A stretch of DNA of 64,000 nucleotides, from positions 3,712,001 to 3,776,000 of the forward strand of contig OZ250169.1 of the NCBI GenBank assembly GCA_965237955.1, read 5' to 3'. This document shows, one piece after another, positions 1-64,000 of this stretch. Made by a program: the position numbers and the translations under genes. The notes under the pieces are model-generated. The model saw nothing but the letters and a program-made list of their open reading frames with translations. It was not told the DNA's origin and ran no database searches. The DNA comes from Candidatus Marinacidobacterales bacterium. GTDB lineage: Bacteria; Acidobacteriota; Vicinamibacteria; Marinacidobacterales; SMYC01. How positions within the stretch are numbered: position 1 is the stretch's first letter; every line of letters begins with the position of its first letter.

Positions 1-1910
1 CCGTCCGGCGGCAGATCCGGAATGCGGCTCGTGACGTTCGTCCAGTTTTGACCGCCGTCACGACTCACCTGAACCAGTCCGTCGTTGGTCCCGGCCCAGA
101 GCACGCCCTGTTCAACCGGCGACTCGTCGAACGCGTAGATCACGCAACAGTACTCGACGCCGACGTTGTCCGGCGTCAGACCCCCGGAGATACCCTGCCT
201 CGACTTGTCGTTCGTGGTGAGATCCGGACTGAGGATCTCCCAGCTCTGTCCGTCGTTTTGGGTTCGATGGACATACTGGCTGGTGACGTAGATGGTTTTG
301 TGGTCATGGGGAGAGATGAGTAGGGGAAAGGTCCATTGGAATCGGTACTTGAGCTCGGCGGCGGGCCACCCCGTGGTGCCCTGCGGCCAGACCTCCAAGT
401 AACGGTACCGTCCGTTGGTCTCGTCGTAGCGCTCCACGATCCCGCCCCCGGAGCCGGAGCCGGAGCCACTCGACCAGATGATGTTCGGGTCGGTGGGATC
501 CGGAGTCGCAAAACCGCTCTCTTGGCCGCCGACTCCATGCCACACGAATCGGGGCATTTCCCGGCCACGAAACCTACGGTGGATCTCGCTTCTGCTGGGA
601 CCGCGCGTCGACGGACCGTCCTGCCGGTTGCCCAAGACGTTGTAGGGGATCGCGTTGTCCACGGTCACGTGGTACATCTGGGCGATGGGGAGCTGGATGA
701 TGTGCCAGGTCTTGGCCCGGTTCACCGAAACCGCCGTAGCGTAATCGAAGGCGGCGATCATCCGGTCCCCGTTGGTCGGATCGATCCACATATCGTGGTG
801 GTCGTCGCCGGGGCGCTGCCTCCCCCTGAGCGGGGTGGCGGTTCGCCCGCCGTCCTTCGTGCGAAAGATCGAGCCGGTCAAGAAGTAAGCCTCATCCGGG
901 TCGTCCGGTGTCACGAAACAGTTGTTGTAGTAGTGGGTCCGCCCACCCAGGTTGTGGTTGTGGGTGATGAGCTGCCAGTTTTTGCCACCGTCGTCCGAGC
1001 GCCATAGCTCGCCGCTCTCGGTCTCCTGTCCATTCCGGGGCACACCGTCGCCCGTCTCAATCAAGGCGTAGACGCGATCCGAATCCGCGGGAGTCAGGCA
1101 GATGCCGACCTTTCCCACCGGCAGCTTTGGTAAACCGTGCCCCTCGAGTTTGGTCCAGGTGTCGCCGCCATCTCGCGACAGGTAGATCCCGCTGCCGGGT
1201 CCACCGCTCTCGCGGCCCCAGGTGTGGATCTCGATCTGCCACATCCCCGCGAAGAGGATCCGAGGGTTGTTCAGATCCATCTCCAGGCTCGAGGCCCCCG
1301 TATTCTCATCCACGAAGAGCACGTGCTCCCAGGTCTCACCGCCGTCCTTGGTGCGGAAGACTCCTCGCTCGGCCTGCGGGCCGTGCGAGTGTCCCAGCGC
1401 TGCCACATAGACGATGTCCGAGTTCTTCGGGTGGATGACGATCCGCGAGGTGCGACTCGGCCCCGCGAGACCCATGTGGCGCCACGTTTCACCGCCGTCG
1501 GTGGACTTGTAGACGCCGGTGCCGAGGGAGACGTTCGAGCGGATGTGGGTCTCGCCCGTGCCCGCCCAGACGATATTCGGATCCGACGGCGCCACCGCGA
1601 GCGCCCCGATGGAGTGGTCGGGCTGGTCGTCGAAGACGGGGCTCCAGTGAATGCCCCCGTCCTCCGACTTCCAGATACCGCCTGAAGCGGCGCCGACGTA
1701 ATAGGTCAGCGGATCTCCGGGCACACCCGCCACGGAGGCCACCCGGTTCCCCACTGGGCCAATGAAGCGGTAACGGAGATTCTGATAGTGCTCGGGGGAA
1801 ACCTCCAGTCGAGCTTGTGCGGCGGTCGTCGGGGCCAGGGCCAAGACGATCGAAAGCATCGCCAAGGCGGCCCTCACGTAATCCGACGGACGTCCGGGTA
1901 GGTTCGGCAT
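1..1910 (-). CDS. BNR/Asp-box (VPS10/sortilin-like, GH74-like) secreted beta-propeller protein; 3' part runs off window
   Basis: ATG at 1910 with GGAGG RBS; near-identical DNA to 10165-12071; Asp-box repeats (S.DGG.TW); open to position 1. Confidence 0.85.
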   Translation of the reverse strand, partial: MPNLPGRPSDYVRAALAMLSIVLALAPTTAAQARLEVSPEHYQNLRYRFIGPVGNRVASVAGVPGDPLTYYVGAASGGIWKSEDGGIHWSPVFDDQPDHSIGALAVAPSDPNIVWAGTGETHIRSNVSLGTGVYKSTDGGETWRHMGLAGPSRTSRIVIHPKNSDIVYVAALGHSHGPQAERGVFRTKDGGETWEHVLFVDENTGASSLEMDLNNPRILFAGMWQIEIHTWGRESGGPGSGIYLSRDGGDTWTKLEGHGLPKLPVGKVGICLTPADSDRVYALIETGDGVPRNGQETESGELWRSDDGGKNWQLITHNHNLGGRTHYYNNCFVTPDDPDEAYFLTGSIFRTKDGGRTATPLRGRQRPGDDHHDMWIDPTNGDRMIAAFDYATAVSVNRAKTWHIIQLPIAQMYHVTVDNAIPYNVLGNRQDGPSTRGPSRSEIHRRFRGREMPRFVWHGVGGQESGFATPDPTDPNIIWSSGSGSGSGGGIVERYDETNGRYRYLEVWPQGTTGWPAAELKYRFQWTFPLLISPHDHKTIYVTSQYVHRTQNDGQSWEILSPDLTTNDKSRQGISGGLTPDNVGVEYCCVIYAFDESPVEQGVLWAGTNDGLVQVSRDGGQNWTNVTSRIPDLPPD

Positions 1911-2063
1911 GGTAACGCCTCCAATTCGTAGTTGGTAAGAAACTCCATCACCGCGCGTTCACGCGCTCGTTCGGCCATCGCCCGGGCTTGCTCCCGGACA
2001 ACCGGCCAGGAAGTTTAGTCCGGGTAGCTCGGCTGCGCCATCGGAATCCGGCCAATAGCCGCT
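1..2063. repeat. Dispersed duplication of the BNR gene plus about 150 bp upstream (other copy 10165-12235)
   Basis: Direct alignment by eye: coding region and upstream leader are highly similar with scattered substitutions. Confidence 0.9.
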
Positions 2064-2172
2064 CCGTTTGGATGAGCGGGACAGAGGCTATCTAAACTAA
2101 GATGGTCACCAATATGCTGAGTGAACAGCCTGACACTACCCTCATAACCCATCATCCTTATAAAGGAGAGAC

Positions 2173-3513
2173 ATGATGAAACGGCTCAAAGCCTCTCTGA
2201 GGACTACCTCACTGATTCTTCTGGTTGGTCTGGCCGCTACCGCTCAGCCTGCTGGCCTGGGAGCGCAAACAACCGACATCTCCGCTGTGTGGGAAGTCTC
2301 CACAGTGCTGTTCGGCGAGACGTGGAGGGTGGAACGCTTCACCCTTCAGGTCGATGGCGAACGAGTCACCGGTTTCGCTACCAATGGTTCGGGTAGGAAG
2401 CTGAGCCTGGAAGGAAAAGCCGTCGGAGAGAAAATCGAACTTGCATTGCGGTCGCCGGACGACACTGACGCCACTACCTACGTGGGAACGATTCACAACG
2501 GTACGATGTCCGGCACGGCGAGCATTTCTGGACAGCAATACGAGTGGACGGCCCGGCGGGCTGCTACCCGTCCCTCGGACGCCCCCCGCGTGCATCACTT
2601 CGTGCCGCAGGAGTTCCATCGTGTCTTTTCCGGCGCGATTCTCCCCGTGCTGCGGATCTTCCCCGGCGACACCGTCCGCACCAAGACCGTGGATTCAGGC
2701 GGACGGGATGAACATTCCGTCGCGCGCTCCCTAGGGGGTAATCCCCAAACCGGGCCTTTCTATATAGAGGGCGCACTGCCAGGCGATACGCTGATGGTGC
2801 GCTTCAATCGGGTTCGCCTGAACCGCGATTCGGCCCGCAGTGGGGGGCGCATTATCAGCAACGCCCTGACTCCCGGTTACCTGCAAAGGCTCCATCGCGT
2901 GACTGATTTTGACAGTAACTGGCGACTGGATCGGGAACGTGGAGTGGCGGTTCTGGCCAAGCCCACGCCGCGACTGACGAATTTCGTGGTGCCTTTGCAA
3001 CCGATGCTTGGATGTGTGGGCGTCGCACCATCCCGCGGTCAAGCGATCACTACCGGTGACTCCGGTCCTCACGGCGGCAATATGGACTACAACCAGATTG
3101 GGGAGGGCACGACCGTCTATTTGCCCGTGTTTCGGCCCGGCGCGCTGTTTTTTTTGGGTGATGGCCATGCTATCCAGGGCGACGGAGAATTGACCGGCTC
3201 TGCGCTGGAGACCTCTTTGGAAGTCGAGTTCACCGTGTACGTGCTAGCGGGAAAATCCATCGGCACGCCACGGGCTGAAAACGATGACTTCTTGATGGCC
3301 ATCGGCATCGGAGGGTCACTTACACAGGCCGTGCAGCGCGCCACTTCCGAATTGGCAGGTTGGCTTCAGAGCGACTACAACCTGAATGCTGCGGAAGTCG
3401 CCATGGTTCTCGGCACCTCGATGCGTTACGACGTGGCTGAACTCGTGGGCAGGCAGGTGAGCATTGTGGCCAAGATCGGCAAACCCCTTCTCACTCAACT
3501 GAGCCAGGAATAG
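2173..3513 (+). CDS. Acetamidase/formamidase family protein with signal peptide and extra N-terminal domain
   Basis: NPQTGPFYIEGA.PGD, HGGNMD and GDGHAIQGDGELTGSALET motifs; AAGGAG RBS; hydrophobic N-terminus. Confidence 0.85.
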   Translation: MMKRLKASLRTTSLILLVGLAATAQPAGLGAQTTDISAVWEVSTVLFGETWRVERFTLQVDGERVTGFATNGSGRKLSLEGKAVGEKIELALRSPDDTDATTYVGTIHNGTMSGTASISGQQYEWTARRAATRPSDAPRVHHFVPQEFHRVFSGAILPVLRIFPGDTVRTKTVDSGGRDEHSVARSLGGNPQTGPFYIEGALPGDTLMVRFNRVRLNRDSARSGGRIISNALTPGYLQRLHRVTDFDSNWRLDRERGVAVLAKPTPRLTNFVVPLQPMLGCVGVAPSRGQAITTGDSGPHGGNMDYNQIGEGTTVYLPVFRPGALFFLGDGHAIQGDGELTGSALETSLEVEFTVYVLAGKSIGTPRAENDDFLMAIGIGGSLTQAVQRATSELAGWLQSDYNLNAAEVAMVLGTSMRYDVAELVGRQVSIVAKIGKPLLTQLSQE

Positions 3514-3580
3514 TGGCTCACACCCGGGCTGTGTCTGACGACAGATTCTGTATAAAGATGTCGGAAGAGAGTTCCAAGCG

Positions 3581-6500
3581 CTACCTCGAGCCGTTCCGTT
3601 CCGCGCCGTTCGCGTCATCCGTTTCCAGCCTCTGGTTCAACGCCGGAAGATCGTTGTTCATCAGGGACTCGAGCTGCGATAGGTGCTCGTCGAGCTCGGC
3701 GGAGAGCTCCTCGAACACTTTGTAAGCGCCGTCGGTCGGTTTGGCGTCGCCGTTTTCGACGCTCCGCCTCAAGGACGCGAGACGGTTGTTGAGTCGGATG
3801 GGGAAGTTCAGTGGGTCCTGACGGGTCTGGTTTTTTACCTGATAGAGCTCTTGCTCGATCTCCGAGATCTTGTCGATGAGATCGCGGCCCGCGGTTTGGA
3901 GCTCGGGATTCGCCGAGGCCTCGAGCCTCTCTTCCAGCTGATCGCGGACGCTCCGGATCTCGATCACGGCGTCGTTGGCCGCGCTCGTCTTGTCCCGAAT
4001 CTTGCTCGCGAGCTGGAACTGCTCCTCCAAATCCGCCTGGGTGACGCCTTTGAGACGCGGATCCATGATGATCTCGAGCTCGGCGACTTCCGAAAGCCCG
4101 TTGGCCGTGACCCGGGCTTGGTAGCCTCCCGGAGGCGCCTTCGGTCCAGACTGCGGTCGGCCGCTAAAGATGATCATCCCGTCGAACTCGGTCGCGCCCT
4201 GATAACGCTGGTTCCATTCGAACCGGTTCAATCCCGCCGCGGTGGTCGGCACCGTGGATCGCGGTCCGCCGCGGCTCGGTGGTGCCTCTTCCGCGACCGG
4301 CTCGGTTCCCTCGAACCTGTCAACGACGTTGCCTTGCGCATCGAGAATCTCCACCGTAACGTTGTCCACTTGCTCCGCGAGAAAGTACTGAATCGTGGCA
4401 TTCGACAGACCACGGATCGCCGGCTCGTCGGGCGGGAATACCGTCAGGGTTTTCGTGTAGACCGCCTCGGAAAGCTGGCGCAGGGGCTCGATGTGGTCGA
4501 GGATCCAAAAGCCGCGGCCGTGGGTTCCGAGCACCACGTCGGCGTCTTTGACGACGAGATCGCGGATCGGCGTGTCCGGCAAGTTACTCTGGAGCGACTG
4601 CCAGTGGTCACCGGCATCGAACGAGACGTAGGCCCCGTGCTCCGTCCCCAGGAACAACAGGTTCGGGTTTACGAGATCTTCTCGAACCGCTCGTGCAAAA
4701 TGAAACGGCGCGATCCCGTCCACGGTCTTGGTCCAGTTCTTGCCGTAGTCTCGAGTCCGATAGACGTAGGGCGCGCGGTCATCGACCTGATAGCGGTTGG
4801 CGGCGAGGTAAGCCGTTCCCGGGTTGTGCCGGGACTCCTCGATGATCGAGACGCGGCTGAACTTCGGTAGGTCGGGCGGCGTGATGTCCTCCCAGTCCTT
4901 GCCACCGTCACGGGTGATGTGCACCTTGCCGTCGTCCGAGCCAGCCCAGATGGTATCGACGTCGTGATAGGACGGAGCGAGGGCGAAGACGGTCGCGTAG
5001 ATCTCGGGCCCGTTCATGTCCATGGTGATGACACCGCCGGTCTCGCCGAGTGTTTCGGGATCGGCGTAGGTGAGATCGGGGCTGATTGGCTCCCAGCTCT
5101 GTCCATCGTTCGTCGTCTTCCATACTCGCTGCGAGCAGGTGTACAAAACGTTCTCATCGAGCGGTGAGAAGACGATCGGAAACGTCCATTGCCACCGTTC
5201 AGGAAGTGCGCTCGCGGGCTCTCCCGAGAAAAAGCGCGGATAGACCTGGATGTCGCGCCTCTGACCGTTGCTGCGATCGTAGCGGGTCAGCAGGGCTCCC
5301 TGGCTTCCGGCGTAGAAGATATCCTTGTTCGATGGATGCTGCGTGATGTATCCGCTCTCACCGCCGCCGGCAGCGTAGTACCAACCGTGATTCGGACCAC
5401 GCGCCTGCATGTTGCCCCAGCCTTCGCTCGGGACGCACACGGTGGAATTGTCTTGCTGGGCGCCGCAGACGTGGTACGGGACATCGCTGGTGACGGTCAC
5501 GTGGTAGAGCTGTGTGGTGACGTAGTCCTGCTCGGTCCACGTCTCCCCGCCGTTGAGCGAAACGTTGCCGCCGCCGTCGTTCGCGTTACACATGCGCTGG
5601 GAATTGTTCGGGTCAATCCACAAGTCATGGTTGTCACCATGGGGTACGCGGATCACCGTATCGAAGGTCTCGCCGCCGTCGGCAGATTTGTAGACGCCAG
5701 TGTTCAACGCATAGACCGTTTCCCGATCGAGCGGGTCGGCGTAGATTCGCGAATAGTAGAACGCGCGCGAACGGAGCTTGCGCTCATCGTTCGTGCGCCG
5801 CCACGAAGCGCCACCGTCGTCCGAGCGAAAGACACCGCCTTCGTTCGCTTCGACGACGGCCCAGAGGCGTTTCGGATCGACCGGCGATACGGTGACGCCA
5901 ATCTTGCCAATCGGCCCATCGGGCATGCCCGGATTCTCGGTGAGCTCGACCCAGGTATCGCCACCGTTCTCGGATTTGTACAGGCCGGAATCGGGACCGC
6001 CGCCCCACATCTTCCACGCCTTTCGATAGACCTGCCACAGCGATGCGTAGAGCACCCGCGGGTTGGTGCGGTCAATGGTGAGATCGGCCGCTCCCGCTTT
6101 CGGGCTCTTGTACAGGACCTTTTCCCATGTGTTGCCGCCGTCGGTCGAGCGAAAAACGCCACGCTCCTCGTTGTCCCCGTAAGGATGTCCCAGGGCGGCG
6201 ACGAAGACGACGTCGGGATTCGTCGGATGCACGCGGATCCGCGCAATCGCCTGCGTCTCGCGGAGTCCGAGAGAGCGCCACGTCTCCCCGCCGTCGGCCG
6301 ACTTGTAGACTCCCCTTCCTTGGGTGATGCTCCCGCGAAGCTGCGTCTCGCCACCGCCGATATAGATTACGTCGGGATTCGTTTCCGCCACCGCCACTGC
6401 ACCGACGGAGGACGAATCGATCTTGCCGTCGGTAACGGGAAGCCACGTCGTGCCGCTATCCGTCGTCTTCCACAGGCCGCCGCCGGTCGCCCCGAAGTAA

Positions 6501-6676
6501 TACTCGTTCGGCCGCCCCGGGCTTCCAGTGCACGAAAGCGAACGCCCTCCGCGCGCCGGACCGATGTTCCGCCAGTTGAGTCCACCGAAAAGCTCGGGCT
6601 TGAACTCGAGGTTCTGTGCCCATGCAGGCGCGCCGAAGAGGCCCGCGGCGAGCACGATGATCCATTTGCCTGTCAT
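3581..6676 (-). CDS. BNR/VPS10-type secreted glycosyl hydrolase-like protein
   Basis: WRNIGPARGGR start of mature protein; many Asp-boxes; start reassigned to MTGKW (AAGGAG upstream); signal peptide ending AWA. Confidence 0.85.
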   Translation of the reverse strand: MTGKWIIVLAAGLFGAPAWAQNLEFKPELFGGLNWRNIGPARGGRSLSCTGSPGRPNEYYFGATGGGLWKTTDSGTTWLPVTDGKIDSSSVGAVAVAETNPDVIYIGGGETQLRGSITQGRGVYKSADGGETWRSLGLRETQAIARIRVHPTNPDVVFVAALGHPYGDNEERGVFRSTDGGNTWEKVLYKSPKAGAADLTIDRTNPRVLYASLWQVYRKAWKMWGGGPDSGLYKSENGGDTWVELTENPGMPDGPIGKIGVTVSPVDPKRLWAVVEANEGGVFRSDDGGASWRRTNDERKLRSRAFYYSRIYADPLDRETVYALNTGVYKSADGGETFDTVIRVPHGDNHDLWIDPNNSQRMCNANDGGGNVSLNGGETWTEQDYVTTQLYHVTVTSDVPYHVCGAQQDNSTVCVPSEGWGNMQARGPNHGWYYAAGGGESGYITQHPSNKDIFYAGSQGALLTRYDRSNGQRRDIQVYPRFFSGEPASALPERWQWTFPIVFSPLDENVLYTCSQRVWKTTNDGQSWEPISPDLTYADPETLGETGGVITMDMNGPEIYATVFALAPSYHDVDTIWAGSDDGKVHITRDGGKDWEDITPPDLPKFSRVSIIEESRHNPGTAYLAANRYQVDDRAPYVYRTRDYGKNWTKTVDGIAPFHFARAVREDLVNPNLLFLGTEHGAYVSFDAGDHWQSLQSNLPDTPIRDLVVKDADVVLGTHGRGFWILDHIEPLRQLSEAVYTKTLTVFPPDEPAIRGLSNATIQYFLAEQVDNVTVEILDAQGNVVDRFEGTEPVAEEAPPSRGGPRSTVPTTAAGLNRFEWNQRYQGATEFDGMIIFSGRPQSGPKAPPGGYQARVTANGLSEVAELEIIMDPRLKGVTQADLEEQFQLASKIRDKTSAANDAVIEIRSVRDQLEERLEASANPELQTAGRDLIDKISEIEQELYQVKNQTRQDPLNFPIRLNNRLASLRRSVENGDAKPTDGAYKVFEELSAELDEHLSQLESLMNNDLPALNQRLETDDANGAERNGSR

Positions 6677-6895
6677 GAGGGGTCTCCTTATGAAGCGAGG
6701 TGGGGCGAAGAATAACAGCATCGGCCGTCCAGTCCAATCACGTCGTGCAGGTTTGAGCGCCGGGAAAGTTCTCCAGGTCGTCGCGATGTGGAACCTAGCT
6801 CCGAGGCCCGCTGTCCGACCGCGCACGATTCCGCGACAAACGACGGGCGAATCGTGTTCGATTTACTCCGGACGCGATCGCACTTGTGTTAGTAA

Positions 6896-8611
6896 TCAGT
6901 AGGTGGCCACCCCACCGAACTGACGTCTGAGGTCGGAGCCGCCTTCGAAGATCTTTTCTTCGGGGTCGTAGATGATTACCTGAAAACATTGTGAGAGACG
7001 GTCGGTGAGCTCGAGCGTGTGCCCTTTCACGCGCAACAAGTCAAGCGTGTCCCGAGAGAACGCGTGGTCCTCGATGCGGACGCGATCGGGTAGCCACTGG
7101 TGGTGAAAACGACCAGCATCAACGACTTCCTGCGCGTTCAAGCCATAGTCGACGGCGTGCAAGATTGTCTGCACGACACCACTGATGATGCTGCGACCAC
7201 CCGGGGTGCCTGTCACCATGAACAGCTCGCCATCTTTGGCGACGATCGTCGGGGTCATGCTCGACATCGGCCTCTTTCCCGGTGCCGGAAGGTTCCGCTC
7301 GATGCCGATCAAATTCGTCTGGGTCCTTCCTTCCCAGCCGTTTTCGCCCACCATGTAGGCATCAGGCGTGCCATGGAAATCGCCAAGCTCCGTATTGAGC
7401 TGAAACCCAGCGCCGGTCACGACCGACATCGAACGCCCAAGGGTATAGATGACCGACACGGCGTTCCGCTCGCCGTCCACGACTGAGTAGGCCGTCGTTT
7501 CCGGACTCTCGGTGGGCGACTCGAAACCCGTCGACGACGACGTCGAGGCCCGATCGAGGTCGATCGTTGTACGGAGTTGATTCGCGTACTCCTTCGACGT
7601 CAGCCGCTCGACAGGAATGCCGGGGTTGAAATCTGGATCGCCCATGTAGCGCGCCCGGTCGGCGAACCCACGCCGCATCGCTTCCACCATGACGTGAATG
7701 CTCGCCGCCGAATGCATTCCCATCGCGTTCATATCGAATCCTTCGAGGATGTTGAGCATCTCCACCACGGCGGTGCCGCCGGTGCTCGGCGGCGGCATGG
7801 TGATGATTTCGTAACCGCGGTAAGTACCTCGGATGGCGGTGCGCTTGACCGCTTGCTCGCCCTTCAAGTCGTCGAGGGTGATGAGACCGTCGATACGCTT
7901 CATCTCTTCGACGATGAGACGCGCCGTCTCACCTTCGTAAAAACCCGCCGCGCCGTTTTCCGCGATGCGCTCGAGAGTATCGGCCAAGTCGGGTTGTTTG
8001 AGGATGTCGCCGGCGCGGTACGGCTCGCCGTTTTTCGTGTACTGAGCGAGCGTCCCAGCGTGGTCCTTATACCTCGACCCAATGCCCATGAGTTGGCGCT
8101 CAAAGCTGACCGTCACCAAAATCCCGTCCCGCGCAAGAGCGATTGCCGGCGCGACCACCTGGCTCCATGGAAGCTTCCCATGCTCTTGCCAAGCGAGGTA
8201 GAACCCCGAGACGGTTCCGGGGATGCCCACCGTACGGCCGCTCCGGTAATGGAGGTCCCGGCTGTATTTGCCGTCTTTCATGAACAGTTCCGCGGTGGTG
8301 GCCGCGGGGGCTTTCTCGCGGAAGTCATAGGCGCTCGCTTCGCCGTTCGCGGCGCGGTACACCATGAAGCCGCCGCCGCCGATGTTCCCCGCACCCGGAC
8401 GCGTTACCGCAAGGGCGAGCCCGGTGGCGACCGCGGCGTCGACCGCGTTGCCTCCGGCTCGGAGAACGCTGAGCCCCGCTTCTGACGCGAGCATCTTCTC
8501 GGATATCACCATGCCGCTCCGGCCAAGGATGGGCCTCGAGCTCGCGTAGAGTTGCGACGTCGCAAACGATAAGACGATGGCGAGAGCCAAAAGCTGTTTG
8601 GAACACTTCAT
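6896..8611 (-). CDS. ggt: Gamma-glutamyltransferase family (Ntn hydrolase), secreted, divergent
   Basis: GGNAVDAAVA, GNIGGGGF, DFREKAP, ETT nucleophile, SSMTPT and GTPGG motifs; start MKCSK after GGAGG. Confidence 0.85.
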   Translation of the reverse strand: MKCSKQLLALAIVLSFATSQLYASSRPILGRSGMVISEKMLASEAGLSVLRAGGNAVDAAVATGLALAVTRPGAGNIGGGGFMVYRAANGEASAYDFREKAPAATTAELFMKDGKYSRDLHYRSGRTVGIPGTVSGFYLAWQEHGKLPWSQVVAPAIALARDGILVTVSFERQLMGIGSRYKDHAGTLAQYTKNGEPYRAGDILKQPDLADTLERIAENGAAGFYEGETARLIVEEMKRIDGLITLDDLKGEQAVKRTAIRGTYRGYEIITMPPPSTGGTAVVEMLNILEGFDMNAMGMHSAASIHVMVEAMRRGFADRARYMGDPDFNPGIPVERLTSKEYANQLRTTIDLDRASTSSSTGFESPTESPETTAYSVVDGERNAVSVIYTLGRSMSVVTGAGFQLNTELGDFHGTPDAYMVGENGWEGRTQTNLIGIERNLPAPGKRPMSSMTPTIVAKDGELFMVTGTPGGRSIISGVVQTILHAVDYGLNAQEVVDAGRFHHQWLPDRVRIEDHAFSRDTLDLLRVKGHTLELTDRLSQCFQVIIYDPEEKIFEGGSDLRRQFGGVATY

Positions 8612-8783
8612 GGGGTCCTCCCAAAAAACGCCAGAGTAACGTATCCCGACCGATTGCGCCACTCGGAGGTGCACCACAACGGACATGCGGCGGAATAGTC
8701 TGTCAGCAGCTTCTTTCGAAAAGCGGCTTTGGGTGCACGAATAGTCTTGACTCCGAACAACGCTCCCCGGGCTCCGGGATGGC

Positions 8784-11700
8784 CTATTGGCTCGATGTTG
8801 TGACTGGTCCCCGACCCGTGACCAGCCCGCGAAGGTTGCGCTCCTCGAGGGTCCGGTTGAATGCCGGAAGCTCGTTCTGCACGAGCCCCTGAAGCTCCTG
8901 CTGGTACTTCTGAAGTCGCTCCTCGAGCACCTGCTGGACCTCTCGCTGCTGGTCGGTCGGCGGAAAGTCATCCACCGCTACCCCGCGTGCCAGGTAACCG
9001 ATGTGGCTTGCCAGCCTGGTGGGCCAGCGGAGGGTGTCCGCGCCCGAGCCCGTAGTCTTCAATTGAATCAGCTTTTCCTCGAGAGTGATGAATCTGCCGG
9101 ACAGCTCATCGGCGTCCGAAACGATGGCCTCAGCATCACCGAGCCCAGTTAATACCTCCTTCAAATCCAAGAGCTGGCGGCGGATCCATTCGATGCGGTT
9201 GATGGCCTCGGCGGCCCTGTTTAGATCGTCCTGGAGCTCGCGCACCATGTCGGTTTGAACCCGGATGTCCTCCGCCGTCCCTTCGGTGTGCGGATCCTTG
9301 AGGACTTGGAGCTTCTGGCTGTACTCCTTGCCGCCCACCTGGAGGGTCACGGTATACGTGCCGGGGGGCTCCAGGACGGAGATCCGGCGGACCGAAGCGC
9401 GCCGCGTACGCTCGTCGCCGAGATCGACCCAGTCGGCATACAGCGGCTTCGTCCTGAGCTTGATCTGGGTCGAGGGCTCGCCCTCGAAGTCCCACCAGAC
9501 GCGGTTGATGCCGGTGTCCGTCGTGCCCTCGAGCGTTCTTACCGTCTCACCCGCGGCGTTCTTGATCTCGAGTTGAACACTCCTTTCAGGCGCTTCGGGC
9601 CCCTCCGGCTCTTTAGACAGCCAATAGTGAATGGAGGCTCCTTCCGGCGGCTCCTCCCCCGAGGCCGCGTCGTAGCGCATCCTCATGGAGCCTCCGGTGG
9701 TCGGCCGAAACCGGTAGGTCGGCCGCGGCTCGAAAAGGTGTGCTTCCGAGGACGCCACGTCCGAGGTGAGCTGTTGGAGCGGCGTGATGTCGTCCAGGAT
9801 CCAGAACCCCCGGCCGTAGGTACCGACCACGAGATCGTTGAAATGCTCCTGCACGACGAGCCCGTACACCGGCGTCGCGGGCAGGTTGCTTTGAAGCGAC
9901 TGCCAGCGCGCGCCGTCGTCGAACGAGACGTAGAGCGCATTCTCGGTACCCAGGTAGAGGAGCCCGGGCCGCACCGGATCCTCGTGGATGGAGCGGGTGT
10001 AGCTCAAGGGACTATCCGCGATGCCGTTCGTGATCTTTTCCCAGTCTTCTCCGTAGTTGTCGGTCTTGTACACGTGGGGCTCGAAGTTGCCCTGCTGGTG
10101 ATGCTCGATGGCAACATAGGCCTTCGCCGCATCCCACCTGGATGCGTCGATGCCCCGCACCACACCGTCCGGCGGCAGATCCGGAATGCGGCTCGTGACG
10201 TTCGTCCAGTTTTGACCGCCGTCACGACTCACCTGAACCAGTCCGTCGTTGGTCCCGGCCCAGAGCACGCCCTGTTCAACCGGCGACTCATCGAACGCGT
10301 AGATCACGCAACAGTACTCGACGCCGACGTTGTCCGGCGTCAGACCACCGGAGATACCCTGCCTCGACTTGTCGTTCGTGGTGAGGTCCGGACTGATGAC
10401 CTCCCAGCTCTGTCCGTCGTTTTGGGTTCGATGAACATGCTGGCTGGTGACGTAGACGGTTTTGTTGTCGTGGGGAGAGATGAGCAAGGGGAAGGTCCAT
10501 TGGAATCGGTACTTGAGCTCGGCGGCGGGCCACCCCGTGGTGCCCTGCGGCCAGACCTCCAAGTGACGGAACCGTCCGTTGGTCTCGTTGTAGCGGACCA
10601 CGATCCCGCCCTGGGCGCCGGAGCCGGAGGCACTCGACCAGACGATGTTCGGGTCGGTGGGATCCGGAGTCGCGAAACCGCTCTCACCACCGCCGACCCC
10701 ATGAAACACGAACCGGGGCATTTCCCGGCCACGAAACGTACGGTGGATCTCGCTTCTGCTGGGACCGCGCGACGACGCACCGTCCTGCCGGTTGCCCAGG
10801 ACGTTGTAGGGGATCGCAGTGTCCACGGTCACGTGGTACATCTGGGCGATGGGGAGCTGGACGATGTGCCAGGTCTTGGCCCGGTTCACCGTAACCGCCG
10901 TACCGTAGTCGTTGCCAATGATCATCCGGTCCCCGTTGGTCGGATCGATCCATATAGCGTGTTGATCGCCGCCAGGGCTCTGTTGCCCGCCGAGAGACGA
11001 GGCGGTTCGCCCGCCGTCCTTCGAGCGCATGACCGAGCCGGTCACGAATAAAGCCTCATCCGGGTCGTCCGGTGTCACGAAGCAGTGGTTGTAGTAGTGA
11101 GTCCGCCCACCCAGGTTGCGGTTGTGAGTGATGAGCTGCCAGTTCTTACCACCGTCGTCCGAGCGCCATAGCTCGCCGCTCTCGGTCTCCTGTCCATGGC
11201 TGGGCACGCCGTCGCCCGTCTCGATCAAGGCGTAGACCCGATCCGAGTCCGCGGGAGTCATGCAGAGGCCGACCTTTCCCACCGGCAGCTTTGGCAAACC
11301 GTTCCCCTCGAGCTTGGTCCAGGTGTCGCCGCCATCTCGCGACATGTGGATCCCGCTGCCGGGTCCGCCGCTCTCGCGGCCCCAGGTGTGGATCACGATC
11401 TGCCACATCCCCGCGAAGAGGATCCGAGGGTTGTTCGGATCCATCTCCAGGCTCGAGGCCCCCGTGTTCTCATCCACGAAGAGCACGTGCTCCCAGGTCT
11501 CACCGCCGTCCTCGGTGCGGAAGACTCCTCGCTCGGCCTGCGGGCCGTGCGAGTGTCCCAGCGCTGCCACATAGACGATGTCCGAGTTCTTCGGGTGGAT
11601 GACGATCCGCGAGGTGCGACTCGGCCCGGCGAGACCCATGTGGTGCCACGTTTCACCGCCGTCGGTGGACTTGTAGACGCCGGTGCCGAGGGAGACGTTC

Positions 11701-12071
11701 GAGCGGATGTGGGTCTCGCCCGTGCCCGCCCAGACGATATTGGGATCCGACGGCGCCACCGCGAGCGCCCCGATGGAGTGGTCGGGCTGGTCGTCGAAGA
11801 CGGGGCTCCAGTGTATGCCCCCGTCCTTCGACCTCCAGATGCCGCCTGAAGCGGCGCCGACGTAATAGGTCAGCGGATCTCCGGTCACACCCACCACGGA
11901 GGCCACCCGGTTCCCCACGGGGCCGATGTAGCGGTAACCGAGATTCTGATAGTGCTCGGGGGAAACCTCCAGTCGAGCTTGTGCGACGGTCGTCGCGGGC
12001 AGGGCCAGGAGGATCGAGAGCGTCGCGAGGGCGGCCACGTAATCCAACGGACGTCCGGGAAGGTTCGGCAT
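8784..12071 (-). CDS. BNR/VPS10-type secreted glycosyl hydrolase-like protein (1095 aa)
   Basis: Signal peptide, YRYIGPVGNR, multiple Asp-boxes, helical C-terminus. Confidence 0.88.
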   Translation of the reverse strand: MPNLPGRPLDYVAALATLSILLALPATTVAQARLEVSPEHYQNLGYRYIGPVGNRVASVVGVTGDPLTYYVGAASGGIWRSKDGGIHWSPVFDDQPDHSIGALAVAPSDPNIVWAGTGETHIRSNVSLGTGVYKSTDGGETWHHMGLAGPSRTSRIVIHPKNSDIVYVAALGHSHGPQAERGVFRTEDGGETWEHVLFVDENTGASSLEMDPNNPRILFAGMWQIVIHTWGRESGGPGSGIHMSRDGGDTWTKLEGNGLPKLPVGKVGLCMTPADSDRVYALIETGDGVPSHGQETESGELWRSDDGGKNWQLITHNRNLGGRTHYYNHCFVTPDDPDEALFVTGSVMRSKDGGRTASSLGGQQSPGGDQHAIWIDPTNGDRMIIGNDYGTAVTVNRAKTWHIVQLPIAQMYHVTVDTAIPYNVLGNRQDGASSRGPSRSEIHRTFRGREMPRFVFHGVGGGESGFATPDPTDPNIVWSSASGSGAQGGIVVRYNETNGRFRHLEVWPQGTTGWPAAELKYRFQWTFPLLISPHDNKTVYVTSQHVHRTQNDGQSWEVISPDLTTNDKSRQGISGGLTPDNVGVEYCCVIYAFDESPVEQGVLWAGTNDGLVQVSRDGGQNWTNVTSRIPDLPPDGVVRGIDASRWDAAKAYVAIEHHQQGNFEPHVYKTDNYGEDWEKITNGIADSPLSYTRSIHEDPVRPGLLYLGTENALYVSFDDGARWQSLQSNLPATPVYGLVVQEHFNDLVVGTYGRGFWILDDITPLQQLTSDVASSEAHLFEPRPTYRFRPTTGGSMRMRYDAASGEEPPEGASIHYWLSKEPEGPEAPERSVQLEIKNAAGETVRTLEGTTDTGINRVWWDFEGEPSTQIKLRTKPLYADWVDLGDERTRRASVRRISVLEPPGTYTVTLQVGGKEYSQKLQVLKDPHTEGTAEDIRVQTDMVRELQDDLNRAAEAINRIEWIRRQLLDLKEVLTGLGDAEAIVSDADELSGRFITLEEKLIQLKTTGSGADTLRWPTRLASHIGYLARGVAVDDFPPTDQQREVQQVLEERLQKYQQELQGLVQNELPAFNRTLEERNLRGLVTGRGPVTTSSQ

Positions 12072-12428
12072 GGTAACGCCTCCAATTCGTAGTTGGTAAG
12101 AAACTCCATCACCGCGCGCTCACACTTCGTTCACGCGCTCGTTCGGCCATCAACCGGGCTCGCTCCCGGATAACCGGCGAGGAAGTTTAATCCGGGTAGC
12201 TCGGGTGCGCCACCGGAGTCCGGCCAATGGCCGCTTTGTCCGTAGCGCATCGCAATCGCTCGGGCTCATGCCCCGAATGGAACCATTCAGCTTCTTGCCG
12301 GCGTTCATTGTAACACCGCGGGCATATCCATCGACACAGCAGAACATGATTGCACGTGACTCCGGTTGGCGGTCGAACGAAAAGAAGATGGATGAAAGCG
12401 AAGAGGACCCTAACTGAAACTCGACGAT

Positions 12429-12458
12429 TTGTCCTAGACTGTAATAGGGCCGTATAAT
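12429..12458 (+). promoter_or_regulatory. Putative sigma70 promoter of the flavoprotein/Mo-hydroxylase operon
   Basis: TTGTCC-N18-TATAAT (perfect -10) about 125 bp upstream of ATG 12585. Confidence 0.55.
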
Positions 12459-12470
12459 CAAACCGCCCTC

Positions 12471-12546
12471 GAAGAAGCTGGGAGGCTCCAGTGCAGGTCC
12501 CTTTTAGTGAAGAAGCTGGGAGGCTCCAGTGCAGGTCCCTCATAGT
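12471..12546 (+). repeat. Tandem 38-bp direct repeat (32-bp identical core) in the operon leader
   Basis: GAAGAAGCTGGGAGGCTCCAGTGCAGGTCCCT at 12471-12502 and 12509-12540, followed by TTTAGT and CATAGT respectively. Confidence 0.95.
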
Positions 12547-12584
12547 ATTGACTACAAACAGCGAGAGGACCAGGAGTCGTTCGT

Positions 12585-14363
12585 ATGAAGTTTGAAGTGG
12601 TGGCATCAGACGTCGTTGTGATTGGCGCAGGTGGAGCGGGAATGCGCGCAGCGATCGCGGCTGCCGAGGCAGGTGCAAAGGTGGTGTTGTTGACCAAGGG
12701 TCAAGCCGCGCGCAGCGGCGCCACGCCCATGGCCTGCCCTTCCTATCAAGCGGCTTTTGCGATGGAGGACGATAGGGACAGCTCCGAGATTGCCTTCGAG
12801 GATACTTGCTACGAAGGACGTTATCTCGGCGACGAGAACCTAATCAAGGTCCTGACATCTGAGTCGACGGAACGCGCCATGGACATGTACCGCTATGGGG
12901 TCAAGTTCCGCGAGAACGAGCGAGGAAAGTTTCTTCAGGTCGTTCATCCTGGTCATTCGTTTGAACGAAATCTGGTCATCTTAGGGGATGGGTATGCGAT
13001 GGCCGCCGGTCTACGCCGAGAGGTCATCAAGCAAGAAAACGTTCAGCTCGTCGAAGATGTCGTTGCCACACTGCTCCTGAAAGACGGCGACCGGATGGCT
13101 GGGCTCGTAGCGCTGGACATGCGGAAAGGCCATCCGGTTGTGTTTGAAGCTCCCTCGGTGATCCTCGCCACCGGCGGCTATCCGGAACTCTGGCGGTGGA
13201 CCGATACCGAGCCCGGGCTGACCGGCGAAGGCGTGTACCTGATGTACGAGGCCGGTGCAGACCTCGTTGATCTCGAAATGATGCTTTTCTACCCCACCGG
13301 TCTCTGCTGGCCGTCTGAGGTGGAGGGGACGCTGGTGCAGTACGAGGGGCTGCTTACCGAGAAATACTGCAATGCCAAGATGCTCAATGGCCTCGGTGAA
13401 CCCTTCCTACCGAAGACCGATCGTCTCCCGGTGCGCGACATCATGATGAAGCTGATGTTCAAGGAAATTGAAGAAGGTCGGGGCACGCCTCACGGCGGCG
13501 TGTACGTGGATCTGCGCAAGTCACCCAACTCGCCCGAAAAGGTGATGGAGATTCTCCACCGGCTCGACTCCCTGCCTTACAAAGAGCTGGAACTTCTAGG
13601 TATCAACGTGCTCGAGCAGCCCATCGAGGTGATGCCCGTGACCCACTACACCCTTGGTGGGGCGCGCATCAACGAGTGGGCGGAAACGAATGTTCCTGGC
13701 TTGTATGCCGCTGGCGAGGTCGCGGGCAATGTGCACGGCGCCAACCGAACCAGTGGCAACGCCCTTGCCGAGACGCAGGTTTTCGGGCGCCGGGCCGGTA
13801 TCCGGGCAGCAGAATATGCGCGCGAGAGCCCAGCGCTCGAAAATGACGAAGCCACGATTGCCGCGGAATTTGAACGCATCTACGATTTGCGCAAGGAGCG
13901 CGGAAACGGCATACGACCCATCGATTTCAAGCGCAAGGTCAAGGCGATCATGCACCAGTACGTGCACTATCGTCGCAATGCCGAAGGCCTATCGACCGCC
14001 ATGGCGGAGCTCGGCGGTCTGCGTGAAGAACAGGCGCAGCGTGTCCAGGCGGCCGCTGGACCAGCAACGTACAACTATGAGTGGGAAGAGGCGCTCGAGA
14101 CCCACGCTATTGTGCGACTTGCGGAAATGACCGCCGCCTCAGCCCTGGCTCGCGAAGAAAGCCGCGGCCATCACTGGCGAACAGACTTTCCTGAAATGCG
14201 ACCCGAATGGGCAAAGCATACAATTGTGAAGCGAACCGACGAGGAAGCGTACAACGTGACAGATGCTCCGGTGGTCCGCCTGAAGGATCGCACGAGGGAG
14301 AGAAGGCGAGCAGACCCCGCATTGATTGAAGCAGGGGTCTTGGAAGGTTATGATGCGGTGTAG
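12585..14363 (+). CDS. FAD-dependent oxidoreductase of the SdhA/FrdA/TfrA/NadB family, atypical active site
   Basis: GAGGAG, ATGG, HYTLGG, GLYAAGE, HGANR and RE.SRG.H motifs; RSGA replaces RSH; FYPT replaces FHPT. Confidence 0.88.
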   Translation: MKFEVVASDVVVIGAGGAGMRAAIAAAEAGAKVVLLTKGQAARSGATPMACPSYQAAFAMEDDRDSSEIAFEDTCYEGRYLGDENLIKVLTSESTERAMDMYRYGVKFRENERGKFLQVVHPGHSFERNLVILGDGYAMAAGLRREVIKQENVQLVEDVVATLLLKDGDRMAGLVALDMRKGHPVVFEAPSVILATGGYPELWRWTDTEPGLTGEGVYLMYEAGADLVDLEMMLFYPTGLCWPSEVEGTLVQYEGLLTEKYCNAKMLNGLGEPFLPKTDRLPVRDIMMKLMFKEIEEGRGTPHGGVYVDLRKSPNSPEKVMEILHRLDSLPYKELELLGINVLEQPIEVMPVTHYTLGGARINEWAETNVPGLYAAGEVAGNVHGANRTSGNALAETQVFGRRAGIRAAEYARESPALENDEATIAAEFERIYDLRKERGNGIRPIDFKRKVKAIMHQYVHYRRNAEGLSTAMAELGGLREEQAQRVQAAAGPATYNYEWEEALETHAIVRLAEMTAASALAREESRGHHWRTDFPEMRPEWAKHTIVKRTDEEAYNVTDAPVVRLKDRTRERRRADPALIEAGVLEGYDAV

Positions 14364-14371
14364 GGAAGATC

Positions 14372-14746
14372 ATGTCACACATTCTTGTGATCGAGGAAAC
14401 GGAACCCGTAGAGATCGGGGAGCCCATCACCGCCGACGTATACCGTTTCGACCCGTCGAGCGACATCGAGCCGCGGGTGGAGCGCTACACGGTTCCTTAC
14501 CACCACCGGATGAGTGTGTTCACTTTGCTGCGTGAGATCTATGCGCGCCAAGATCAAACGCTTGCTTTCCGCAACCAACAATGTGGGCGGGGGATCTGCG
14601 GCACGTGCCGGGTGCGGCTTCAGATCAATGGCGGCGAGGAGAAATCCCTCAAGGGATGCACCATTCCGCTCGAGCCGGGTTCGCATGTCGTCATCAAACC
14701 CTATAAGGAGAACAGAGTCATCCGCGATCTCGTGGTGGATTTTTGA
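14372..14746 (+). CDS. 2Fe-2S protein equivalent to only the N-terminal domain of SdhB/FrdB
   Basis: VYRFDP, CGRGICGTC...C and VIRDLVVD followed by a stop; no 4Fe-4S/3Fe-4S domain. Confidence 0.85.
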   Translation: MSHILVIEETEPVEIGEPITADVYRFDPSSDIEPRVERYTVPYHHRMSVFTLLREIYARQDQTLAFRNQQCGRGICGTCRVRLQINGGEEKSLKGCTIPLEPGSHVVIKPYKENRVIRDLVVDF

Positions 14747-14788
14747 GAGGCTCAGGGGTCCACATCGTAGAATGATCCAATGAACCAC

Positions 14789-14930
14789 TAGCAGGGTGCT
14801 GAAAAAGCGTTCTGCACCCTGCGCGGGCGAGTTGCAAAAAGACGCGCGCCCGGCCCGAATGGGCCGTCAAAGGCCCGAGCGAGGAGCAAGGGAGCCGAAG
14901 AGACCGAGCACTGGAGTGAACCAGTAACGG
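14789..14930. repeat. REP/MITE-like structured intergenic element
   Basis: TAGCAGGGTGCTGAAAAAGCGTTCTGCACCCTGC hairpin plus further small palindromes; related inverted copy at 37306-37339. Confidence 0.55.
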
Positions 14931-14961
14931 GGGACGAGGGCCAAAGAAGAGGTTGTGGTTC

Positions 14962-15849
14962 ATGCTATATCAGACTTACTACGCACCAGAGACGGTCGAG
15001 GAGGCGCTCACCCACCTGGCACAAGCCAACGGTAACACGGTGAAGCTCATAGCTGGCGGCACCGACCTCATGGTCCAGCTGCGTGAACGTATGGTGCATG
15101 CGGACACGCTGGTGGATGTGAGCGGAATTGCCGAGCTGGGGCGGATTTGGGTGGATGAGCATCGGCTTCACATCGGCGCTACCGTCACCTACACGCAGCT
15201 CATCGAGTCAGAACTGGTCCATGAGTACGCCTATTTGCTTGCAGAAGCCAGTCGGGTCATTGGCGCGCCGCAGATCCAGCACATGGGAACGATTGGTGGG
15301 AACCTGGGTAACGCCTCGCCTGCGGGCGACACATTACCCTGCTTGTACGCTCTCGAGGCCGAGGTAACGCTGGCGGGCCTCGAGGGTGAGCGGCAACTGG
15401 CCATGTCCGACTACATGCTGGGCGTGCGTAAGACAGCGATGCAGCCAAGTGAGCTCATTACAGAGGTGTCTTTCGACATCCCGCGGGGAAATGCTGGAAG
15501 CGCTTTCGCCAAATTGGGACTGCGGCGTGCCCAGGCAATCTCCGTCGTCGATGTCGCGGCACTCGTGTTCCTCGATGATGACCGCATCTCGAACGTGCGT
15601 GTTGCTCTGGGCTCTGTGGCCCCGACCATTGTGCGCGCTCGGGCGGTGGAGCAGATGCTGATGGGGCAGATACCATCGGATGACCTACTCGATCGAGCTG
15701 CCGAGGCCGCCCGGCAGGATATCAGCCCCATAACGGACATCCGGGGCAGCTTCGCTTATCGGCTCTACATAACCAAGCCGTTGGTCAGGCAGGCGGTAGA
15801 AACTGCGTTGAAACGAGCAGGAGCGCCAGGGCAACGCGAGGAAAACTAA
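14962..15849 (+). CDS. Molybdenum hydroxylase FAD-binding (medium) subunit
   Basis: AGGTDL, GTIGGNL.NASP.GD and PITDIRGS motifs (CoxM/XdhB/NdhF type). Confidence 0.92.
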   Translation: MLYQTYYAPETVEEALTHLAQANGNTVKLIAGGTDLMVQLRERMVHADTLVDVSGIAELGRIWVDEHRLHIGATVTYTQLIESELVHEYAYLLAEASRVIGAPQIQHMGTIGGNLGNASPAGDTLPCLYALEAEVTLAGLEGERQLAMSDYMLGVRKTAMQPSELITEVSFDIPRGNAGSAFAKLGLRRAQAISVVDVAALVFLDDDRISNVRVALGSVAPTIVRARAVEQMLMGQIPSDDLLDRAAEAARQDISPITDIRGSFAYRLYITKPLVRQAVETALKRAGAPGQREEN

Positions 15850-15852
15850 CCC

Positions 15853-16413
15853 ATGGCAAACTTCGTCGAGAAGATTGGCGAGAAGCAAGTGTTGATGGAG
15901 GTCACCATTAATGGGGAGCCCGTCTCCAAGGTCGTGAGAGCAGGGCGTCGCCTGATTGATTTCCTGCGAGATGATCTCCACCTGTACGGCACGAAAGAGG
16001 GATGCGGCGAGGGTGAGTGCGGAAGCTGTACCGTTTTCTTGAATGGAACAGCAATTCTCTCTTGTCTCGTGCCTGTGGAAAGAGCTCATGGTGGCGAGGT
16101 ACTGACCATCGAGGGAATCGGTACGTCAGTGAACCTACATCCTCTGCAGCGGGCGATGCTCGAAGAGGGTGGCATACAGTGCGGTATATGCACGCCGGGA
16201 ATGGTGATGGCTGGTATCGATCTGCTCCAGCGTAACCCTGAACCAACGAGGGAAGAGTGTATCGAGGGCATTACCGGCAACCTGTGCCGGTGTACGGGCT
16301 ACCAGAAGATCGTCTCAGCGGTCCAGCGTGCAGCCAGGGACACGCTGTGGCACCGGGATCAGCGCCACGAATATCGGAGGGAACCGAATGAGAGACTCAC
16401 CCGTCGAAGTTGA
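15853..16413 (+). CDS. Molybdenum hydroxylase 2x[2Fe-2S] (small) subunit
   Basis: GTKEGCGEGECGSC, QCGICTPG and NLCRCTGY. Confidence 0.95.
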   Translation: MANFVEKIGEKQVLMEVTINGEPVSKVVRAGRRLIDFLRDDLHLYGTKEGCGEGECGSCTVFLNGTAILSCLVPVERAHGGEVLTIEGIGTSVNLHPLQRAMLEEGGIQCGICTPGMVMAGIDLLQRNPEPTREECIEGITGNLCRCTGYQKIVSAVQRAARDTLWHRDQRHEYRREPNERLTRRS

Positions 16414-17722
16414 TGTTAAGCACAAGCTGATCCAGGAAGAAAAAGACATCATCGGCGAATCGGTCGTCCGGGAAGACGCCGTGCCGAAGGTGACGGGGAA
16501 AGCCATTTACGGCGCCGACCTCTACAAGCCAGGGATGCTCCACGCCAAAGTGCTCTTGAGCACAGAGGCCCACGCCCTGGTCAAGCACATTGACACCCGC
16601 GAAGCTGAACAGATGGACGGTGTCCACGCCGTCCTCACGGCCAAGGATATCCCCGGTGCCAACGTCTACGGCATTGCCATCCCTGACCAGCAGGTGCTGG
16701 CAGAAGAAAAGGTCCGCTTTTTTGGGGAGCCGGTGGCGCTCGTAGCCGCCGAAGAGCCCGACCTCGCAGAGGAGGCGATAGACAAGATTCAGGTTGAATA
16801 TGAACCGCTGCCCCCAGTGTTCGATCCCATCTCGGCACTTGAGCCTCAAGCGCCCCAGGTGCAGCCAAACGGAAATCTCATTCTACACACTCGCGTGCGC
16901 AAGGGCGACTTCGAAAAGGGTTTCGAGGAAGCGGATGTTGTTATTGAAGACCTGTTCCGCACCCACGGACAAGATCATGCGCCCATAGAGCCTGAGGCGG
17001 GCATCGCATGGATTGACGAAAATGGAATCTTGGTCATATTCTCCTCATCCCAATATATCTTTCGCGACCGCCGCCAAGTAGCGCACGTACTCAAGCTGCC
17101 AGCTAACCGAATCAGAAACATCGCGAGCGAGATGGGTGGCGGATTCGGTCGCAAGGATGATGTCACGGTCGAAATTTTGGTCGCGCTTCTCGCGTGGGCG
17201 ACCGGGCGACCGGTTCGCCTTGCTTACACGCGGCATGAATCCATGCTTACCCAGACTCACCGTCATCCCACCGTTGTCCGGGCACGTGCCGGCGCGACGC
17301 GGGATGGGAAACTGACGGCACTCGAGGGTGTCATCTACGGGGATTCTGGCGCCTACGCATCGTTGGGAATCTACGTGATCAAGAAGATGGCCCTTCATCT
17401 TGGTGGGCCGTACTACTGGCCGAACTATAAGACGGACAGTTTCTCTGTTTACACCAACAATCCCATTGGCGGTCCCTTCCGCGGATTCGGCGTTCTTCAG
17501 TGTGCAGTCGTTCACGAGAGTCTGCTCGATCGGCTTGCCGAGACGATCGGCATGGATCCTATTGAATTCCGCTTGAACAATTGCCTGCGCGAGGGGCTTA
17601 CCTTCAGCACCGGCCAGGTCATGACAGAAGCGGCCGGCATTGCCGCTACCCTGGAAAAACTGAAAGAGTACATGGCCGATGAAGACTTGAGCTTCAACCG
17701 TCATTCGGAGGTGACCGCGTGA
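16388..17722 (+). CDS. Molybdenum hydroxylase Mo-binding subunit, N-terminal half (NdhL-like)
   Basis: KVTG.A.Y..D, GGGFGRK and FRGFG motifs; ATG at 16388 overlaps the small-subunit gene end. Confidence 0.9.
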   Translation: MRDSPVEVDVKHKLIQEEKDIIGESVVREDAVPKVTGKAIYGADLYKPGMLHAKVLLSTEAHALVKHIDTREAEQMDGVHAVLTAKDIPGANVYGIAIPDQQVLAEEKVRFFGEPVALVAAEEPDLAEEAIDKIQVEYEPLPPVFDPISALEPQAPQVQPNGNLILHTRVRKGDFEKGFEEADVVIEDLFRTHGQDHAPIEPEAGIAWIDENGILVIFSSSQYIFRDRRQVAHVLKLPANRIRNIASEMGGGFGRKDDVTVEILVALLAWATGRPVRLAYTRHESMLTQTHRHPTVVRARAGATRDGKLTALEGVIYGDSGAYASLGIYVIKKMALHLGGPYYWPNYKTDSFSVYTNNPIGGPFRGFGVLQCAVVHESLLDRLAETIGMDPIEFRLNNCLREGLTFSTGQVMTEAAGIAATLEKLKEYMADEDLSFNRHSEVTA

Positions 17723-18756
17723 AACTGAGGGGGGTCGGCATCGGCTCCATGATCTATGGCTTGGGATACGGTTTCGCGCGTCCAGACTTTGCCAGCGCAG
17801 AGGTCGAAGTGGCGTTTGACGGCAGTGTGACGCTATGGAATGGCGCTAGCGAGTTGGGGCAGGGGCTGCGTACCGTTCTCTGTCAGCTTGTCGCGGGCGA
17901 GTTAGGCATTCCCTATGAGGACGTCAGGATTATCTCCTCGGACACGGAGAAAACATCTGATTCTGGTCCCGTATCGGCAAGCCGCGCCACCTATGTGCAG
18001 GGGAATGCCGTGGTCAGAGCTTGCGGCGATTTGAAAGAGCAGTTGGGAACGCTGGCGGCTGACCTGCTGGACACATATCCAGGCAGAATTGAGTTCCGCG
18101 ACAAAGGCGTCTACGATCAGGAGGAGCCGTCCAAGTGGATACCCTTCGCGAAACTGGCCGGCGAAGCGCACGCGCGCGGCAAACGATTCCGAGGACACGG
18201 CTGGCACGACATCACGACATCCGATGTCGATCGCGAAACATCACAAGGAGACGCTTACGCGACGTACGCGTGGGCGAGCCAGCTGGCCGAACTCGAAGTA
18301 GACACCGAGACCGGTAAGGTAACCGTTCTGCGACTGGCCTCCGCGACCGATGCGGGCAAAGCCATCAACCCCAAAGGCGTGGAAGGCCAGATCGAGGGCG
18401 GTGCGGTGCAGGGACTTGGGTTCGCCTTGATGGAGGATATGATTGTGAAGGATGGGAAGTTTCTGAACTCTCGCTTCAGCACCTATATCATCCCGACTGC
18501 AGCCGATGTCCCAAGAATCGATCCTCTCATTGTCGAGGTGTATGACCCGACCGGTCCGCATGGAGCCAAAGGGGTCGCGGAGCCCGCCACAATACCCACA
18601 ACTCCGGCGATACTCAACGCCATCGCTGACGCGCTGGGTAAACGCATGAGCCGAACACCTGCCACCCCTGAGCGTGTACTTCAGCTACTCGGGAAAATCG
18701 AAGTCGCGCAAAACGAAGTGATTGCGATGGAGGACGTCCCCTATCCGAGCCCCTGA
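17719..18756 (+). CDS. Molybdenum hydroxylase Mo-binding subunit, C-terminal half (NdhM-like)
   Basis: ELGQG, AINP..VEGQIEGG and GAKGVAEP (catalytic Glu); GTGA overlap with its own GGAGG RBS. Confidence 0.9.
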   Translation: MKLRGVGIGSMIYGLGYGFARPDFASAEVEVAFDGSVTLWNGASELGQGLRTVLCQLVAGELGIPYEDVRIISSDTEKTSDSGPVSASRATYVQGNAVVRACGDLKEQLGTLAADLLDTYPGRIEFRDKGVYDQEEPSKWIPFAKLAGEAHARGKRFRGHGWHDITTSDVDRETSQGDAYATYAWASQLAELEVDTETGKVTVLRLASATDAGKAINPKGVEGQIEGGAVQGLGFALMEDMIVKDGKFLNSRFSTYIIPTAADVPRIDPLIVEVYDPTGPHGAKGVAEPATIPTTPAILNAIADALGKRMSRTPATPERVLQLLGKIEVAQNEVIAMEDVPYPSP

Positions 18757-18833
18757 AGTGCGCAGCCGGCGACTTCGTCGGAACGGTTACCTCTGGCGGC
18801 GGCCTGGTATGATTCAACGAAGAAAAAGGCGCA

Positions 18834-20063
18834 ATGATTCAGAAACGTAAATCCTTGTTCGTGCTGTCGGGGTTTATTTTCGCTCGGTTGATGGTTGCGT
18901 GCGCGGCGGGGCCTGGAGCAGAGGACCCCATTCGGTTTGGGGTCATTCAGCCGCTGACGGGACCGGTTGCCGATGCAGGGTCTTATGTCCTCCACGGCCT
19001 GACCATCGGCCTCGAGAAGATCAACTCCGAGGGCGGTGTCTGCGGGCGGCGGCTGGAGCCGGTCGTCTTGGACGGCAGGAATGACCCGCAGGAATCCGCC
19101 AACGCGGCAGAGAGCTTGATCACACGTGAGAAGGTGCCCATCATCATGGGCGCATGGGGCAGCTCATCCACACTCGCGGTGATGCCGGTGATGGAGCGAC
19201 ACGGGGTACCCCTCGTGGTGGAAACATCCAGCTCCCCAAAGATTACAACCGCCGGTACGCCTGGTTTCGAGTGGGTGCATCGTATAAGCGCCACCAGCGC
19301 CATGGAAGCTGAGGCAGCGAAGCCCTACCTGGTCGATGTACTCGGGATGCACAACGTGGCCATCCTGAGTGTCAACAACGACTGGGGGCTCAGTTCGGGT
19401 GAAGCCTTCCGCCTGGTTATCGAAGAACAGGGTGGCAATATTGTCAGCGAGGACTATATCGACCAAGCCGCCACCGACGTCCTCCCACAGCTTACGAGGA
19501 TCAAGGGCTCGAAGGCGGACGCTATCTTGATGACCACTAGCGCTGGGCAGATAGCGACCATACTCAAGCAGTATAACGAGCTGGGTATGGATCAGACCAT
19601 CCTCACCACCGGCGGTAGTAACTATCCAATCGCCATCATGGATCTCTCCAGCCCGGAGATTGTCAATGGCACCTACCACCTGATGTTCTACGTGCCGAAG
19701 GAGTACGATTTGGCGGGAGATCCAGAGATTTCTGAGTGGTATTACAAGGAGTACATGAAGCGCGGCTATCCGGAGGTGGGACGGGGAGAATCCCACCGCG
19801 GCTTCGAGGCTGTGCATGTCATTGCTAAAGCGATTGAGCTGAACAACTGCAACCTCGATCCAGAGGGTTTGAACGACGCGCTGACTCGTGTTCAGTTTGC
19901 CGGGCTGAGCGGTCACATCCAGTTCGACGATGCCAATGGCCGTCAAAGCCGTCCCAACGTGTATCTCGTGCGCGTCGAAGATGGTGAACTGAAGCCCGTA
20001 CAAAGGCCTCACTCTGGTGGAACAGCGCATACGTCGCCGGAGCAGGGAGGTGCCCCACCATAG
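18834..20063 (+). CDS. LivK-type ABC substrate-binding lipoprotein; last codons contributed by IS256
   Basis: Lipobox-like MVAC; PLTG and IN.EGGV.GR motifs; original end PEH* restored across the IS target duplication. Confidence 0.88.
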   Translation: MIQKRKSLFVLSGFIFARLMVACAAGPGAEDPIRFGVIQPLTGPVADAGSYVLHGLTIGLEKINSEGGVCGRRLEPVVLDGRNDPQESANAAESLITREKVPIIMGAWGSSSTLAVMPVMERHGVPLVVETSSSPKITTAGTPGFEWVHRISATSAMEAEAAKPYLVDVLGMHNVAILSVNNDWGLSSGEAFRLVIEEQGGNIVSEDYIDQAATDVLPQLTRIKGSKADAILMTTSAGQIATILKQYNELGMDQTILTTGGSNYPIAIMDLSSPEIVNGTYHLMFYVPKEYDLAGDPEISEWYYKEYMKRGYPEVGRGESHRGFEAVHVIAKAIELNNCNLDPEGLNDALTRVQFAGLSGHIQFDDANGRQSRPNVYLVRVEDGELKPVQRPHSGGTAHTSPEQGGAPP

Positions 20064-21490
20064 TTGAAGGTTCGAGGTGGTGGCGGCTCCTGACACATGG
20101 TTTACCCGACTTTGGCGTGCTTGTCGAGCGCTTGATTCTCAGTGACCTCCGCTAACTTCGCTTCGAGGATCGGTAGCGATTGGTATCCAATGATACGACG
20201 GAAATTTTTCTCCGTGGCGAGCAGAGCCGAAGCGGCCCATCTCAGAACCATCTTGCCATTGCGCCAGCGGGTGACGCGACGGGTACGACCTCGCGCACCG
20301 CTGAAGCACGACTCGATGATGTTCGTCGATCCAAGGCAGCGTTTCAGAGATGCGGGGAGGTCGAGCTCGTTGATGGTGAACATCTCGTCGAGCCCCTCCC
20401 GGATGCTCTCCGCCGCCGAGGGGTAGTCGTCCTCGAGCCACTTCGCCTGTTGCTCCAACCGCGCTTTGCCCTTCTTTGCTGGGAGCTGCCAGGCCGAACG
20501 CAGGCTCGCTTGCACTTGCGGCTTCAGCTCCTGCGGCAGATAACCGAGCACATTGCGCTCCTTGTGCTTCCTGCAACGCTGAACCTTGTTGTGGGTACCG
20601 AACACAGCGTCGACGGCGAGCCGTAGCGCCTTGGAGCCATCGATCACGAACAGCCGACACCGCTCTGGGCTCAGGCCTCGTTCGACCAGGTCCTCCAGCA
20701 GCGCCTTGCACACTATCTGGTTCTCCGATGCTCCATCCCGAAGCCCCAGAACATGCTTGTATCCCTCTGTATCTACGCCGATTGCCGCCAGCGCGTGGTG
20801 CTCGCCGAAGCGAATCCCGTCCAGGTACACGACCGCGATCTCCAGCTCGTCCAGCGGATGCTCCATCAGCCCCTGCAACTGCTCCGCGCTTGCTTCCACG
20901 AACTCACGGCTCACCTCGCTCTTGCTAACCCCTACCGTCTCCGCCATCTCGGGAAGAACCGACGCGTACTTGCGCGTCGACACACCCAGCATCAGGATTT
21001 CCCAGATGCGTTGGCTCAGCCGAGACGAGTTGTTCACCGCTTCGTAGGCAGGAATCGCAACCTCCCCTCCCTCTGCCTTTCCCTTACGCCGCAGACGTGG
21101 CCGGCTCACTCTCAACTTCCGCTCCGCAAGGCTTACTACGCCACCCTGCCGGCCGTGCCAGCGAACATCGCTACCCTTCTTCCCCGGGTGTTTCTCCCCA
21201 GCCACACTTTGGGCTGACAGATCCAAGACCGCTTCGATCGTCGCTCGGCCAGCAACGTCGATCACTTCGTCGATCGCTATCTCGGTTCGCTCAATCGCAT
21301 CCAAGAACGGCAACAGAGCTTGCCCCTTCGAGCTCAGTATCTCTCGAAGCTTCTTCCTGTTCTTCGCATCGATGATTTGGTGATTTGACATCGTGGTGGC
21401 TCCTTTCTTTTTCCTTCACAGCCGGATTCTATCGAACCCGGCCTTAGGAGCCGCCACTCCTAACCTTCAACTATCTCAGGGGCATCTCCC
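20045..21490 (-). mobile_element. IS256-family element
   Basis: Imperfect terminal IRs (GGGAGGTGCCCC..ATAGTTGAAGGTT..GGCGGCTCCT); target duplication GGAGCA (CCGGAGCA if the right end is 21488). Confidence 0.9.
20102..21391 (-). CDS. IS256 (mutator-type) transposase
   Basis: GVSTR, YLDG, IDGSKAL, QRC..HK.RN and STN.IES motifs. Confidence 0.93.
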   Translation of the reverse strand: MSNHQIIDAKNRKKLREILSSKGQALLPFLDAIERTEIAIDEVIDVAGRATIEAVLDLSAQSVAGEKHPGKKGSDVRWHGRQGGVVSLAERKLRVSRPRLRRKGKAEGGEVAIPAYEAVNNSSRLSQRIWEILMLGVSTRKYASVLPEMAETVGVSKSEVSREFVEASAEQLQGLMEHPLDELEIAVVYLDGIRFGEHHALAAIGVDTEGYKHVLGLRDGASENQIVCKALLEDLVERGLSPERCRLFVIDGSKALRLAVDAVFGTHNKVQRCRKHKERNVLGYLPQELKPQVQASLRSAWQLPAKKGKARLEQQAKWLEDDYPSAAESIREGLDEMFTINELDLPASLKRCLGSTNIIESCFSGARGRTRRVTRWRNGKMVLRWAASALLATEKNFRRIIGYQSLPILEAKLAEVTENQALDKHAKVG

Positions 21491-21641
21491 GGAGCATTAG
21501 TCGACCCGTTAGATCCAATTGCCGTCATCCAGGTACAAAGCACCGCTGGCGGGAAAATCCCAGCCGAATCAGAGCATTGAAAACGGCTTCGCGCCTCTCA
21601 GCCTGAGCCACATTCAATCGAAGCTCCGGGAGGCGGTGCGT

Positions 21642-21797
21642 ATTCCGGGGCATCGTGAACGCAGATTCCAGCCGAAGGTGAACATCCATTCCAAAGCATC
21701 GTGAACACGGATTCCGGGGATCGTGAACATCGATTCCGGGGAAGGTGAACACGGATTCCAGGCAACGTGAACGCCGGTTCCGGCATCGCGAACGCTC
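21642..21797 (+). repeat. Seven 21-23 bp subterminal repeats of the IS21 left end
   Basis: ATTCC-N7-8-GTGAAC-N4 units in tandem; about 3 inverted copies at the right end (about 24388-24458). Confidence 0.88.
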
Positions 21798-21856
21798 ATC
21801 GATAGCACGTTTCAAGGCAACTCTAGGTCGTACCCGGAAGGAGGACGATCTAGGAA

Positions 21857-23292
21857 ATGGCAGCTAAGAGGTTATCGATGAGAAAAATACGAGAGGTTCT
21901 AAGGTTAAAGTACGAGCTGGGTTTTACTCACCGCATGATCGCAAAGGCACTTCGCGTGGCGGTTGGAACGGTGAGTGAGTACCTGGCCAAGGCGAAGAAG
22001 GGTGGTCTGAGCTGGCCGCTCCCGGAGGAGCTGAGCGAAGGGGAGCTGGAGGCAGGGCTGTTTCCGCCGCCGGGCTCGTCTGGCGCACGGCCGGGTCTGG
22101 ACTATGCCCACATCCACGAGGAGCTGAGGCGTCACCGAGAGCTGACGTTGCTGCAGCTGTGGGTGGAGTACGCGGAGAATAAGCCGGGAGCGTACGGCTA
22201 CAGCCGTTATTGCGAGCTGTACGGTCAATGGAGCTGTTCGTCGGGACGTTGGGCGCGAGCAGTTACACCTACGTCGAAGCGACACTGAACCAGTCGCTGG
22301 AATCGTGGGCGAAGGCCCATAAGGGGATGTCGGATTACTTCGGTGGCAGTACGGAGATCTGGGTTCCGGACAACTTGAAGAGCGGCGTGGATTTGGTGGA
22401 CCGTTACGAGCCAGGGATCAACCGGACGTACGAAGAGCTGGCGACGCATTACGGTGCGGTTGTGGTCCCGGCTCGGGTGTTCAAGCCGAAAGACAAAGCG
22501 AAGGTGGAGTCGGCAGTGCAGGTGGCGCAGCGCTGGATCCTGGCGGTGCTTCGTCATCGCACGTTCTTCAGCCTGGCGGAACTGAACGAAGCCATCTGGG
22601 AGAAGTTAGAGGTCCTGAATGCGCGTCCGATGCAGAAGCTCGGTGTGAGTCGGCGGGAGTTGTACGAAAGGCTAGACCGGCCCGTACTGAAACCGCTACC
22701 GCAGGAGAGCTACGAGTTATCGACGTGGAAGCGGTGCAGAGTGAACATCGACTACCACGTGGAGGTGGAGAACAACTTGTACAGCGTTCCCTATCAGCTC
22801 ATTCACGAGAAAGTCGAGGCACGGGTGACGGCCTCGGTGGTGGAGGTCCTGTTCAAGGGAAAGCGCGTCGCGTCGCATCCCCGCAAGAAAGGAAAGGGGC
22901 ACTACTCCACGAACCCGGAGCATATGCCACGTTCGCATCGGGAGCACCTGGAGTGGACGCCGTCGCGGCTGCTCCACTGGGCGGAGCAGTCAGGTCGCGC
23001 CACGGGAAGGCTGGTTGCGGGGATTCTAGAGAGTCGGCCTCACCCGGAGCAGGGATTTCGCTCTTGCCTGGGAGTCATGCGACTAGGCAGCCGCTGGGGC
23101 AGTGAGCGTCTCGAGGCCGCTTGCGCACGAGCGGAAGCTTTGAGCTCTTACAGCTATCGCACGGTGAAAAACATTCTCTCGGCTGGTCTGGATCGTGTGG
23201 TGCTCGAATCGGACGCCGAAGCGAAACCGCGAGAGGAGCACGAGAACATCCGAGGCGCGGATCACTACGAAGGAGGAGAGTCCCGATGCTGA
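21857..23292 (+). pseudogene. istA: IstA transposase with internal deletion and frameshift
   Basis: N-terminal HTH ORF 21857-22288 and core ORF meet out of frame at CGGTCAATGG (about 22222-22231); the segment with the first catalytic Asp is missing. Confidence 0.85.
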
Positions 23293-24044
23293 CACCCGAA
23301 ACGATAGAAAAGATGAACGCCATGAAGTTGTTCGGCTTGGTGTCCGCGTTCGAAACCCAGTTGAGCTCGAGCGAATACAAGGAGCTGAGCTTCGAGGAAC
23401 GTGTGGGACTCCTGGTCGATGCCGAGTGGACCGCCCGCGAACAGCGTAAGCTTTCTCGACGACTGCGAGCGGCAAAGCTCCGCTATCCGGCATGTTTGGA
23501 GAACGTGAACTTCCAAGCGCCTCGAGGCTTAAACCGCGAACAGATCTTGAGCCTGGGCAACTGCCGCTTTGTCGGTGAGCGCCATAACCTGCTCATCACC
23601 GGCCCGACGGGGATTGGCAAATCGTTCTTGGCTTGCGCCTTCGTGGAGCGGGCCTGTCGTCGCGGCTTCACCGGATGCTACGTGCGAGCACCGCGCTTGC
23701 TCCACGAGCTCGCGGTCGCTCGTGGTGATGGTTCCTACGCCCGGCTTTTGACGAAACTCGCCAAGCTGGACTTACTGGCTATCGATGATTGGCTGCTTCA
23801 CCCGCTGAAAGAATCGGAGAGACGGGATCTAATGGAGGTCATCGAAGACCGCGCCGAGCGTGGCTCCACACTCATCGCGACCCAGATTCCGCTCAAGCAG
23901 TGGCACGAAGCGATTGGCGACCCAAACCAGGCAGACGCTATCTGCGATCGCATTCTCCACAGCGCGCACCGCATCACTCTCAAAGGAGCTTCTCTGAGAA
24001 AGACCAAGGCTGCGCCAAAGGCATTTGACAACGCCGATGCATGA
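23286..24044 (+). CDS. istB: IstB AAA+ ATPase helper
   Basis: GPTGIGKS, LLAIDD and DAICDRILH motifs; GGAG RBS. Confidence 0.93.
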   Translation: MLTPETIEKMNAMKLFGLVSAFETQLSSSEYKELSFEERVGLLVDAEWTAREQRKLSRRLRAAKLRYPACLENVNFQAPRGLNREQILSLGNCRFVGERHNLLITGPTGIGKSFLACAFVERACRRGFTGCYVRAPRLLHELAVARGDGSYARLLTKLAKLDLLAIDDWLLHPLKESERRDLMEVIEDRAERGSTLIATQIPLKQWHEAIGDPNQADAICDRILHSAHRITLKGASLRKTKAAPKAFDNADA

Positions 24045-24565
24045 GCGAGCGAGGGACCACAGCGTCGATGCGATAAAAACGGGTGAAACCGCCAAACCCG
24101 GGGTACCAGACGATGCGGCGCCAAAACGACGCGCGAGAATGCCTCAGGAAGCGTCTTCTCGAGCCAGGCCATACCCCAGCAACCCCCCGAAACCAGCCCC
24201 ACATCGCCCGGGGTTCGGCCGCGGCAGGTCGCTGCCTACGGGAGCGGGAAGGTCGCTTCGCGTCTTTCCTTACGCCCGCTCCCTCCGGCACCGACCTGCC
24301 GCCCCTTGCTACACAACACGCAGGTAAGATAGGTTCACGTTTTCAATCAGTGGAAAGGAGGTCACCCAACACTTCATCGCTTCGATGAGCGTTCGGCTTC
24401 ACCGGATTCGCTGTTCAGCTTGCTCTGGATTCGGCGTTCACGATGGCTGGAATACGCAGTCGGAGCGTTAATTAACCCCAAAGCAAAAATCAACGCGGCC
24501 ACGAATTGCCTAAGGGAGGCCCCCTGTGTCAGGGTTAACCTCCACGTCTGCCCCTAATACCGGTC

Positions 24566-25438
24566 ATGGTTATTTTCTTACAACACGTCGTCAACGGTCT
24601 CATGATCGGTGGTGTTTACGCCTTGATGGGCATAGGCCTGACGCTCATTTTTGGCGTCATGAATGTGGTGAACTTCGCGCACGGCGAGTTCTACATGCTG
24701 GGCGCATTCGTCGTCTACACGGTCTTCACGCTCGCGGGCGTACCGTACCTGATCGCGCTCATCGCTGCGGCCATCGTCGTTGGCCTACTGGGTGTCTTTG
24801 TCGAGCGGTTTTTGTTGCGTCCGATCCGCCATCAGCCCGTGGATGTTCCGATGCTGGCAACGATCGGGCTCTCCATCTTTCTGGCTAATATGGCGTTGAT
24901 CGTCTGGGGCCCCACCCGCAAGGATATAGGCCAGGCTTTTCCTCTAGTTGGCATCGAGGTTGGACCCTTGACACTGACGCCCGCCAGGGTGTCCGTGCTC
25001 GTTGCCTCGCTCCTCATCATTGTCGGCTCGCATTGGTTCCTCCAGCGCACAAAGTTGGGCAGGGCTATACGTGCCACCTTCCAGGATCCGGAAACGGCTG
25101 CCTTGATGGGTGTCGACGTCGACTTTGTCAACATGTTTACCTTCGGCTTGGGAGCGGGCATCGCCGCTCTTGCCGGTGGCTTGCTCGGGCCCATTTTCCA
25201 GGTGTTTCCCACCATGGGAGCTATCGTCAGCCTCAAATCCTTTGCGGTGGTCATCGCCGGTGGGTTGGGCAGCTTCCCCGGCGCCATCCTGGCGGGACTG
25301 CTGCTGGGCATTGCCGAGAGTTTAGGGGCAGGCTATATCTCCTCAGGATATCGTGACGCGATTGCATTCATCCTGATCATTGTCGTGCTCATTTTCAAAC
25401 CCACCGGTCTGCTGGGAAAAAAGGGCGGAGTGGGATGA
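24566..25438 (+). CDS. livH: Branched-chain amino acid-type ABC permease
   Basis: GLTLIFGVMNVVNFAHGEF, T.LGRAIRA and GGLGS motifs. Confidence 0.9.
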   Translation: MVIFLQHVVNGLMIGGVYALMGIGLTLIFGVMNVVNFAHGEFYMLGAFVVYTVFTLAGVPYLIALIAAAIVVGLLGVFVERFLLRPIRHQPVDVPMLATIGLSIFLANMALIVWGPTRKDIGQAFPLVGIEVGPLTLTPARVSVLVASLLIIVGSHWFLQRTKLGRAIRATFQDPETAALMGVDVDFVNMFTFGLGAGIAALAGGLLGPIFQVFPTMGAIVSLKSFAVVIAGGLGSFPGAILAGLLLGIAESLGAGYISSGYRDAIAFILIIVVLIFKPTGLLGKKGGVG

Positions 25439-27357
25439 CGCAAACATCTCGATTTTCGCTCCTGGGTCTGCTGGCAGCGGCTCTGGTCTTTCCCCAAATC
25501 GTCAGCGATCCCTTCGTTCTTCGTCTGGCGATCCTATGCGGTGTCTTTATCCTGCTGGCGTCCGCCCACAACATCTTGATGAACGTAAAGCAATTGTCAC
25601 TTGGGCCGGTAGCGTTTTACGGACTGGGCGCCTATGTCTCCGCGATTCTCACAACGCGGTTCAACGTTCCCTTCCTGATAGCGTTTTTCGCCGCCGGTCT
25701 CACGGCCACCGCCGTCGGATGGATCCTTGGCCGTTTGACGCTGAGACTGCGCGCCGCCTATTTCGTCCTGGTGACTCTTGGTTTTGCCGAATTTTTCCGG
25801 CTCGTCGCCCTCAACTGGGTCGACATGACGAACGGCCCGATGGGTATTACTGCAGTACCGCCGCCCACTCCGTGGTTCAAAGGATACGTACCCTACTACT
25901 TCTTTATTCTGTTGCTAGTCGTGATCGTGCTGTGCGGTCTGTACCGCCTGGAGCACAGCACGATTGGGCGGGCCATGCGTGCTATACGTGAGAATGAACC
26001 GCTGGCCCTCTCCGTCGGCATTTCCAGCTTCCGCTACATGATGTTAGCGACTCTGCTGAGCTCTTTTATCATCGGGTTGGCCGGCAGCTTCTACGCGCAC
26101 TTTTCCCAGTTCGTCAGTCCCGAAATTCTAGCGTTCGACCTTACACTCACTATTGTGATCATGGTCATCGCCGGTGGACGTGCCACCCTGGCGGGGCCGG
26201 TCGTAGGTGCGATTATCTTCACCGTATTGCCTGAGCTCCTGCGCGTCGCCCAGGTCTGGCGCATGGCCATCTTGGGTCTAATGCTCATGCTCATCATGCG
26301 TTTCATGCCTGACGGAATCTTACCCACCCTGTCACAGTTGCTACGGCGCCTCGTCGCCCAGCGCGTCAAGGTTCGCCCGAAACCGGTCGAAGGTCCGACC
26401 CCTAGCGCGGCTCCAGCAGGACCGATCGTCACGACGGAGCAGCACTCGCCCCTGAGTCCGGAGTTTCCCGAGTCCCTTTCACGTGGGTCGACGGTTGACG
26501 GCTCAAACCTATCCCCGCGGAGTGAAGCCTCCCATGATGTCGAGCACCGCCGCAGCTCAGAAACGCTCCTTCGGGTAAAGCGACTATCCGTCTATTTCGG
26601 CGGCCTGCATGCCGTAGACGGAGTCGATTTCGAGGTGAAGGCGGGCGAGATCCTCGCGGTCATCGGCCCCAACGGAGCAGGCAAGACGACGATTCTAAAC
26701 GCAATATCCCGATTTGGGCCCATCACCGCCGGCGAGATCTGGCACCATGACGAGCTCCTCAATAACTTGTACTCGTACGAAGTTGCCTGCCGCGGTATCG
26801 TGCGCACCTTTCAAGACACCAAGCTCTTTCCGAATGTCTCGACGCGACGCAACCTCGTCCTGGCGCACAACGGCATGGAGCCGGAAGCGCTCCATGCCAA
26901 TCTGTTTCGCACCGACTCATGCTTACAGGCTGAACGGCAGGCCGAGCTCGTTGCAGATCAGGTTCTGGAGTTCCTTCGGCTGAACCCACACCGGTCGTTC
27001 TTGGCCAATAGCCTGCCCTATGGTCATCAGCGCTTGCTGGCACTGGGCATAGCACTGGCTCCTAAGCCCAAGGTGTTGCTGCTCGACGAGCCGGCAGCGG
27101 GCATGAATCTCGCCGAGGTCGCAGATCTCATGGCCCTGATCAAGAAGATTCGCGACAAAGGCATCACCATCGTTCTGGTGGAGCACGACATGAAGCTGGT
27201 CATGGGCATTTCGGATCGCGTCCTGGTGCTGGACTACGGCCAGAAGATCGCCGAGGGACGCCCAGAGGAGATCCGCGCCAACGAACGCGTCGTCGAAGCG
27301 TACCTGGGGAGGCGTAGCGAGCAAACGGAAGAGCATGCTAAAGATATCCAATATTGA
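25435..27357 (+). CDS. Fused LivM permease - LivG ATPase
   Basis: LivM motifs (LRLR..YF, GRAMRAIRENE), Pro/Ser-rich linker, then GPNGAGKT, LPYG, LLDEP and VEHDM. Confidence 0.9.
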   Translation: MTQTSRFSLLGLLAAALVFPQIVSDPFVLRLAILCGVFILLASAHNILMNVKQLSLGPVAFYGLGAYVSAILTTRFNVPFLIAFFAAGLTATAVGWILGRLTLRLRAAYFVLVTLGFAEFFRLVALNWVDMTNGPMGITAVPPPTPWFKGYVPYYFFILLLVVIVLCGLYRLEHSTIGRAMRAIRENEPLALSVGISSFRYMMLATLLSSFIIGLAGSFYAHFSQFVSPEILAFDLTLTIVIMVIAGGRATLAGPVVGAIIFTVLPELLRVAQVWRMAILGLMLMLIMRFMPDGILPTLSQLLRRLVAQRVKVRPKPVEGPTPSAAPAGPIVTTEQHSPLSPEFPESLSRGSTVDGSNLSPRSEASHDVEHRRSSETLLRVKRLSVYFGGLHAVDGVDFEVKAGEILAVIGPNGAGKTTILNAISRFGPITAGEIWHHDELLNNLYSYEVACRGIVRTFQDTKLFPNVSTRRNLVLAHNGMEPEALHANLFRTDSCLQAERQAELVADQVLEFLRLNPHRSFLANSLPYGHQRLLALGIALAPKPKVLLLDEPAAGMNLAEVADLMALIKKIRDKGITIVLVEHDMKLVMGISDRVLVLDYGQKIAEGRPEEIRANERVVEAYLGRRSEQTEEHAKDIQY

Positions 27358-28039
27358 CGTCTACTATGACAACGTCCATGTTCTCAAAGACGTTACGTTG
27401 CACGTCAACCAAGGGGAGCTCGTCACACTCATTGGTGCGAATGGCGCGGGTAAGACCACCTTACTCAAGACGCTCTCGGGCTTGAAGTCACCCCGCCATG
27501 GCGTGATTGCCTTTTTGGACCAGCGGATCGATGGCAAATCGCCCACTGAAATCGTGCGGCTCGGTATCGTCCACTGTCCCGAAGGCCGTCGCATTTTTCC
27601 CGACATGAGGGTGGGTGAGAATCTTGAAATGGGTGCTTACACCCGCTCCGATAGAGACGGCATTGGAACGGATAAGGAGCTCATCTTCGAGCTCTTCCCG
27701 ATTCTGAAGGAACGCTACAACCAACGGGCTGGCAATCTCTCTGGGGGCGAGCAGCAAATGCTCGCCATGGGTAGGGCGTTGCTTGCCAAGCCCCGCCTCC
27801 TCATGTTCGACGAGCCATCGCTCGGGCTTGCGCCGGTCCTCGTCGAGCAGATCGCAGACATCATCCGAAAGCTACATAAAAGCGGCACGACCATCCTGCT
27901 CAACGAGCAAAACGCTGACATGGCGCTTCGCCTGGCAGATCGCGCGTATGTGCTGGAAACCGGAAGAGTTGTCTTGGAAGGAAACGGTGCCGATCTGCTG
28001 CAAAACGCGCACGTTCAGCAAGCTTATCTCGGAGGTTGA
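27335..28039 (+). CDS. livF: Branched-chain amino acid-type ABC ATPase
   Basis: GANGAGKT, PEGRRIF, LSGGEQQM and DEPSLGLAP. Confidence 0.93.
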   Translation: MLKISNIDVYYDNVHVLKDVTLHVNQGELVTLIGANGAGKTTLLKTLSGLKSPRHGVIAFLDQRIDGKSPTEIVRLGIVHCPEGRRIFPDMRVGENLEMGAYTRSDRDGIGTDKELIFELFPILKERYNQRAGNLSGGEQQMLAMGRALLAKPRLLMFDEPSLGLAPVLVEQIADIIRKLHKSGTTILLNEQNADMALRLADRAYVLETGRVVLEGNGADLLQNAHVQQAYLGG

Positions 28040-28122
28040 ACCGTTACTCGTTGGCTGGCCGTATCGGATCTCGCTGAGACAAGCGAGCGGAGAATCCAGA
28101 ACGTCAGGCCGCTGTACTCCGC

Positions 28123-29319
28123 TTACCGTTCCCAGGGCATTCGAACCAAACTGCGATTGATCGAACCAAGGTTCGGCATTCCTGCCAGCCCCATGGAGAC
28201 GACCAGCTCGGCGCGCAGCATTTCCACCACCCGCTGCACGCCCACTTGACCGAAGGCCGCCAAACCCCAGACGTATGCCCGCCCGATCAGGACGGCCTTG
28301 GCGCCCAATGCCAGTGCTTTCAGAATATCGGCGCCTCTGCGGATGCCACTGTCGATCAGGACGGGAATCCTCCCATCCACCGCGTCCACGACTTCTCGCA
28401 AGGCCATCAGGGTCGGTACGGCTCCGTCGAGCGCCCGGCCCCCGTGGTTCGACACGATGATGGCCTGCGCGCCGTTGTCCACCGCCAGCGTCGCGTCTTC
28501 GGAGGTCAGAACGCCTTTGATGACCAGTGGAAGATCCGAGGCGCTGCGGAGCCAGTCGAGGTGATGCCAGGTCAGGCTCGGGCGGGTCGGCCGGAGCTCA
28601 CCGGGTCGTTGCGGGTAAAAGTGATTTCGGATGACGCGGTCCCGGTTCGGCGAGTACGGATGGTCCACCGTGACCGCCAAGGCTGTGCCCCCCGCTTCCT
28701 CGTGGCGCCGCGCCCAGCCCTGTGCCGTTGACTTCGTTGAATGGCCAAGGGTACTTGCCCACCAGACCGGGGCCTGCTCGGCTTGGTAGAGGTTGTCGAT
28801 CCAGGAAAGGGGACTGCTGATGCAGTAGATGGCCTTGCAGGCGTGGGCGCCCATGGCGGCCAACTTGTCCCCCTCCGGCACGATCCGGTTCTTGGTGGTG
28901 GGGTCCAGGAGGATGGGGAACTCCAGTTTGTGTCCCAGGAGCTCCAAGGACGTGTCGACCGTGCTGACGTCAACCATGACGCGCGGGCGCAACCATACGC
29001 GCCGGTACGCCTCCAAGTTGGCCCTCAGCGTCCATTCGTCCTCCGCGCCGCCGGCAACGTAGTTGTAGGTTGCATGGTCGAGGTTGCGCTTGGCGACCTC
29101 CTGGAACTCACGAACGTTGACCGGCCCCATTACCTTGTCACTGTGCTGAGGCGGATAGGTCCTCGGCCGCGGGACCTGGCGTTGGCTCTCGGCGAGCAGC
29201 GGCGAGGCGCCCGCAGTCAAGAACAACGTGGTCAGAAACTCGCGGCGACTTCGGTATCGCAGTCGGTCCACAAACCCGGGGCTGTGAGCTTTCTCGATTT
29301 GCTTGATTCTGTCAGTCAT
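28123..29319 (-). CDS. FMN-dependent alpha-hydroxy-acid dehydrogenase family protein with Tat signal
   Basis: SRREFL twin-arginine motif; YVAGGA, VIKG, SNHGGR.LD and DSGIRRG.D motifs. Confidence 0.88.
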   Translation of the reverse strand: MTDRIKQIEKAHSPGFVDRLRYRSRREFLTTLFLTAGASPLLAESQRQVPRPRTYPPQHSDKVMGPVNVREFQEVAKRNLDHATYNYVAGGAEDEWTLRANLEAYRRVWLRPRVMVDVSTVDTSLELLGHKLEFPILLDPTTKNRIVPEGDKLAAMGAHACKAIYCISSPLSWIDNLYQAEQAPVWWASTLGHSTKSTAQGWARRHEEAGGTALAVTVDHPYSPNRDRVIRNHFYPQRPGELRPTRPSLTWHHLDWLRSASDLPLVIKGVLTSEDATLAVDNGAQAIIVSNHGGRALDGAVPTLMALREVVDAVDGRIPVLIDSGIRRGADILKALALGAKAVLIGRAYVWGLAAFGQVGVQRVVEMLRAELVVSMGLAGMPNLGSINRSLVRMPWER

Positions 29320-29359
29320 CGCTCCATTACCTTCGTTACAAACGCCGGCTCCACTTACC

Positions 29360-29923
29360 TCACCTGGACAAGAACGAGTGTGGCGTGTGACATCCAGCAC
29401 ACGACACGGTTGCGGTGCGCGCAGGCGGCTCGGAACACTCTGCCGGCAACATGGCGTGGCATCGCTTGCACTGGATCTCGATCGCCTTCCGCTCTCGCCG
29501 TTGGTGCACCCCATGGCAAGTCCCGCAGTGAGGAGCGCGCGTTCGGGACTGCTCCAACACGAGCTTTCCGTGTTGGCTCGCGGAATACTCCGTCAGAATC
29601 GAGTCCGGGCCTTCCCCCACGTGGCAGGCACCGCACAATGCCGGAACTTCATGAGGTGCGGCGATGCGGTCCGGCTCACTACCCCCGTCGGAATCGGCGT
29701 GGCGGATACTCTCTCCATGACAGACGTTGCACCTGATTCCCTGCTCGGCGTGCGGATGTGTGAAGAATTCGTCCACGGTAACACTGTGGCAGACCACGCA
29801 CACCGGACGCTGCGCGGAAGCTTCCTGCGGTGCCATCACGATCAGGATCAGGGCCGCCAGTCCCATTGCCAGCAGCCGGAGCCCGCGTGTCACGCATCGC
29901 CGCAGGCGCCCCTCGCCTTTCAT
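29360..29923 (-). CDS. Small multiheme (6x CxxCH) cytochrome c with Sec-type signal
   Basis: CVVCH, CNVCH, CGACH, CGTCH, CKRCH, CAGCH; signal ending ASA; ATGA overlap with upstream gene. Confidence 0.85.
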   Translation of the reverse strand: MKGEGRLRRCVTRGLRLLAMGLAALILIVMAPQEASAQRPVCVVCHSVTVDEFFTHPHAEQGIRCNVCHGESIRHADSDGGSEPDRIAAPHEVPALCGACHVGEGPDSILTEYSASQHGKLVLEQSRTRAPHCGTCHGVHQRRERKAIEIQCKRCHAMLPAECSEPPARTATVSCAGCHTPHSFLSR

Positions 29924-31158
29924 GGGGTCCAGGCTCGTCGAATCAGGCTCGGCTGGATCGATCGCAGATTCGCCATGCCGGCCAGGGCCATCGCAACCAT
30001 GAGCTCCCCTCGCAGTAACTCCGTCACCCGCTGCACGCCTTCCTGGCCGAACGCGCCCAATCCCCACAGGTACGGCCGCCCGATCAGAACCGCCGTGGCA
30101 CCAAGGCCCAACGCCTTCAAGACATCCCCGCCGCGGCGGATGCCACCATCCATCAACACGGGGACTCTCCCGCTGACGGCATCCACCACTTCTGGCAAAG
30201 CGTCCAAGCTTCCCAACATGCCGTCGAGGGCCCGTCCACCGTGATTGGACACGACCACGGCCTGCGCGCCGTGCTCGACCGCGAGCCGCGCGTCCTCGCC
30301 GGTCACGATACCTTTGACGACGACGGGCAACGGTGTGGCGCCATGAAGCCAGTTCAGGTACTCCCAGGTCATGCTCGGCGTGTATGGCTGTAGCATGCCA
30401 GCCTGAAAACCGTCATGGGGTGGTCCCGAGGTCGAGTAGACGCCCGTCCGGATCGACTCCAGGTCGAACTTGTTGCGATTATCGCGGTCGTGAACCCCCG
30501 TATACGGATAGTCCACGCTCACGCAGATGGCGGCGGTCCCGGAATCCTCGGCGCGCTTCGCGAATTCCTCAGCAGACGTCTGGGTGGGCTGTCCGAGCGT
30601 GGCCGCCCACCACGTGGGGGCCTCGCCTGCCTGGCTCATCTCGTTCATCGTGTCGAGAGCGCTCACGACGTAGATGGACTTGGTGTGGCGGGCGGCAAGA
30701 GCTGCGACGCGATCGCCGTCCGGATGCAGCAGTTGCTTTCCTCCAGCGGGAGCCAGGAGAATCGGATGCTCGAACTTCTGTCCCAGCAGCTCGAGTGACG
30801 TGTCCATGGCGCTGACGTCTTTCATCACTCGGCGGCGGATCCAGAAGCGTCCGAATGCATCACGGTTCGCCCCCAGTGTCAGCTCATCTGCTGCTCCGCC
30901 GGCGATATAGTCGTACGCCGCTTTGTTGATCGTCTTTTTTGCGGCCGTCTCGAACTCGTGGAGGTTGACCGGCGCCATGATTTCGTCGCGGTAGGTGGGC
31001 GGAGAGATGGTCTCGGGCCTTTCTCTCTCCTGGGAAGCCTGGCTCAGACCAGCCAGCGGCGAAGCCGCCATGAATGTGGCAAGGTGACCAAGAGCGGAGC
31101 GGCGTGTGGTGCTCGTGATCTTATTTTCAGCGGAGGCAACCTCCGACGCTTTTTTCAT
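29920..31158 (-). CDS. FMN-dependent alpha-hydroxy-acid dehydrogenase family protein with Tat signal
   Basis: TRRSAL twin-arginine motif; YIAGGA, VVKG, SNHGGR.LD and DGGIRRG.D motifs; AAGGAGG RBS. Confidence 0.88.
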   Translation of the reverse strand: MKKASEVASAENKITSTTRRSALGHLATFMAASPLAGLSQASQERERPETISPPTYRDEIMAPVNLHEFETAAKKTINKAAYDYIAGGAADELTLGANRDAFGRFWIRRRVMKDVSAMDTSLELLGQKFEHPILLAPAGGKQLLHPDGDRVAALAARHTKSIYVVSALDTMNEMSQAGEAPTWWAATLGQPTQTSAEEFAKRAEDSGTAAICVSVDYPYTGVHDRDNRNKFDLESIRTGVYSTSGPPHDGFQAGMLQPYTPSMTWEYLNWLHGATPLPVVVKGIVTGEDARLAVEHGAQAVVVSNHGGRALDGMLGSLDALPEVVDAVSGRVPVLMDGGIRRGGDVLKALGLGATAVLIGRPYLWGLGAFGQEGVQRVTELLRGELMVAMALAGMANLRSIQPSLIRRAWTP

Positions 31159-31205
31159 CGTTTCCTCCTTCCGAGCGACGGCCACCCGAAAGATGATCGG
31201 CGAGG

Positions 31206-31234
31206 ATTCTGAACGATGTATCCACGGGTGTCAA
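31206..31234 (-). promoter_or_regulatory. Putative sigma70 promoter of the dehydrogenase-cytochrome operon
   Basis: TTGACA-N17-CAGAAT on the minus strand, about 48 bp before ATG 31158. Confidence 0.6.
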
Positions 31235-31245
31235 GCCATTCGCGA

Positions 31246-31350
31246 CTAGAGTTTGGGATGCTTCAAGTGATGATGATCGGTCTTCGCCTGGAACACATGT
31301 GCCAGCAGCAGGATTTCCGGCTCACCAAAGAGCTTGCCCGTAAAGCCGAT
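31246..31350 (-). pseudogene. C-terminal remnant of an amidase-signature family gene
   Basis: Manual translation IGFTGKLFGEPEILLLAHVFQAKTDHHHLKHPKL* resembles amidase C-termini; no upstream coding part. Confidence 0.5.
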
Positions 31351-31393
31351 ACGAATGACTCCCCCTTTCGATCCTCCACCGTTCAAGACCAAA

Positions 31394-34264
31394 TCACGGT
31401 ACTCTCGGTCGAATCGGCGCCTTGGCCGTCGTTATTTCAACGACGGCCGTCTGAAGGCCTGAAGACTCCGCGGTCAGCTGGATCACGCCGGGCTTCTTCG
31501 TCGCCTGGATGATGACCATGGCCAGGCCGTTGAAGGCGCTGCGCTTGTCCGCCTTGTCCGGCTCGTGGCTCGAGGGGTCCCCGTTCCCCACGCCGATAAT
31601 CTCCCCGGGGCCCTCTAGACTGAATTGCACCTCGTTCCCGGCGGTCGGCACGAACCGACCCTCTGCGTCGAGGATGCTGACTTTCACCAGGGAGACATCC
31701 TCGCCGTCCGCGTTGACGCTCGAGCGGTCGGGCTCGAGTGCTATGCCGGCTGGCTCCTCCGTCGTCTCTCGCCTGGTCTCGGCGACGACCTCTCCGTCCC
31801 GGTAGCACTTGGCTTGAAGGACTCCCGGCTCCCACTCGACCTTCCACGACAGGCTCGAGTACGGCTCCAGGTCTTTTTGTCCCTGGCTCTCCCCGTTGAG
31901 GAACAGCTCGACGCTCTCGCAGTTGCTATAGCACTGGACCTCGATCGTCCTGTCGCTCTCGTCTCTGTCCGCCCAGTTCCAGTGCGGGAATAGGTGAAGG
32001 ACGGTCTCGTCGCTCCAGGCCGACTTGTAGTAGTAGTAGTCGTCCTTGGGGAAAGCGCAGGTGTCCATGAAGCCGAATTGTGAGCTGATGGCTGGCCAGT
32101 CATAGGGAGCGGGTCCGCCGCGATTGTCGATGGCATTCCAGACGAATCCGCCCGCCACGTAATCCGTCTCGGCCACCATACGCCAGCTCCGCGCCGAAGC
32201 GGTGTCGTAGGAGCTGAGATGGGCCTTCTCGTCGTCCTTGGCATAGACCCCGCGCGTCGTTCGGGCGTAGCCGGTCTCGAGGGCGACCATCGGCTGCTCC
32301 GGATTCGCAGCGTGGTATTCGCGGTAATTATCCGGGTTGAACCCCCTGACATCGATGACTTCTGTCAAGTTTGCGAGACCCGCTAATAAATTGGTCTCTT
32401 CAGGCGAGCGCGCGCCACCGGTCGGTCCCATGGGCCCGATGGTGGGACGGGTGGGGTCCCACCGCTTAACCACGTCTTGCATCGCCTTATACTGTTTCGT
32501 TGCCTCCTCGTAGCCCTGTTTCAAACCCTCGTTGTACATGCTCCAGAGGACGATGCTGGGGTGGTTCCTGTCGCGCCGCACCAAGCTTTCCACGGTGGCC
32601 AGCACCTCCTCCGAATCACCCATATGGCGATTCTCATTCATCACCAGCATTCCCAGGCGGTCGCACGCTTCCAGCACCTCCGGGGTATGCGGGTTGTGCG
32701 AAGCGCGGAAGGCGTTCGCACCCATCTGTTTGAGCTTCTCTATCCGGTAAACGTTGATCCTGTCGGGCAGGGCGGCGCCCACTCCCGCGAAGTCATGGTG
32801 GAGGTTGACTCCGTTGATCTTCACGTTTTTCCCGTTGAGGGAGAACCCGTTCCCGTCGAAGGTGAAATACCGTACCCCCAGCGGCGTCTCGTACCGGTCG
32901 GTGACGCGCCCGCCGCTTTTTACCGTAGTCTTTACCGCATACAAGTATGGGTTCTCTAGAGACCACAGGGTCGGGTCTTGTATCGTGACGTCCTGGTTGA
33001 ATTCGTACTCCTGACCCGCTGGGATAGTCTGCTCCGCCTCGGACTCCGCCACCGTCTTCCCGTCAGTGTCGGTAACCGTGCTCGTGAGCGTGCACTCCAT
33101 CGACTCCGCGCTATCGTTGACGACGGTCGTCTGGATGTTGACCTCCGCCAGCTCGTTGGTGACCTCCGGCGAGGTGACGAAGGTCCCCCAGTGACCGACG
33201 TGCAGGGGGTCGAGCTTCGTTAGCCAGGCGTGGCGGTAGATGCCGCCGCCCTCGTACCACCAGCCCTCGTCCCAGTCCGCGTCGGCGCGCACCGTCACCA
33301 CATTCTCCCCGCCGAAGTTCGCCGCGTCGGTGATGTCGTAATAGAAGCCCGTGTAGCCGCTCCAGTGGTGACCGAGCCAATGACCGTTTACCCAGACGTC
33401 GCTATTCCGGTAGACCCCGTCGAACTCCAGCCAGATCCGCTTACCCTCGTCCGCGGCCGGGAGCTCGAAGCCGCGGCGGTACCAGCCGACGCCCTTGGGC
33501 TTGTAACCATGGTCCCTTTCGTACCAGAGCTCGCCTTCCCTTATGCCCTGGGGCTTGTCCGCCCCCTTGGGGTCGAAATCGCCCTCCACCACGAAGTCGT
33601 GGGGAACGCGGACCTCTTCCCAGCCGCTGTCGTCGAAGTCGACGGCCGCCGTCTTCACCGACCGCATCTTCGGGTCGTCTTGCCACAGGGCCGGCCTGTT
33701 GTACAGGGCCGCACCGTCGATGCCGCCGCGCCCCTCGACGTTTTCCACCAGCACCGCCAGCTCGTTCCGACCGCCATCTTCCCAGGTGTAGTTCAGATTG
33801 ATCTCGAAGGGGAAGTCCCCGCCCTCATGGTAGTAGGCTAACTCTCCGTTAACGTAGACGGTCGCGTTGTCGTCCACGGATTGAAAATAGAGCCGAGGCC
33901 TTCCGGTCGGTCCGGGCGGCAAGTCTCCGAGCTCCGTACGGAACCAGGCAAGACCCTCCTTGCCCTCGAACACGTCGCTACCCGGCTCCGTCTCCTGCCA
34001 ACCGGAGATATCGAGCCCCGGCGCCGCCATCGCTTTCGCCTCGTCCTCGCCCTTCTCGCTCGTCTTGAAGCGCCACTTGTCGATGGCCTTTCCCCGGGGC
34101 AAGGGGGTGAATCCCTCTGCCCTCCCCCGGTAGAATCGCCATCCCTCGTCCAGGAGTAGCTTCTGCCTTGGATTGTCATCCCGCGGAGCGCATGCGCTCG
34201 TTGTCAAGAATGTGGAAACGAGACCCATGGAGACACAAAGAATTAAAAAGGCTCTCGCGCTCAT
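31394..34264 (-). CDS. GH2 beta-galactosidase-like lipoprotein, copy A
   Basis: Lipobox TSAC; GWYR, LEFDGVY, EGGGIYR, RDRNHPSI, NE acid/base and ETG putative nucleophile. Confidence 0.9.
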   Translation of the reverse strand: MSARAFLILCVSMGLVSTFLTTSACAPRDDNPRQKLLLDEGWRFYRGRAEGFTPLPRGKAIDKWRFKTSEKGEDEAKAMAAPGLDISGWQETEPGSDVFEGKEGLAWFRTELGDLPPGPTGRPRLYFQSVDDNATVYVNGELAYYHEGGDFPFEINLNYTWEDGGRNELAVLVENVEGRGGIDGAALYNRPALWQDDPKMRSVKTAAVDFDDSGWEEVRVPHDFVVEGDFDPKGADKPQGIREGELWYERDHGYKPKGVGWYRRGFELPAADEGKRIWLEFDGVYRNSDVWVNGHWLGHHWSGYTGFYYDITDAANFGGENVVTVRADADWDEGWWYEGGGIYRHAWLTKLDPLHVGHWGTFVTSPEVTNELAEVNIQTTVVNDSAESMECTLTSTVTDTDGKTVAESEAEQTIPAGQEYEFNQDVTIQDPTLWSLENPYLYAVKTTVKSGGRVTDRYETPLGVRYFTFDGNGFSLNGKNVKINGVNLHHDFAGVGAALPDRINVYRIEKLKQMGANAFRASHNPHTPEVLEACDRLGMLVMNENRHMGDSEEVLATVESLVRRDRNHPSIVLWSMYNEGLKQGYEEATKQYKAMQDVVKRWDPTRPTIGPMGPTGGARSPEETNLLAGLANLTEVIDVRGFNPDNYREYHAANPEQPMVALETGYARTTRGVYAKDDEKAHLSSYDTASARSWRMVAETDYVAGGFVWNAIDNRGGPAPYDWPAISSQFGFMDTCAFPKDDYYYYKSAWSDETVLHLFPHWNWADRDESDRTIEVQCYSNCESVELFLNGESQGQKDLEPYSSLSWKVEWEPGVLQAKCYRDGEVVAETRRETTEEPAGIALEPDRSSVNADGEDVSLVKVSILDAEGRFVPTAGNEVQFSLEGPGEIIGVGNGDPSSHEPDKADKRSAFNGLAMVIIQATKKPGVIQLTAESSGLQTAVVEITTAKAPIRPRVP

Positions 34265-34301
34265 TTTGCCCCCTTCCGATCTTCCACCGTTCAGGCCCGA
34301 A

Positions 34302-37181
34302 TCACGGGACTCTCGGTCGAATCGGCGCCTTGGCCGTCGTTATCTCAACGACTGCCGTCTCGAGGCCCGAAGACTCTGCGGTCAGCTGGATCACGCCCGG
34401 CTGCTTCGTCGCCTGGATGATGACCATGGCCAAGCCGTTGAAGGCGCTGCGCTTGTCCGCCTTGTCCGCCTCGTGGCTCGAGGGGTCCCCGTTCCCCACG
34501 CCGATGATCTCCCCGGGGCCCTCTAGACTGAATTGCACCTCGTTCCCGGCGGTCGGCACGAACCGACCCTCCGCGTCGAGGATTCTGACTTTCACCAGGG
34601 AGACGTCCTCCCCGTCCGCGTTGACGCTCGAGCGGTCGGGCTCGAGTGCTATGCCGGCCGGCTCCTCCGCCGTCTCTCGCCTGGTCTCGGCGACGACCTC
34701 TCCGTCCCGGTAGCACTTGGCTTCCAGAACTCCGGGCTCCCACTCGACCTTCCACGATAGGCTCGAGTGCGGCTGCACGTCTTTTTGTCCCTGGCTCTCC
34801 CCGTTGAGAAACAGCTCGACGCTCTCGCAGTTGGTGTAGCACTGGACGTCGATCGTCTGGTCGCTTTCGTCTCTGTCGGCCCAGTTCCAGTGCGGGAATA
34901 AGTGAAGGACGGTCTCGTCGCTCCAGGCCGACTTGTAGGCGTAGTAGTCGTCCTTGGGGAAACCGCAGGTGTCCATGAGGCCGTATTGTGATGTGACGGC
35001 TGGCCAGTCAAAGGGAGCGGGCTCGCCCCGATAATCCATACCGTTCCAGACGAATCCGCCCGCGACGTAGTCCGTCTCGGCCACCGAACTCCAGCTCCGC
35101 GCCGAACCGGTGCCGTAGGAGCTGAGATAGGCCTTCTCGTCGTCCCTGGCATAGATCCCGCGCGTCGTTCGGGCGTAGCCGGTCTCGAGGGCGACCATCG
35201 GCTGATCCGGATTCGCAGCGTGGTATTCGTCGTATCTACGCGGGTTGAAACCCCTCACATCGATGACTTCTGTCAAGTTTGCGAGACCTTGTAATAAATT
35301 GGTCTCTTCAGGCGAGCGCGCGCCACCGGTCGGTCCCATGGGCCCGATGATGGGACGGGTGGGGTCCCACCGCTTGATCGCGTCCTGCATCGCTTTGTAC
35401 TGTTTCGTTGCCTCCTCGTAGCCCTGCTTCAACCCCTCGTTGTACATGCTATAGAGGACGATGCTTGGGTGGTTCCTGTCGCGCCGCACCATGCCTTCCA
35501 CAGTGGCGAGCACCTCCTCCGAATCACCCATGTGGCGATTCTCATTCATCACCAGTATCCCCAGGCGATCGGCCGCGTCCAGCACCTCCGCGGTCGGCGG
35601 GTTGTGCGCAGCGCGGTAGGCGTTCGCACCCATCTCCTTCAGCTTCTCCATCTTGTAAACGTTGATCCTGTCCGGCAAGGCGGCGCCCACTCCCGCGAAG
35701 TCATCGTGGAGGTTGACTCCGTTGATCTTCACGTTTTTCCCGTTGAGGGAGAACCCGTTCCCGTCGAAGGTGAAATACCGTACCCCCAGCGGCGTCTCGT
35801 ACCGGTCGGTGACGCGCCCGCCGCTTTTTACCGTAGTCTTTACCGCATACAAGTATGGGTTCTCTAGAGACCACAGGGTCGGGTCTTGTATCGTGACGTC
35901 CTGGTTGAATTCGTACTCCTGACCCGCTGGGATAGTCTGCTCCGCCTCGGACTCCGCCACCGTCTTCCCGTCAGTGTCGGTAACCGTGCTCGTGAGCGTG
36001 CACTCCATCGACTCCGCGCTATCGTTGACGACGGTCGTCTGGATGTTGACCTCCGCCAGCTCGTTGGTGACCTCCGGCGAGGTGACGAAGGTCCCCCAGT
36101 GACCGACGTGCAGGGGGTCGAGCTTCGTTAGCCAGGCGTGGCGGTAGATGCCGCCGCCCTCGTACCACCAGCCCTCGTCCCAGTCCGCGTCGGCGCGCAC
36201 CGTCACCACATTCTCCCCGCCGAAGTTCGCCGCGTCGGTGATGTCGTAATAGAAGCCCGTGTAGCCGCTCCAGTGGTGACCGAGCCAATGACCGTTTACC
36301 CAGACGTCGCTATTCCGGTAGACCCCGTCGAACTCCAGCCAGATCCGCTTACCCTCGTCCGCGGCCCGGAGCTCGAAGCCGCGGCGGTACCAGCCGACGC
36401 CCTTGGGCTTGTAACCATGGTCCCTGTCGTACCAGAGTTCGCCTTCCCTTTTACCCTGGGGCTTGTCCCCCCCCTTGGGGTCGAACTCGCCCCCCACCAC
36501 GAAGTCGTGGGGAACGCGGACCTCTTCCCAGCCGCTGTCGTCGAAGTCGACCGACGCCGTCTTCACCGACCGCATCTTCTGGTCGTCTTCCCACAGGGCC
36601 GGCCTGTTGTACAGGACCGTGCCGTCAATGCCGCCGCGGCCCCCGGTGTTGTGCACCAGCACCGCCAGCTCGTTCGGCCCGCCATCATTCCAGGTGTAGT
36701 TCAGATTGATCTCGAAGGGGAAGTCCCCGCCCTCATGGTAGTAGGCTAACTTCCCGTTAACGTAGACGGTCGCGTTGTCGTCCACGGATTGAAAATAGAG
36801 CCGAGGCCTTCCGGTCGGTCCGGGCGGCAAGTCTCCGAGCTCCGTACGGAACCAGGCAAGACCCTCCTTGCCCTCAAACACGTCGGTACCCGGCTCCGTC
36901 TCCTGCCAACCGGAGATATCGAGCCCGGGCGCCGCCATCGCTTCCGCCTCGTCCTCGCCCTTCTCGCTCACCTTCCAGCTCCACTTGTCGATGGTCTTTC
37001 CCCGGGGCAAGGGGGTGAATCCCTCTGCTCTCCCCCGGTAGAATCGCCATCCCTCGTCCATGAGTCGTTTCTGCCTTGGATTGTCATCCCGCGGAGCGCA
37101 TGCGCTCGTTGTCAGAAATGTGGAAATAAGACCCATGGAGACCAACAGAATCAAAAAGGCTCTCAAGCTAATTTTTCTCAT
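34302..37181 (-). CDS. GH2 beta-galactosidase-like lipoprotein, copy B (tandem paralog)
   Basis: Same motifs as copy A, offset 2908 bp; start MRKIS after GAGG. Confidence 0.9.
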   Translation of the reverse strand: MRKISLRAFLILLVSMGLISTFLTTSACAPRDDNPRQKRLMDEGWRFYRGRAEGFTPLPRGKTIDKWSWKVSEKGEDEAEAMAAPGLDISGWQETEPGTDVFEGKEGLAWFRTELGDLPPGPTGRPRLYFQSVDDNATVYVNGKLAYYHEGGDFPFEINLNYTWNDGGPNELAVLVHNTGGRGGIDGTVLYNRPALWEDDQKMRSVKTASVDFDDSGWEEVRVPHDFVVGGEFDPKGGDKPQGKREGELWYDRDHGYKPKGVGWYRRGFELRAADEGKRIWLEFDGVYRNSDVWVNGHWLGHHWSGYTGFYYDITDAANFGGENVVTVRADADWDEGWWYEGGGIYRHAWLTKLDPLHVGHWGTFVTSPEVTNELAEVNIQTTVVNDSAESMECTLTSTVTDTDGKTVAESEAEQTIPAGQEYEFNQDVTIQDPTLWSLENPYLYAVKTTVKSGGRVTDRYETPLGVRYFTFDGNGFSLNGKNVKINGVNLHDDFAGVGAALPDRINVYKMEKLKEMGANAYRAAHNPPTAEVLDAADRLGILVMNENRHMGDSEEVLATVEGMVRRDRNHPSIVLYSMYNEGLKQGYEEATKQYKAMQDAIKRWDPTRPIIGPMGPTGGARSPEETNLLQGLANLTEVIDVRGFNPRRYDEYHAANPDQPMVALETGYARTTRGIYARDDEKAYLSSYGTGSARSWSSVAETDYVAGGFVWNGMDYRGEPAPFDWPAVTSQYGLMDTCGFPKDDYYAYKSAWSDETVLHLFPHWNWADRDESDQTIDVQCYTNCESVELFLNGESQGQKDVQPHSSLSWKVEWEPGVLEAKCYRDGEVVAETRRETAEEPAGIALEPDRSSVNADGEDVSLVKVRILDAEGRFVPTAGNEVQFSLEGPGEIIGVGNGDPSSHEADKADKRSAFNGLAMVIIQATKQPGVIQLTAESSGLETAVVEITTAKAPIRPRVP

Positions 37182-37305
37182 TTTATTAACCTCGCTAAGT
37201 CTCAAATCGGCGCTCACTCCTCGTTCGCACCTTCCGCTCGCACGCTCGCTGCAGACGGCGGCGGGCCGAACTCGATGATCTATCAGTTCAACGCTGATGG
37301 CTCCT

Positions 37306-37339
37306 CGCGCAGGGTGCAGACGACTTTCTCAGCCTGCTA
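37306..37339 (-). repeat. REP/MITE-like terminus related to 14789-14825
   Basis: Reverse complement TAGCAGGCTGAGAAAGTCGTCTGCACCCTGCGCG. Confidence 0.55.
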
Positions 37340-37721
37340 AATACTATGCCCCGTGGACGACTTTTTTATTGTCTATGACTTTTTTTCTTTGTTACACAGC
37401 CTCGCGGTTGTCCGCAGAACGAAAGTTTCCTTGGTCGATGCCGGCTGTGGGCGATGAACGAATTCCGGGCAGCGGGTCTCAGGAGAGCCTGATAAATCAC
37501 GGGATGACATCAGTTCGAATCGGTGCTCGTCATCGATTGGTTAGCCCAGCCGGTCCAAATAGATAACCCACAGATCCTGCTGAGGCGGCCCAATACCGGC
37601 GCAATCTACCATGCTTGTCGAGAGAAATACAATTTTCTCGAACCATGGCACAGACAACGGGTTCGGCGAACGGTTCAACGCCTCGCCCCCGCTGGCCGAT
37701 GACTCTCGCTTGCAGCGCCAG

Positions 37722-38936
37722 TCAAACGGCGTTTTCGAGCAGCTTCAGCAATCGCTGGATGTCGGCGGGGTTGTTGAACATGGAGATGCTCACACGTATC
37801 ATCGAAGCGTTCTTCTCTCGGAAGGTGACCACGATGGCCTCTTCCTTCAGAAGACGTTTCAGATGCTCGGGGTCTTGTCCATGAACGAAGCTCATGATGG
37901 GTGACGGGTTGCCTTTGGGCGTCCAGATCTCGAGTCCCAACCTGGCGAGGCCCTCCCGGAGCTCTCGGGCCAGCGCCACGGTGTGCTCTTCGATTCTGGA
38001 AAGACCGACCTTGTTCAAGTAGCCGAGGGCGGCGGCGAGCTGGGCGACCGCACTGTAAGCGAGTGAGGCGTACTCGTACTTCTGCGCCGTGGTCCGGAGG
38101 CGGAAACGGTACTCGGGGAGCGTCTCCGCGACCTGGGAGTGGCCGTAGCGATCGGGCCTAATGCGATCGAGGTGCTCCTCGCGGATGAAGAGCGGCGCCA
38201 CGCCGAAGTTTGCGAAAAGCCACTTGAAGGCCCCGCTGGTGAGAAAGTCCACGCCCTGCTCGGTGAGGTTGGTGGGGAAGTGGCCGAGCGCCTGGACGGC
38301 GTCCGTGTAGAGGAGGGCACCTTTGGCGTGAGCGAGCTCCGCCAGGGCGCGGAGGTCGTGTCGATAGCCGTTGCGGTTCGACACCCAGGCCACGGAAACG
38401 AGCCGGGTCCTCTGGTCGATGCGCGCTTCGAAATCTTCGATCCGCGCCCGGCCCTCCTTCTGGGGAACGATGCGGAGCTCGATGCCCCGCTCCTTTTCGA
38501 GCTGCCGGTAGAGGACGAAGGTTGTAGTAAAGTGGAGCTCGTCCACAACGACGTTGTCGCCGGCTTGAAGATCGAGGCCGTGAGTGACGACGTTCTCTCC
38601 GTCGCTCGTCGAGTAGAGAAGAGCTACCTCCTCCGGCTTGGCGCCGAAGAGCTCAGCAAAGCTGGCGCGCGCCATCTCTTTGTTCTCCAATCGACGACGG
38701 CTATCCGCCCACAGCAACTTTTCGTCGGCGTACTCGACGGCCGCGTCTCTCACCACCGTCGGCATCGGGCCGATCCAGGCGGTGTTGAGAAACGTCTGGT
38801 TCCGGGTGACGGGAAAATCGGCGCGCACCCCGAGCGGATCTTCGGCGGGAGGGGCCGCCATACCGCGTACGGTCGGGAGCGAGGCCAGCCCGGCGGCGGT
38901 CGTCCTGAGGAAGCTACGGCGGTCCAGTAAGCTCAT
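37722..38936 (-). CDS. PLP-dependent aminotransferase class V fold protein with Tat signal
   Basis: DRRSFL Tat motif; R.DFP, FLNTA, DAVQ.LG and FKWL (PLP lysine); AAGGAG RBS. Confidence 0.88.
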   Translation of the reverse strand: MSLLDRRSFLRTTAAGLASLPTVRGMAAPPAEDPLGVRADFPVTRNQTFLNTAWIGPMPTVVRDAAVEYADEKLLWADSRRRLENKEMARASFAELFGAKPEEVALLYSTSDGENVVTHGLDLQAGDNVVVDELHFTTTFVLYRQLEKERGIELRIVPQKEGRARIEDFEARIDQRTRLVSVAWVSNRNGYRHDLRALAELAHAKGALLYTDAVQALGHFPTNLTEQGVDFLTSGAFKWLFANFGVAPLFIREEHLDRIRPDRYGHSQVAETLPEYRFRLRTTAQKYEYASLAYSAVAQLAAALGYLNKVGLSRIEEHTVALARELREGLARLGLEIWTPKGNPSPIMSFVHGQDPEHLKRLLKEEAIVVTFREKNASMIRVSISMFNNPADIQRLLKLLENAV

Positions 38937-39112
38937 GGGAATCTCTCCTTTCCGATCAGCGCCGTTGTTAGAGACGCCATTGCTTTGCGTTTTCGAATGG
39001 TTGGACCGAAGAGGGCGTAAGCGTAGGAGCTTCTCCTGGGAGAAGATGGCCGAAATCCCGCACCGTATCCACAATCCGCGGCGCCGGATCACGCGCCAGA
39101 ACGGCAGCGATG

Positions 39113-40681
39113 CTACGGCTCCTGCGTCGGCTCGCTCGCCGACCCGTTCGAGGCTTGGATAAACGCAGCCACGTCGCGCTTGAACTGCCGAAGAACCTCC
39201 GGACGTATGTACATCATGTGCCCGGCCTCGTAATAGCCCATGCTCACCCGCTCGCGGTACGTTGGCTCATACCCAAGGTGATCGAACGTCCACTCCGTGG
39301 CGGCAAATACCGTGGCCACATCGTAGTAGCCGTTCGCGACGAACACGCGCAGGAAGGGATTACGCGCCATCACGTAGCGGAGGGAATCAGTTAGATTGAG
39401 GTAGCGGCCCTGAGGGTATTCCCACTTGCGCCCGAAGTCATACGAGCGGTATTGAAGGTCCGTCTCCCACTTCAGCTCGCGCCGCACGTAGTCGTTGAAC
39501 ATCGCCGTGAAGGCGCCACCCACTGCCGTGTCCGAGGGATCGAACTCTTGCTCCTCGCCGGCCGCGTCGGCGTCGATGCCAGTGAACCGGCTGTCGAGAC
39601 GCCCGACCATCAAGCGTCGATCACGCAGCAGCTCTTTGCGGAATCGTTTTGGGTTGACCCTCAGGTTAGCGTGTGCGATGTACTGGGGCGACAGGCCGGT
39701 GTAGCGCGCCACCTTCTCCGCCATGGCCTCGTTCTCCTCGCGGCTCAGCCGATTCCCTTTGGTGAGCGCGAGCAGGTATTCGCCGAATGCGAAAGCACGG
39801 GCTTTGGCAACAACTTCCTCGAGCTCGCCCTGGAGGTCTGCCGGCAGCTTCTTGTGATACCAGGCAGTCGCCGTGTAGGTGGGCAGGAAGAAGACGTAAT
39901 GCATGTCGTTGGCGGGTGCCTCCCTAAGCGTCATGAAGTCGAGGACCGAGGACACCAGGACGATGCCATTGAGCTCGATTTTTAGGCGCGCTTGCAAATC
40001 GGCGGCGACCCCCGCGGATCGCACCGTTCCATAGCTCTCGCCAAGGAGGTACTTCGGTGACGCCCAGCGGTCGAACCGGGTGATGTAGAGCTGGATGAAC
40101 TCGGAGAAGAACTCGATGTCCTGGTGGACGCCGTAGAACTGTTTTAGGTCCTCGCCTTCGGCCGCCCGGGTGAAGCCGGTCGCGACCGGGTCAATCGCCA
40201 CCAGATCCGTGACATCGAGCAGCGAGTCCCCGTTGTCCACCAGACGGTACGGCGGCGCCGGCTGGAAACCTTCGCTCGCCATTGGCACCCGCCGTGGCCC
40301 GAGCGCCCCCATATGGAGCCAGATGCTAGCCGAGCCCGGGCCGCCGTTGTAAAAGAAGGTGATCGGCCGGGCGCCCCGGTCCGTCTGGCCATCGCGAACG
40401 TAGGCGACGAAGAAGACGTTCGCTCTCGGCTTGCCGTCCGGGTGGCGCAGAACGAGCGTGCCTGCCGTCGCCGTGTAGGGAACCTCGGCGCCGCCGATAC
40501 GCACGCTGTGGGACGTGGTGGAGAGCTTGTCCTCCGCGACGACTGCCGCTTCGGATTCCGAGGACTCGCTCGTCGTAGCGTCGGGTGTCGGCTGCTGTGC
40601 TCGCGCCGGTTCGAGTGTCACCGCCCAGAGAAATGAGACCATTGCCAGGAGAACGAGGTTTTCAGGCCTTCGTGCGCGCAT
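39113..40681 (-). CDS. Serine carboxypeptidase, S10 family, secreted
   Basis: NGGPGS, GESYG, GYYD and AGHMMY motifs; signal peptide. Confidence 0.92.
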   Translation of the reverse strand: MRARRPENLVLLAMVSFLWAVTLEPARAQQPTPDATTSESSESEAAVVAEDKLSTTSHSVRIGGAEVPYTATAGTLVLRHPDGKPRANVFFVAYVRDGQTDRGARPITFFYNGGPGSASIWLHMGALGPRRVPMASEGFQPAPPYRLVDNGDSLLDVTDLVAIDPVATGFTRAAEGEDLKQFYGVHQDIEFFSEFIQLYITRFDRWASPKYLLGESYGTVRSAGVAADLQARLKIELNGIVLVSSVLDFMTLREAPANDMHYVFFLPTYTATAWYHKKLPADLQGELEEVVAKARAFAFGEYLLALTKGNRLSREENEAMAEKVARYTGLSPQYIAHANLRVNPKRFRKELLRDRRLMVGRLDSRFTGIDADAAGEEQEFDPSDTAVGGAFTAMFNDYVRRELKWETDLQYRSYDFGRKWEYPQGRYLNLTDSLRYVMARNPFLRVFVANGYYDVATVFAATEWTFDHLGYEPTYRERVSMGYYEAGHMMYIRPEVLRQFKRDVAAFIQASNGSASEPTQEP

Positions 40682-41125
40682 CGAAATACCTCCAGACGTG
40701 GATGTGAGCGGGGACTATACCATGATGGGTTCTTCGAGACGAACCATCGCTTTCAGCGGGCTCGATGGTAGTTTTCGCTCTGTCTGAAACGTCGTTCTCA
40801 AGATCGGAGCCAGACACAACATTCAGGTTACTCCCATGTCTCCACGACAAGAGCAGGTCGATGCGCTCCTGGGAAATCAGACCACGTTCTCGGAGAAGGC
40901 GGAGGAGCTTTTAACGGAAAAGGAGCTCGGCTTGATGAGGATCGACGTAGGGAATAGGAAGCCACTCGCCGTCGGGTTTCCAAACGCCTCTGGAGACGAT
41001 GGAATGGATATTGTGGGTCCATTGACACACAAGAGCGGGTGTCGCTATAGTCGGCTTCCGCTCGTATTCGGGAGCACGCGGAACGACAAAGTGTCGTTGG
41101 GGGGGGCTCTACGGCAACAAACTAC

Positions 41126-41498
41126 ATGCGCAGCACGAACCGAAGGGTGGCCGTGTCGCTCTTGCTCACCTGTTTCTGGTGCGTATTCACGGCGGACGGC
41201 CAATCTCAGTCTCGCGAGGACGGAAACGGCGCCGTGCCTGCTCAGTACGACATTGAACCACCCGGTATCGATCCCGCTCTTTTTTTCGGCACGGCGAATG
41301 CGGACTCCGCTCAATATCGATTGGGCCCCGAAGACGTGCTGGAGATCTCCGTGTTCGACATGGAGCAGTTCAACCGCACGGTTCGAGTCTCGGGAGCGGG
41401 CACCATCGATCTCCCGTTGGTGGGATTGATCGACGTACAAGGCCTGATTCCGGAGCGAGCTGCTGCCCGCGTCGCCGAAAGGCTACGCGACGATTTCG
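41126..41498 (+). pseudogene. Polysaccharide export (Wza/Poly_export domain) protein truncated by IS5
   Basis: YRLGPEDVLEISVF...G.IDLPLVG motif; reading frame runs into the IS IR at 41499. Confidence 0.8.
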
Positions 41499-42585
41499 TG
41501 CCTTGGTGCACAACTCGCGATCTCGGTCCACAATTGTCCTTTACTCACGGATTCGAGGTTCCCCATGAGCATTTTCAAACGCACTCAGCGGAAGTATGTG
41601 AAGAAGGCCTATCGCGTGAGGAATTGGCGTGAATATGAGGCGGGTCTACGCAACCGTGGGAGCCTGACCGTCTGGATCTCGCTCACCGCCGGCAAGCTTG
41701 TGAACTGGGACGCACCCCGGCCGAGGAGGAGGAAACCGGGCCGTCAACGCAAGTACTCGAACCACGCCATCGAGACGGCTGTCACCCTGGGCATGGTGTT
41801 TCATCTGTCATCTAGGCAGAGCGAGGGATTGCTGCGATCGTTGTTCGCTCTGATGAAGCTAGACAATGATGTGCCCGATCACACCACGATCTCGAGGCGT
41901 AAGGCGAAGCTGGGTAAGGTCCCCTTCTACCAAGACAAGCAGAAGACGCCGTTGCACATCTTGATCGACAGCAGCGGTCTCGCTGTCCACGCCGGCCAGC
42001 TGCGCAGAGCACCAAAGAGCAGGGACTATCGCAAGCTCCATCTGTGTGTCGACGAGCAGAGTGGCGAAGTCGTCGCCGGCGAGCTGACGAGCAAAAGAGC
42101 CCGCGATTCATCGCGGGTTGCATCGCTTGTCGGACAGATCGACAGTCCCATCTCATCGGCCAGAGCTGACACCGCATACGACGCCGGCGGCGTCTATGAG
42201 GCAATCGAGAATCACAGCGCTCATTGCTCGCCGAGGGTGCTGATACCGCCGCGCAAGGGCGCCCAGCTCGCATCGGGGCCGGCGAGCAGCCGACAGCGCA
42301 ATCGCAACATTGCAGCACAAGCTCGGCTCGGCAAACGAAAGTGGCACACAGAATCGGGCTACAGCAAACGGAGCAAAGTCGAGACAACGTTCCATCGCTA
42401 CAAGGCTATCGTGGGCTCAGCGATGCGAGCGAGAGGGTTGGCGGCACAGAGAGTCGAGGCAAGGATCGGGTGCAAGATTCTCAACACCATGACGGCGCTC
42501 GGGATGCCTGATAGCGAGATGATCGGATGATGGGAGTCGGGGCCAAGCGAGCTATCGGCCTCTATCGGAGTTGTGCACCAAGGCA
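41499..42585 (+). mobile_element. IS5-family (IS903-like) element, copy 1
   Basis: Perfect 18-bp IR TGCCTTGGTGCACAACTC; no matching target duplication. Confidence 0.92.
41565..42530 (+). CDS. IS5-family transposase
   Basis: NW.EY..GL..RGSLT.W, PDHTTISRR, IDSSG, D.AYD and GY..RS.VET motifs. Confidence 0.93.
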   Translation: MSIFKRTQRKYVKKAYRVRNWREYEAGLRNRGSLTVWISLTAGKLVNWDAPRPRRRKPGRQRKYSNHAIETAVTLGMVFHLSSRQSEGLLRSLFALMKLDNDVPDHTTISRRKAKLGKVPFYQDKQKTPLHILIDSSGLAVHAGQLRRAPKSRDYRKLHLCVDEQSGEVVAGELTSKRARDSSRVASLVGQIDSPISSARADTAYDAGGVYEAIENHSAHCSPRVLIPPRKGAQLASGPASSRQRNRNIAAQARLGKRKWHTESGYSKRSKVETTFHRYKAIVGSAMRARGLAAQRVEARIGCKILNTMTALGMPDSEMIG

Positions 42586-43703
42586 CTCAATCGCTGCTGG
42601 CGGAGCTTTTCCTCGCTCGATGCCAAGTAGTGGAGCGACATGGTGTGGACGGGCACTTCATCGAGCACTTGGCTCATCTTCAGGACGCAGTCTTCGTACG
42701 CGCCTTTGTTGAAGGACTCGATGCCCTGCTGGTAGACCTCTTCCAGAAGGTCTGCTTGAGCCGCCACGTTGGACCACTGCGAGACGCGAGGCTCGACCGA
42801 CATGGCCACGCTGTCGCCCCGATCTTTGGTCACGACGACGTCCTGCTCGTCGAGCTCGGGCACTTTCAACGGGATATTGGCGCTCGCGACCGCACCCGCG
42901 AGGGCTGCCCTGAGCTCGATCAGCGACTGGAAGCGCTCACCCATTTGTTTGGCGAGGGCTTTGACGACGATGGCCTCGACCTCGGCCGGCAGGACTAACT
43001 CATCGCTGAGCTTTCCCGGATCGTCGGAGACGATCTTGAAGACCGAGGCTGCCAGAGTGTCCGCGCGGAATGGATTGCGTCCCGTCAGAAGCTCATAGGA
43101 GACCACGCCCAGGGAGAAAATGTCCGCCTGGGTTGTGACCACCTGTCCGCGCATCTGCTCCGGTGCCATGTACTCGACGGTTCCGAAGACGGTGCCCGCC
43201 TTGGTGAGCTCGCCTTCGCCAACTTTGGCGACGCCGAAATCGAGCACTTTGACGACACCGCTTCGAAGGACGAAGACGTTCGAGGGCTTCAAATCGCGAT
43301 GGACGATCTTGTGCGCGTGCGCCTCGGAAAGGCCGGACGCGATCTGATCCACGATGGAGAGTTTTTGCCCGAGAGTCAGTTTCTTTTTCCGCCTCAGGAT
43401 CGACGACAGCGGCGCTCCCTCGAGAAGCTCCATCACCAGATAGGCGGTGTCGCCTTCCTCGAACAGCTCGTGAACGGTGATGATGTTCGGGTGCTGGAGC
43501 TGTCCTGCCGCTTGGGCCTCGCGGAGGAAGCGCAGGCGCAACTCGGCCTCGTGCGGCGAATCGGCCATGGACATGGTCTTGATCGCCACCAGCCGTCCGA
43601 GCCCGGGATCGACGGCGCTGTACACGACTCCCATCGCGCCGCGCCCCACTAGGCCGCGCACCTCGTACTTCCCGACCTTGTCGGGAATATCGTTCTTGGA
43701 CAT
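42586..43703 (-). pseudogene. Hanks-type Ser/Thr protein kinase, C-terminus cut by IS5
   Basis: GRGAMG, VAIK, HRDLKPSN, DFG and APE motifs intact; TPR-like helical tail runs into the IS IR. Confidence 0.82.
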
Positions 43704-43881
43704 ACAAATCGCCCGGAGGAGTTGGTCGTGGTGTCTGATTTTCGGGTGTGGTTCTATGGTCTCACCCAGCCCCGAAGAATGCCACCAGCCCCCCTGCCCC
43801 ACGGGCACGGCCAAGGGCGGGGGAAGAATGCTGTTGGCCCCTTGCTTAGTTGCGACGGTTGGGCTACAACCTCGGGGTCCA

Positions 43882-45213
43882 ATGCGCATTTTCATTGTCG
43901 GCGCGGGCGAGGTGGGCTTCCACATCGCGAGCTCTCTTGCACGCGAGGGGCACGATCTCGTCGTCATCGAGGCCGACGCGGCGCAGGCGAAGAAGATTCA
44001 AACCGAGCTCGACGTCATGGGCATTCATGGCGATGGCTGTCAGCCGGAGCTCTTGAAAGAGTACGGCGTCGAGAACGCCGACCTCTTCTTCAGCGTTTCT
44101 GACGGTGACGCGGTGAACCTGCTCGCGGCGCTGACCGCTCGAGCTCTCGGGGCCAAACAGTGCGTTGCTCGCCTCGGGAACCCACAATACGGGGAGAATC
44201 CGCTTCTGCAAGCCGATCCCAATATTATCCCGCTCCATCCCGAACGGCTCGTCGCCGAAGAGATTCTCGGCTTGACGCGGGTCCCTGGCGTCAGCAAGGC
44301 GCATTTCTTCGAGGATGGAAAGCTTCTCTTGTTGCGCGCGCGACCGTCTCGTGACGCGGACATTTACCGCCGTCCGCTCAGAGAGCTATCGGGGCCCGAC
44401 GGCTGGATTCTCGTGGGCGTCGAGCGGGGCGGCAAGCTCACCATCCCAAAAGGTGACACCGAGCTGAAGCCAGGTCATCGGGTGTATGCCGTAGGGCGGA
44501 CGGAGACGGTGCGCGAGTTTCTCCGGGCGCTAGGAATCGAGGCGTCGCCCGTTCACAAAGTCGTCATCGCCGGCGCTGGACACGTCGGTAGCTGGCTCGC
44601 GAAAAAGCTCGTCGAGGACAACGTGCACGTCACGGTGATCCAACGACAAGCGCAAAAAGCGCTCGCGCTCGCCACTGAAGTTCCCGAGGCGCTGGTCCTG
44701 CATGGTGATGCGACCGACACGGGGATCTTGAAGGAGGCGGGCGCTGCCGACGCCGACTACTTCGTCGCCGCCACCCAGGACGATGAAAGCAACGTGATCA
44801 GCTCCTACCTTGCCCACGAGGCTGGCGCGCGCATCGTGGTGAGCCTCTACCAGCGGCCTGAGTTTCTGAACGTACTCCGGGCCGCGCGCGTCGATATCGG
44901 CCTCTCGCCCCGTCTCATCACCGCTGGCACCATCCTCCGTATGGTCCACCGGCGCGAAATCTTGAGCCTCGACCTGGTCGCGAGTGGTGAAGCCGAAGTC
45001 GTCGAGTTCCAAGTGCCGGACAGCTCGCGTGTTCTCAAAGCGCCGCTCCGGAAAATGAAGCTCCCGAAAGACAGCATCATCGGCGCGGTCATTCGTGGCG
45101 AGGAGCGCTACGTACCCGACGGCGATTTCACGTTCCAAGTCGGGGATCGCGCGCTCGTGTTCAGCTTGACCGAAGCCCTGCCCGCGCTCGAGAAGTTGTT
45201 CCGCGCTCGGTAA
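43882..45213 (+). CDS. trkA: Trk potassium uptake NAD-binding subunit
   Basis: Two RCK_N/RCK_C pairs (GAGEVG, GAGHVG); adjacent to trkH. Confidence 0.92.
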   Translation: MRIFIVGAGEVGFHIASSLAREGHDLVVIEADAAQAKKIQTELDVMGIHGDGCQPELLKEYGVENADLFFSVSDGDAVNLLAALTARALGAKQCVARLGNPQYGENPLLQADPNIIPLHPERLVAEEILGLTRVPGVSKAHFFEDGKLLLLRARPSRDADIYRRPLRELSGPDGWILVGVERGGKLTIPKGDTELKPGHRVYAVGRTETVREFLRALGIEASPVHKVVIAGAGHVGSWLAKKLVEDNVHVTVIQRQAQKALALATEVPEALVLHGDATDTGILKEAGAADADYFVAATQDDESNVISSYLAHEAGARIVVSLYQRPEFLNVLRAARVDIGLSPRLITAGTILRMVHRREILSLDLVASGEAEVVEFQVPDSSRVLKAPLRKMKLPKDSIIGAVIRGEERYVPDGDFTFQVGDRALVFSLTEALPALEKLFRAR

Positions 45214-45221
45214 TACCAGCG

Positions 45222-46748
45222 ATGTCCGAAGCTAAACGACTGGCCGGCCGGTTGCGCATCAACGTCAATATCGGAAGCGTTCTCTTTCTTCTCGGCCGCC
45301 TGCTGCTCGCGCTCGCGTTGGCACTCCTCGTCCCCGCGCTCGTGGCGCACTATCTCGAAGAAGACGCGCGTTGGGCATTCTATGCGGCCGCCGGCTTCGC
45401 CGCCGCGCTCGGCCTGTTTCTGGAGAGGTATTTCCACCAGGGGGAAGAGTTCGCCTTCGGCCGGCGCGAAGCGTTTCTGCTCGTCAGCTCCGCGTGGCTT
45501 CTGGCGACGGCGGTCGGCGCGATGCCGTACGTGCTGGAGAATGGCATCGCGTTCACCGTGGATGCGCTGTTCGAGTCTGCATCGGGGTTCACCACGACCG
45601 GTGCGTCCATCTTCGCCGATGTGGAGGTCCTCCCGCGCTCGGTCCTGCTGTGGCGAGCGTTGACCCAGTGGATTGGTGGCATGGGCATCATCGTGCTCGG
45701 GATTGCCGTGCTCCCGAAACTCGCAATAGGGGGGATGGAGCTTCTCAGCGCCGAGGCACCCGGGCCCATCCAGGAGAAGCTCACGCCCCGCATCGCTCAG
45801 ACGGCGAAAGCTCTTTGGGGCATCTACGTGTTGTTGACGCTCCTCGAGATAGGAGTCTTATTGGTTCTCGGGCTCGGCCTTCTCGATGCTGTGGCACATG
45901 CGTTCGCATCGATGGCGACGGGCGGGTTCTCCACGAGAAACGGCAGTATCAGCGCGTTCGAGAGCGCGGCGGTCGAGTGGACGGTCACGCTGTTCATGGT
46001 TCTCGCGGGCGCGAGTTTTGCGGTCCACTACCAGTGGCTGCGCGGAAGATTCTCGGTGTTGAAAAAGGATTCCGAGCTTCACCTGTACGTCGGGATTCTC
46101 GCGGCGGGAACTTTCGTGATCGTCTTGGATCTGATGTTCGGGCAGGTCACGAGCTCGTTCTTCGAAGCACTGCGACTCGCAGCGTTTCAAGTGGTGACGA
46201 TCGTAACGACCGCGGGCTTCGTGACCGCGGATTACGAGGCGTGGCCACAGGTCTCTCGGGTGCTCCTCTTCGTTCTCATGTTCACCGGCGGCTGCGCCGG
46301 CTCGACCGGTGGCTCGGTCAAAATCGTTCGCTTGCTGATCATCTTCAAGAAGATCGCGGTCGATTTGAAGCGGATGCTCCAGCCGCACGCCGTCTTGCCG
46401 GTGCGCTTGGGCTCGCGGAGCGTACCCGATGACGTCGTCTCCTCGGTGACGACTTTTTTCGTTCTGTTCTTGCTGCTGTTTGCGCTCGGCGGGATCGCGC
46501 TCACCATCTTCGGTGTCGATCCGGTCTCGGCGTTCTCGGCGTCGGCTGCTTGTCTCGGTAACATCGGCCCCGGTTTCGGCGCCGTCGGACCGACGATGAA
46601 CTACGCGGGCCTACCCGCGGCCGCGAAAGTGCTCCTCGCAGTATTGATGGTCGTCGGCCGTCTCGAGCTCTACACGGTGATGTTTATTTTGTTTGCCTCT
46701 CCTGCCATTTCAGTGGATCCTCTCGAGGGTGAGACCGCCACAGTTTAG
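45222..46748 (+). CDS. trkH: Trk potassium uptake membrane subunit; last residues replaced by ISL3 sequence
   Basis: SGFTTTG, ATGGFS, GGCAGSTGG, GNIGPG and GRLE motifs; original tail FRRVA* found at 49814-49831. Confidence 0.92.
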   Translation: MSEAKRLAGRLRINVNIGSVLFLLGRLLLALALALLVPALVAHYLEEDARWAFYAAAGFAAALGLFLERYFHQGEEFAFGRREAFLLVSSAWLLATAVGAMPYVLENGIAFTVDALFESASGFTTTGASIFADVEVLPRSVLLWRALTQWIGGMGIIVLGIAVLPKLAIGGMELLSAEAPGPIQEKLTPRIAQTAKALWGIYVLLTLLEIGVLLVLGLGLLDAVAHAFASMATGGFSTRNGSISAFESAAVEWTVTLFMVLAGASFAVHYQWLRGRFSVLKKDSELHLYVGILAAGTFVIVLDLMFGQVTSSFFEALRLAAFQVVTIVTTAGFVTADYEAWPQVSRVLLFVLMFTGGCAGSTGGSVKIVRLLIIFKKIAVDLKRMLQPHAVLPVRLGSRSVPDDVVSSVTTFFVLFLLLFALGGIALTIFGVDPVSAFSASAACLGNIGPGFGAVGPTMNYAGLPAAAKVLLAVLMVVGRLELYTVMFILFASPAISVDPLEGETATV

Positions 46749-47930
46749 GTAGACGAGACTGATGAGAGCTTCGGCAGAGTGGAGTCCAAAGCTGCGGTGG
46801 CTCAGCAGCCGGGTTTTGTTGTTCATTCCTTCGAGTCGGCCGTTGCTGAGTCTCCACGTGACCCACGCGATGACGCCATCGAAGTGGCTGCGGATCATCT
46901 TCGCCGCGCGTTTGACGGGCTCTATCCTCGAGCTCATAGCGCGCCGCAGCCATCCTCGGAGAAACTTCTTGGCCCATGTCTCGGTTTTGTAGGTGTAGAG
47001 GTCCATGAAGTCGTCGCGCAGAAGCATGGCGCGGTAGAGGCGACGATTAGCTCGCACCTGCTCGCGGAGCACCCGTTTGTCTTTCGCGCTGCGGTTGTGT
47101 TTGGCCTTGAGAAGGGGAAACTTGGTGTTCTTGAGGTTGCGCCGGGCAGTCCCTTTGAGCTCGCGCACCAGCTCGCGCCGGGTCTTATCCACGGCCTCGT
47201 TCAGATGCTTGACGATGTGGAAGCGGTCAAAGATCACCCGTGCCTGAGGAGCCTTTTTGCCGACGACAGTTATGTACGGCTCCCACATGTCCATGCTGAC
47301 CGCTTCGAGCTCCGCGGCTCTTTGTGGTCCGAGCTTGCGGAAAAACCGCAGCAGCGTCTTGGCCTTGCGCTCCTTTCCCGCCCAGACGACCCGGCCGCTG
47401 AGATGGTCTATTACCACTGTTAAGTACTTGTGGCGTTTGCGGTAGCTGATCTCGTCCATCCCAATCACCCGCAATCCATCGAGCTCGCGCCGCTCATCCC
47501 GCTGCTCGGCAACCACTCGCTGGATGATCCGTCGCACCGAACGCCACGTCACTCGGAAATAGTTCGCTACGGCGCTGACGTCCGTCCTCTGTGCCAGCCA
47601 CGCTACCTCTTGTTCGAAGCTTTTGGTAAAGCGGCTTCCCTTGTCTGCCCAAGGCACCTTTTCTCTGACCACTCCACACCGCCGACATACCACTCGTCGG
47701 ATCGAGTAGCGAAGATAGGTCCGGACTCCGAACAGGTCCAAGTGCCGCCAGTAGCGATTGTAGCGATCTTTGTTCTTGCGGACCTTTCGTCCGCAAATCC
47801 CGCACAGAGGCTTCCTCCTCCGTGGTACTACATCCACCACCACTCTGTCTTTGTCCGCCTGGAAGTGGAAACCTCGGACCCACAGGCCTTGCAATCCGAT
47901 GAGCTTGTTGACTAACGTAGTAACGCGCAT
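46710..47930 (-). CDS. ISL3 transposase (outer)
   Basis: CxxC..CxxC zinc finger, GMDE, SMDM, DRFH and EG.NNK motifs. Confidence 0.92.
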   Translation of the reverse strand: MRVTTLVNKLIGLQGLWVRGFHFQADKDRVVVDVVPRRRKPLCGICGRKVRKNKDRYNRYWRHLDLFGVRTYLRYSIRRVVCRRCGVVREKVPWADKGSRFTKSFEQEVAWLAQRTDVSAVANYFRVTWRSVRRIIQRVVAEQRDERRELDGLRVIGMDEISYRKRHKYLTVVIDHLSGRVVWAGKERKAKTLLRFFRKLGPQRAAELEAVSMDMWEPYITVVGKKAPQARVIFDRFHIVKHLNEAVDKTRRELVRELKGTARRNLKNTKFPLLKAKHNRSAKDKRVLREQVRANRRLYRAMLLRDDFMDLYTYKTETWAKKFLRGWLRRAMSSRIEPVKRAAKMIRSHFDGVIAWVTWRLSNGRLEGMNNKTRLLSHRSFGLHSAEALISLVYLNCGGLTLERIH

Positions 47931-48192
47931 CGCGGGAACGCTCTTTTCTCTTTCGGAAAAAAAGATTCTAGCGTTCTCGCCGATGCGCATCTACACATGG
48001 CTTACCCTCTCAACCCACGGGCCTCACCAAATGCCACTGCCCCTCAGCGGGAGACAAGGCTGTGGGAAACGCCCCCACGGTTCTGGTCGTTCAGACCTTG
48101 CTCACGACTGAGTTCTCTTCGAAGCCTGGAAGGGCGTTTTCCATAGCCTCCACTAATCGAGCCCCCCCTTCCTTATTCCATATGAATTAATC

Positions 48193-49576
48193 GGGTCTAC
48201 GCGGAAATCTGTGGGCGAATGCTGACGGAGAAATAGTGTAACTCATTGTGTGGAAAAGGTATTCAGCACTTCATCAGGTGCTGAGAAGTGATCCGTTTTT
48301 CGGATAGGCTAACCGAGTGAAAAATCCCCAGTCGATCCGCTCGCTTTTTGCGCTACCAGGTTTCGTGGCTGGCGCCCGATTGAACGGTGTATTCGGTGAC
48401 CGATACGCCCGCGTCATCCAGCTCAAGAGGCGAAAAAAACAGCCGTGTGCTCGTACTGTGGGCATCGGTGCCGGGGGCGCTATGACAAGCAAGTGTGCCG
48501 GGTCCGCGACCTGTCGTTGGCAGGCTGGCGGATCTATCTGGAATACGAGCGTTGGCGCGTCAACTGTCGTGGGTGCGGTGGTGTGCATGTAGAACACTTG
48601 GACTGGCTGGCGAACAACCCGCGCTACACCCAGCGCTTTGCGACGCATGTGGGCAAGCTGTGCCGGGATATGCCGAACAAGGCGGTGGCCGAGATGGAAC
48701 GTCTGCACCACACTACGGTGAAGGACCTGGATAAGCTCTACATGCAAGAGCAAGTCGAGCGGGCGGGGCTGCCGGCGCCTCGGGCCATCGGTATTGATGA
48801 GATCTCCATCCGCAAGGGACATAACTATCGTGTCATTGTCAGCGACCTGGAGCGGGCGCGTCCCATCTGGGTGGGCGGTGAGGGTCGCAAAGAAACCGAC
48901 ATCGATTTGTTCTTCAAGGCGCTGGGCGGGAAGAAAAGCGCCCGTATCAAGCTGGCCGCCATGGATATGTGGAAGCCCTTCCGGAACTCGGTGATTAACA
49001 ACGCACCCAATGCGCGGATCATCTTCGACAAGTTTCATATCATGCGTCACCTGTCAAAGGCTCTCGATGAGGTCCGGCGCCGTGAGTACAAACGCCTCAG
49101 CGGCGAGGACCGGTCGTATATCAAGGGGCAGCGTTACACGTTGCTTTCCCGGCGGGAGAACCTGAGCCTGGACGGTCGCCGCGCACTCAAGAAGTTGCTC
49201 CAGGCCAACCGGCGCCTGAACACCGCCTATGTTTTGAAGGAGGCCTTCGGGCAACTCTGGGATTACCGCACCGAACGCGGGGCTCGCGCCTTTTTCACAC
49301 GTTGGAAAGACAGCCTCAAATGGCAGCGCCTGCATCCCTACCAGAAGTTCGCCGGAATGATTGAGTCCCATTGGGATGGTATCGCCTCCTACTGTCATCC
49401 TGAGAACAAAGTCAGTCTCGGACTGGTTGAAGGGGTCAACAACAAAATCCGTGTTCTGCAACGACGCGCCTACGGCTATCGTGACGAGGGATATCTCAAG
49501 CTGAAGATCGTGGCGGCATTCCTTCCGCCATTACCCAGAAATGCCGTTTTCAACCCACACGAACCCGCGTAGACCC
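48193..49576 (+). mobile_element. ISL3-family element (inner, nested)
   Basis: IR GGGTCTACGCGG...TGTGGG; perfect 8-bp target duplication AATTAATC. Confidence 0.93.
48317..49572 (+). CDS. ISL3 transposase probably expressed by -1 frameshift
   Basis: ORF 48317 joins the 48445 frame at the A7 run 48433-48439; GIDE, DMW, DKFH and EG.NNK motifs. Confidence 0.82.
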
Positions 49577-49842
49577 AATTAATCTTTCTTGTATATATAT
49601 CAGGAGGGGCCTGTGGGCGCTCGTGGGAAACGCGAAGCGTTTTCCAAGCGATTGTGGAAAACGCCGCTCCACGTTTGTACGTGCTCACAACCTTTCCCTA
49701 AACGCCTCTCTCGCCCGGAGTTTCCGGCGTTTTCCACAATCGCGGCAGCGTCCATAGGCCATGCCCTCCAACACAAATCAGATCCCCCGAAACGACAGGA
49801 GAACCGTTTGTTTTTTAGGCGGGTTGCATAGGACTGCCATAA

Positions 49843-49999
49843 GATCCGCCATCCGCCATCGGCCGTCAGCCATCGGCCAGAGCGCCTCGCCTCCGAGGCA
49901 GACGTCCACGACTCGCAACGCCGTCGCTACTCTCGAGCAAACGCCTTCCGCATAGACGCCGATCTGCTAATGGCCGACGGCTGGTGGCTGATGCCGATC
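49843..49999. repeat. Inverted heptamer-repeat hairpin element
   Basis: About 4 GCCATCV-type units with complementary TGGCTGA/TGGCCGA units about 90 bp downstream. Confidence 0.6.
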
Positions 50000-50044
50000 C
50001 TTTGTCATAGAATCATCGGTCATGTTTGCTGCAGGAGGATTTCG

Positions 50045-51997
50045 ATGAGCCGCGGAAAAGCTGAAATTGACGCGCTATTGCAAGAAGGACGGGAGTTCGT
50101 GCCGTCGGACGCGTTTCGCGACCAGGCTCATGTGCGGGACGAGTCGCTCTACGTCGAGGCGGACAAGGATTTCGAAAGCTTCTGGGCGAGGATGGCCGGC
50201 GAGCTCGAGTGGATCGAGCCGTGGCACGAAGTGCTTTCGTGGAACCCACCGCACGCCAAGTGGTTCGTCGGTGGAAAGCTGAACGTCAGCGTCAACTGTC
50301 TCGACCGCCACGTGAAAACGGCGCGGCGCAACAAAGCGGCTCTCATATGGGAAGGCGAGCCAGGCGATAGGCGCACACTCACCTATTGGGATCTCTATCG
50401 CGAGGTGAACCGGTTTGCGAACGTTCTCAAAAAGCTCGGAGTCGGCAAGGGAGATCGGGTTGCCATATACCTCCCGATGATCCCCGAGCTCCCGATCGCG
50501 ATGTTGGCGTGCACCCGCATCGGTGCGGTGCATAGCGTCGTCTTCGGAGGTTTCAGCGCCGACTCTCTACGAGATCGCATCAATGACGCCGAAGCCAAGC
50601 TCGTCATCACCGCCAACGGAGGCTATCGCCGAGGCAATATCGTTCCGCTCAAGAAGTTCGCCGACGAGGCGGTCGAGGGTGCCCCGAGCGTCGAGAACGT
50701 CGTGGTCGTCAAGCGCGACGATTTCAAGATCCACTTCGAGGAAGGTCGGGATCACTGGTGGCACGATCTCGTCGCCGACGCTGACGCTTTTTGCGAGCCC
50801 GAGCCGATGGACGCCGAAGATCTGCTCTACATTCTTTATACATCGGGCACGACCGGTAAGCCCAAGGGCGTCGTCCATACGACCGGGGGGTACCTCACCC
50901 AGGTAGCGGCGACGACGAAGTACGTGTTCGATCTCAAAGACGACGACGTGTGGTGGGCGGCCGCCGACATCGGCTGGGTGACCGGCCACAGCTACATCGT
51001 CTATGGGCCCTTGGCGCTAGGGGTCACTGGGGTCATGTACGAAGGCTCCCCCGACTGGCCGGACAAGGACCGATTCTGGGCAACGGTGGCGAAATACGGC
51101 GTCACCTGCTTCTACACCGCGCCGACCGCGATCCGCGCGTTCATGAAGTGGGGGACAGAGTGGCCGGCCAAACACGATCTCTCGTCGTTGCGACTTCTCG
51201 GTACGGTGGGCGAGCCCATCAATCCCGAAGCATGGATGTGGTACTACGAGTTCATCGGGGGCAAGCGGTGCCCGGTCGTCGACACCTGGTGGCAAACCGA
51301 GACGGGTGCCATCATGTGCACCCCGCTACCGGGAGTGACGAAGCTCAAGCCCGGCTCGGCGACGAGGCCGTTCCCGGGTATCCAGATGGACATCCTGACC
51401 GAGGCTGGAGACACCGTCGAAATAGGTGGCGGCTTGCTCGCGATCAAACGCCCGTGGCCGTCGATGCTCCGCGGAATCTACGGCGATCCCGAGCGCTACG
51501 TGAGCACTTATTGGAGCAAGTGGTCGAACGACGTCTACTTCGCCGGCGATGGTGCGAAGCGGGATGAGGATGGCTTCTTCTGGCTCCTCGGCCGGGTGGA
51601 CGACGTCTTGAACGTTTCCGGTCATCGCATTGGAACCATGGAAGTCGAGAGCGCGCTCGTCGACTACCCGGACGTGGCCGAGGCCGCGGTCGTGGGACGG
51701 GCGCACGACATCAAAGGGCAGGCGATTTCCGCGTTCGTGACGTTGAAAGAAGGCAAGCAAGCCACGCCGTCTCTGATCGACGATTTGAAACAGCACGTCG
51801 TCAAACGCATCGGAGCGATCGCACGGCCCGACGACATCATTCTCACCGCGGATTTACCCAAGACACGCTCGGGCAAGATCATGAGACGCCTGCTCCGAGA
51901 CATCGCCGAAGGCAAGACCCTCGGCGATACTACGACGCTTGCGGATCCGGCTGTTGTTGAAAGCTTGAAGGAGAAATACGCCGACGAGGCTGAATAG
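50045..51997 (+). CDS. acs: Acetyl-CoA synthetase
   Basis: [32 protein letters not shown] and [11 protein letters not shown] motifs; GGAGG RBS. Confidence 0.96.
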
Positions 51998-52001
51998 ATC
52001 T

Positions 52002-53471
52002 ATGAAAATCTCACTGTCTCACCAACCGTTCGAAAAGCTCAAGACCGACCTGGCCGTAGCTGTCGTCAATTTTGACGGGCCTAACGGAGACCTCATCGAC
52101 GTCGACGATTCCGTTCTCGGGAAAGCGCTCAAAGACGCGAAGAAAGCGTTTCAGCGAGAGCGCTACCATCGCGAGGTGCTACTGAACTTCGGCGACAAGG
52201 CTCCGGTGAAAGCACTTCTCGTGTTCTCGTCCGCGCTCGAAAAAAACTACGACTTGCGGGAGAGCGTCAAGATCTTCGCTGCGCGCTCACTCGGCTATGC
52301 GTCCGACTATGGTCACGCGCGGCTCGCGTTTCTACTCAACGGTCCATCCGGTGTCGGCCACGTCGGCTGCGCGACCGAAGGGTACGTCCTCGGAGACTAC
52401 CGATTCGACAAGTATCGGAAGGACAAGACCAAAAGGAGCATTTCGGTCAGCCTCGTCTGCCGAGCGACCGCTCGCAAGACCGCCGAGCGCGAGCTCATTC
52501 GGAACCGCATCGTGAGCGAGGAAGTGAACCGAGCGCGCGACCTCGTGAACGAGCCCGGCGACAAGGTCTATCCGAAAACGCTGGCGCAGCTCGCAAAGAA
52601 GATCGGGACGGCCAGCAAGCTCGGTGTCACTATCGTTTCCGGCGCGGCGCTCGAGCGGCAGGGCTACAGCGGTCTCGTGGCGGTGGGGAAGGGGAGTGCC
52701 TACCCGCCCTGTCTCATCGTGTTGCGCTATCGCCCGGCAAAGAAATCGAAACGCCACCTTGCGCTCGTGGGCAAAGGGATCACGTTCGACACCGGCGGTA
52801 TTTCCATCAAGCCGTCCGAGGGCATGTGGTTGATGAAGGGGGACATGGCCGGTGGCGCGGCGGTGTTGGGAGCGATGGCGGCGATTGCCAAGCTGAAGCC
52901 GAAGGTCGCGGTCACCGGGATCGTCGCGGCAGCCGAGAACTTCCCGGGGCCCGAAGCCCAACGACCCGGCGACATTTTCATCGCCAAAAACGGCAAGTCG
53001 GTGATGGTGGACAACACCGACGCCGAAGGCCGCCTCGTACTCACCGATGCCCTCGCGCGCGCGGGAGAAGAAAAAGCGACGCACATCGTCGACGCCGCGA
53101 CGTTGACGGGTGCGATCGTGCGGACGCTCGGCACTGCGGTTGCGGGCATCATGGGCAACGACGCCAAACTCGTTCGTGCGGTCATCGATTCCGGGGCTCG
53201 TCACGGTGAAGCCTACTGGGAGCTACCGTTGATCGAGGAGTATCGCGAGATGCTGAAGACGCCCTACGCCGATCTGAACAACATCGGCGGAAAGTTCGCG
53301 GGTGCTATCACCGCTGGTCTGTTTCTCCAGGAGTTCGTCCCCGAAGGAGCGAAGTGGGTGCACCTCGACATCGCCGGACCGTTCATCCTCGAAAAGAAGT
53401 GGAAGTACTTTCCCGAAGGCGCCACCGGTTTCGGTGTGAAGACTTTCGTGGAGCTTGCGGAGTCGTTCTAA
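52002..53471 (+). CDS. pepA: Leucyl aminopeptidase (M17)
   Basis: GKGITFDTGG, MKGDM, NTDAEGRL and HLDIAG motifs. Confidence 0.93.
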   Translation: MKISLSHQPFEKLKTDLAVAVVNFDGPNGDLIDVDDSVLGKALKDAKKAFQRERYHREVLLNFGDKAPVKALLVFSSALEKNYDLRESVKIFAARSLGYASDYGHARLAFLLNGPSGVGHVGCATEGYVLGDYRFDKYRKDKTKRSISVSLVCRATARKTAERELIRNRIVSEEVNRARDLVNEPGDKVYPKTLAQLAKKIGTASKLGVTIVSGAALERQGYSGLVAVGKGSAYPPCLIVLRYRPAKKSKRHLALVGKGITFDTGGISIKPSEGMWLMKGDMAGGAAVLGAMAAIAKLKPKVAVTGIVAAAENFPGPEAQRPGDIFIAKNGKSVMVDNTDAEGRLVLTDALARAGEEKATHIVDAATLTGAIVRTLGTAVAGIMGNDAKLVRAVIDSGARHGEAYWELPLIEEYREMLKTPYADLNNIGGKFAGAITAGLFLQEFVPEGAKWVHLDIAGPFILEKKWKYFPEGATGFGVKTFVELAESF

Positions 53472-53480
53472 GCGGTGTGG

Positions 53481-53549
53481 GCATCCAGCATCCAGCATCC
53501 AGCATTCAGCTGGGGCGTGGAGTGAACTGGATGCTGAATGCTGAATGCT
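53481..53549. repeat. Heptamer inverted repeat between convergent genes (possible bidirectional terminator)
   Basis: (GCATCCA)3GCATTCA ... TGGATGCTGAATGCTGAATGC. Confidence 0.75.
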
Positions 53550-53552
53550 CCA

Positions 53553-54635
53553 CTACTGAGGAATAAATTCTCCCCGCTCATCCAGCGCCATTAGTAATTG
53601 CACTACCGTGCCGTAGCTTTGGGCGCCGCCTTCGACCTGCATCGCTCGCAGGTATCGGTCGTTTGCGCGGCTCGCCGCCTTGCTCACGGGGCCTTGGTAG
53701 CGGCGCCAGAACTCACGAATCGCGCGGACATCTTCACTCGGTCCTTCGTCGAGTCGAGACCAAGCTTGATCCACGTCGCTCGGCGGTAGATAGAACGACG
53801 CTTCGGTCAACAGGTAGCGAGTCGCGAAGAGGTACGCCGCGTAGCGAAAGTAGGTGGGGCTCGATTCGTCTGCGCACGCGAGGAACGCGGCGAAGTTCGC
53901 TTCACCTTCGTGGGTCACGCCGCGTTGATGTGCTTTTTCGTGGGCGACGACGACCGGGAGCAGAACGTCGGGCTGGAGCACGTTGACCGATGGCTCGCCG
54001 GTGAAGGGAATGAAGATCCCGCTGATGCCCAGATACGAGAACAATGTCGAGCTCGCGAGCGGTTTTGCCGGTGTCGGGTCGAACTCGATGCCGTCGCCCG
54101 GTAAGCTCAAGCGCTCGAACGCTTCGTCGAGGTTTCGGTTCAACTCGTCGAACGTAAACGGGAGGACCGTCGGTGTTTGCTCGTTGTCGAGCGCGTCGAA
54201 GAGAGACGATGCGGTCTCGGCGGCGCGCTCGCCGGCCGACAACACCGCTTGGGCGTCGACGGAACCGGCCGACAACCCCGTGCGGTCGGCGAGCGAGGGG
54301 CGTGCGTAGTTGAAGCCCCACAAAACGAGAAACATGGCAGCGAAGACACCGGCGGCGCACCAGCTCCATAGGAACGTCCCACGCCATCGGCGCTCGCCGC
54401 GCCGGAGTCGCCGATACAAACTCCAAAGAAGAAAAACGACGAGTAATCCAGCGATGGGCTCGGCGAGCGAGAACGGAACCCGATTCACGAACGCGAACGC
54501 TCGGGCAACGAGCGGATAGATGGACCGCGAATAGAGCGCATCGGTCCTGGCGGGGAAGCGAAGCGCGAGTGAGAAACTAACGACGGCGATCGGAAGCAGT
54601 GCGAGCAACACAGTCTTGGTGCGCGATCGGGTCAT
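53553..54635 (-). CDS. DUF3810-like membrane protein with HExxH motif
   Basis: WGFNY.R, GISG...PFTGE and HEKAHQRG...E.EANF motifs. Confidence 0.8.
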   Translation of the reverse strand: MTRSRTKTVLLALLPIAVVSFSLALRFPARTDALYSRSIYPLVARAFAFVNRVPFSLAEPIAGLLVVFLLWSLYRRLRRGERRWRGTFLWSWCAAGVFAAMFLVLWGFNYARPSLADRTGLSAGSVDAQAVLSAGERAAETASSLFDALDNEQTPTVLPFTFDELNRNLDEAFERLSLPGDGIEFDPTPAKPLASSTLFSYLGISGIFIPFTGEPSVNVLQPDVLLPVVVAHEKAHQRGVTHEGEANFAAFLACADESSPTYFRYAAYLFATRYLLTEASFYLPPSDVDQAWSRLDEGPSEDVRAIREFWRRYQGPVSKAASRANDRYLRAMQVEGGAQSYGTVVQLLMALDERGEFIPQ

Positions 54636-54695
54636 GGCGAAGATTTCAGTTTAGTCGAATTGATCTCGTGATGCCTGACGATCCATAAATCATCT

Positions 54696-55382
54696 GTGAT
54701 CGACGTTGCGGTCGTTGGCGGTGGCATTGTCGGTCTCGCGACCGCACGGGAGATTCTTTCGCGGGATCCGCGCCGAAGTGTTCTCGTGCTCGAAAAAGAG
54801 CGTGAGCTCGCCTCGCATCAAACCGGCCACAACAGCGGCGTCATCCACTCGGGCATCTACTACCGACCGGGATCGTTGAAGGCTCGCAATTGCCGTCGGG
54901 GAGTTCTTAAGCTCGTCGCGTTTTGTGGAGAGCACGGCGTTCCCTATGAGCTTTGCGGGAAGGTGGTGGTGGCGAGCTCGGAGGAGGAGCGCCCGCGGCT
55001 ACATGCGCTTTACGCGCGAGGCCGCGAGAACGGGGTCGGTGGGTTGCGGCTCATTACCCGAGACGAGCTGAAGGAGGTCGAGCCGCACGCCGAGGGTGTC
55101 GAGGCACTCGTTTCGGCGGAAACCGGAATCGTCAGCTTTCGCGCCGTCGCCGAGAAGATCGGCGAGGTTTTCCGGAACGAGGGTGGTCGAATCGAGACCG
55201 GAGCCAAGGTGCTATCGCTCGAATCCTCCACCCTCGTCACCAGCGCGGGTGATTTCGAGGCGAAGCGTGTCGTGTGCTGCGCCGGTCTCCATGCCGATCG
55301 GGTGGCGACGCTTTTGGGCGCGAAGCCCTCGATTCTGGTGCTCGGTTTCCGCGGCGAGTACTATCGATTGAGGCCGGAAAGC
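54696..55382 (+). pseudogene. lhgO: L-2-hydroxyglutarate oxidase truncated by IS5
   Basis: GGGIVG, HQTGHNSGVIHSGIYY.PGSLKA and FRGEYY motifs, then the IS IR; C-terminal part absent from window. Confidence 0.85.
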
Positions 55383-56597
55383 TGCCTTGGTGCACAACTC
55401 GCGATCTCGGTCCACAATTGTCCTTTACTCACGGATTCGAGGTTCCCCATGAGCATTTCCAAACGCACTCAGCGGAAGTATGTGAAGAAGGCCTATCGCG
55501 TGAGGAATTGGCGTGAATATGAGGCGGGTCTACGCAACCGTGGGAGCCTGACCGTCTGGATCTCGCTCACCGCCGGCAAGCTTGTGAACTGGGACGCGCC
55601 CCGGCCGAGGAGGAGGAAACCGGGCCGTCAACGCAAGTACTCGAACCACGCCATCGAGACGGCTGTCACCCTGGGCATGGTGTTTCATCTGTCATCTAGG
55701 CAGAGCGAGGGATTGCTGCGATCGTTGTTCGCTCTGATGAAGCTAGTCCCCTGTATCAGAACAAACTAGATAAAGCAGAGCTTGCCGAAACCCTTCTAAG
55801 TGCATGAATCTTATGAATCTTATGGGCTGGCGAAAAGCCTAACTTTGTTAGTGATCAAAGATCCAGGGGACTAGACAATGATGTGCCCGATCACACCACG
55901 ATCTCGAGGCGCAAGGCGAAGCTGGGTAAGGTCCCCTTCTACCAAGTCAAGCAGAAGACGCCGTTGCACATCTTGATCGACAGCAGCGGTCTCGCTGTCC
56001 ACGCCGGCCAGCTGCGCAGAGCACCAAAGAGCAGGGACTATCGCAAGCTCCATCTGTGTGTCGACGAGCAGAGTGGCGAAGTCGTCGCCGGCGAGCTGAC
56101 GAGCAAAAGAGCCCGCGATTCATCGCGGGTTGCATCGCTTGTCGGACAGATCGACAGTCCCATCTCATCGGCCAGAGCTGACACCGCATACGACGCCGGC
56201 GGCGTCTATGAGGCAATCGAGAATCACAGCGCTCATTGCTCGCCGAGGGTGCTGATACCGCCGCGCAAGGGCGCCCAGCTCGCATCGGGGCCGGCGAGCA
56301 GCCGACAGCGCAATCGCAACATTGCAGCACAAGCTCGGCTCGGCAAACGAAAGTGGCACACAGAATCGGGCTACAGCAAACGGAGCAAAGTCGAGACAAC
56401 GTTCCATCGCTACAAGGCTATCGTGGGCTCAGCGATGCGAGCGAGAGGGTTGGCGGCACAGAGAGTCGAGGCAAGGATCGGGTGCAAGATTCTCAACACG
56501 ATGACGGCGCTCGGGATGCCTGATAGCGAGATGATCGGATGATGGGAGTCGGGGCCAAGCGAGCTATCGGCCTCTATCGGAGTTGTGCACCAAGGCA
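55383..56597 (+). mobile_element. IS5-family element, copy 2, transposase disrupted by a MITE
   Basis: Near-identical to 41499-42585 plus a 128-bp insert at a CTAG site. Confidence 0.92.
55743..55874. mobile_element. MITE (IS630-related), copy 1
   Basis: CTAGTCCCCTG...CAGGGGACTAG ends; empty site is visible in IS5 copy 1 (AAGCTAGACAAT). Confidence 0.93.
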
Positions 56598-56823
56598 TCC
56601 ATACGCCACTAATTCGCTATAAATCGGGGGCGTAACCGGACGAGTATCATCAGAAAGCGCTCGTCGTCGGGAGACACGTCGCAGGTACGAGCGAAGAGGT
56701 ATCAGTGCCGTAGCTCAAAGTCGAGCCGGAGGGCGGGGTCTCCGAACAGGTGGTAAATGCTGAGTAGCTCTGGAAAGGCGCCGGTGTCGGCGTAGCGCTT
56801 TTGAGCCTCGAGGACGGCGTCGC

Positions 56824-56956
56824 CTAGTCCCCTCTATCAGAACAAACTAGATAAAGCAGAGCTTGCCGAAACCATTCTAAGTGCATGAATCTTATGAATC
56901 TTATGGGCTGGCGAAAAGCCTAACTTTGTATAGTAATCAAAGATCCAGGGGACTAG
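56824..56956. mobile_element. MITE (IS630-related), copy 2
   Basis: Near-identical to copy 1; inserted at CTAG in the C25 gene tail. Confidence 0.92.
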
Positions 56957-57035
56957 CCGAGAGTGTTCGCCGCTCAAAAGCTCTTGGAGAAGTGCCTTGT
57001 GGTAGCGATGTGCGGGCGCGTTCAAGCTCAGCCCG

Positions 57036-58224
57036 CTAGTCCCCTGGATCTTTAATTACTGTCCAAATTCGATTTGCCATGTGTATCGAGCGTTCGCTGG
57101 GCGAACCGAGCGATGGTTTCGAGGATTTGGTCGGCGGATTTCGTCCACTTGAACGGCTTTGGGTTCTCGTTGTGAGCATCGAGATAGTCTTGTATCGCAA
57201 CGCGGAGCTGAGGCACGCTCGTGTGCGAGCCTCGTCGCAAGGCGTGTTCGGTGAGCAAGCCAAAGAAGCGCTCAGCGAAGTTGAGCCAAGAGGCGTGTGT
57301 CGGTGTGAAGTGAAAGTGGAACCGAGGTCGCTTGGAAAGCCAGCGTTTGATCGCCGGTGTCTTGTGCGTGGCGAGATTGTCGAGCACGACGTGGATGTCC
57401 AACTCGCTGGGAACGGCTGCTTCGATCTCAGCGAGGAACTTCTTGAACTCTAGCGCTCGATGTCGCGCGTAGCACTTTCCGAAGACTTCACCTGTTGCGG
57501 CGTCGAGTGCGGCAAACAGGTCAGTCGTTCCATGCCGAATGTAGTCGTGGGTTTGTCGCTCGGGCTGGCCCAAGCTCATGGGCAGGACAGGTTGAGCACG
57601 CTCGAGCGCTTGAATCTGCGATTTCTCGTCGACGCACAGGACGACCGCGTTATCCGGTGGGTTCATATACAGGCCAACAACGTCGCGTACTTTTTCGACC
57701 AGTTGTGGGTCTTGCGAGAGACGAAACGATTCCGAGCGGTGCGGTTGAAGCCCGAACGTTCGCCAAATACGTCCAATCGTCGAATGACTCAGCCCAAGAT
57801 GCTTGGCCATCGAGCGCGTACTCCAATGGGTTCTCCCCTTTGGAGTCGTCTCCAGCGTCTTGGTCACGACTTCCTCGATCTGGTCATCGCCGATTTTGCG
57901 AGCCGCTCCCGGCCGAGGTTCGTCGTACAACCCTTCCATTCGTTGTTCTACAAAGCGTCTTCGCCACTTGCCCACCGTGCTCCTCATGGTGTGCATCTTC
58001 CTAGCAACTTCCATATTCGTCAGACCCGCCGCGCAATCCAGCACGATCTTCGCTCGGAAGGCTTGGTGCGGCGAACTACGGCTGCGTCGCGCCAGTCGCG
58101 TCAGCGCTTCGCTTTCTTGAGACGACAGCTTCAATTCGGCTTTTCGCCGGCCCTTGTGTTTCATGCATTTAGCAGATCACAGAAGGGCCGGTGTTGTCTA
58201 GCTTTTTCTGTTCCATGGGACTAG
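57036..58224 (-). mobile_element. IS630-family element
   Basis: CTAGTCCC ends at a CTAG (TA) target. Confidence 0.92.
57052..58164 (-). CDS. IS630 transposase
   Basis: [26 protein letters not shown] and SWLN..E motifs. Confidence 0.94.
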
Positions 58225-61200
58225 GAGAAAAGGCCGCGATGGCACCTTTGCCTTCGGCTTTCAACAGCGCCTCGGCGAGCGAGTCGAAATACGGGAAGTG
58301 GAAGTAGCCGTTCAGGCAGTTCATCGTCAGCAGCAACGGTTGGCGTGACTGTGGTGAAAGCGCGCCCACGTTGCCGGTGTTGAATAGATTCTCGTCGGCC
58401 CACAAATGGATCGCGCCGTGACCGAGATAGCTCACGAGCGACGCTCCGTCGTCGAAGCTCTGGCGGATCGACGTGCGCGTCGACGTCGTGCCTAGCTCGT
58501 CGAGGTAAATCTTCGTCGTGGTCCGAGTCGCAAGAAGCGTCGATGCGATCTCCTCGGCGTCTCGAGCGAAGTTCCCTGCCTCGTCCGCGTCGTCAGCGAT
58601 GAGGACGAACGGTGCTTCTCCCGAGCGCTCGCCGGTCTCGAAGGCGATGATCTTGTTGACCATGACGCGCAGCTCGTCGGCCGATCGGGCCGGAAGCCGT
58701 CCGATGGCGACATCCGGCAGCAAGTCGTCGCCGTTCACGGCGGCGTAAGCGGGATCGGACGCGGTCCACAGGTAGCTCGTCTTCATCATGAAGGGCGGCA
58801 CCTGGTTGGTCACTCCGGTTCCGAGAGCGTCCTTGAAGTCGTAGGTGGCATCGCCGAGGAGCAAGACGTAGCGAAGCGACGGCGAGCGCCACTCGTGGTA
58901 GGCGTATGCGATGAAATCCCGCACCGCTTCGGGCGAGAGCTCACCGTAGCCGAACGCCGAGCCAATCTCTTCGATGGACGCCGTCCGTACGCGAAGGCCT
59001 TGTTCGCGCCGGTGTGCTATCAACGGCAACGCGACGCCGAGAAACGACTCGGGCCCGATGACGAGATAGTCGGTCTGACGGCGCGCCCTCTTCAATCGGC
59101 TCGCGCGTGGTGTTGGTGTTCTCAGTCCCGGTCGCATCACGCTCGCGATCGCCTGGTAGCGTCCGTCGTGCCGGAGGCCATCCCGACATGGCCCAACGCG
59201 GCGCGTCATCCCCATTGCCGAGCTCGATGACGTGGACAGCGTCGTCGAGTGCCGACCACGCGCGCGGATACTCGAGACGGAACCGGTCGAGCATGATCAT
59301 CGAGTAGGCGGCCCCGGTGTCGCCCACGTTCTCGATTTCGAGCTCGTTTTCTCCTTCCCGAAGAACGCCCGGCACAACCTCGGCCGCGAGCTTGTAAAGC
59401 GTTCTTTCCATCCCAATGCGCTTCGGCGATGAAGCTTCCGTTCATGTAGACGCGGACGTGATGATCGACCACACCGGAAATGTCACTCGTGCCCTGAAGC
59501 CAGAGCTCGAGACGCGACGGCTCCAAGACTGACACGGCCGCGAGATGGGGGCTCTCGAAACCAAAGCTTTTCCGTTCCGGCGCGAACGTCCCAGAGCCAC
59601 ACATCGGGAGCATTCACGAGCGTCGCTTTGATAATAACGATTCTCTTCACGCTCGACGGCGTGCCAATGAAACGTACCCCGTGGGCTCGTCGTCGAGTCG
59701 ACCACCTCCATCGTTTCACCGGCGGCGCCGAGCTCGAGCTCGTAGACTGCTTCTCGTCCGTACGGATTGGCTCGTTCTCCCTCGCTCCAGAAATAGAACG
59801 TGTCGCCCTCGATGTGGTATGGCACCGAGTTTCCTTGACGGCTCAGCCGAAGCTTCGACGTGCGAGCCCGCCGCCGCCCGAAAAGCTCCTGCAACGAGAC
59901 CGCGTAGAGCCCCCGCTCGACGGTTGCGAGATGCGCCACGACGCCACGCTTTCGACGGGACCTCACCTTGGATTGGATCTCGCGTCCCCGAAACACGAGC
60001 CGAACCCGGAGCTTTCGTGCTAGCCAAAGCCGTGAGCCGTCCCAGCTGAAGGGCGATAGCTCGACCAGAGCCTTTTTCTGCTCACCCTGGTACGCGAGCG
60101 TCACAACGCGCGCTCCCTCGCTTCGATAGATACGCCGTTGTCGCCGTCGACGTCGAGCGCGCACCGTACCCTCGGAAGACACGACGAGCTCCGGTGTCGC
60201 CGCTGAGGCTGGACGCAGCCCATCGAACGCCTCGACGTCGAGAGCGCGCACCGAAACGATCTCGACATTCCGGCCTGCTAGAGCGTCGATCCAGGCGCGT
60301 TTCGCAGGAAGCGATGTCCCGTACTCATCCAGCCCGGGAACGACGAGGCGCACCGTGCCGTCATCTTGCGGTATGGCGACGAAACCCGTCGTATCGAGCT
60401 CCAGAACCACGCCGCGTTTTCCCGGTAGCACTCGCAACGAGCTCGATTCCGGGGTGCCGTAGGTGATGCGCGAGGCGGTATCGTTTTCTTCCGCGACGTC
60501 GCCAGGCAGAGACACCCCGACTTGGGGAGTCGCGGCGACAGGCCCGTGTCGCTCGGTAGCCCCAGTCGTCTCGATGTCCTCGAGCTCATAGAAGTACGTC
60601 ACCCCGTTCACGAGACCCGAATCGAGATAACGATAACGTGCGCCGGACGGTGACGAGCCGAGCCCGGGGATCAAGTTGGACGTGATGCGCTCGTAGGGAC
60701 CCGCGGCGGACGGAGCGCGGTACAGATGAAAGCCGAGGTTGTTCAGCTCCGAGCCCGTCTCCCAATGGAGCTCGACCTCACTGTCGGCGCCGTTCGCGTC
60801 GAATCCAATCAGCTCGACCGCCGTGGGTACCGGGAGCGCGAACTCGAACCTCTGAGCGTTGGCGGTGATGTCGCCGCAGTACTGGAACAACAAGATGTCG
60901 GTCTTGACGAACGCTTCGACGGGAACCGTGGTGTAGGCGACCGCGGTCGCGGTGGGCTCTGACGTAGTACAGGTCGGGGCTACCGTTGACCGAGTACGTC
61001 GACCAGCCGGTGGGATCGGTCCAGTAAATCGTTCCGTCCGCAGTGAAGTCCGCAGTCTCGTCGGTGAAACCAAACCCCGCGAGGCTGGCCCATTGGATGC
61101 CGTTCCAGTACTCCCACACCAGCGTCGCCGTTCCCACGCCCCGTGTCGCGAGGGCGACGTTCAGACCGTGGAACTGCGAGTCGGCGCCGAAGTACAGATA

Positions 61201-64000
61201 CCTTCCACGGCTATTCCCATCGACAGCGTTGAAATTCAGCGTGTAGTTCCTCGCACCACTCGCGAGGTACTCGCTGGCGTTCGTCTCGAGTCCGCCGTGG
61301 GCGAGCGCGTCCGGCGCCGCGGTAGAGCCGCCGTAGCTTCTGACCTCGTCGTAGATTCCCGGGCCGAAGTCGCCGCTCCCGTCCGTGTTGTTACCGATAT
61401 GGAAGCTTCCGACGGTGAGGTTCGCGGCGACGTAGTCGCTCGCTGCATCCGTGTGAGGAGGTTCGACGCCGTTGATGTAAAGCCGCTGTTGAGTCCCGAG
61501 CCCCGCGGTCTCGTCCCACTCGATCCGCAAATGTACCCACTCGGCAGCCTGCCACTCGTAGTCTGCGGGATCGACCGAGAGGTCCGATGTCACCCCGCTG
61601 GCGACGATACGGAAGTGGAGGCGGTTGTCGGTGACCGTCTTCTGGATGTACCAGGCGTTGCTCGCGTCGACGAAAAAGCCGCCTATATCGCGCCCGACGC
61701 CGTCGTCGTGATCGTAGGTGGGCTGGAACCAGAATTCGAGCGCCCCCTGGAATTTGTCGAAGTTGCTCGTGGGGAAGGCCAGGGTTTCCGAGTTCGCGGG
61801 CATGTTGGCGCCGTTGCCGTGCCGACCCGGAACGTAGGTAATGCCGCCGCTCGCAAAACCTCCGGTGCCCACGTCGGGAGTGGTCGTCCACGCGGCGGCG
61901 TTTTGCGCGGTCGAGTGCCACAAGAGCGCGTCGGCGAAGTAGCTCCGCGACACCGGCTTGACGTCGGCCTGGAAGTCGACCCCTTGGGCTAGCGGACTGG
62001 CTTGAAGCGTTACCGTGGGCGATCGAAGCGAGTGCCACTCGCGGATCTTGAAAAACGGCGCATAGCGCGTGGCACCGCCGCCGCCATCGATGTCGACACG
62101 GAGCGTGGGGTCCATCGACGGATCCGCCTGCATCACGTAGGCGGCTTCGCCCTCGTTGAAGTCGTCACCGGCACCGGTGCTCTCGCTCGCGTGCGTCCAC
62201 GCGCTTCCGATCCCGATGGTGAGCGGATCGGGCACGCGATAGTCGGCGCTGCGCGCGGTGACGGCTGGGTCGGTATTGTTCAACAGCGTCCGAGGACGGA
62301 AGTACGTGAGGACGTTCCAGGTCTCGACATCACCCGCGCCGAGTACTTGGCCAGTCGTGTCGATCCAACCGGGGTTGACGCGCTCGGCGAATGATTGAAA
62401 GAACCAGTTCGTGCTGTCGGCCGTCGCCGAGTACCCGTTCACCGTGTCCCAGTCCTCGTGCAGTACGTACAAGAAGTCGGTCCGCACCGGCGGAGGTCCG
62501 CTGTTGTCGATGACGGCGAGCAGAAAATCGTCCCCTCCACCGCCCGGAGAGACCAGGCTCGTCTCGCTCGAGACGACCCGGCCGCTGAGCGGTCCGGCCG
62601 ACGTCTGATGCATCATCGACTCGACGTACTCGGTCGTGTAGGTGACGGGCGCCGTCGTCTTGCGCGTCCAGCGCAGGCCAATCTTGCCAGAAGGAAGAAT
62701 GGTGTAGTCACCTGTTCCTTCGACTCCACCGAGACGCACATTCACGTCGACGTAGTCCGAGAGCTGTCGCACGCGAACCCGGGTCGGCGTTGCCTCGAGT
62801 AGCTCCAGATAGCCCGCCAGATCTTCGCCGGCGTTGAAGAACGGAGCGCCGACTCTCATACCCGCGTTATGAAGTCCCATCGAGCTGCCGCTTCCGATGA
62901 GCGCCCCGGCGAGGTCGTTCGCTTTGCCGGGATCCTCCTGGAGGTCGTACATCTCCCGAATGCTGCCGCCGGCCGCAGTGTGGAATATCATCTCGAAGTC
63001 AGCCGGGGCAGCAACGGTGATGCTGTTTCCGGTCTCGCTCACATTCAAGGGAGCGCAACTGCCGGCGACGAAGTCGACGACGAACCAGCCGATGTCGGCA
63101 GTAGCGGTGTCGCCACCCGTCGTGCCTCTCGTGATCTGAAGGTTGGTGTTGCTCGTCAGATCCAGCGTGAACCAACCGACGCCGGGGTCGTCATCGGTCG
63201 CGAAAGAGGATCGACCACCACGAGCATGGTAGCCGCCTGCAGCGATGGATGAGCCCGCGTTGGCGGCCGATCCGAGGGTCACGTTCCTCTGTAGCTCGGT
63301 GGTGGTGAAGGGCTCGGTGTTGTGCTGCACCGTCGCGGCGTCGGTAAACTCCACGAGATACCAGGTGAGCTCGACGCTGGAGCCGGTGTTGTTGCGGTCG
63401 AAGGTCAACGTGCTCCCGTTCGTTACCACGCCGCGCACGAGGGTGCGTCCGATGTCGGGCGGCGACGTGACGGATTCGTGGCTGAAGACGAGCCAGGACT
63501 TCGAAGTGTCCACCGGGGGAACGAGTGGTGCCGGAAGTGAGAGATCGCTCGAGCTGAATACCACGTCGCCGGTTTGCACGTTGGCATCGAAGTACTCCAC
63601 GACTTGCCACTCCACGAAAGCGGCCGTGCCCGCATCCTGGGCAAACAAGCGGAGGTTCGTTGTCGTCGTCAACTTGGCGCGGATGGTGTCGCCGCTATCG
63701 AACAAGGACCCATCGGTGCGGAAGCTGATCAGGGGAAAGCTCTTCGTCAGATCCACCGTGGAGATCGGGACGTCGGTGTCGGCCGGATTCAGGGGCTCAG
63801 GCATTTGGAGGGTACCGCGTTGGACGTTCACGCCGCTCAGAAACTCGGCGACATACCAGTGAACGGTGACGTTTCCGGTGGTGCCGAGCCGCGAGAACGT
63901 GACGGTGGTGGAGTTCGTGAGCTGCCCACTGACTTGGATGCTGTGCGGCGTATTGCTGCTGCCGCTGACACCGAAAACGAGAAAGCTTTTCGCCGGAACG

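Follow-up and report, generated by a model that had tools for sequence, protein, structure and literature searches.

What reaction could bring together, in one run of genes, a molybdenum hydroxylase, a flavoprotein of the complex II superfamily, and an amino-acid-type importer? In the 64,000-nucleotide stretch of DNA analyzed here (the window), positions 12585-28039 of the + strand hold ten co-directional genes: an SdhA-like flavoprotein, a 124-residue [2Fe-2S] partner, the FAD, FeS, MoL, and MoM subunits of a Mo hydroxylase, and livK-H-MG-F (Table 1). Gene and domain calls agree with a preliminary description of the locus in strand, span, and gene families, in the absence of XdhC, regulator, and hydrolase genes inside 12585-28039, and in the lack of a membrane anchor, with no membrane segment predicted in the six enzyme genes. 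However, that description took the run to be uninterrupted and overlooked two insertion (IS) elements (4.4 kb) that split livK from livH. The flanks of the block in other genomes contain regulators and hydrolases, and the host genome outside the block encodes three copies of XdhC, a complete frdABCD-type set, and pxpA-pxpBC. Both hexamers and the 18-nt spacing of the promoter-like site are retained, with a divergent spacer sequence, in the related loci L015 and L016. The GC content of the module is indeed below that of its flanks (0.583 vs about 0.62), but this is a weak argument for transfer: the genome averages 0.602 ± 0.015, and because 11.5% of 739 genome windows have GC as low, the module is not an outlier. 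Contigs from RNA runs cover the module at low depth, and cover the flanks too.

Table 1. Features of the ten-gene block and its surroundings, with positions in the window.
Feature	Position	Strand	Basis
Putative sigma-70-type promoter-like site	12429..12458	+	TTGTCC-N18-TATAAT, 10/12 match
SdhA/FrdA-superfamily flavoprotein, 592 aa, distinct subfamily	12585..14363	+	Pfam FAD_binding_2 + Succ_DH_flav_C
Mini-SdhB, N-terminal [2Fe-2S] domain only, 124 aa	14372..14746	+	Fer2_3 only
Mo-hydroxylase FAD subunit	14953..15849	+	FAD_binding_5 + CO_deh_flav_C; start may be ATG 14962
Mo-hydroxylase 2x[2Fe-2S] subunit	15853..16413	+	Fer2 + Fer2_2
Mo subunit, large half (MoL, NdhL-like)	16388..17722	+	Best PDB match 3hrd_A 352.7 bits, next 209
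Mo subunit, medium half (MoM, NdhM-like), catalytic Glu288	17719..18756	+	Best PDB match 3hrd_B 259.5 bits, next 158.8
LivK-type binding protein	18834..20063	+	Peripla_BP_6; last few codons from IS256 end
IS256 element	20045..21489	-	Transposase 20102-21391, NF033543 over cut-off, inverted ends, 8-nt target repeat
IS21 element	21637..24458	+	NF033546, NF038214 over cut-off; terminal repeat arrays
LivH-type permease	24566..25438	+	BPD_transp_2
Fused LivM-LivG permease/ATPase	25435..27357	+	BPD_transp_2 + ABC_tran + BCA_ABC_TP_C
LivF-type ATPase	27335..28039	+	ABC_tran; best NCBIfam match LivF, 272 vs cut-off 441

The importer has the complete composition of a HAAT (Liv) ABC system, with a binding protein, two permeases, and two ATPases; its binding protein scores 93 against a LivK equivalog cut-off of 477, and LivH is 93-95% identical in L015 and L016. 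The IS256 element, present in 33 full copies in the genome, is inserted in the final codons of livK, the native stop of which lies beyond it at 21498-21500; relatives end in SPED. An IS256-free allele is seen as an empty-site joint of 20036 to 21489 in four runs (X2, X3, X11, and X19). The IS21 element before livH, with 43 genomic matches of at least 1400 nt, has an intact istB and an istA with an internal deletion of about 0.7 kb relative to other copies, and is absent from one contig of run X18. Both insertions are recent, and in this strain they may cut livH-MG-F off from the upstream promoter.

Judged by sequence, the FAD/FeS/MoL/MoM set is a xanthine-oxidase-family Mo hydroxylase: the MoL motifs GGGFGRKDD, QYxxRDR, and KK are retained in 18/18 aligned rows, and Q222 of MoL and E288 of MoM are conserved in every aligned row. 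Members of the MoM clade are 55-92% identical, and all Xdh models score below cut-off. Basic residues are conserved at the Mo site (R226, R255, K332/K333, and R21 of MoM), which fits an anionic substrate. The AGGTD and GTIGGN motifs of the FAD subunit are intact, and this subunit could therefore simply reduce NAD+.

The flavoprotein is, from its sequence, an uncharacterized, soluble, and stripped-down fumarate reductase relative, likely acting as an α,β-enoate reductase. Its structure model (pLDDT 84) adopts a predicted SdhA/FrdA fold, and an alignment of 119 sequences places in it the carboxylate-binding His354 and Arg388 (117/119 each) and the proton-donor Arg284 (119/119) of fumarate reductase. 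The second-carboxylate His of Frd is replaced by Tyr236 (119/119), and Thr-Glu by Gln-Tyr-Glu. The His that binds FAD covalently is missing (RSGAT for RSHT): of 119 rows, 116 span this column, with Ala, Leu, or Met in all but three, which have other residues. The FAD is predicted to be non-covalent. His121 (116/119) stands in place of a Frd Phe, at what we take to be the position of NadB Glu121. That glutamate binds the substrate amine in NadB (PMC10249383). The protein has no NADH-binding domain. Its mini-SdhB partner, which comes next in 35 of the 36 loci with room, has four invariant cysteines (C71, C76, C79, and C96; 29 sequences), and its best matches include many relatives of 100-140 residues.

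With SdhAB/FrdAB and TfrAB this pair shares its fold, FAD site, proton-donor Arg, one carboxylate site, and N-terminal [2Fe-2S] domain. Unlike SdhB and TfrB, the partner has one cluster and lacks the [4Fe-4S]/[3Fe-4S] or CCG domains. Identity with complex II was rejected, as the three-cluster SdhB, anchor, covalent-FAD His, and paired dicarboxylate sites are all absent, and so was identity with TfrAB: TfrA is the best NCBIfam match of the flavoprotein (410 vs cut-off 718), and the partner matches the TfrB profile only over 4-97 of 488. L-aspartate oxidase NadB was set aside on its score (265 vs cut-off 453), on Tyr236 at the His244-type site, and on the absence of nad genes among the neighbors. 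Of the soluble complex II homologs given in a review (PMC10238741), namely Fcc3, Osm1, and NadB, none has such an Fe-S partner. Urocanate reductase UrdA likewise retains one carboxylate site and the catalytic Arg, and in UrdA the same His-to-Tyr change accompanies loss of fumarate activity, some of which Tyr373His restores (PMC7921117). This swap is the sole specific overlap, with TIGR01813 at 137 vs a cut-off of 285. UrdA is of flavocytochrome-c type, whereas the flavoprotein combines the SdhA C-terminal domain with an Fe-S partner and is linked to a Mo hydroxylase.

The ten-gene order recurs in Ca. Marinacidobacterales (L015/L016), Vicinamibacterales (L020), Woeseiaceae (L019), and Anaerolineae (L022/L024/L025/L029), and the six-gene order in L031, L032/L037, L066, and L068, so that uncultured bacteria of three phyla (members of Acidobacteriota, Woeseiaceae, and Chloroflexota) have the block in common. 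Because this order recurs across three phyla and the same main groups emerge from the flavoprotein, MoL, and MoM trees, the block is taken to move as a unit, which upholds the earlier proposal of an import-hydroxylate-reduce module. Horizontal acquisition, also proposed, is consistent with its patchy distribution: none of 300 other genomes from the phylum has a MoM ortholog, and a flavoprotein ortholog occurs in 2 of 60 relatives. The claimed pairing of flavoprotein and Mo genes is recurrent but not constant, with an orthologous MoM downstream of the reductase pair in only 13/21 loci with room and livK in 9/20. Mo genes are found in 0/42 loci carrying distant flavoproteins (<52%), and three close flavoproteins (L053, L060, and L072) adjoin other Xdh-family enzymes. 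In genomes G061 and G062 the reductase accompanies POR/acyl-CoA synthetase, with no close MoM in the genome (best 40-41%), while G658 has IclR-FAD-FeS-MoL-MoM-livKHMGF (Mo identity 79-81%) and no reductase ortholog in the MAG. Such loci, with one half and not the other, count against tight coupling. Mo-less reductase loci carry POR gamma-delta-alpha-beta or AFOR and are scattered among the others in the flavoprotein tree. In G065, a UbiD decarboxylase lies upstream of a second MoL-MoM copy.

Neighbors in 41 de-duplicated close loci include a two-Cys racemase/isomerase (14), a DUF6282 amidohydrolase (13), an M20 enzyme (7), a POR-type enzyme (6), and 5-oxoprolinase PxpA (4, or 5 if the L050 group is counted); no locus has both PxpA and DUF6282. 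The neighbors, which include deacylase, PLP lyase, and 2-oxoacid oxidoreductase types, point to a lactam or amino-acid product and favor an N-heterocycle over an aldehyde, the two substrates first considered. Pyruvate synthase is the nearest relative of the POR, and acetate-CoA ligase that of the ligase, a pattern that favors a C3 backbone over glutamate or 2-oxoadipate. Module-adjacent pxpA genes of Woeseiaceae and Vicinamibacterales are 79-81% identical but only 47-49% identical to the copy next to the Dehalococcoidia module, and pxpA therefore joined the module on at least two occasions; in G066 and G067 the adjacent copy is the sole pxpA, with pxpBC elsewhere. G009 has a pxpA 14 kb away from the block, and the host a truncated counterpart of it, but both are only about 52% identical to module-adjacent pxpA, so that no hydrolase is clearly linked in the host family. 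Accessory genes vary by lineage and are compatible with several substrates.

On balance, we favor a conserved mobile module for N-heteroaryl-2-carboxylate import, Mo hydroxylation, and ring reduction to a cyclic lactam amino acid, a model built on the observed genes, their order, conservation, co-inheritance, and active-site residues. The Liv transporter would import the acid, and the Mo enzyme would insert a water-derived oxygen next to the ring nitrogen, releasing two electrons. The flavoprotein/mini-[2Fe-2S] pair would consume two electrons in reducing the ring C=C conjugated to the carboxylate, with His354/Arg388 holding the carboxylate, FAD giving hydride, and Arg284 protonating C-alpha. 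Hydroxylation and reduction would thus sum to a redox-neutral hydration, independent of quinone, a membrane anchor, and O2. PxpA(BC) or the DUF6282 amidohydrolase would open the lactam, and racemase/isomerase, deacylase, or PLP steps would yield a 2-oxoacid. Breakdown of an N-containing aromatic acid without oxygen is likely, and literature searches found no characterized pathway that matches. Pyrrole-2-carboxylate, giving 5-oxoproline, is the best single guess at the substrate and still an unlikely one; the free acid is electron-rich and on general grounds a poor Mo-hydroxylase substrate, which counts against it. A picolinate-type substrate, the second guess, is improbable, and azole-4-, pyrazine-, or pyrimidine-carboxylates jointly fall between the two or level with either. 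Direct transfer from the FAD subunit to the mini-[2Fe-2S] protein, part of the electron wire to the flavoenzyme in the preliminary description, is possible but doubtful, the alternative being a ferredoxin or NAD(H) pool.

Could the block instead encode the nicotinate pathway, which in Eubacterium barkeri proceeds by hydroxylation and then ring reduction by 6-hydroxynicotinate reductase (Hnr)? The Mo enzyme would then be a nicotinate dehydrogenase (Ndh) making 6-hydroxynicotinate, and the flavoprotein pair would act in place of Hnr. The preliminary description had matched the Mo genes to this Ndh, for which a four-subunit F-S-L-M layout is published (PMC10331938). The match is sound for architecture: gene order, Mo split point, and hydroxylate-then-reduce logic are alike, the E. 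barkeri enzyme (PDB 3HRD) is the best PDB match by a wide margin, M-subunit Tyr13 and the catalytic Glu are retained, and "nicotinate dehydrogenase medium subunit" is among the source labels of relatives. It fails for the active site, where every aligned ortholog has GGGFGRKDD for Ndh GGGFGGKLD in MoL, Lys333 for an Ndh Arg (VITRATVH), and an M-subunit loop YGxGYGFxRxD for YGIGN-TGLP, positions taken to line the substrate pocket of Ndh. The selenium marker yqeB (TIGR03309) occurs in one of five module genomes checked and is missing from the other four, including the host. No hnr or enamidase genes were recognized among the neighbors (in a search without an Hnr profile), nor methyleneglutarate-type genes in the close clade, and the PxpA, racemase, and PLP neighbors suit an alpha-amino-acid lactam, which is not obtained from nicotinate. 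The block also has an SdhA-family reductase and mini-FeS partner instead of Hnr, and different downstream genes. We consider this reading quite improbable. Least probable of all is a purine or pyrimidine route resembling the 2,8-dioxopurine pathway (XdhAC/DOPDH, YgfK, SsnA, HyuA, YgeY/W/X), running through a Mo step, ring reduction, amidohydrolase, carbamoylase, and PLP lyase to pyruvate and acetate. The logic is similar, with an Ndh-related Mo enzyme acting before the ring is reduced and hydrolyzed to pyruvate. DOPDH groups most closely with Ndh (bioRxiv 10.1101/2025.04.24.650524), and M20, PLP, and pyruvate-synthase-like neighbors and a PucR-family regulator (L072/L073) would fit. However, DOPDH is selenium-dependent and has no FAD domain, whereas the block has an FAD subunit; the reductase of that pathway, YgfK, is not an SdhA homolog; the low Xdh scores also argue against this route; ssnA, hyuA, and ygeW are not among the neighbors, none of that pathway's ring-opening genes is linked, and the M20 enzyme downstream of livF is ArgE/DapE-type rather than YgeY. 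Membership in that pathway, defined by an FAD-less, Se-dependent XdhAC with ygfK, ssnA, hyuA, and ygeW/X/Y, was rejected.

The flavoprotein might also work oxidatively, like NadB, on a saturated cyclic imino acid, with Mo hydroxylation following and electrons flowing through the 2Fe-2S protein to the Mo-enzyme FAD and NAD+. His121 at the amine-binding position, the amino-acid-type transporter, and the likewise non-covalent FAD of NadB favor this reading, but NadB itself works without an Fe-S partner, the C-alpha imine of a cyclic imino acid lacks the C-H that Mo hydroxylation at that carbon would need, and the best family match is a reductase, with NadB far below its cut-off; we regard it as very unlikely. 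A further alternative is limited to the electron path, overlapping with the lactam-forming module favored above: an NAD+-linked Mo dehydrogenase, with the flavoprotein pair a stand-alone terminal reductase on ferredoxin from POR, AFOR, or another donor, the two not physically coupled. Each half found alone, POR or AFOR in Mo-less loci, and the intact FAD-subunit motifs agree with this, but the long co-inheritance of flavoprotein and Mo genes does not. No gene for ferredoxin or another donor is present in the block of the marine-named lineages, and with no NADH-binding domain in the flavoprotein, the Mo enzyme is left as the sole donor in the operon. We judge the uncoupled arrangement improbable.

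To our knowledge, few genes are known for oxygen-independent N-heteroaromatic acid routes beyond nicotinate and purines. The block, whose genes are annotated automatically as "fumarate reductase" and "nicotinate/xanthine dehydrogenase", provides a compact, testable candidate pathway in uncultured Chloroflexota, Acidobacteriota, and Woeseiaceae. Its flavoprotein sets apart a soluble SdhA subfamily in which the active site is remodeled and the partner carries one cluster, likely a new non-fumarate branch of enoate reductases, and the block is a possible cofactor-free biocatalyst for hydroxylation and dearomatization. In its most novel and unlikely form, the model is of a six-subunit soluble "aromatic hydratase" in which Mo electrons would pass via a one-cluster SdhB remnant to a repurposed complex II flavoprotein, and pyrrole-2-carboxylate, or a similar N-heteroaryl acid, would become a 5-oxoproline-type lactam without O2, NAD, or quinone. 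If true, this would represent a new complex II homolog subfamily and the first gene set for O2-independent breakdown of N-heteroaryl acids of the pyrrole-2-carboxylate type.

All ten genes of the co-directional run in the preliminary description were found on the + strand, and none of the enzyme subunits reaches a curated NCBIfam cut-off. The run is interrupted, however, by two insertion sequences (4.4 kb) between livK and livH that had been overlooked. An IS256 element sits in the final codons of livK, with only terminal residues of LivK lost, and an IS21 element with an internal deletion precedes livH. Host genome G000 carries 33 full copies of IS256 and about 40 copies of IS21 (43 matches of at least 1400 nt), at 98-100% identity. 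Both insertions are recent, because contigs of other sequencing runs contain the empty sites: contigs of X2, X3, X11, and X19 link 20036 to 21489 across an overlap of 8 nt (IS256), and one X18 contig links 21633 to 24461 (IS21). The 0.7-kb istA deletion of the block's IS21 also occurs in one other copy, at ~1.22 Mb.

Genes of the block, with positions in the window
Gene	Position	Strand
Flavoprotein	12585-14363	+
Fer2_3-only protein (mini-FeS)	14372-14746	+
Mo-hydroxylase FAD subunit	14953-15849	+
Mo-hydroxylase FeS subunit	15853-16413	+
MoL	16388-17722	+
MoM	17719-18756	+
livK	18834-20063	+
livH	24566-25438	+
livMG, fused	25435-27357	+
livF	27335-28039	+

A promoter-like TTGTCC-N18-TATAAT sequence (12429-12458) is conserved in the two closest relatives. 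Contigs from RNA runs cover the module and its flanks equally, at a depth of about 2-12 in which DNA carry-over is possible. Lower GC content had been read as a sign of transfer, a claim that we reject as weak: the block's GC of 0.583 compared with ~0.62 in the flanks is at the 11.5th percentile among 739 genome windows, the GC3 of single block genes ranges from the 7th to the 38th percentile, and there is no strong compositional signal. The promoter-like site is followed, ahead of the flavoprotein gene, by a 38-nt tandem duplication (12471-12546); runs X2 and X3 as well as the Ca. Marinacidobacterales loci L015 and L016 have a single copy of the unit. The tail of the FeS subunit (16369-16413) is unlike that of its relatives; X2 and X3 have one extra base at 16369, and the window's FeS allele is therefore frameshifted in its tail, past the conserved domain. 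Convergent on livF are two FMN-dependent alpha-hydroxyacid dehydrogenase genes (28123-31185, - strand), with a small gene bearing several CxxCH motifs between them. Upstream of the block, near-duplicate sortilin/BNR-repeat genes form an array (8784-12071 and beyond, genome 3.69-3.72 Mb) that includes a gamma-glutamyltranspeptidase and is syntenic in genome G009, with more copies elsewhere in the host genome.

The flavoprotein is modeled with an SdhA/FrdA fold (pLDDT 84), and an atlas search with it gave a family-level assignment only. A housekeeping Sdh/Frd was ruled out as its identity, a separate frd set being present in the host. Compared with the host's own FrdA and the SdhA sequences of relatives, the covalent-FAD His motif RSHT is changed to RSGAT, AEGG to ACPS, TE to QYE, and the His of [FY]HPT to Tyr236 (119/119); Arg284 (119/119), His354, and Arg388 (117/119 each) are retained. 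According to PMC7921117, the equivalent contacts bind carboxylate and donate a proton throughout the family, and UrdA has a Tyr in place of the C1-carboxylate His, with Tyr373His bringing fumarate activity. UrdA and the block flavoprotein both have Tyr for the second-carboxylate His. Because of the Tyr236 exchange, the three retained residues, and the UrdA precedent, the flavoprotein probably reduces a mono-carboxylic enoate rather than fumarate. The Phe of RxFGG is replaced by His121 in 116 of 119 sequences, at what we take to be the position of NadB Glu121. In NadB, Glu121 binds the substrate amine and stands for a neutral residue of Sdh/Frd (PMC10249383), which by analogy hints that His121 may meet a substrate nitrogen on C-alpha; short-segment PDB searches yielded no NadB alignment. 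In the mini-FeS partner four Cys are invariant; the protein is one of a large group of one-domain proteins of 100-140 aa, and is therefore not a decayed sdhB.

The closest solved relatives of MoL and MoM are NdhL and NdhM of Eubacterium barkeri nicotinate dehydrogenase (Ndh, PDB 3HRD), with an identical split point; this subunit layout is also given in PMC10331938. Catalytic Glu288 and Gln222 are retained, whereas the pocket loops GGGFGRKDD, QYxxRDR, VxKK, and YGxGYGFxRxD are invariant and specific to the subfamily. The selenium marker yqeB was detected in one of five module genomes, and not in the host. By analogy, the Mo enzyme would work like Ndh, and we do not claim that it is Ndh. At L147 (G526) and L148 (G409), relatives of the split FSLM enzyme (45-49%) have a pocket loop that resembles Ndh (GGKNE) and lie beside Liv genes, two amidohydrolases, an aldehyde dehydrogenase, and AFOR, representing a further uncharacterized N-heterocycle cluster.

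The flavoprotein subfamily is distinct, the best 120 matches listed being 48-99% identical. Scans with a 25-sequence flavoprotein alignment gave 33 loci in genomes and 65 in metagenomes, of which 56 with at least 52% identity collapsed to 41 close loci once near-copies were merged. Among close loci with room for the gene, mini-FeS follows the flavoprotein at 35 of 36, and orthologous MoL (14/26), orthologous MoM (13/21), and livK (9/20) lie downstream; Mo genes were found at 0 of 42 distant flavoprotein loci (<52%). The complete ten-gene order recurs in Ca. Marinacidobacterales (L015 and L016, where the block lacks the insertion sequences and has the host's chromosomal context), Vicinamibacterales (L020), Woeseiaceae (L019), and Anaerolineae (L022, L024, L025, L029), and the six-gene order in further Chloroflexota (L031, L032/L037, L066, L068). 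The block is rare: 2 of 60 relatives carry a flavoprotein orthologue, and none of 300 other genomes from the host phylum carries a MoM orthologue. In the class of genome G069 the figures are 1 (flavoprotein) and 2 (MoM) of 401, from searches that scored 3-5 candidates in each genome and may overlook copies. Two extra MoM matches in that class (48-49%) fall outside the clade, and a plasmid collection gave matches at 32-35% only. The main groups agree among the flavoprotein, MoL, and MoM trees (14 rows; MoM by a quick method). In a quick flavoprotein tree with Sdh/Frd outgroups on long branches, an Acidobacteriota/Woeseiaceae group (support 99) is nested in Chloroflexota-dominated diversity and Mo-less loci are scattered throughout; the tree suggests that the block may stem from Chloroflexota. 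The flavoprotein and mini-FeS pair also reaches distant subfamilies (L039-L047, L075-L112) in Bacillota, Nitrososphaeria, and Dehalococcoidia, with different pocket motifs and with NMT1 transporter, ATC-hydrolase family, UbiD, GlcD/CCG, ETF, and FGGY kinase neighbors, and these soluble mini-complex-II reductases form a broader family.

The two halves of the system are separable. Genomes G061 and G062 have the reductase pair beside a POR-type oxidoreductase and an ADP-forming acyl-CoA synthetase, with no close MoM (best 40-41%), and the metagenome-assembled genome G658 has IclR-FAD-FeS-MoL-MoM-livKHMGF (MoL 79%, MoM 81% identical), with no reductase orthologue found in it. Close flavoprotein loci L053, L060, and L072 adjoin unrelated, unsplit Xdh-family enzymes, which suggests that the flavoprotein was paired with Mo hydroxylases more than once. 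Genome G065 has a module copy without moL (L033) and a second locus, L135, where a near-identical MoM and a MoL stand behind a UbiD decarboxylase. At Woeseiaceae loci L017, L019, L048, and L049, the region upstream of pxpA holds a second, divergent enzyme of the Xdh family (unsplit and CoxL-like), accompanied by an ADP-forming acyl-CoA synthetase and by a gene of the benzoate-CoA-ligase family.

In the proposed pathway, the substrate would be imported and hydroxylated next to its ring nitrogen by the Mo enzyme; the carboxylate-conjugated C=C would then be reduced, and the lactam would be opened to give an amino acid and then a 2-oxoacid. Hydroxylation and reduction would balance, so that no membrane anchor would be needed, and electrons might pass directly from the Mo enzyme to the reductase pair. 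We infer all of the catalytic steps. Neighboring genes at the 41 close loci, some counted too low owing to wrong-frame picks, include IclR (15), a two-Cys maleate-isomerase/racemase-family protein (14), DUF6282 (13), M20 (7; ArgE/DapE-type 3' of livF in three Anaerolineae), POR-type subunits (6), and PxpA (4, rising to 5 if the L050 group is counted); ThrC-like PLP enzymes, CoA-transferases III, and Amidohydro_2 also recur. No locus has both PxpA and DUF6282, a pattern that alternative enzymes for ring opening would be expected to show. DUF6282 atlas clusters carry amidohydrolase/PHP-like names only (PTE 11%, Amidohydro_2 12% of members), and its single-sequence fold (pLDDT 37) is too low for use. 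The block-adjacent pxpA exceeds the PxpA cut-off and is 79-81% identical between phyla, indicating that it moves with the block, and that of L033, 47-49% identical to the others, is a separate recruitment. In G066 and G067 the adjacent pxpA is the sole one, with pxpBC elsewhere in the genome. The link is weak in the host's family, whose pxpA, 14 kb upstream of the block, is a different one. In the host this gene is truncated (114/239 profile positions; G000:C1:3710132-3710473, - strand, 1.5 kb left of the window), whereas G009 has an intact pxpA at the corresponding position.

An N-heteroaryl-2-carboxylate is somewhat favored as the substrate class. Pyrrole-2-carboxylate would best fit PxpA, picolinate would fit the isomerase, PLP, and CoA-transferase neighbors, and azole or pyrazine acids would fit pyruvate-synthase-like POR and acetate-CoA ligase. 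The best PDB match of LivK (91 bits) gave no ligand clue. The ectoine pathway was rejected, with EutA scores of 75-82 against a cut-off of 318 and an EutB score of 76 against 413. The homarine operon is likewise unrelated: homABCD is an oxygenase-type route, and 'molybd', 'xanthine', and 'reductase' each occur 0 times in the main text of PMC13236597, as far as available. In main texts, with few subscription journals among them, we found no report of Mo-dependent homarine catabolism or DUF6282, of anaerobic picolinate breakdown via a 6-hydroxypicolinate reductase, or of bacterial pyrrole-2-carboxylate hydroxylation to 5-oxoproline or its Mo-dependent anaerobic degradation. The same texts yielded no description of a Chloroflexota N-heterocycle gene cluster combining the xanthine dehydrogenase family with fumarate reductase.

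Nicotinate fermentation follows a hydroxylate-then-reduce logic that the block shares, but the block's reductase is different in kind. The same holds for the 2,8-dioxopurine pathway (bioRxiv 10.1101/2025.04.24.650524). In the available text of a complex II review (PMC10238741), the soluble homologues are Fcc3, Osm1, and NadB, and a flavoprotein with a one-cluster partner was not met. The block is a real, undescribed form of the hydroxylate-then-reduce system with a new reductase subfamily.

What the first reader, a model, noticed from the sequence alone, without database searches (positions are those of the whole stretch)
28123..31234. Periplasmic flavocytochrome-like module: two Tat FMN dehydrogenase homologues around a hexaheme cytochrome c
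Seen: a promoter, Tat FMN enzyme 1, a translationally coupled six-CxxCH cytochrome (about 150 aa mature) and Tat FMN enzyme 2. Both enzymes keep NHGGR, the FMN Lys and the N-terminal Tyr, but replace the conserved WFQLY with WWAATL / WWASTL. Known: this family (glycolate oxidase, LldD, mandelate dehydrogenase, flavocytochrome b2) uses the QLY Tyr to bind substrate. Characterised bacterial members are not Tat-exported to my knowledge, and flavocytochrome b2 uses a fused heme b. Inference: an exported, possibly heteromeric dehydrogenase with a new substrate that passes electrons to a multiheme c wire, i.e. a bacterial analogue of flavocytochrome b2.
Basis: partly seen in the sequence, partly recalled or inferred. 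Interest (0 to 1): 0.7.

Follow-up and report, generated by a model that had tools for sequence, protein, structure and literature searches.

The report
Exported flavin dehydrogenase–hexaheme cytochrome pair
Many Acidobacteria carry a gene for a six-heme cytochrome c directly behind a gene for a glycolate-oxidase-like flavin enzyme that has a twin-arginine export-type signal and a remodelled active site; the pair likely oxidises an organic acid outside the cytoplasm and passes the electrons to heme, much as yeast flavocytochrome b2 does with different parts.

Summary
On the minus strand lie a promoter-like site, FMN enzyme E1, a 6xCxxCH cytochrome with a Sec-type signal, and enzyme E2. The link is conserved. 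In 251 genomes of a Bryobacterales-type order, 30 of 31 family cytochromes lie directly behind such an enzyme, and 30 of 35 enzyme-bearing genomes have the cytochrome. The control was 0 of 69 ordinary QLY-type loci. Starts overlap the enzyme stop in 29 of 34 pairs. The enzymes form one clade that keeps the catalytic His/Arg/Asp/Lys, loses Tyr129 (0 of 77) and gains a near-invariant Lys and an invariant Tyr. Corrections: the conserved unit is one enzyme plus the cytochrome, so a heteromer is not required. Two relatives have both enzymes but no such cytochrome. A characterised bacterial member with a predicted Tat signal exists (PauLDH). The window's E1 has His at the substrate-binding Arg. Best reading (about 0.6): a periplasmic dehydrogenase for a non-standard 2-hydroxy acid feeding a bis-His hexaheme. 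Substrate, binding and direction are untested. The scan earlier noted a similar module with a tetraheme partner on other DNA (e1-778507); my tree places a tetraheme-linked clade as sister.

The parts
31206..31234 (-). sigma70-type promoter-like site TTGACA-17-CAGAAT upstream of E1
   Evidence: 10 of 12 matches; 2 found vs 1.0 in shuffles; both hexamers kept in L021 and L022
29920..31158 (-). E1: FMN-dependent 2-hydroxy-acid oxidoreductase homologue (412 aa), 'WW' clade, twin-arginine signal; His223 replaces the Arg164/Arg181 equivalent
   Evidence: AGGAGG ribosome-site motif upstream
31099..31104 (-). RR codons of the E1 twin-arginine motif (TRRSAL, then an uncharged stretch)
30490..30492 (-). 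E1 codon 223 (His; Arg in 75 of 77 clade members)
   Evidence: a DNA-run contig over 30268-30753 has no difference
29360..29923 (-). hexaheme cytochrome c (187 aa with Sec-type signal; about 150 aa mature): 6 CxxCH plus 6 conserved extra His (56, 58, 75, 118, 140, 182)
28123..29319 (-). E2: second FMN-dependent 2-hydroxy-acid oxidoreductase homologue (398 aa), 'WW' clade, SRREFL signal, keeps the Arg164 equivalent
29242..29247 (-). RR codons of the E2 twin-arginine motif

Best explanation
This is a conserved two-gene Acidobacteriota module, here with a second enzyme copy, in which an FMN enzyme predicted to be Tat-exported likely oxidises a 2-hydroxy acid other than the usual lactate or glycolate in the periplasm and likely hands the electrons to its co-encoded six-heme cytochrome c. 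Shown: gene order, conservation, fold, kept and lost active-site residues, heme-motif count, and Tat, cytochrome-c-assembly and heme-copper-oxidase genes in the host. Inferred steps: (1) The enzyme folds with FMN in the cytoplasm and leaves by Tat; the cytochrome leaves by Sec and gets six hemes c, all probably bis-His. (2) His306 (His254 equivalent) takes the hydroxyl proton and a hydride goes to FMN, with Arg309 and Arg223 holding the carboxylate. Tyr129 is replaced by Thr/Ser, and a clade-typical Lys141 and an invariant Tyr219 probably reshape the pocket for a bulkier or more polar, perhaps doubly anionic, substrate. (3) FMNH2 is re-oxidised in two one-electron steps by the hexaheme, which relays electrons to the periplasmic respiratory chain. 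The second enzyme most likely widens the substrate range or forms an optional mixed oligomer.
For: Linkage: all 21 full-length family cytochromes found in GTDB contigs have an FMN enzyme gene directly upstream on the same strand (4 weaker multiheme hits not counted). In a separate 251-genome order sample that partly overlaps this set, 30 of 31 cytochromes are directly behind a WW-clade enzyme, and 30 of 35 genomes with a WW-clade enzyme have it. Control: 0 of 69 QLY-type loci with at least 600 bp downstream carry an ORF with 4 or more CxxCH. Start-stop overlap in 29 of 34 pairs. Export signals: both window enzymes and 93 of 120 homologues pass a TATFIND-like rule, against 47 of 4517 long ORFs of the genome. 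TatC, cytochrome c assembly, COX1 and NrfD genes are present. Catalytic core: Asp, Lys, His and Arg are invariant in 77 of 77, the second Arg in 75 of 77; the model matches glycolate oxidase with TM 0.85. Six conserved extra His for six hemes. The sister clade shares Tyr129->Thr and the new Lys and sits near a different, tetraheme cytochrome in 18 of 34 loci. Most screened family members proved to be dehydrogenases, not oxidases (PMC9670274).
Against: The enzyme does not always need this cytochrome: G503 (99% complete) and G560 (95%) carry the E1-type/E2-type tandem with no family cytochrome found in the genome, and 5 order-sample genomes have the enzyme alone. One genome (G606) has the cytochrome with no enzyme beside it. 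No fusion of the two was found. No third conserved neighbour points to a substrate or a membrane electron acceptor. The signal peptides have a short, amphipathic h-region, and 27 of 120 homologues fail the rule, some because the start was called late. The window's E1 has His at a position where R163A inactivated Hmo (PMC6677016). The linked genomes are related, so the counts are not independent events.
Confidence: 0.6

Rival explanations
1. The flow is reversed: the bis-His hexaheme delivers low-potential electrons to the flavin enzyme, which acts as a periplasmic reductase of a 2-keto acid or similar acceptor, as flavocytochrome c3 fumarate reductase does (recalled).
For: All six hemes look bis-His, which often means low potential (general knowledge). 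The best solved-structure sequence hit is chain A of 6r2q, 333 aa (E 6e-7), which I recall as decaheme MtrA. Loss of the oxyanion-stabilising Tyr could suit another direction or chemistry.
Against: No quinol dehydrogenase (NapC/NrfH type) is conserved beside the pair. The His/Arg/Asp/Lys core of the oxidising enzymes is intact. The host has a heme-copper oxidase.
Confidence: 0.15
2. The enzymes are O2-dependent oxidases or oxidative decarboxylases, and the cytochrome is co-regulated but serves another purpose, such as scavenging reactive oxygen or an unrelated relay.
For: Closest solved relatives are oxidases (glycolate oxidase, HAO1, Hmo). The Hmo Y128F mutant, which lacks the same Tyr, becomes an O2-dependent oxidative decarboxylase (PMC6677016). 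Some genomes have the enzyme without the cytochrome.
Against: It does not explain the near-exclusive placing of the cytochrome behind these enzymes with overlapping start and stop, nor a different multiheme near the sister clade.
Confidence: 0.12
3. The twin-arginine N-terminus does not export the enzyme but tethers it to the inner membrane, so it passes electrons to quinone as LldD or mandelate dehydrogenase do, and never meets the cytochrome.
For: The h-region is short and amphipathic, and 27 of 120 homologues fail the rule-based test. No SignalP run was possible.
Against: The RR pair, an uncharged stretch and a signal-peptidase-like end are kept across the clade and its sister groups. TatC is present. 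The partner has a Sec-type signal and CxxCH motifs, so it matures in the periplasm.
Confidence: 0.07
4. E1 and E2 form an obligate heteromer, with E1 partly non-catalytic, and the three genes are one fixed complex.
For: E1-type/E2-type tandems recur (G503, G560, L028, L052, P0331). This genome's E1 has lost the Arg164 equivalent.
Against: Most loci have a single enzyme plus the cytochrome. The His change is in only 3 of the 15 listed E1 cluster members.
Confidence: 0.06

Closest known systems
Flavocytochrome b2 (yeast L-lactate:cytochrome c oxidoreductase)
   Same: Same FMN TIM-barrel family (E about 1e-50 to 1fcb); predicted logic of hydroxy acid -> FMN -> heme in an outer compartment.
   Different: b2 has one fused heme-b domain (recalled) and keeps the QLY Tyr. 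Here the heme carrier is a separate six-heme c-type protein, no fusion was found, and the Tyr is gone.
Glycolate oxidase / HAO1 / 4-hydroxymandelate oxidase / lactate oxidase (HAOx family, PF01070)
   Same: Fold (TM 0.85 to 1gox), catalytic His, Arg, Asp and FMN Lys; 37-39% identity.
   Different: Tyr129/Tyr146 absent in 77 of 77 and Gln127 in 76 of 77; new Lys/Arg at the Gln81 position (75 of 77) and invariant Tyr219; export signal; cytochrome partner; below all NCBIfam cut-offs.
PauLDH (Photorhabdus australis) and SsLDH, soluble FMN dehydrogenases with predicted Tat or Sec signals (PMC9670274)
   Same: Bacterial HAOx members with predicted export signals, named dehydrogenases in that screen; PauLDH prefers S-2-hydroxyvalerate.
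   Different: They lie in the lactate-oxidase cluster, where Tyr146 is 100% conserved; no cytochrome partner is mentioned in the passages read.
Periplasmic Tat-flavoprotein plus Sec-cytochrome c dehydrogenases, e.g. flavocytochrome c sulfide dehydrogenase FccAB and gluconate 2-dehydrogenase (recalled, not tested)
   Same: Architecture: a Tat-exported flavoprotein with a co-encoded Sec-exported cytochrome c subunit.
   Different: Those use FAD enzymes of other folds with di- or triheme subunits; here it is an FMN TIM barrel with a hexaheme.
MtrA/DmsE decaheme and NrfB/NrfH-type multiheme cytochromes
   Same: Weak sequence likeness (6r2q_A E 6e-7, NrfH E 8e-6; TIGR03508 E 8e-6); paired CxxCH with extra His ligands.
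   Different: Six rather than ten hemes; no porin gene conserved beside it; a compact family of its own, with 14 proteins at E up to 1e-30 among 50%-identity representatives, some of them longer multihemes.

Membership tests
[quoted passage not shown] | (beta/alpha)8 FMN-binding fold and Pfam score above cut-off | tested here: met
   359 and 335 bits vs cut-off 24.9; Foldseek TM 0.85 to 1gox
[quoted passage not shown] | catalytic His, adjacent Arg, Asp and FMN Lys | tested here: met
   E1 H306, R309, D216, K282; invariant in 77 of 77 clade members; also in E2
[quoted passage not shown] | QLY tyrosine (GOX Tyr129, AvLOx Tyr146, Hmo Tyr128) that binds the 2-hydroxyl/keto group | tested here: not met
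   Thr in E1 and E2; Tyr in 0 of 77 clade members vs 89 of 91 outside the two derived clades
[quoted passage not shown] | second carboxylate-binding Arg (GOX Arg164, AvLOx Arg181, Hmo Arg163) | tested here: inconclusive
   Arg in E2 and in 75 of 77 clade members; His in the window's E1
[quoted passage not shown] | oxidation of an (S)-2-hydroxy acid | not testable with these tools
   needs an assay
LldD / L-lactate oxidase / MftD (NCBIfam NF033901, NF008398, TIGR02708, TIGR03966) | score at or above curated cut-off | tested here: not met
   189-228 bits vs cut-offs 376-645 for both enzymes
Flavocytochrome b2 | heme-b (cytochrome b5-like) domain fused to the flavin domain | tested here: not met
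   no b5 domain in either enzyme; the heme protein is a separate c-type gene; no fusion
Flavocytochrome b2 | FMN-to-heme electron transfer | not testable with these tools
   needs kinetics
Tat substrates | twin-arginine motif followed by an uncharged hydrophobic stretch | tested here: met
   TATFIND-like rule written from memory: E1, E2 and 93 of 120 homologues pass; background 47 of 4517 ORFs; TatC present
Tat substrates | Tat-dependent export in cells | not testable with these tools
   no SignalP/TatP tool; needs fractionation
MtrA/DmsE decaheme cytochromes | ten CxxCH motifs, TIGR03508 cut-off, adjacent MtrB-type porin | tested here: not met
   six motifs; 25.6 bits vs cut-off 192; no conserved porin neighbour
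Multiheme c-type cytochromes (c3/c7/NrfB-like) | CxxCH motifs, Sec-type signal, distal His ligands, host maturation genes | tested here: met
   (PF14522 above cut-off)
Multiheme c-type cytochromes (c3/c7/NrfB-like) | fold match to a solved multiheme | tested here: inconclusive
   apo model pTM 0.37, too poor to place

The most novel reading that the evidence does not exclude
Acidobacteriota have evolved a family of periplasmic 'split flavocytochromes'. One lineage of Tat-exported glycolate-oxidase-fold enzymes swapped the family's conserved Tyr for a Lys-containing pocket, took on a new class of substrate (possibly not a 2-hydroxy acid at all), and recruited different multiheme c wires at least twice: a hexaheme for this clade and an Ig-like tetraheme for its sister. 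It would be an unrecognised route for respiring organic acids outside the cytoplasm in a widespread, mostly uncultured group.
Probability: 0.35. Interest if true: 0.75.

Novelty: new variant of a known kind. Interest (0 to 1): 0.56.

Why it matters
The 2-hydroxy acid oxidase family is a textbook flavoenzyme family, and its only cytochrome-coupled form that I know is eukaryotic flavocytochrome b2 (own knowledge). A natural clade without the 'essential' Tyr, paired with a dedicated hexaheme, offers a direct test of what that Tyr does and of how the family chooses between O2 and heme. It is a lead to unknown periplasmic organic-acid respiration in Acidobacteriota. It is also a candidate for oxygen-independent, directly wired biosensor enzymes, a need stated in PMC9670274. 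Two genes suffice for a test.

Tried and rejected
Complex prediction of E1 + cytochrome with FMN and 3 hemes riding along: no verdict (score 0.00, controls not folded); it is no evidence either way. Cytochrome fold: apo AlphaFold model pTM 0.37; Foldseek gave nothing at E up to 0.001 and VIA-align best Z 2.2; uninformative. Fusion search: none among 34 long relatives or the best 150 representatives; P0302 was a chance motif match. The long ORFs of L032 and L200 that join enzyme and cytochrome come from frameshifts inside the enzyme gene. A fused protein of about 550 aa could still hide below the 120 rows listed. Metagenome scan with the enzyme alignment was swamped by ordinary family members and served only as control. 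Neighbour clustering over 21 loci found no third conserved gene and no substrate clue. The two GH2 genes upstream are kept only in the closest kin, where an amidase gene lies between, so a sugar-acid substrate is unsupported. Enzyme and cytochrome tree distances correlate (r 0.80), but shared ancestry explains that. Metatranscriptome contigs at 99-100% identity touch E1, the cytochrome and E2 in two runs of one study; there was no silent control and these are contigs only, so neither expression nor co-transcription is claimed. The Ser106/Trp108 region could not be aligned reliably and was dropped. A phylum-wide search at E 1e-120 was too strict. Paper searches found no description of this module; one search was swamped by HIV Tat papers, and most subscription journals are not covered. 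Look-ups of earlier findings by sequence, place and a second word set were empty.
Full report
OBSERVATION. The minus strand carries three genes in a row: E1 (31158-29920, 412 aa), a 187-aa protein with six CxxCH motifs (29923-29360) and E2 (29319-28123, 398 aa). E1 and E2 are Pfam FMN_dh members, 51% identical, and fall below every NCBIfam cut-off for LldD, lactate oxidase and MftD. A sigma70-like site at 31234-31206 is weak alone, but both hexamers recur in the two closest relatives. No minus-strand terminator was found after E2, which converges on an ABC-transporter ATPase gene. The genome is 8.13 Mb; records 89-90% identical in the cytochrome are titled Candidatus Marinacidobacterales, and the other carriers are mostly titled Acidobacteria or Bryobacterales. 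The host encodes TatC, three cytochrome-c-assembly proteins, one COX1 and one NrfD-family protein.

THE ENZYMES. Alignments to solved structures put WWAATL against glycolate oxidase FFQLY and lactate oxidase WFQIY. The E1 model (pTM 0.85) matches glycolate oxidase with TM 0.85. A FastTree of 206 sequences (midpoint-rooted, no topology test; frameshifted L032 and L200 and ORFs under 330 aa left out) gives one 'WW' clade of 77 (support 1.0) and a sister clade of 38 (0.998; together 0.992), next to 18 Tat-bearing QLY-type enzymes. In the WW clade Asp216, Lys282, His306 and Arg309 are invariant and the second Arg is kept in 75 of 77. Tyr129 is gone in all 77 (Thr 59, Ser 10, Gly 6) and Gln127 in 76. 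Position 141 is Lys or Arg in 75 of 77 (His or Gln in most of the 91 other rows, never Lys), Tyr219 is invariant, and the Tyr24 position is Phe in 42. Published roles: Tyr40, Tyr146 and Arg268 position lactate in lactate oxidase and His265 is the base (PMC4908395, passages); Tyr146 is 100% conserved in the lactate-oxidase cluster (PMC9670274, passages). In Hmo, R163A, H252F and R255A are inactive, whereas Y128F stays active and becomes an O2-dependent oxidative decarboxylase (PMC6677016, sections 3.1-3.5). So loss of this Tyr need not kill catalysis but can change the outcome. The window's E1 has His223 at the Arg163/164 position; this holds in 3 of the 15 listed members of its 21-member cluster and in a DNA-run contig. 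It is a real, lineage-limited change that may weaken E1; E2 keeps the Arg. The role of Gln127 in FMN binding is recalled, not checked.

EXPORT SIGNALS. A loose RR pattern is present in 109 of 122 sequences. A stricter TATFIND-like rule, written from memory, passes E1, E2 and 93 of 120 homologues against 47 of 4517 long ORFs of the genome; of the 27 failures, 5 lack the N-terminus and several more start late. Tat-type signals are not peculiar to this clade: many QLY-type enzymes of the phylum have them, including this genome's third paralogue, and PauLDH has a SignalP-predicted Tat signal and was assayed (PMC9670274).

THE CYTOCHROME. It belongs to a compact family: 58 hits, 57 of them at 41-89% identity over most of the length, and 14 representatives at E up to 1e-30. 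Six CxxCH motifs and six further His are conserved in 54-56 of 56 rows, which fits six bis-His hemes (inference). The nearest solved sequence is 6r2q chain A (E 6e-7), which the listing names cystathionine beta-synthase and which I recall as MtrA. The apo model was too poor for fold searches.

LINKAGE. All 21 full-length family loci in GTDB contigs have an FMN enzyme gene immediately upstream on the same strand (four weaker hits, L047-L050, were not examined). In 251 genomes drawn from the order of G575, 31 carry the cytochrome: 26 lie behind top-scoring WW enzymes, four more behind an intact, frameshifted or contig-cut enzyme (G785, G587, G727, G748), and one (G606) stands alone. Five genomes have the enzyme only (G795, G670, G736, G749, G718). 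In 301 genomes of the window's own class the cytochrome occurs in 3 and WW enzymes in 5; G503 and G560 have an E1-type/E2-type tandem without it. Control: 0 of 69 QLY-type loci with at least 600 bp downstream (of 88) have an ORF with four or more CxxCH, although one QLY-type enzyme fetched later (L225) lies behind a five-CxxCH gene. The cytochrome start overlaps the enzyme stop in frame in 29 of 34 pairs. These samples overlap and the genomes are related, so the counts show conservation, not independent trials. In several genomes the pair sits before atpI-atpB, and there either gene can be missing (L190, L197 enzyme only; L199 cytochrome only), which suggests separate losses from an ancestral pair. 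No third gene is conserved. The enzyme-cytochrome-enzyme order was seen only here and in two close relatives, so a heteromer is optional at most.

A PARALLEL MODULE. The sister clade keeps Gln127 but shares Tyr129->Thr and the new Lys (38 of 38), and an Ig-like tetraheme gene lies near it in 18 of 34 loci (some loci are short). This probably corresponds to earlier scan note e1-778507, which I matched only by description. Two different multihemes beside two sister clades are what one expects if these enzymes need a one-electron heme acceptor.

MECHANISM. Most likely (0.6): the FMN enzyme is exported folded by Tat, oxidises a 2-hydroxy acid by His-assisted hydride transfer, and is re-oxidised by the hexaheme, which relays electrons to periplasmic carriers or the oxidase. 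The remodelled pocket points to a bulkier or more polar substrate, but nothing here names it. Rivals: reverse flow as a periplasmic reductase (0.15); an O2-dependent oxidase or decarboxylase with an unrelated cytochrome (0.12); a membrane tether without export (0.07); an obligate E1-E2 heteromer (0.06).

COMPARISON AND NOVELTY. The enzymes are members of PF01070 by fold and catalytic core but fail the conserved-Tyr feature and all named subfamily cut-offs. The module works like flavocytochrome b2 but is not one (no fused heme b). Its layout recalls Tat-flavoprotein plus cytochrome c dehydrogenases such as FccAB (recalled). Nine paper searches found no description of it; a 2026 preprint on Acidobacteriota multihemes has no 'hexaheme' or 'hydroxy acid' passage (10.64898/2026.05.27.727921, passages; supplements not seen). 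Verdict: a real, conserved, apparently undescribed variant of a known kind, easy to test, with function inferred from context; interest 0.56.

Noticed in passing
L204-L238 (e.g. L206 2757-5316, L234 2676-5202): Sister clade of twin-arginine FMN enzymes (WWQxTTG type; Tyr129->Thr, new Lys) lies near a different, Ig-like four-CxxCH cytochrome in 18 of 34 loci.
   Followed up: partly
L225 2362-4086 (-): A twin-arginine QLY-type FMN enzyme directly downstream of a five-CxxCH cytochrome (c7/c3-like by Pfam): possibly a third enzyme-multiheme pairing.
   Followed up: no
L161 11599-13782 (-) (G503): The E1-type/E2-type tandem that lacks the hexaheme is preceded on the same strand by a cytochrome c-PQQ dehydrogenase fusion, a possible substitute electron acceptor.
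   Followed up: partly
window 31394-37217 (-): Two tandem, highly similar GH2 glycosidase genes with lipoprotein-like signals upstream of E1; in the two closest relatives a twin-arginine amidase gene lies between them and E1, and it is missing here.
   Followed up: partly
window 20102-24044: Insertion-sequence-like genes (a transposase on the minus strand and an IstA/IstB-like set) split the branched-chain-type ABC operon, which is uninterrupted in L021 and L022; named from the translations, not by a family search.
   Followed up: no
L025 4933-14005 (G000 C1 about 4.261-4.270 Mb): The genome's third FMN enzyme (QLY-type, twin-arginine) sits among proline dehydrogenase, DHDPS-family, aconitase X, SNF transporter, ornithine cyclodeaminase and LarA-family genes, suggestive of hydroxyproline or 2-hydroxy acid catabolism.
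   Followed up: partly
L182, L188, L189, L190-L193, L197, L199, L046: In a subset of Bryobacterales-type genomes the module lies just upstream of the atpI-atpB genes; either partner can be missing there.
   Followed up: partly
L032 6676-8391 and L200 1903-3561: Frameshifts inside the enzyme gene put its N-terminal part in frame with the cytochrome and give false-looking fusion ORFs; probably assembly errors or broken genes.
   Followed up: partly
G000 C1 2147175-2150000 (-), near the COX1 gene at 2144688-2146127: A 941-aa ORF with eight CxxCH motifs lies about 1 kb upstream of the only heme-copper oxidase subunit I found: a possible electron entry point.
   Followed up: no
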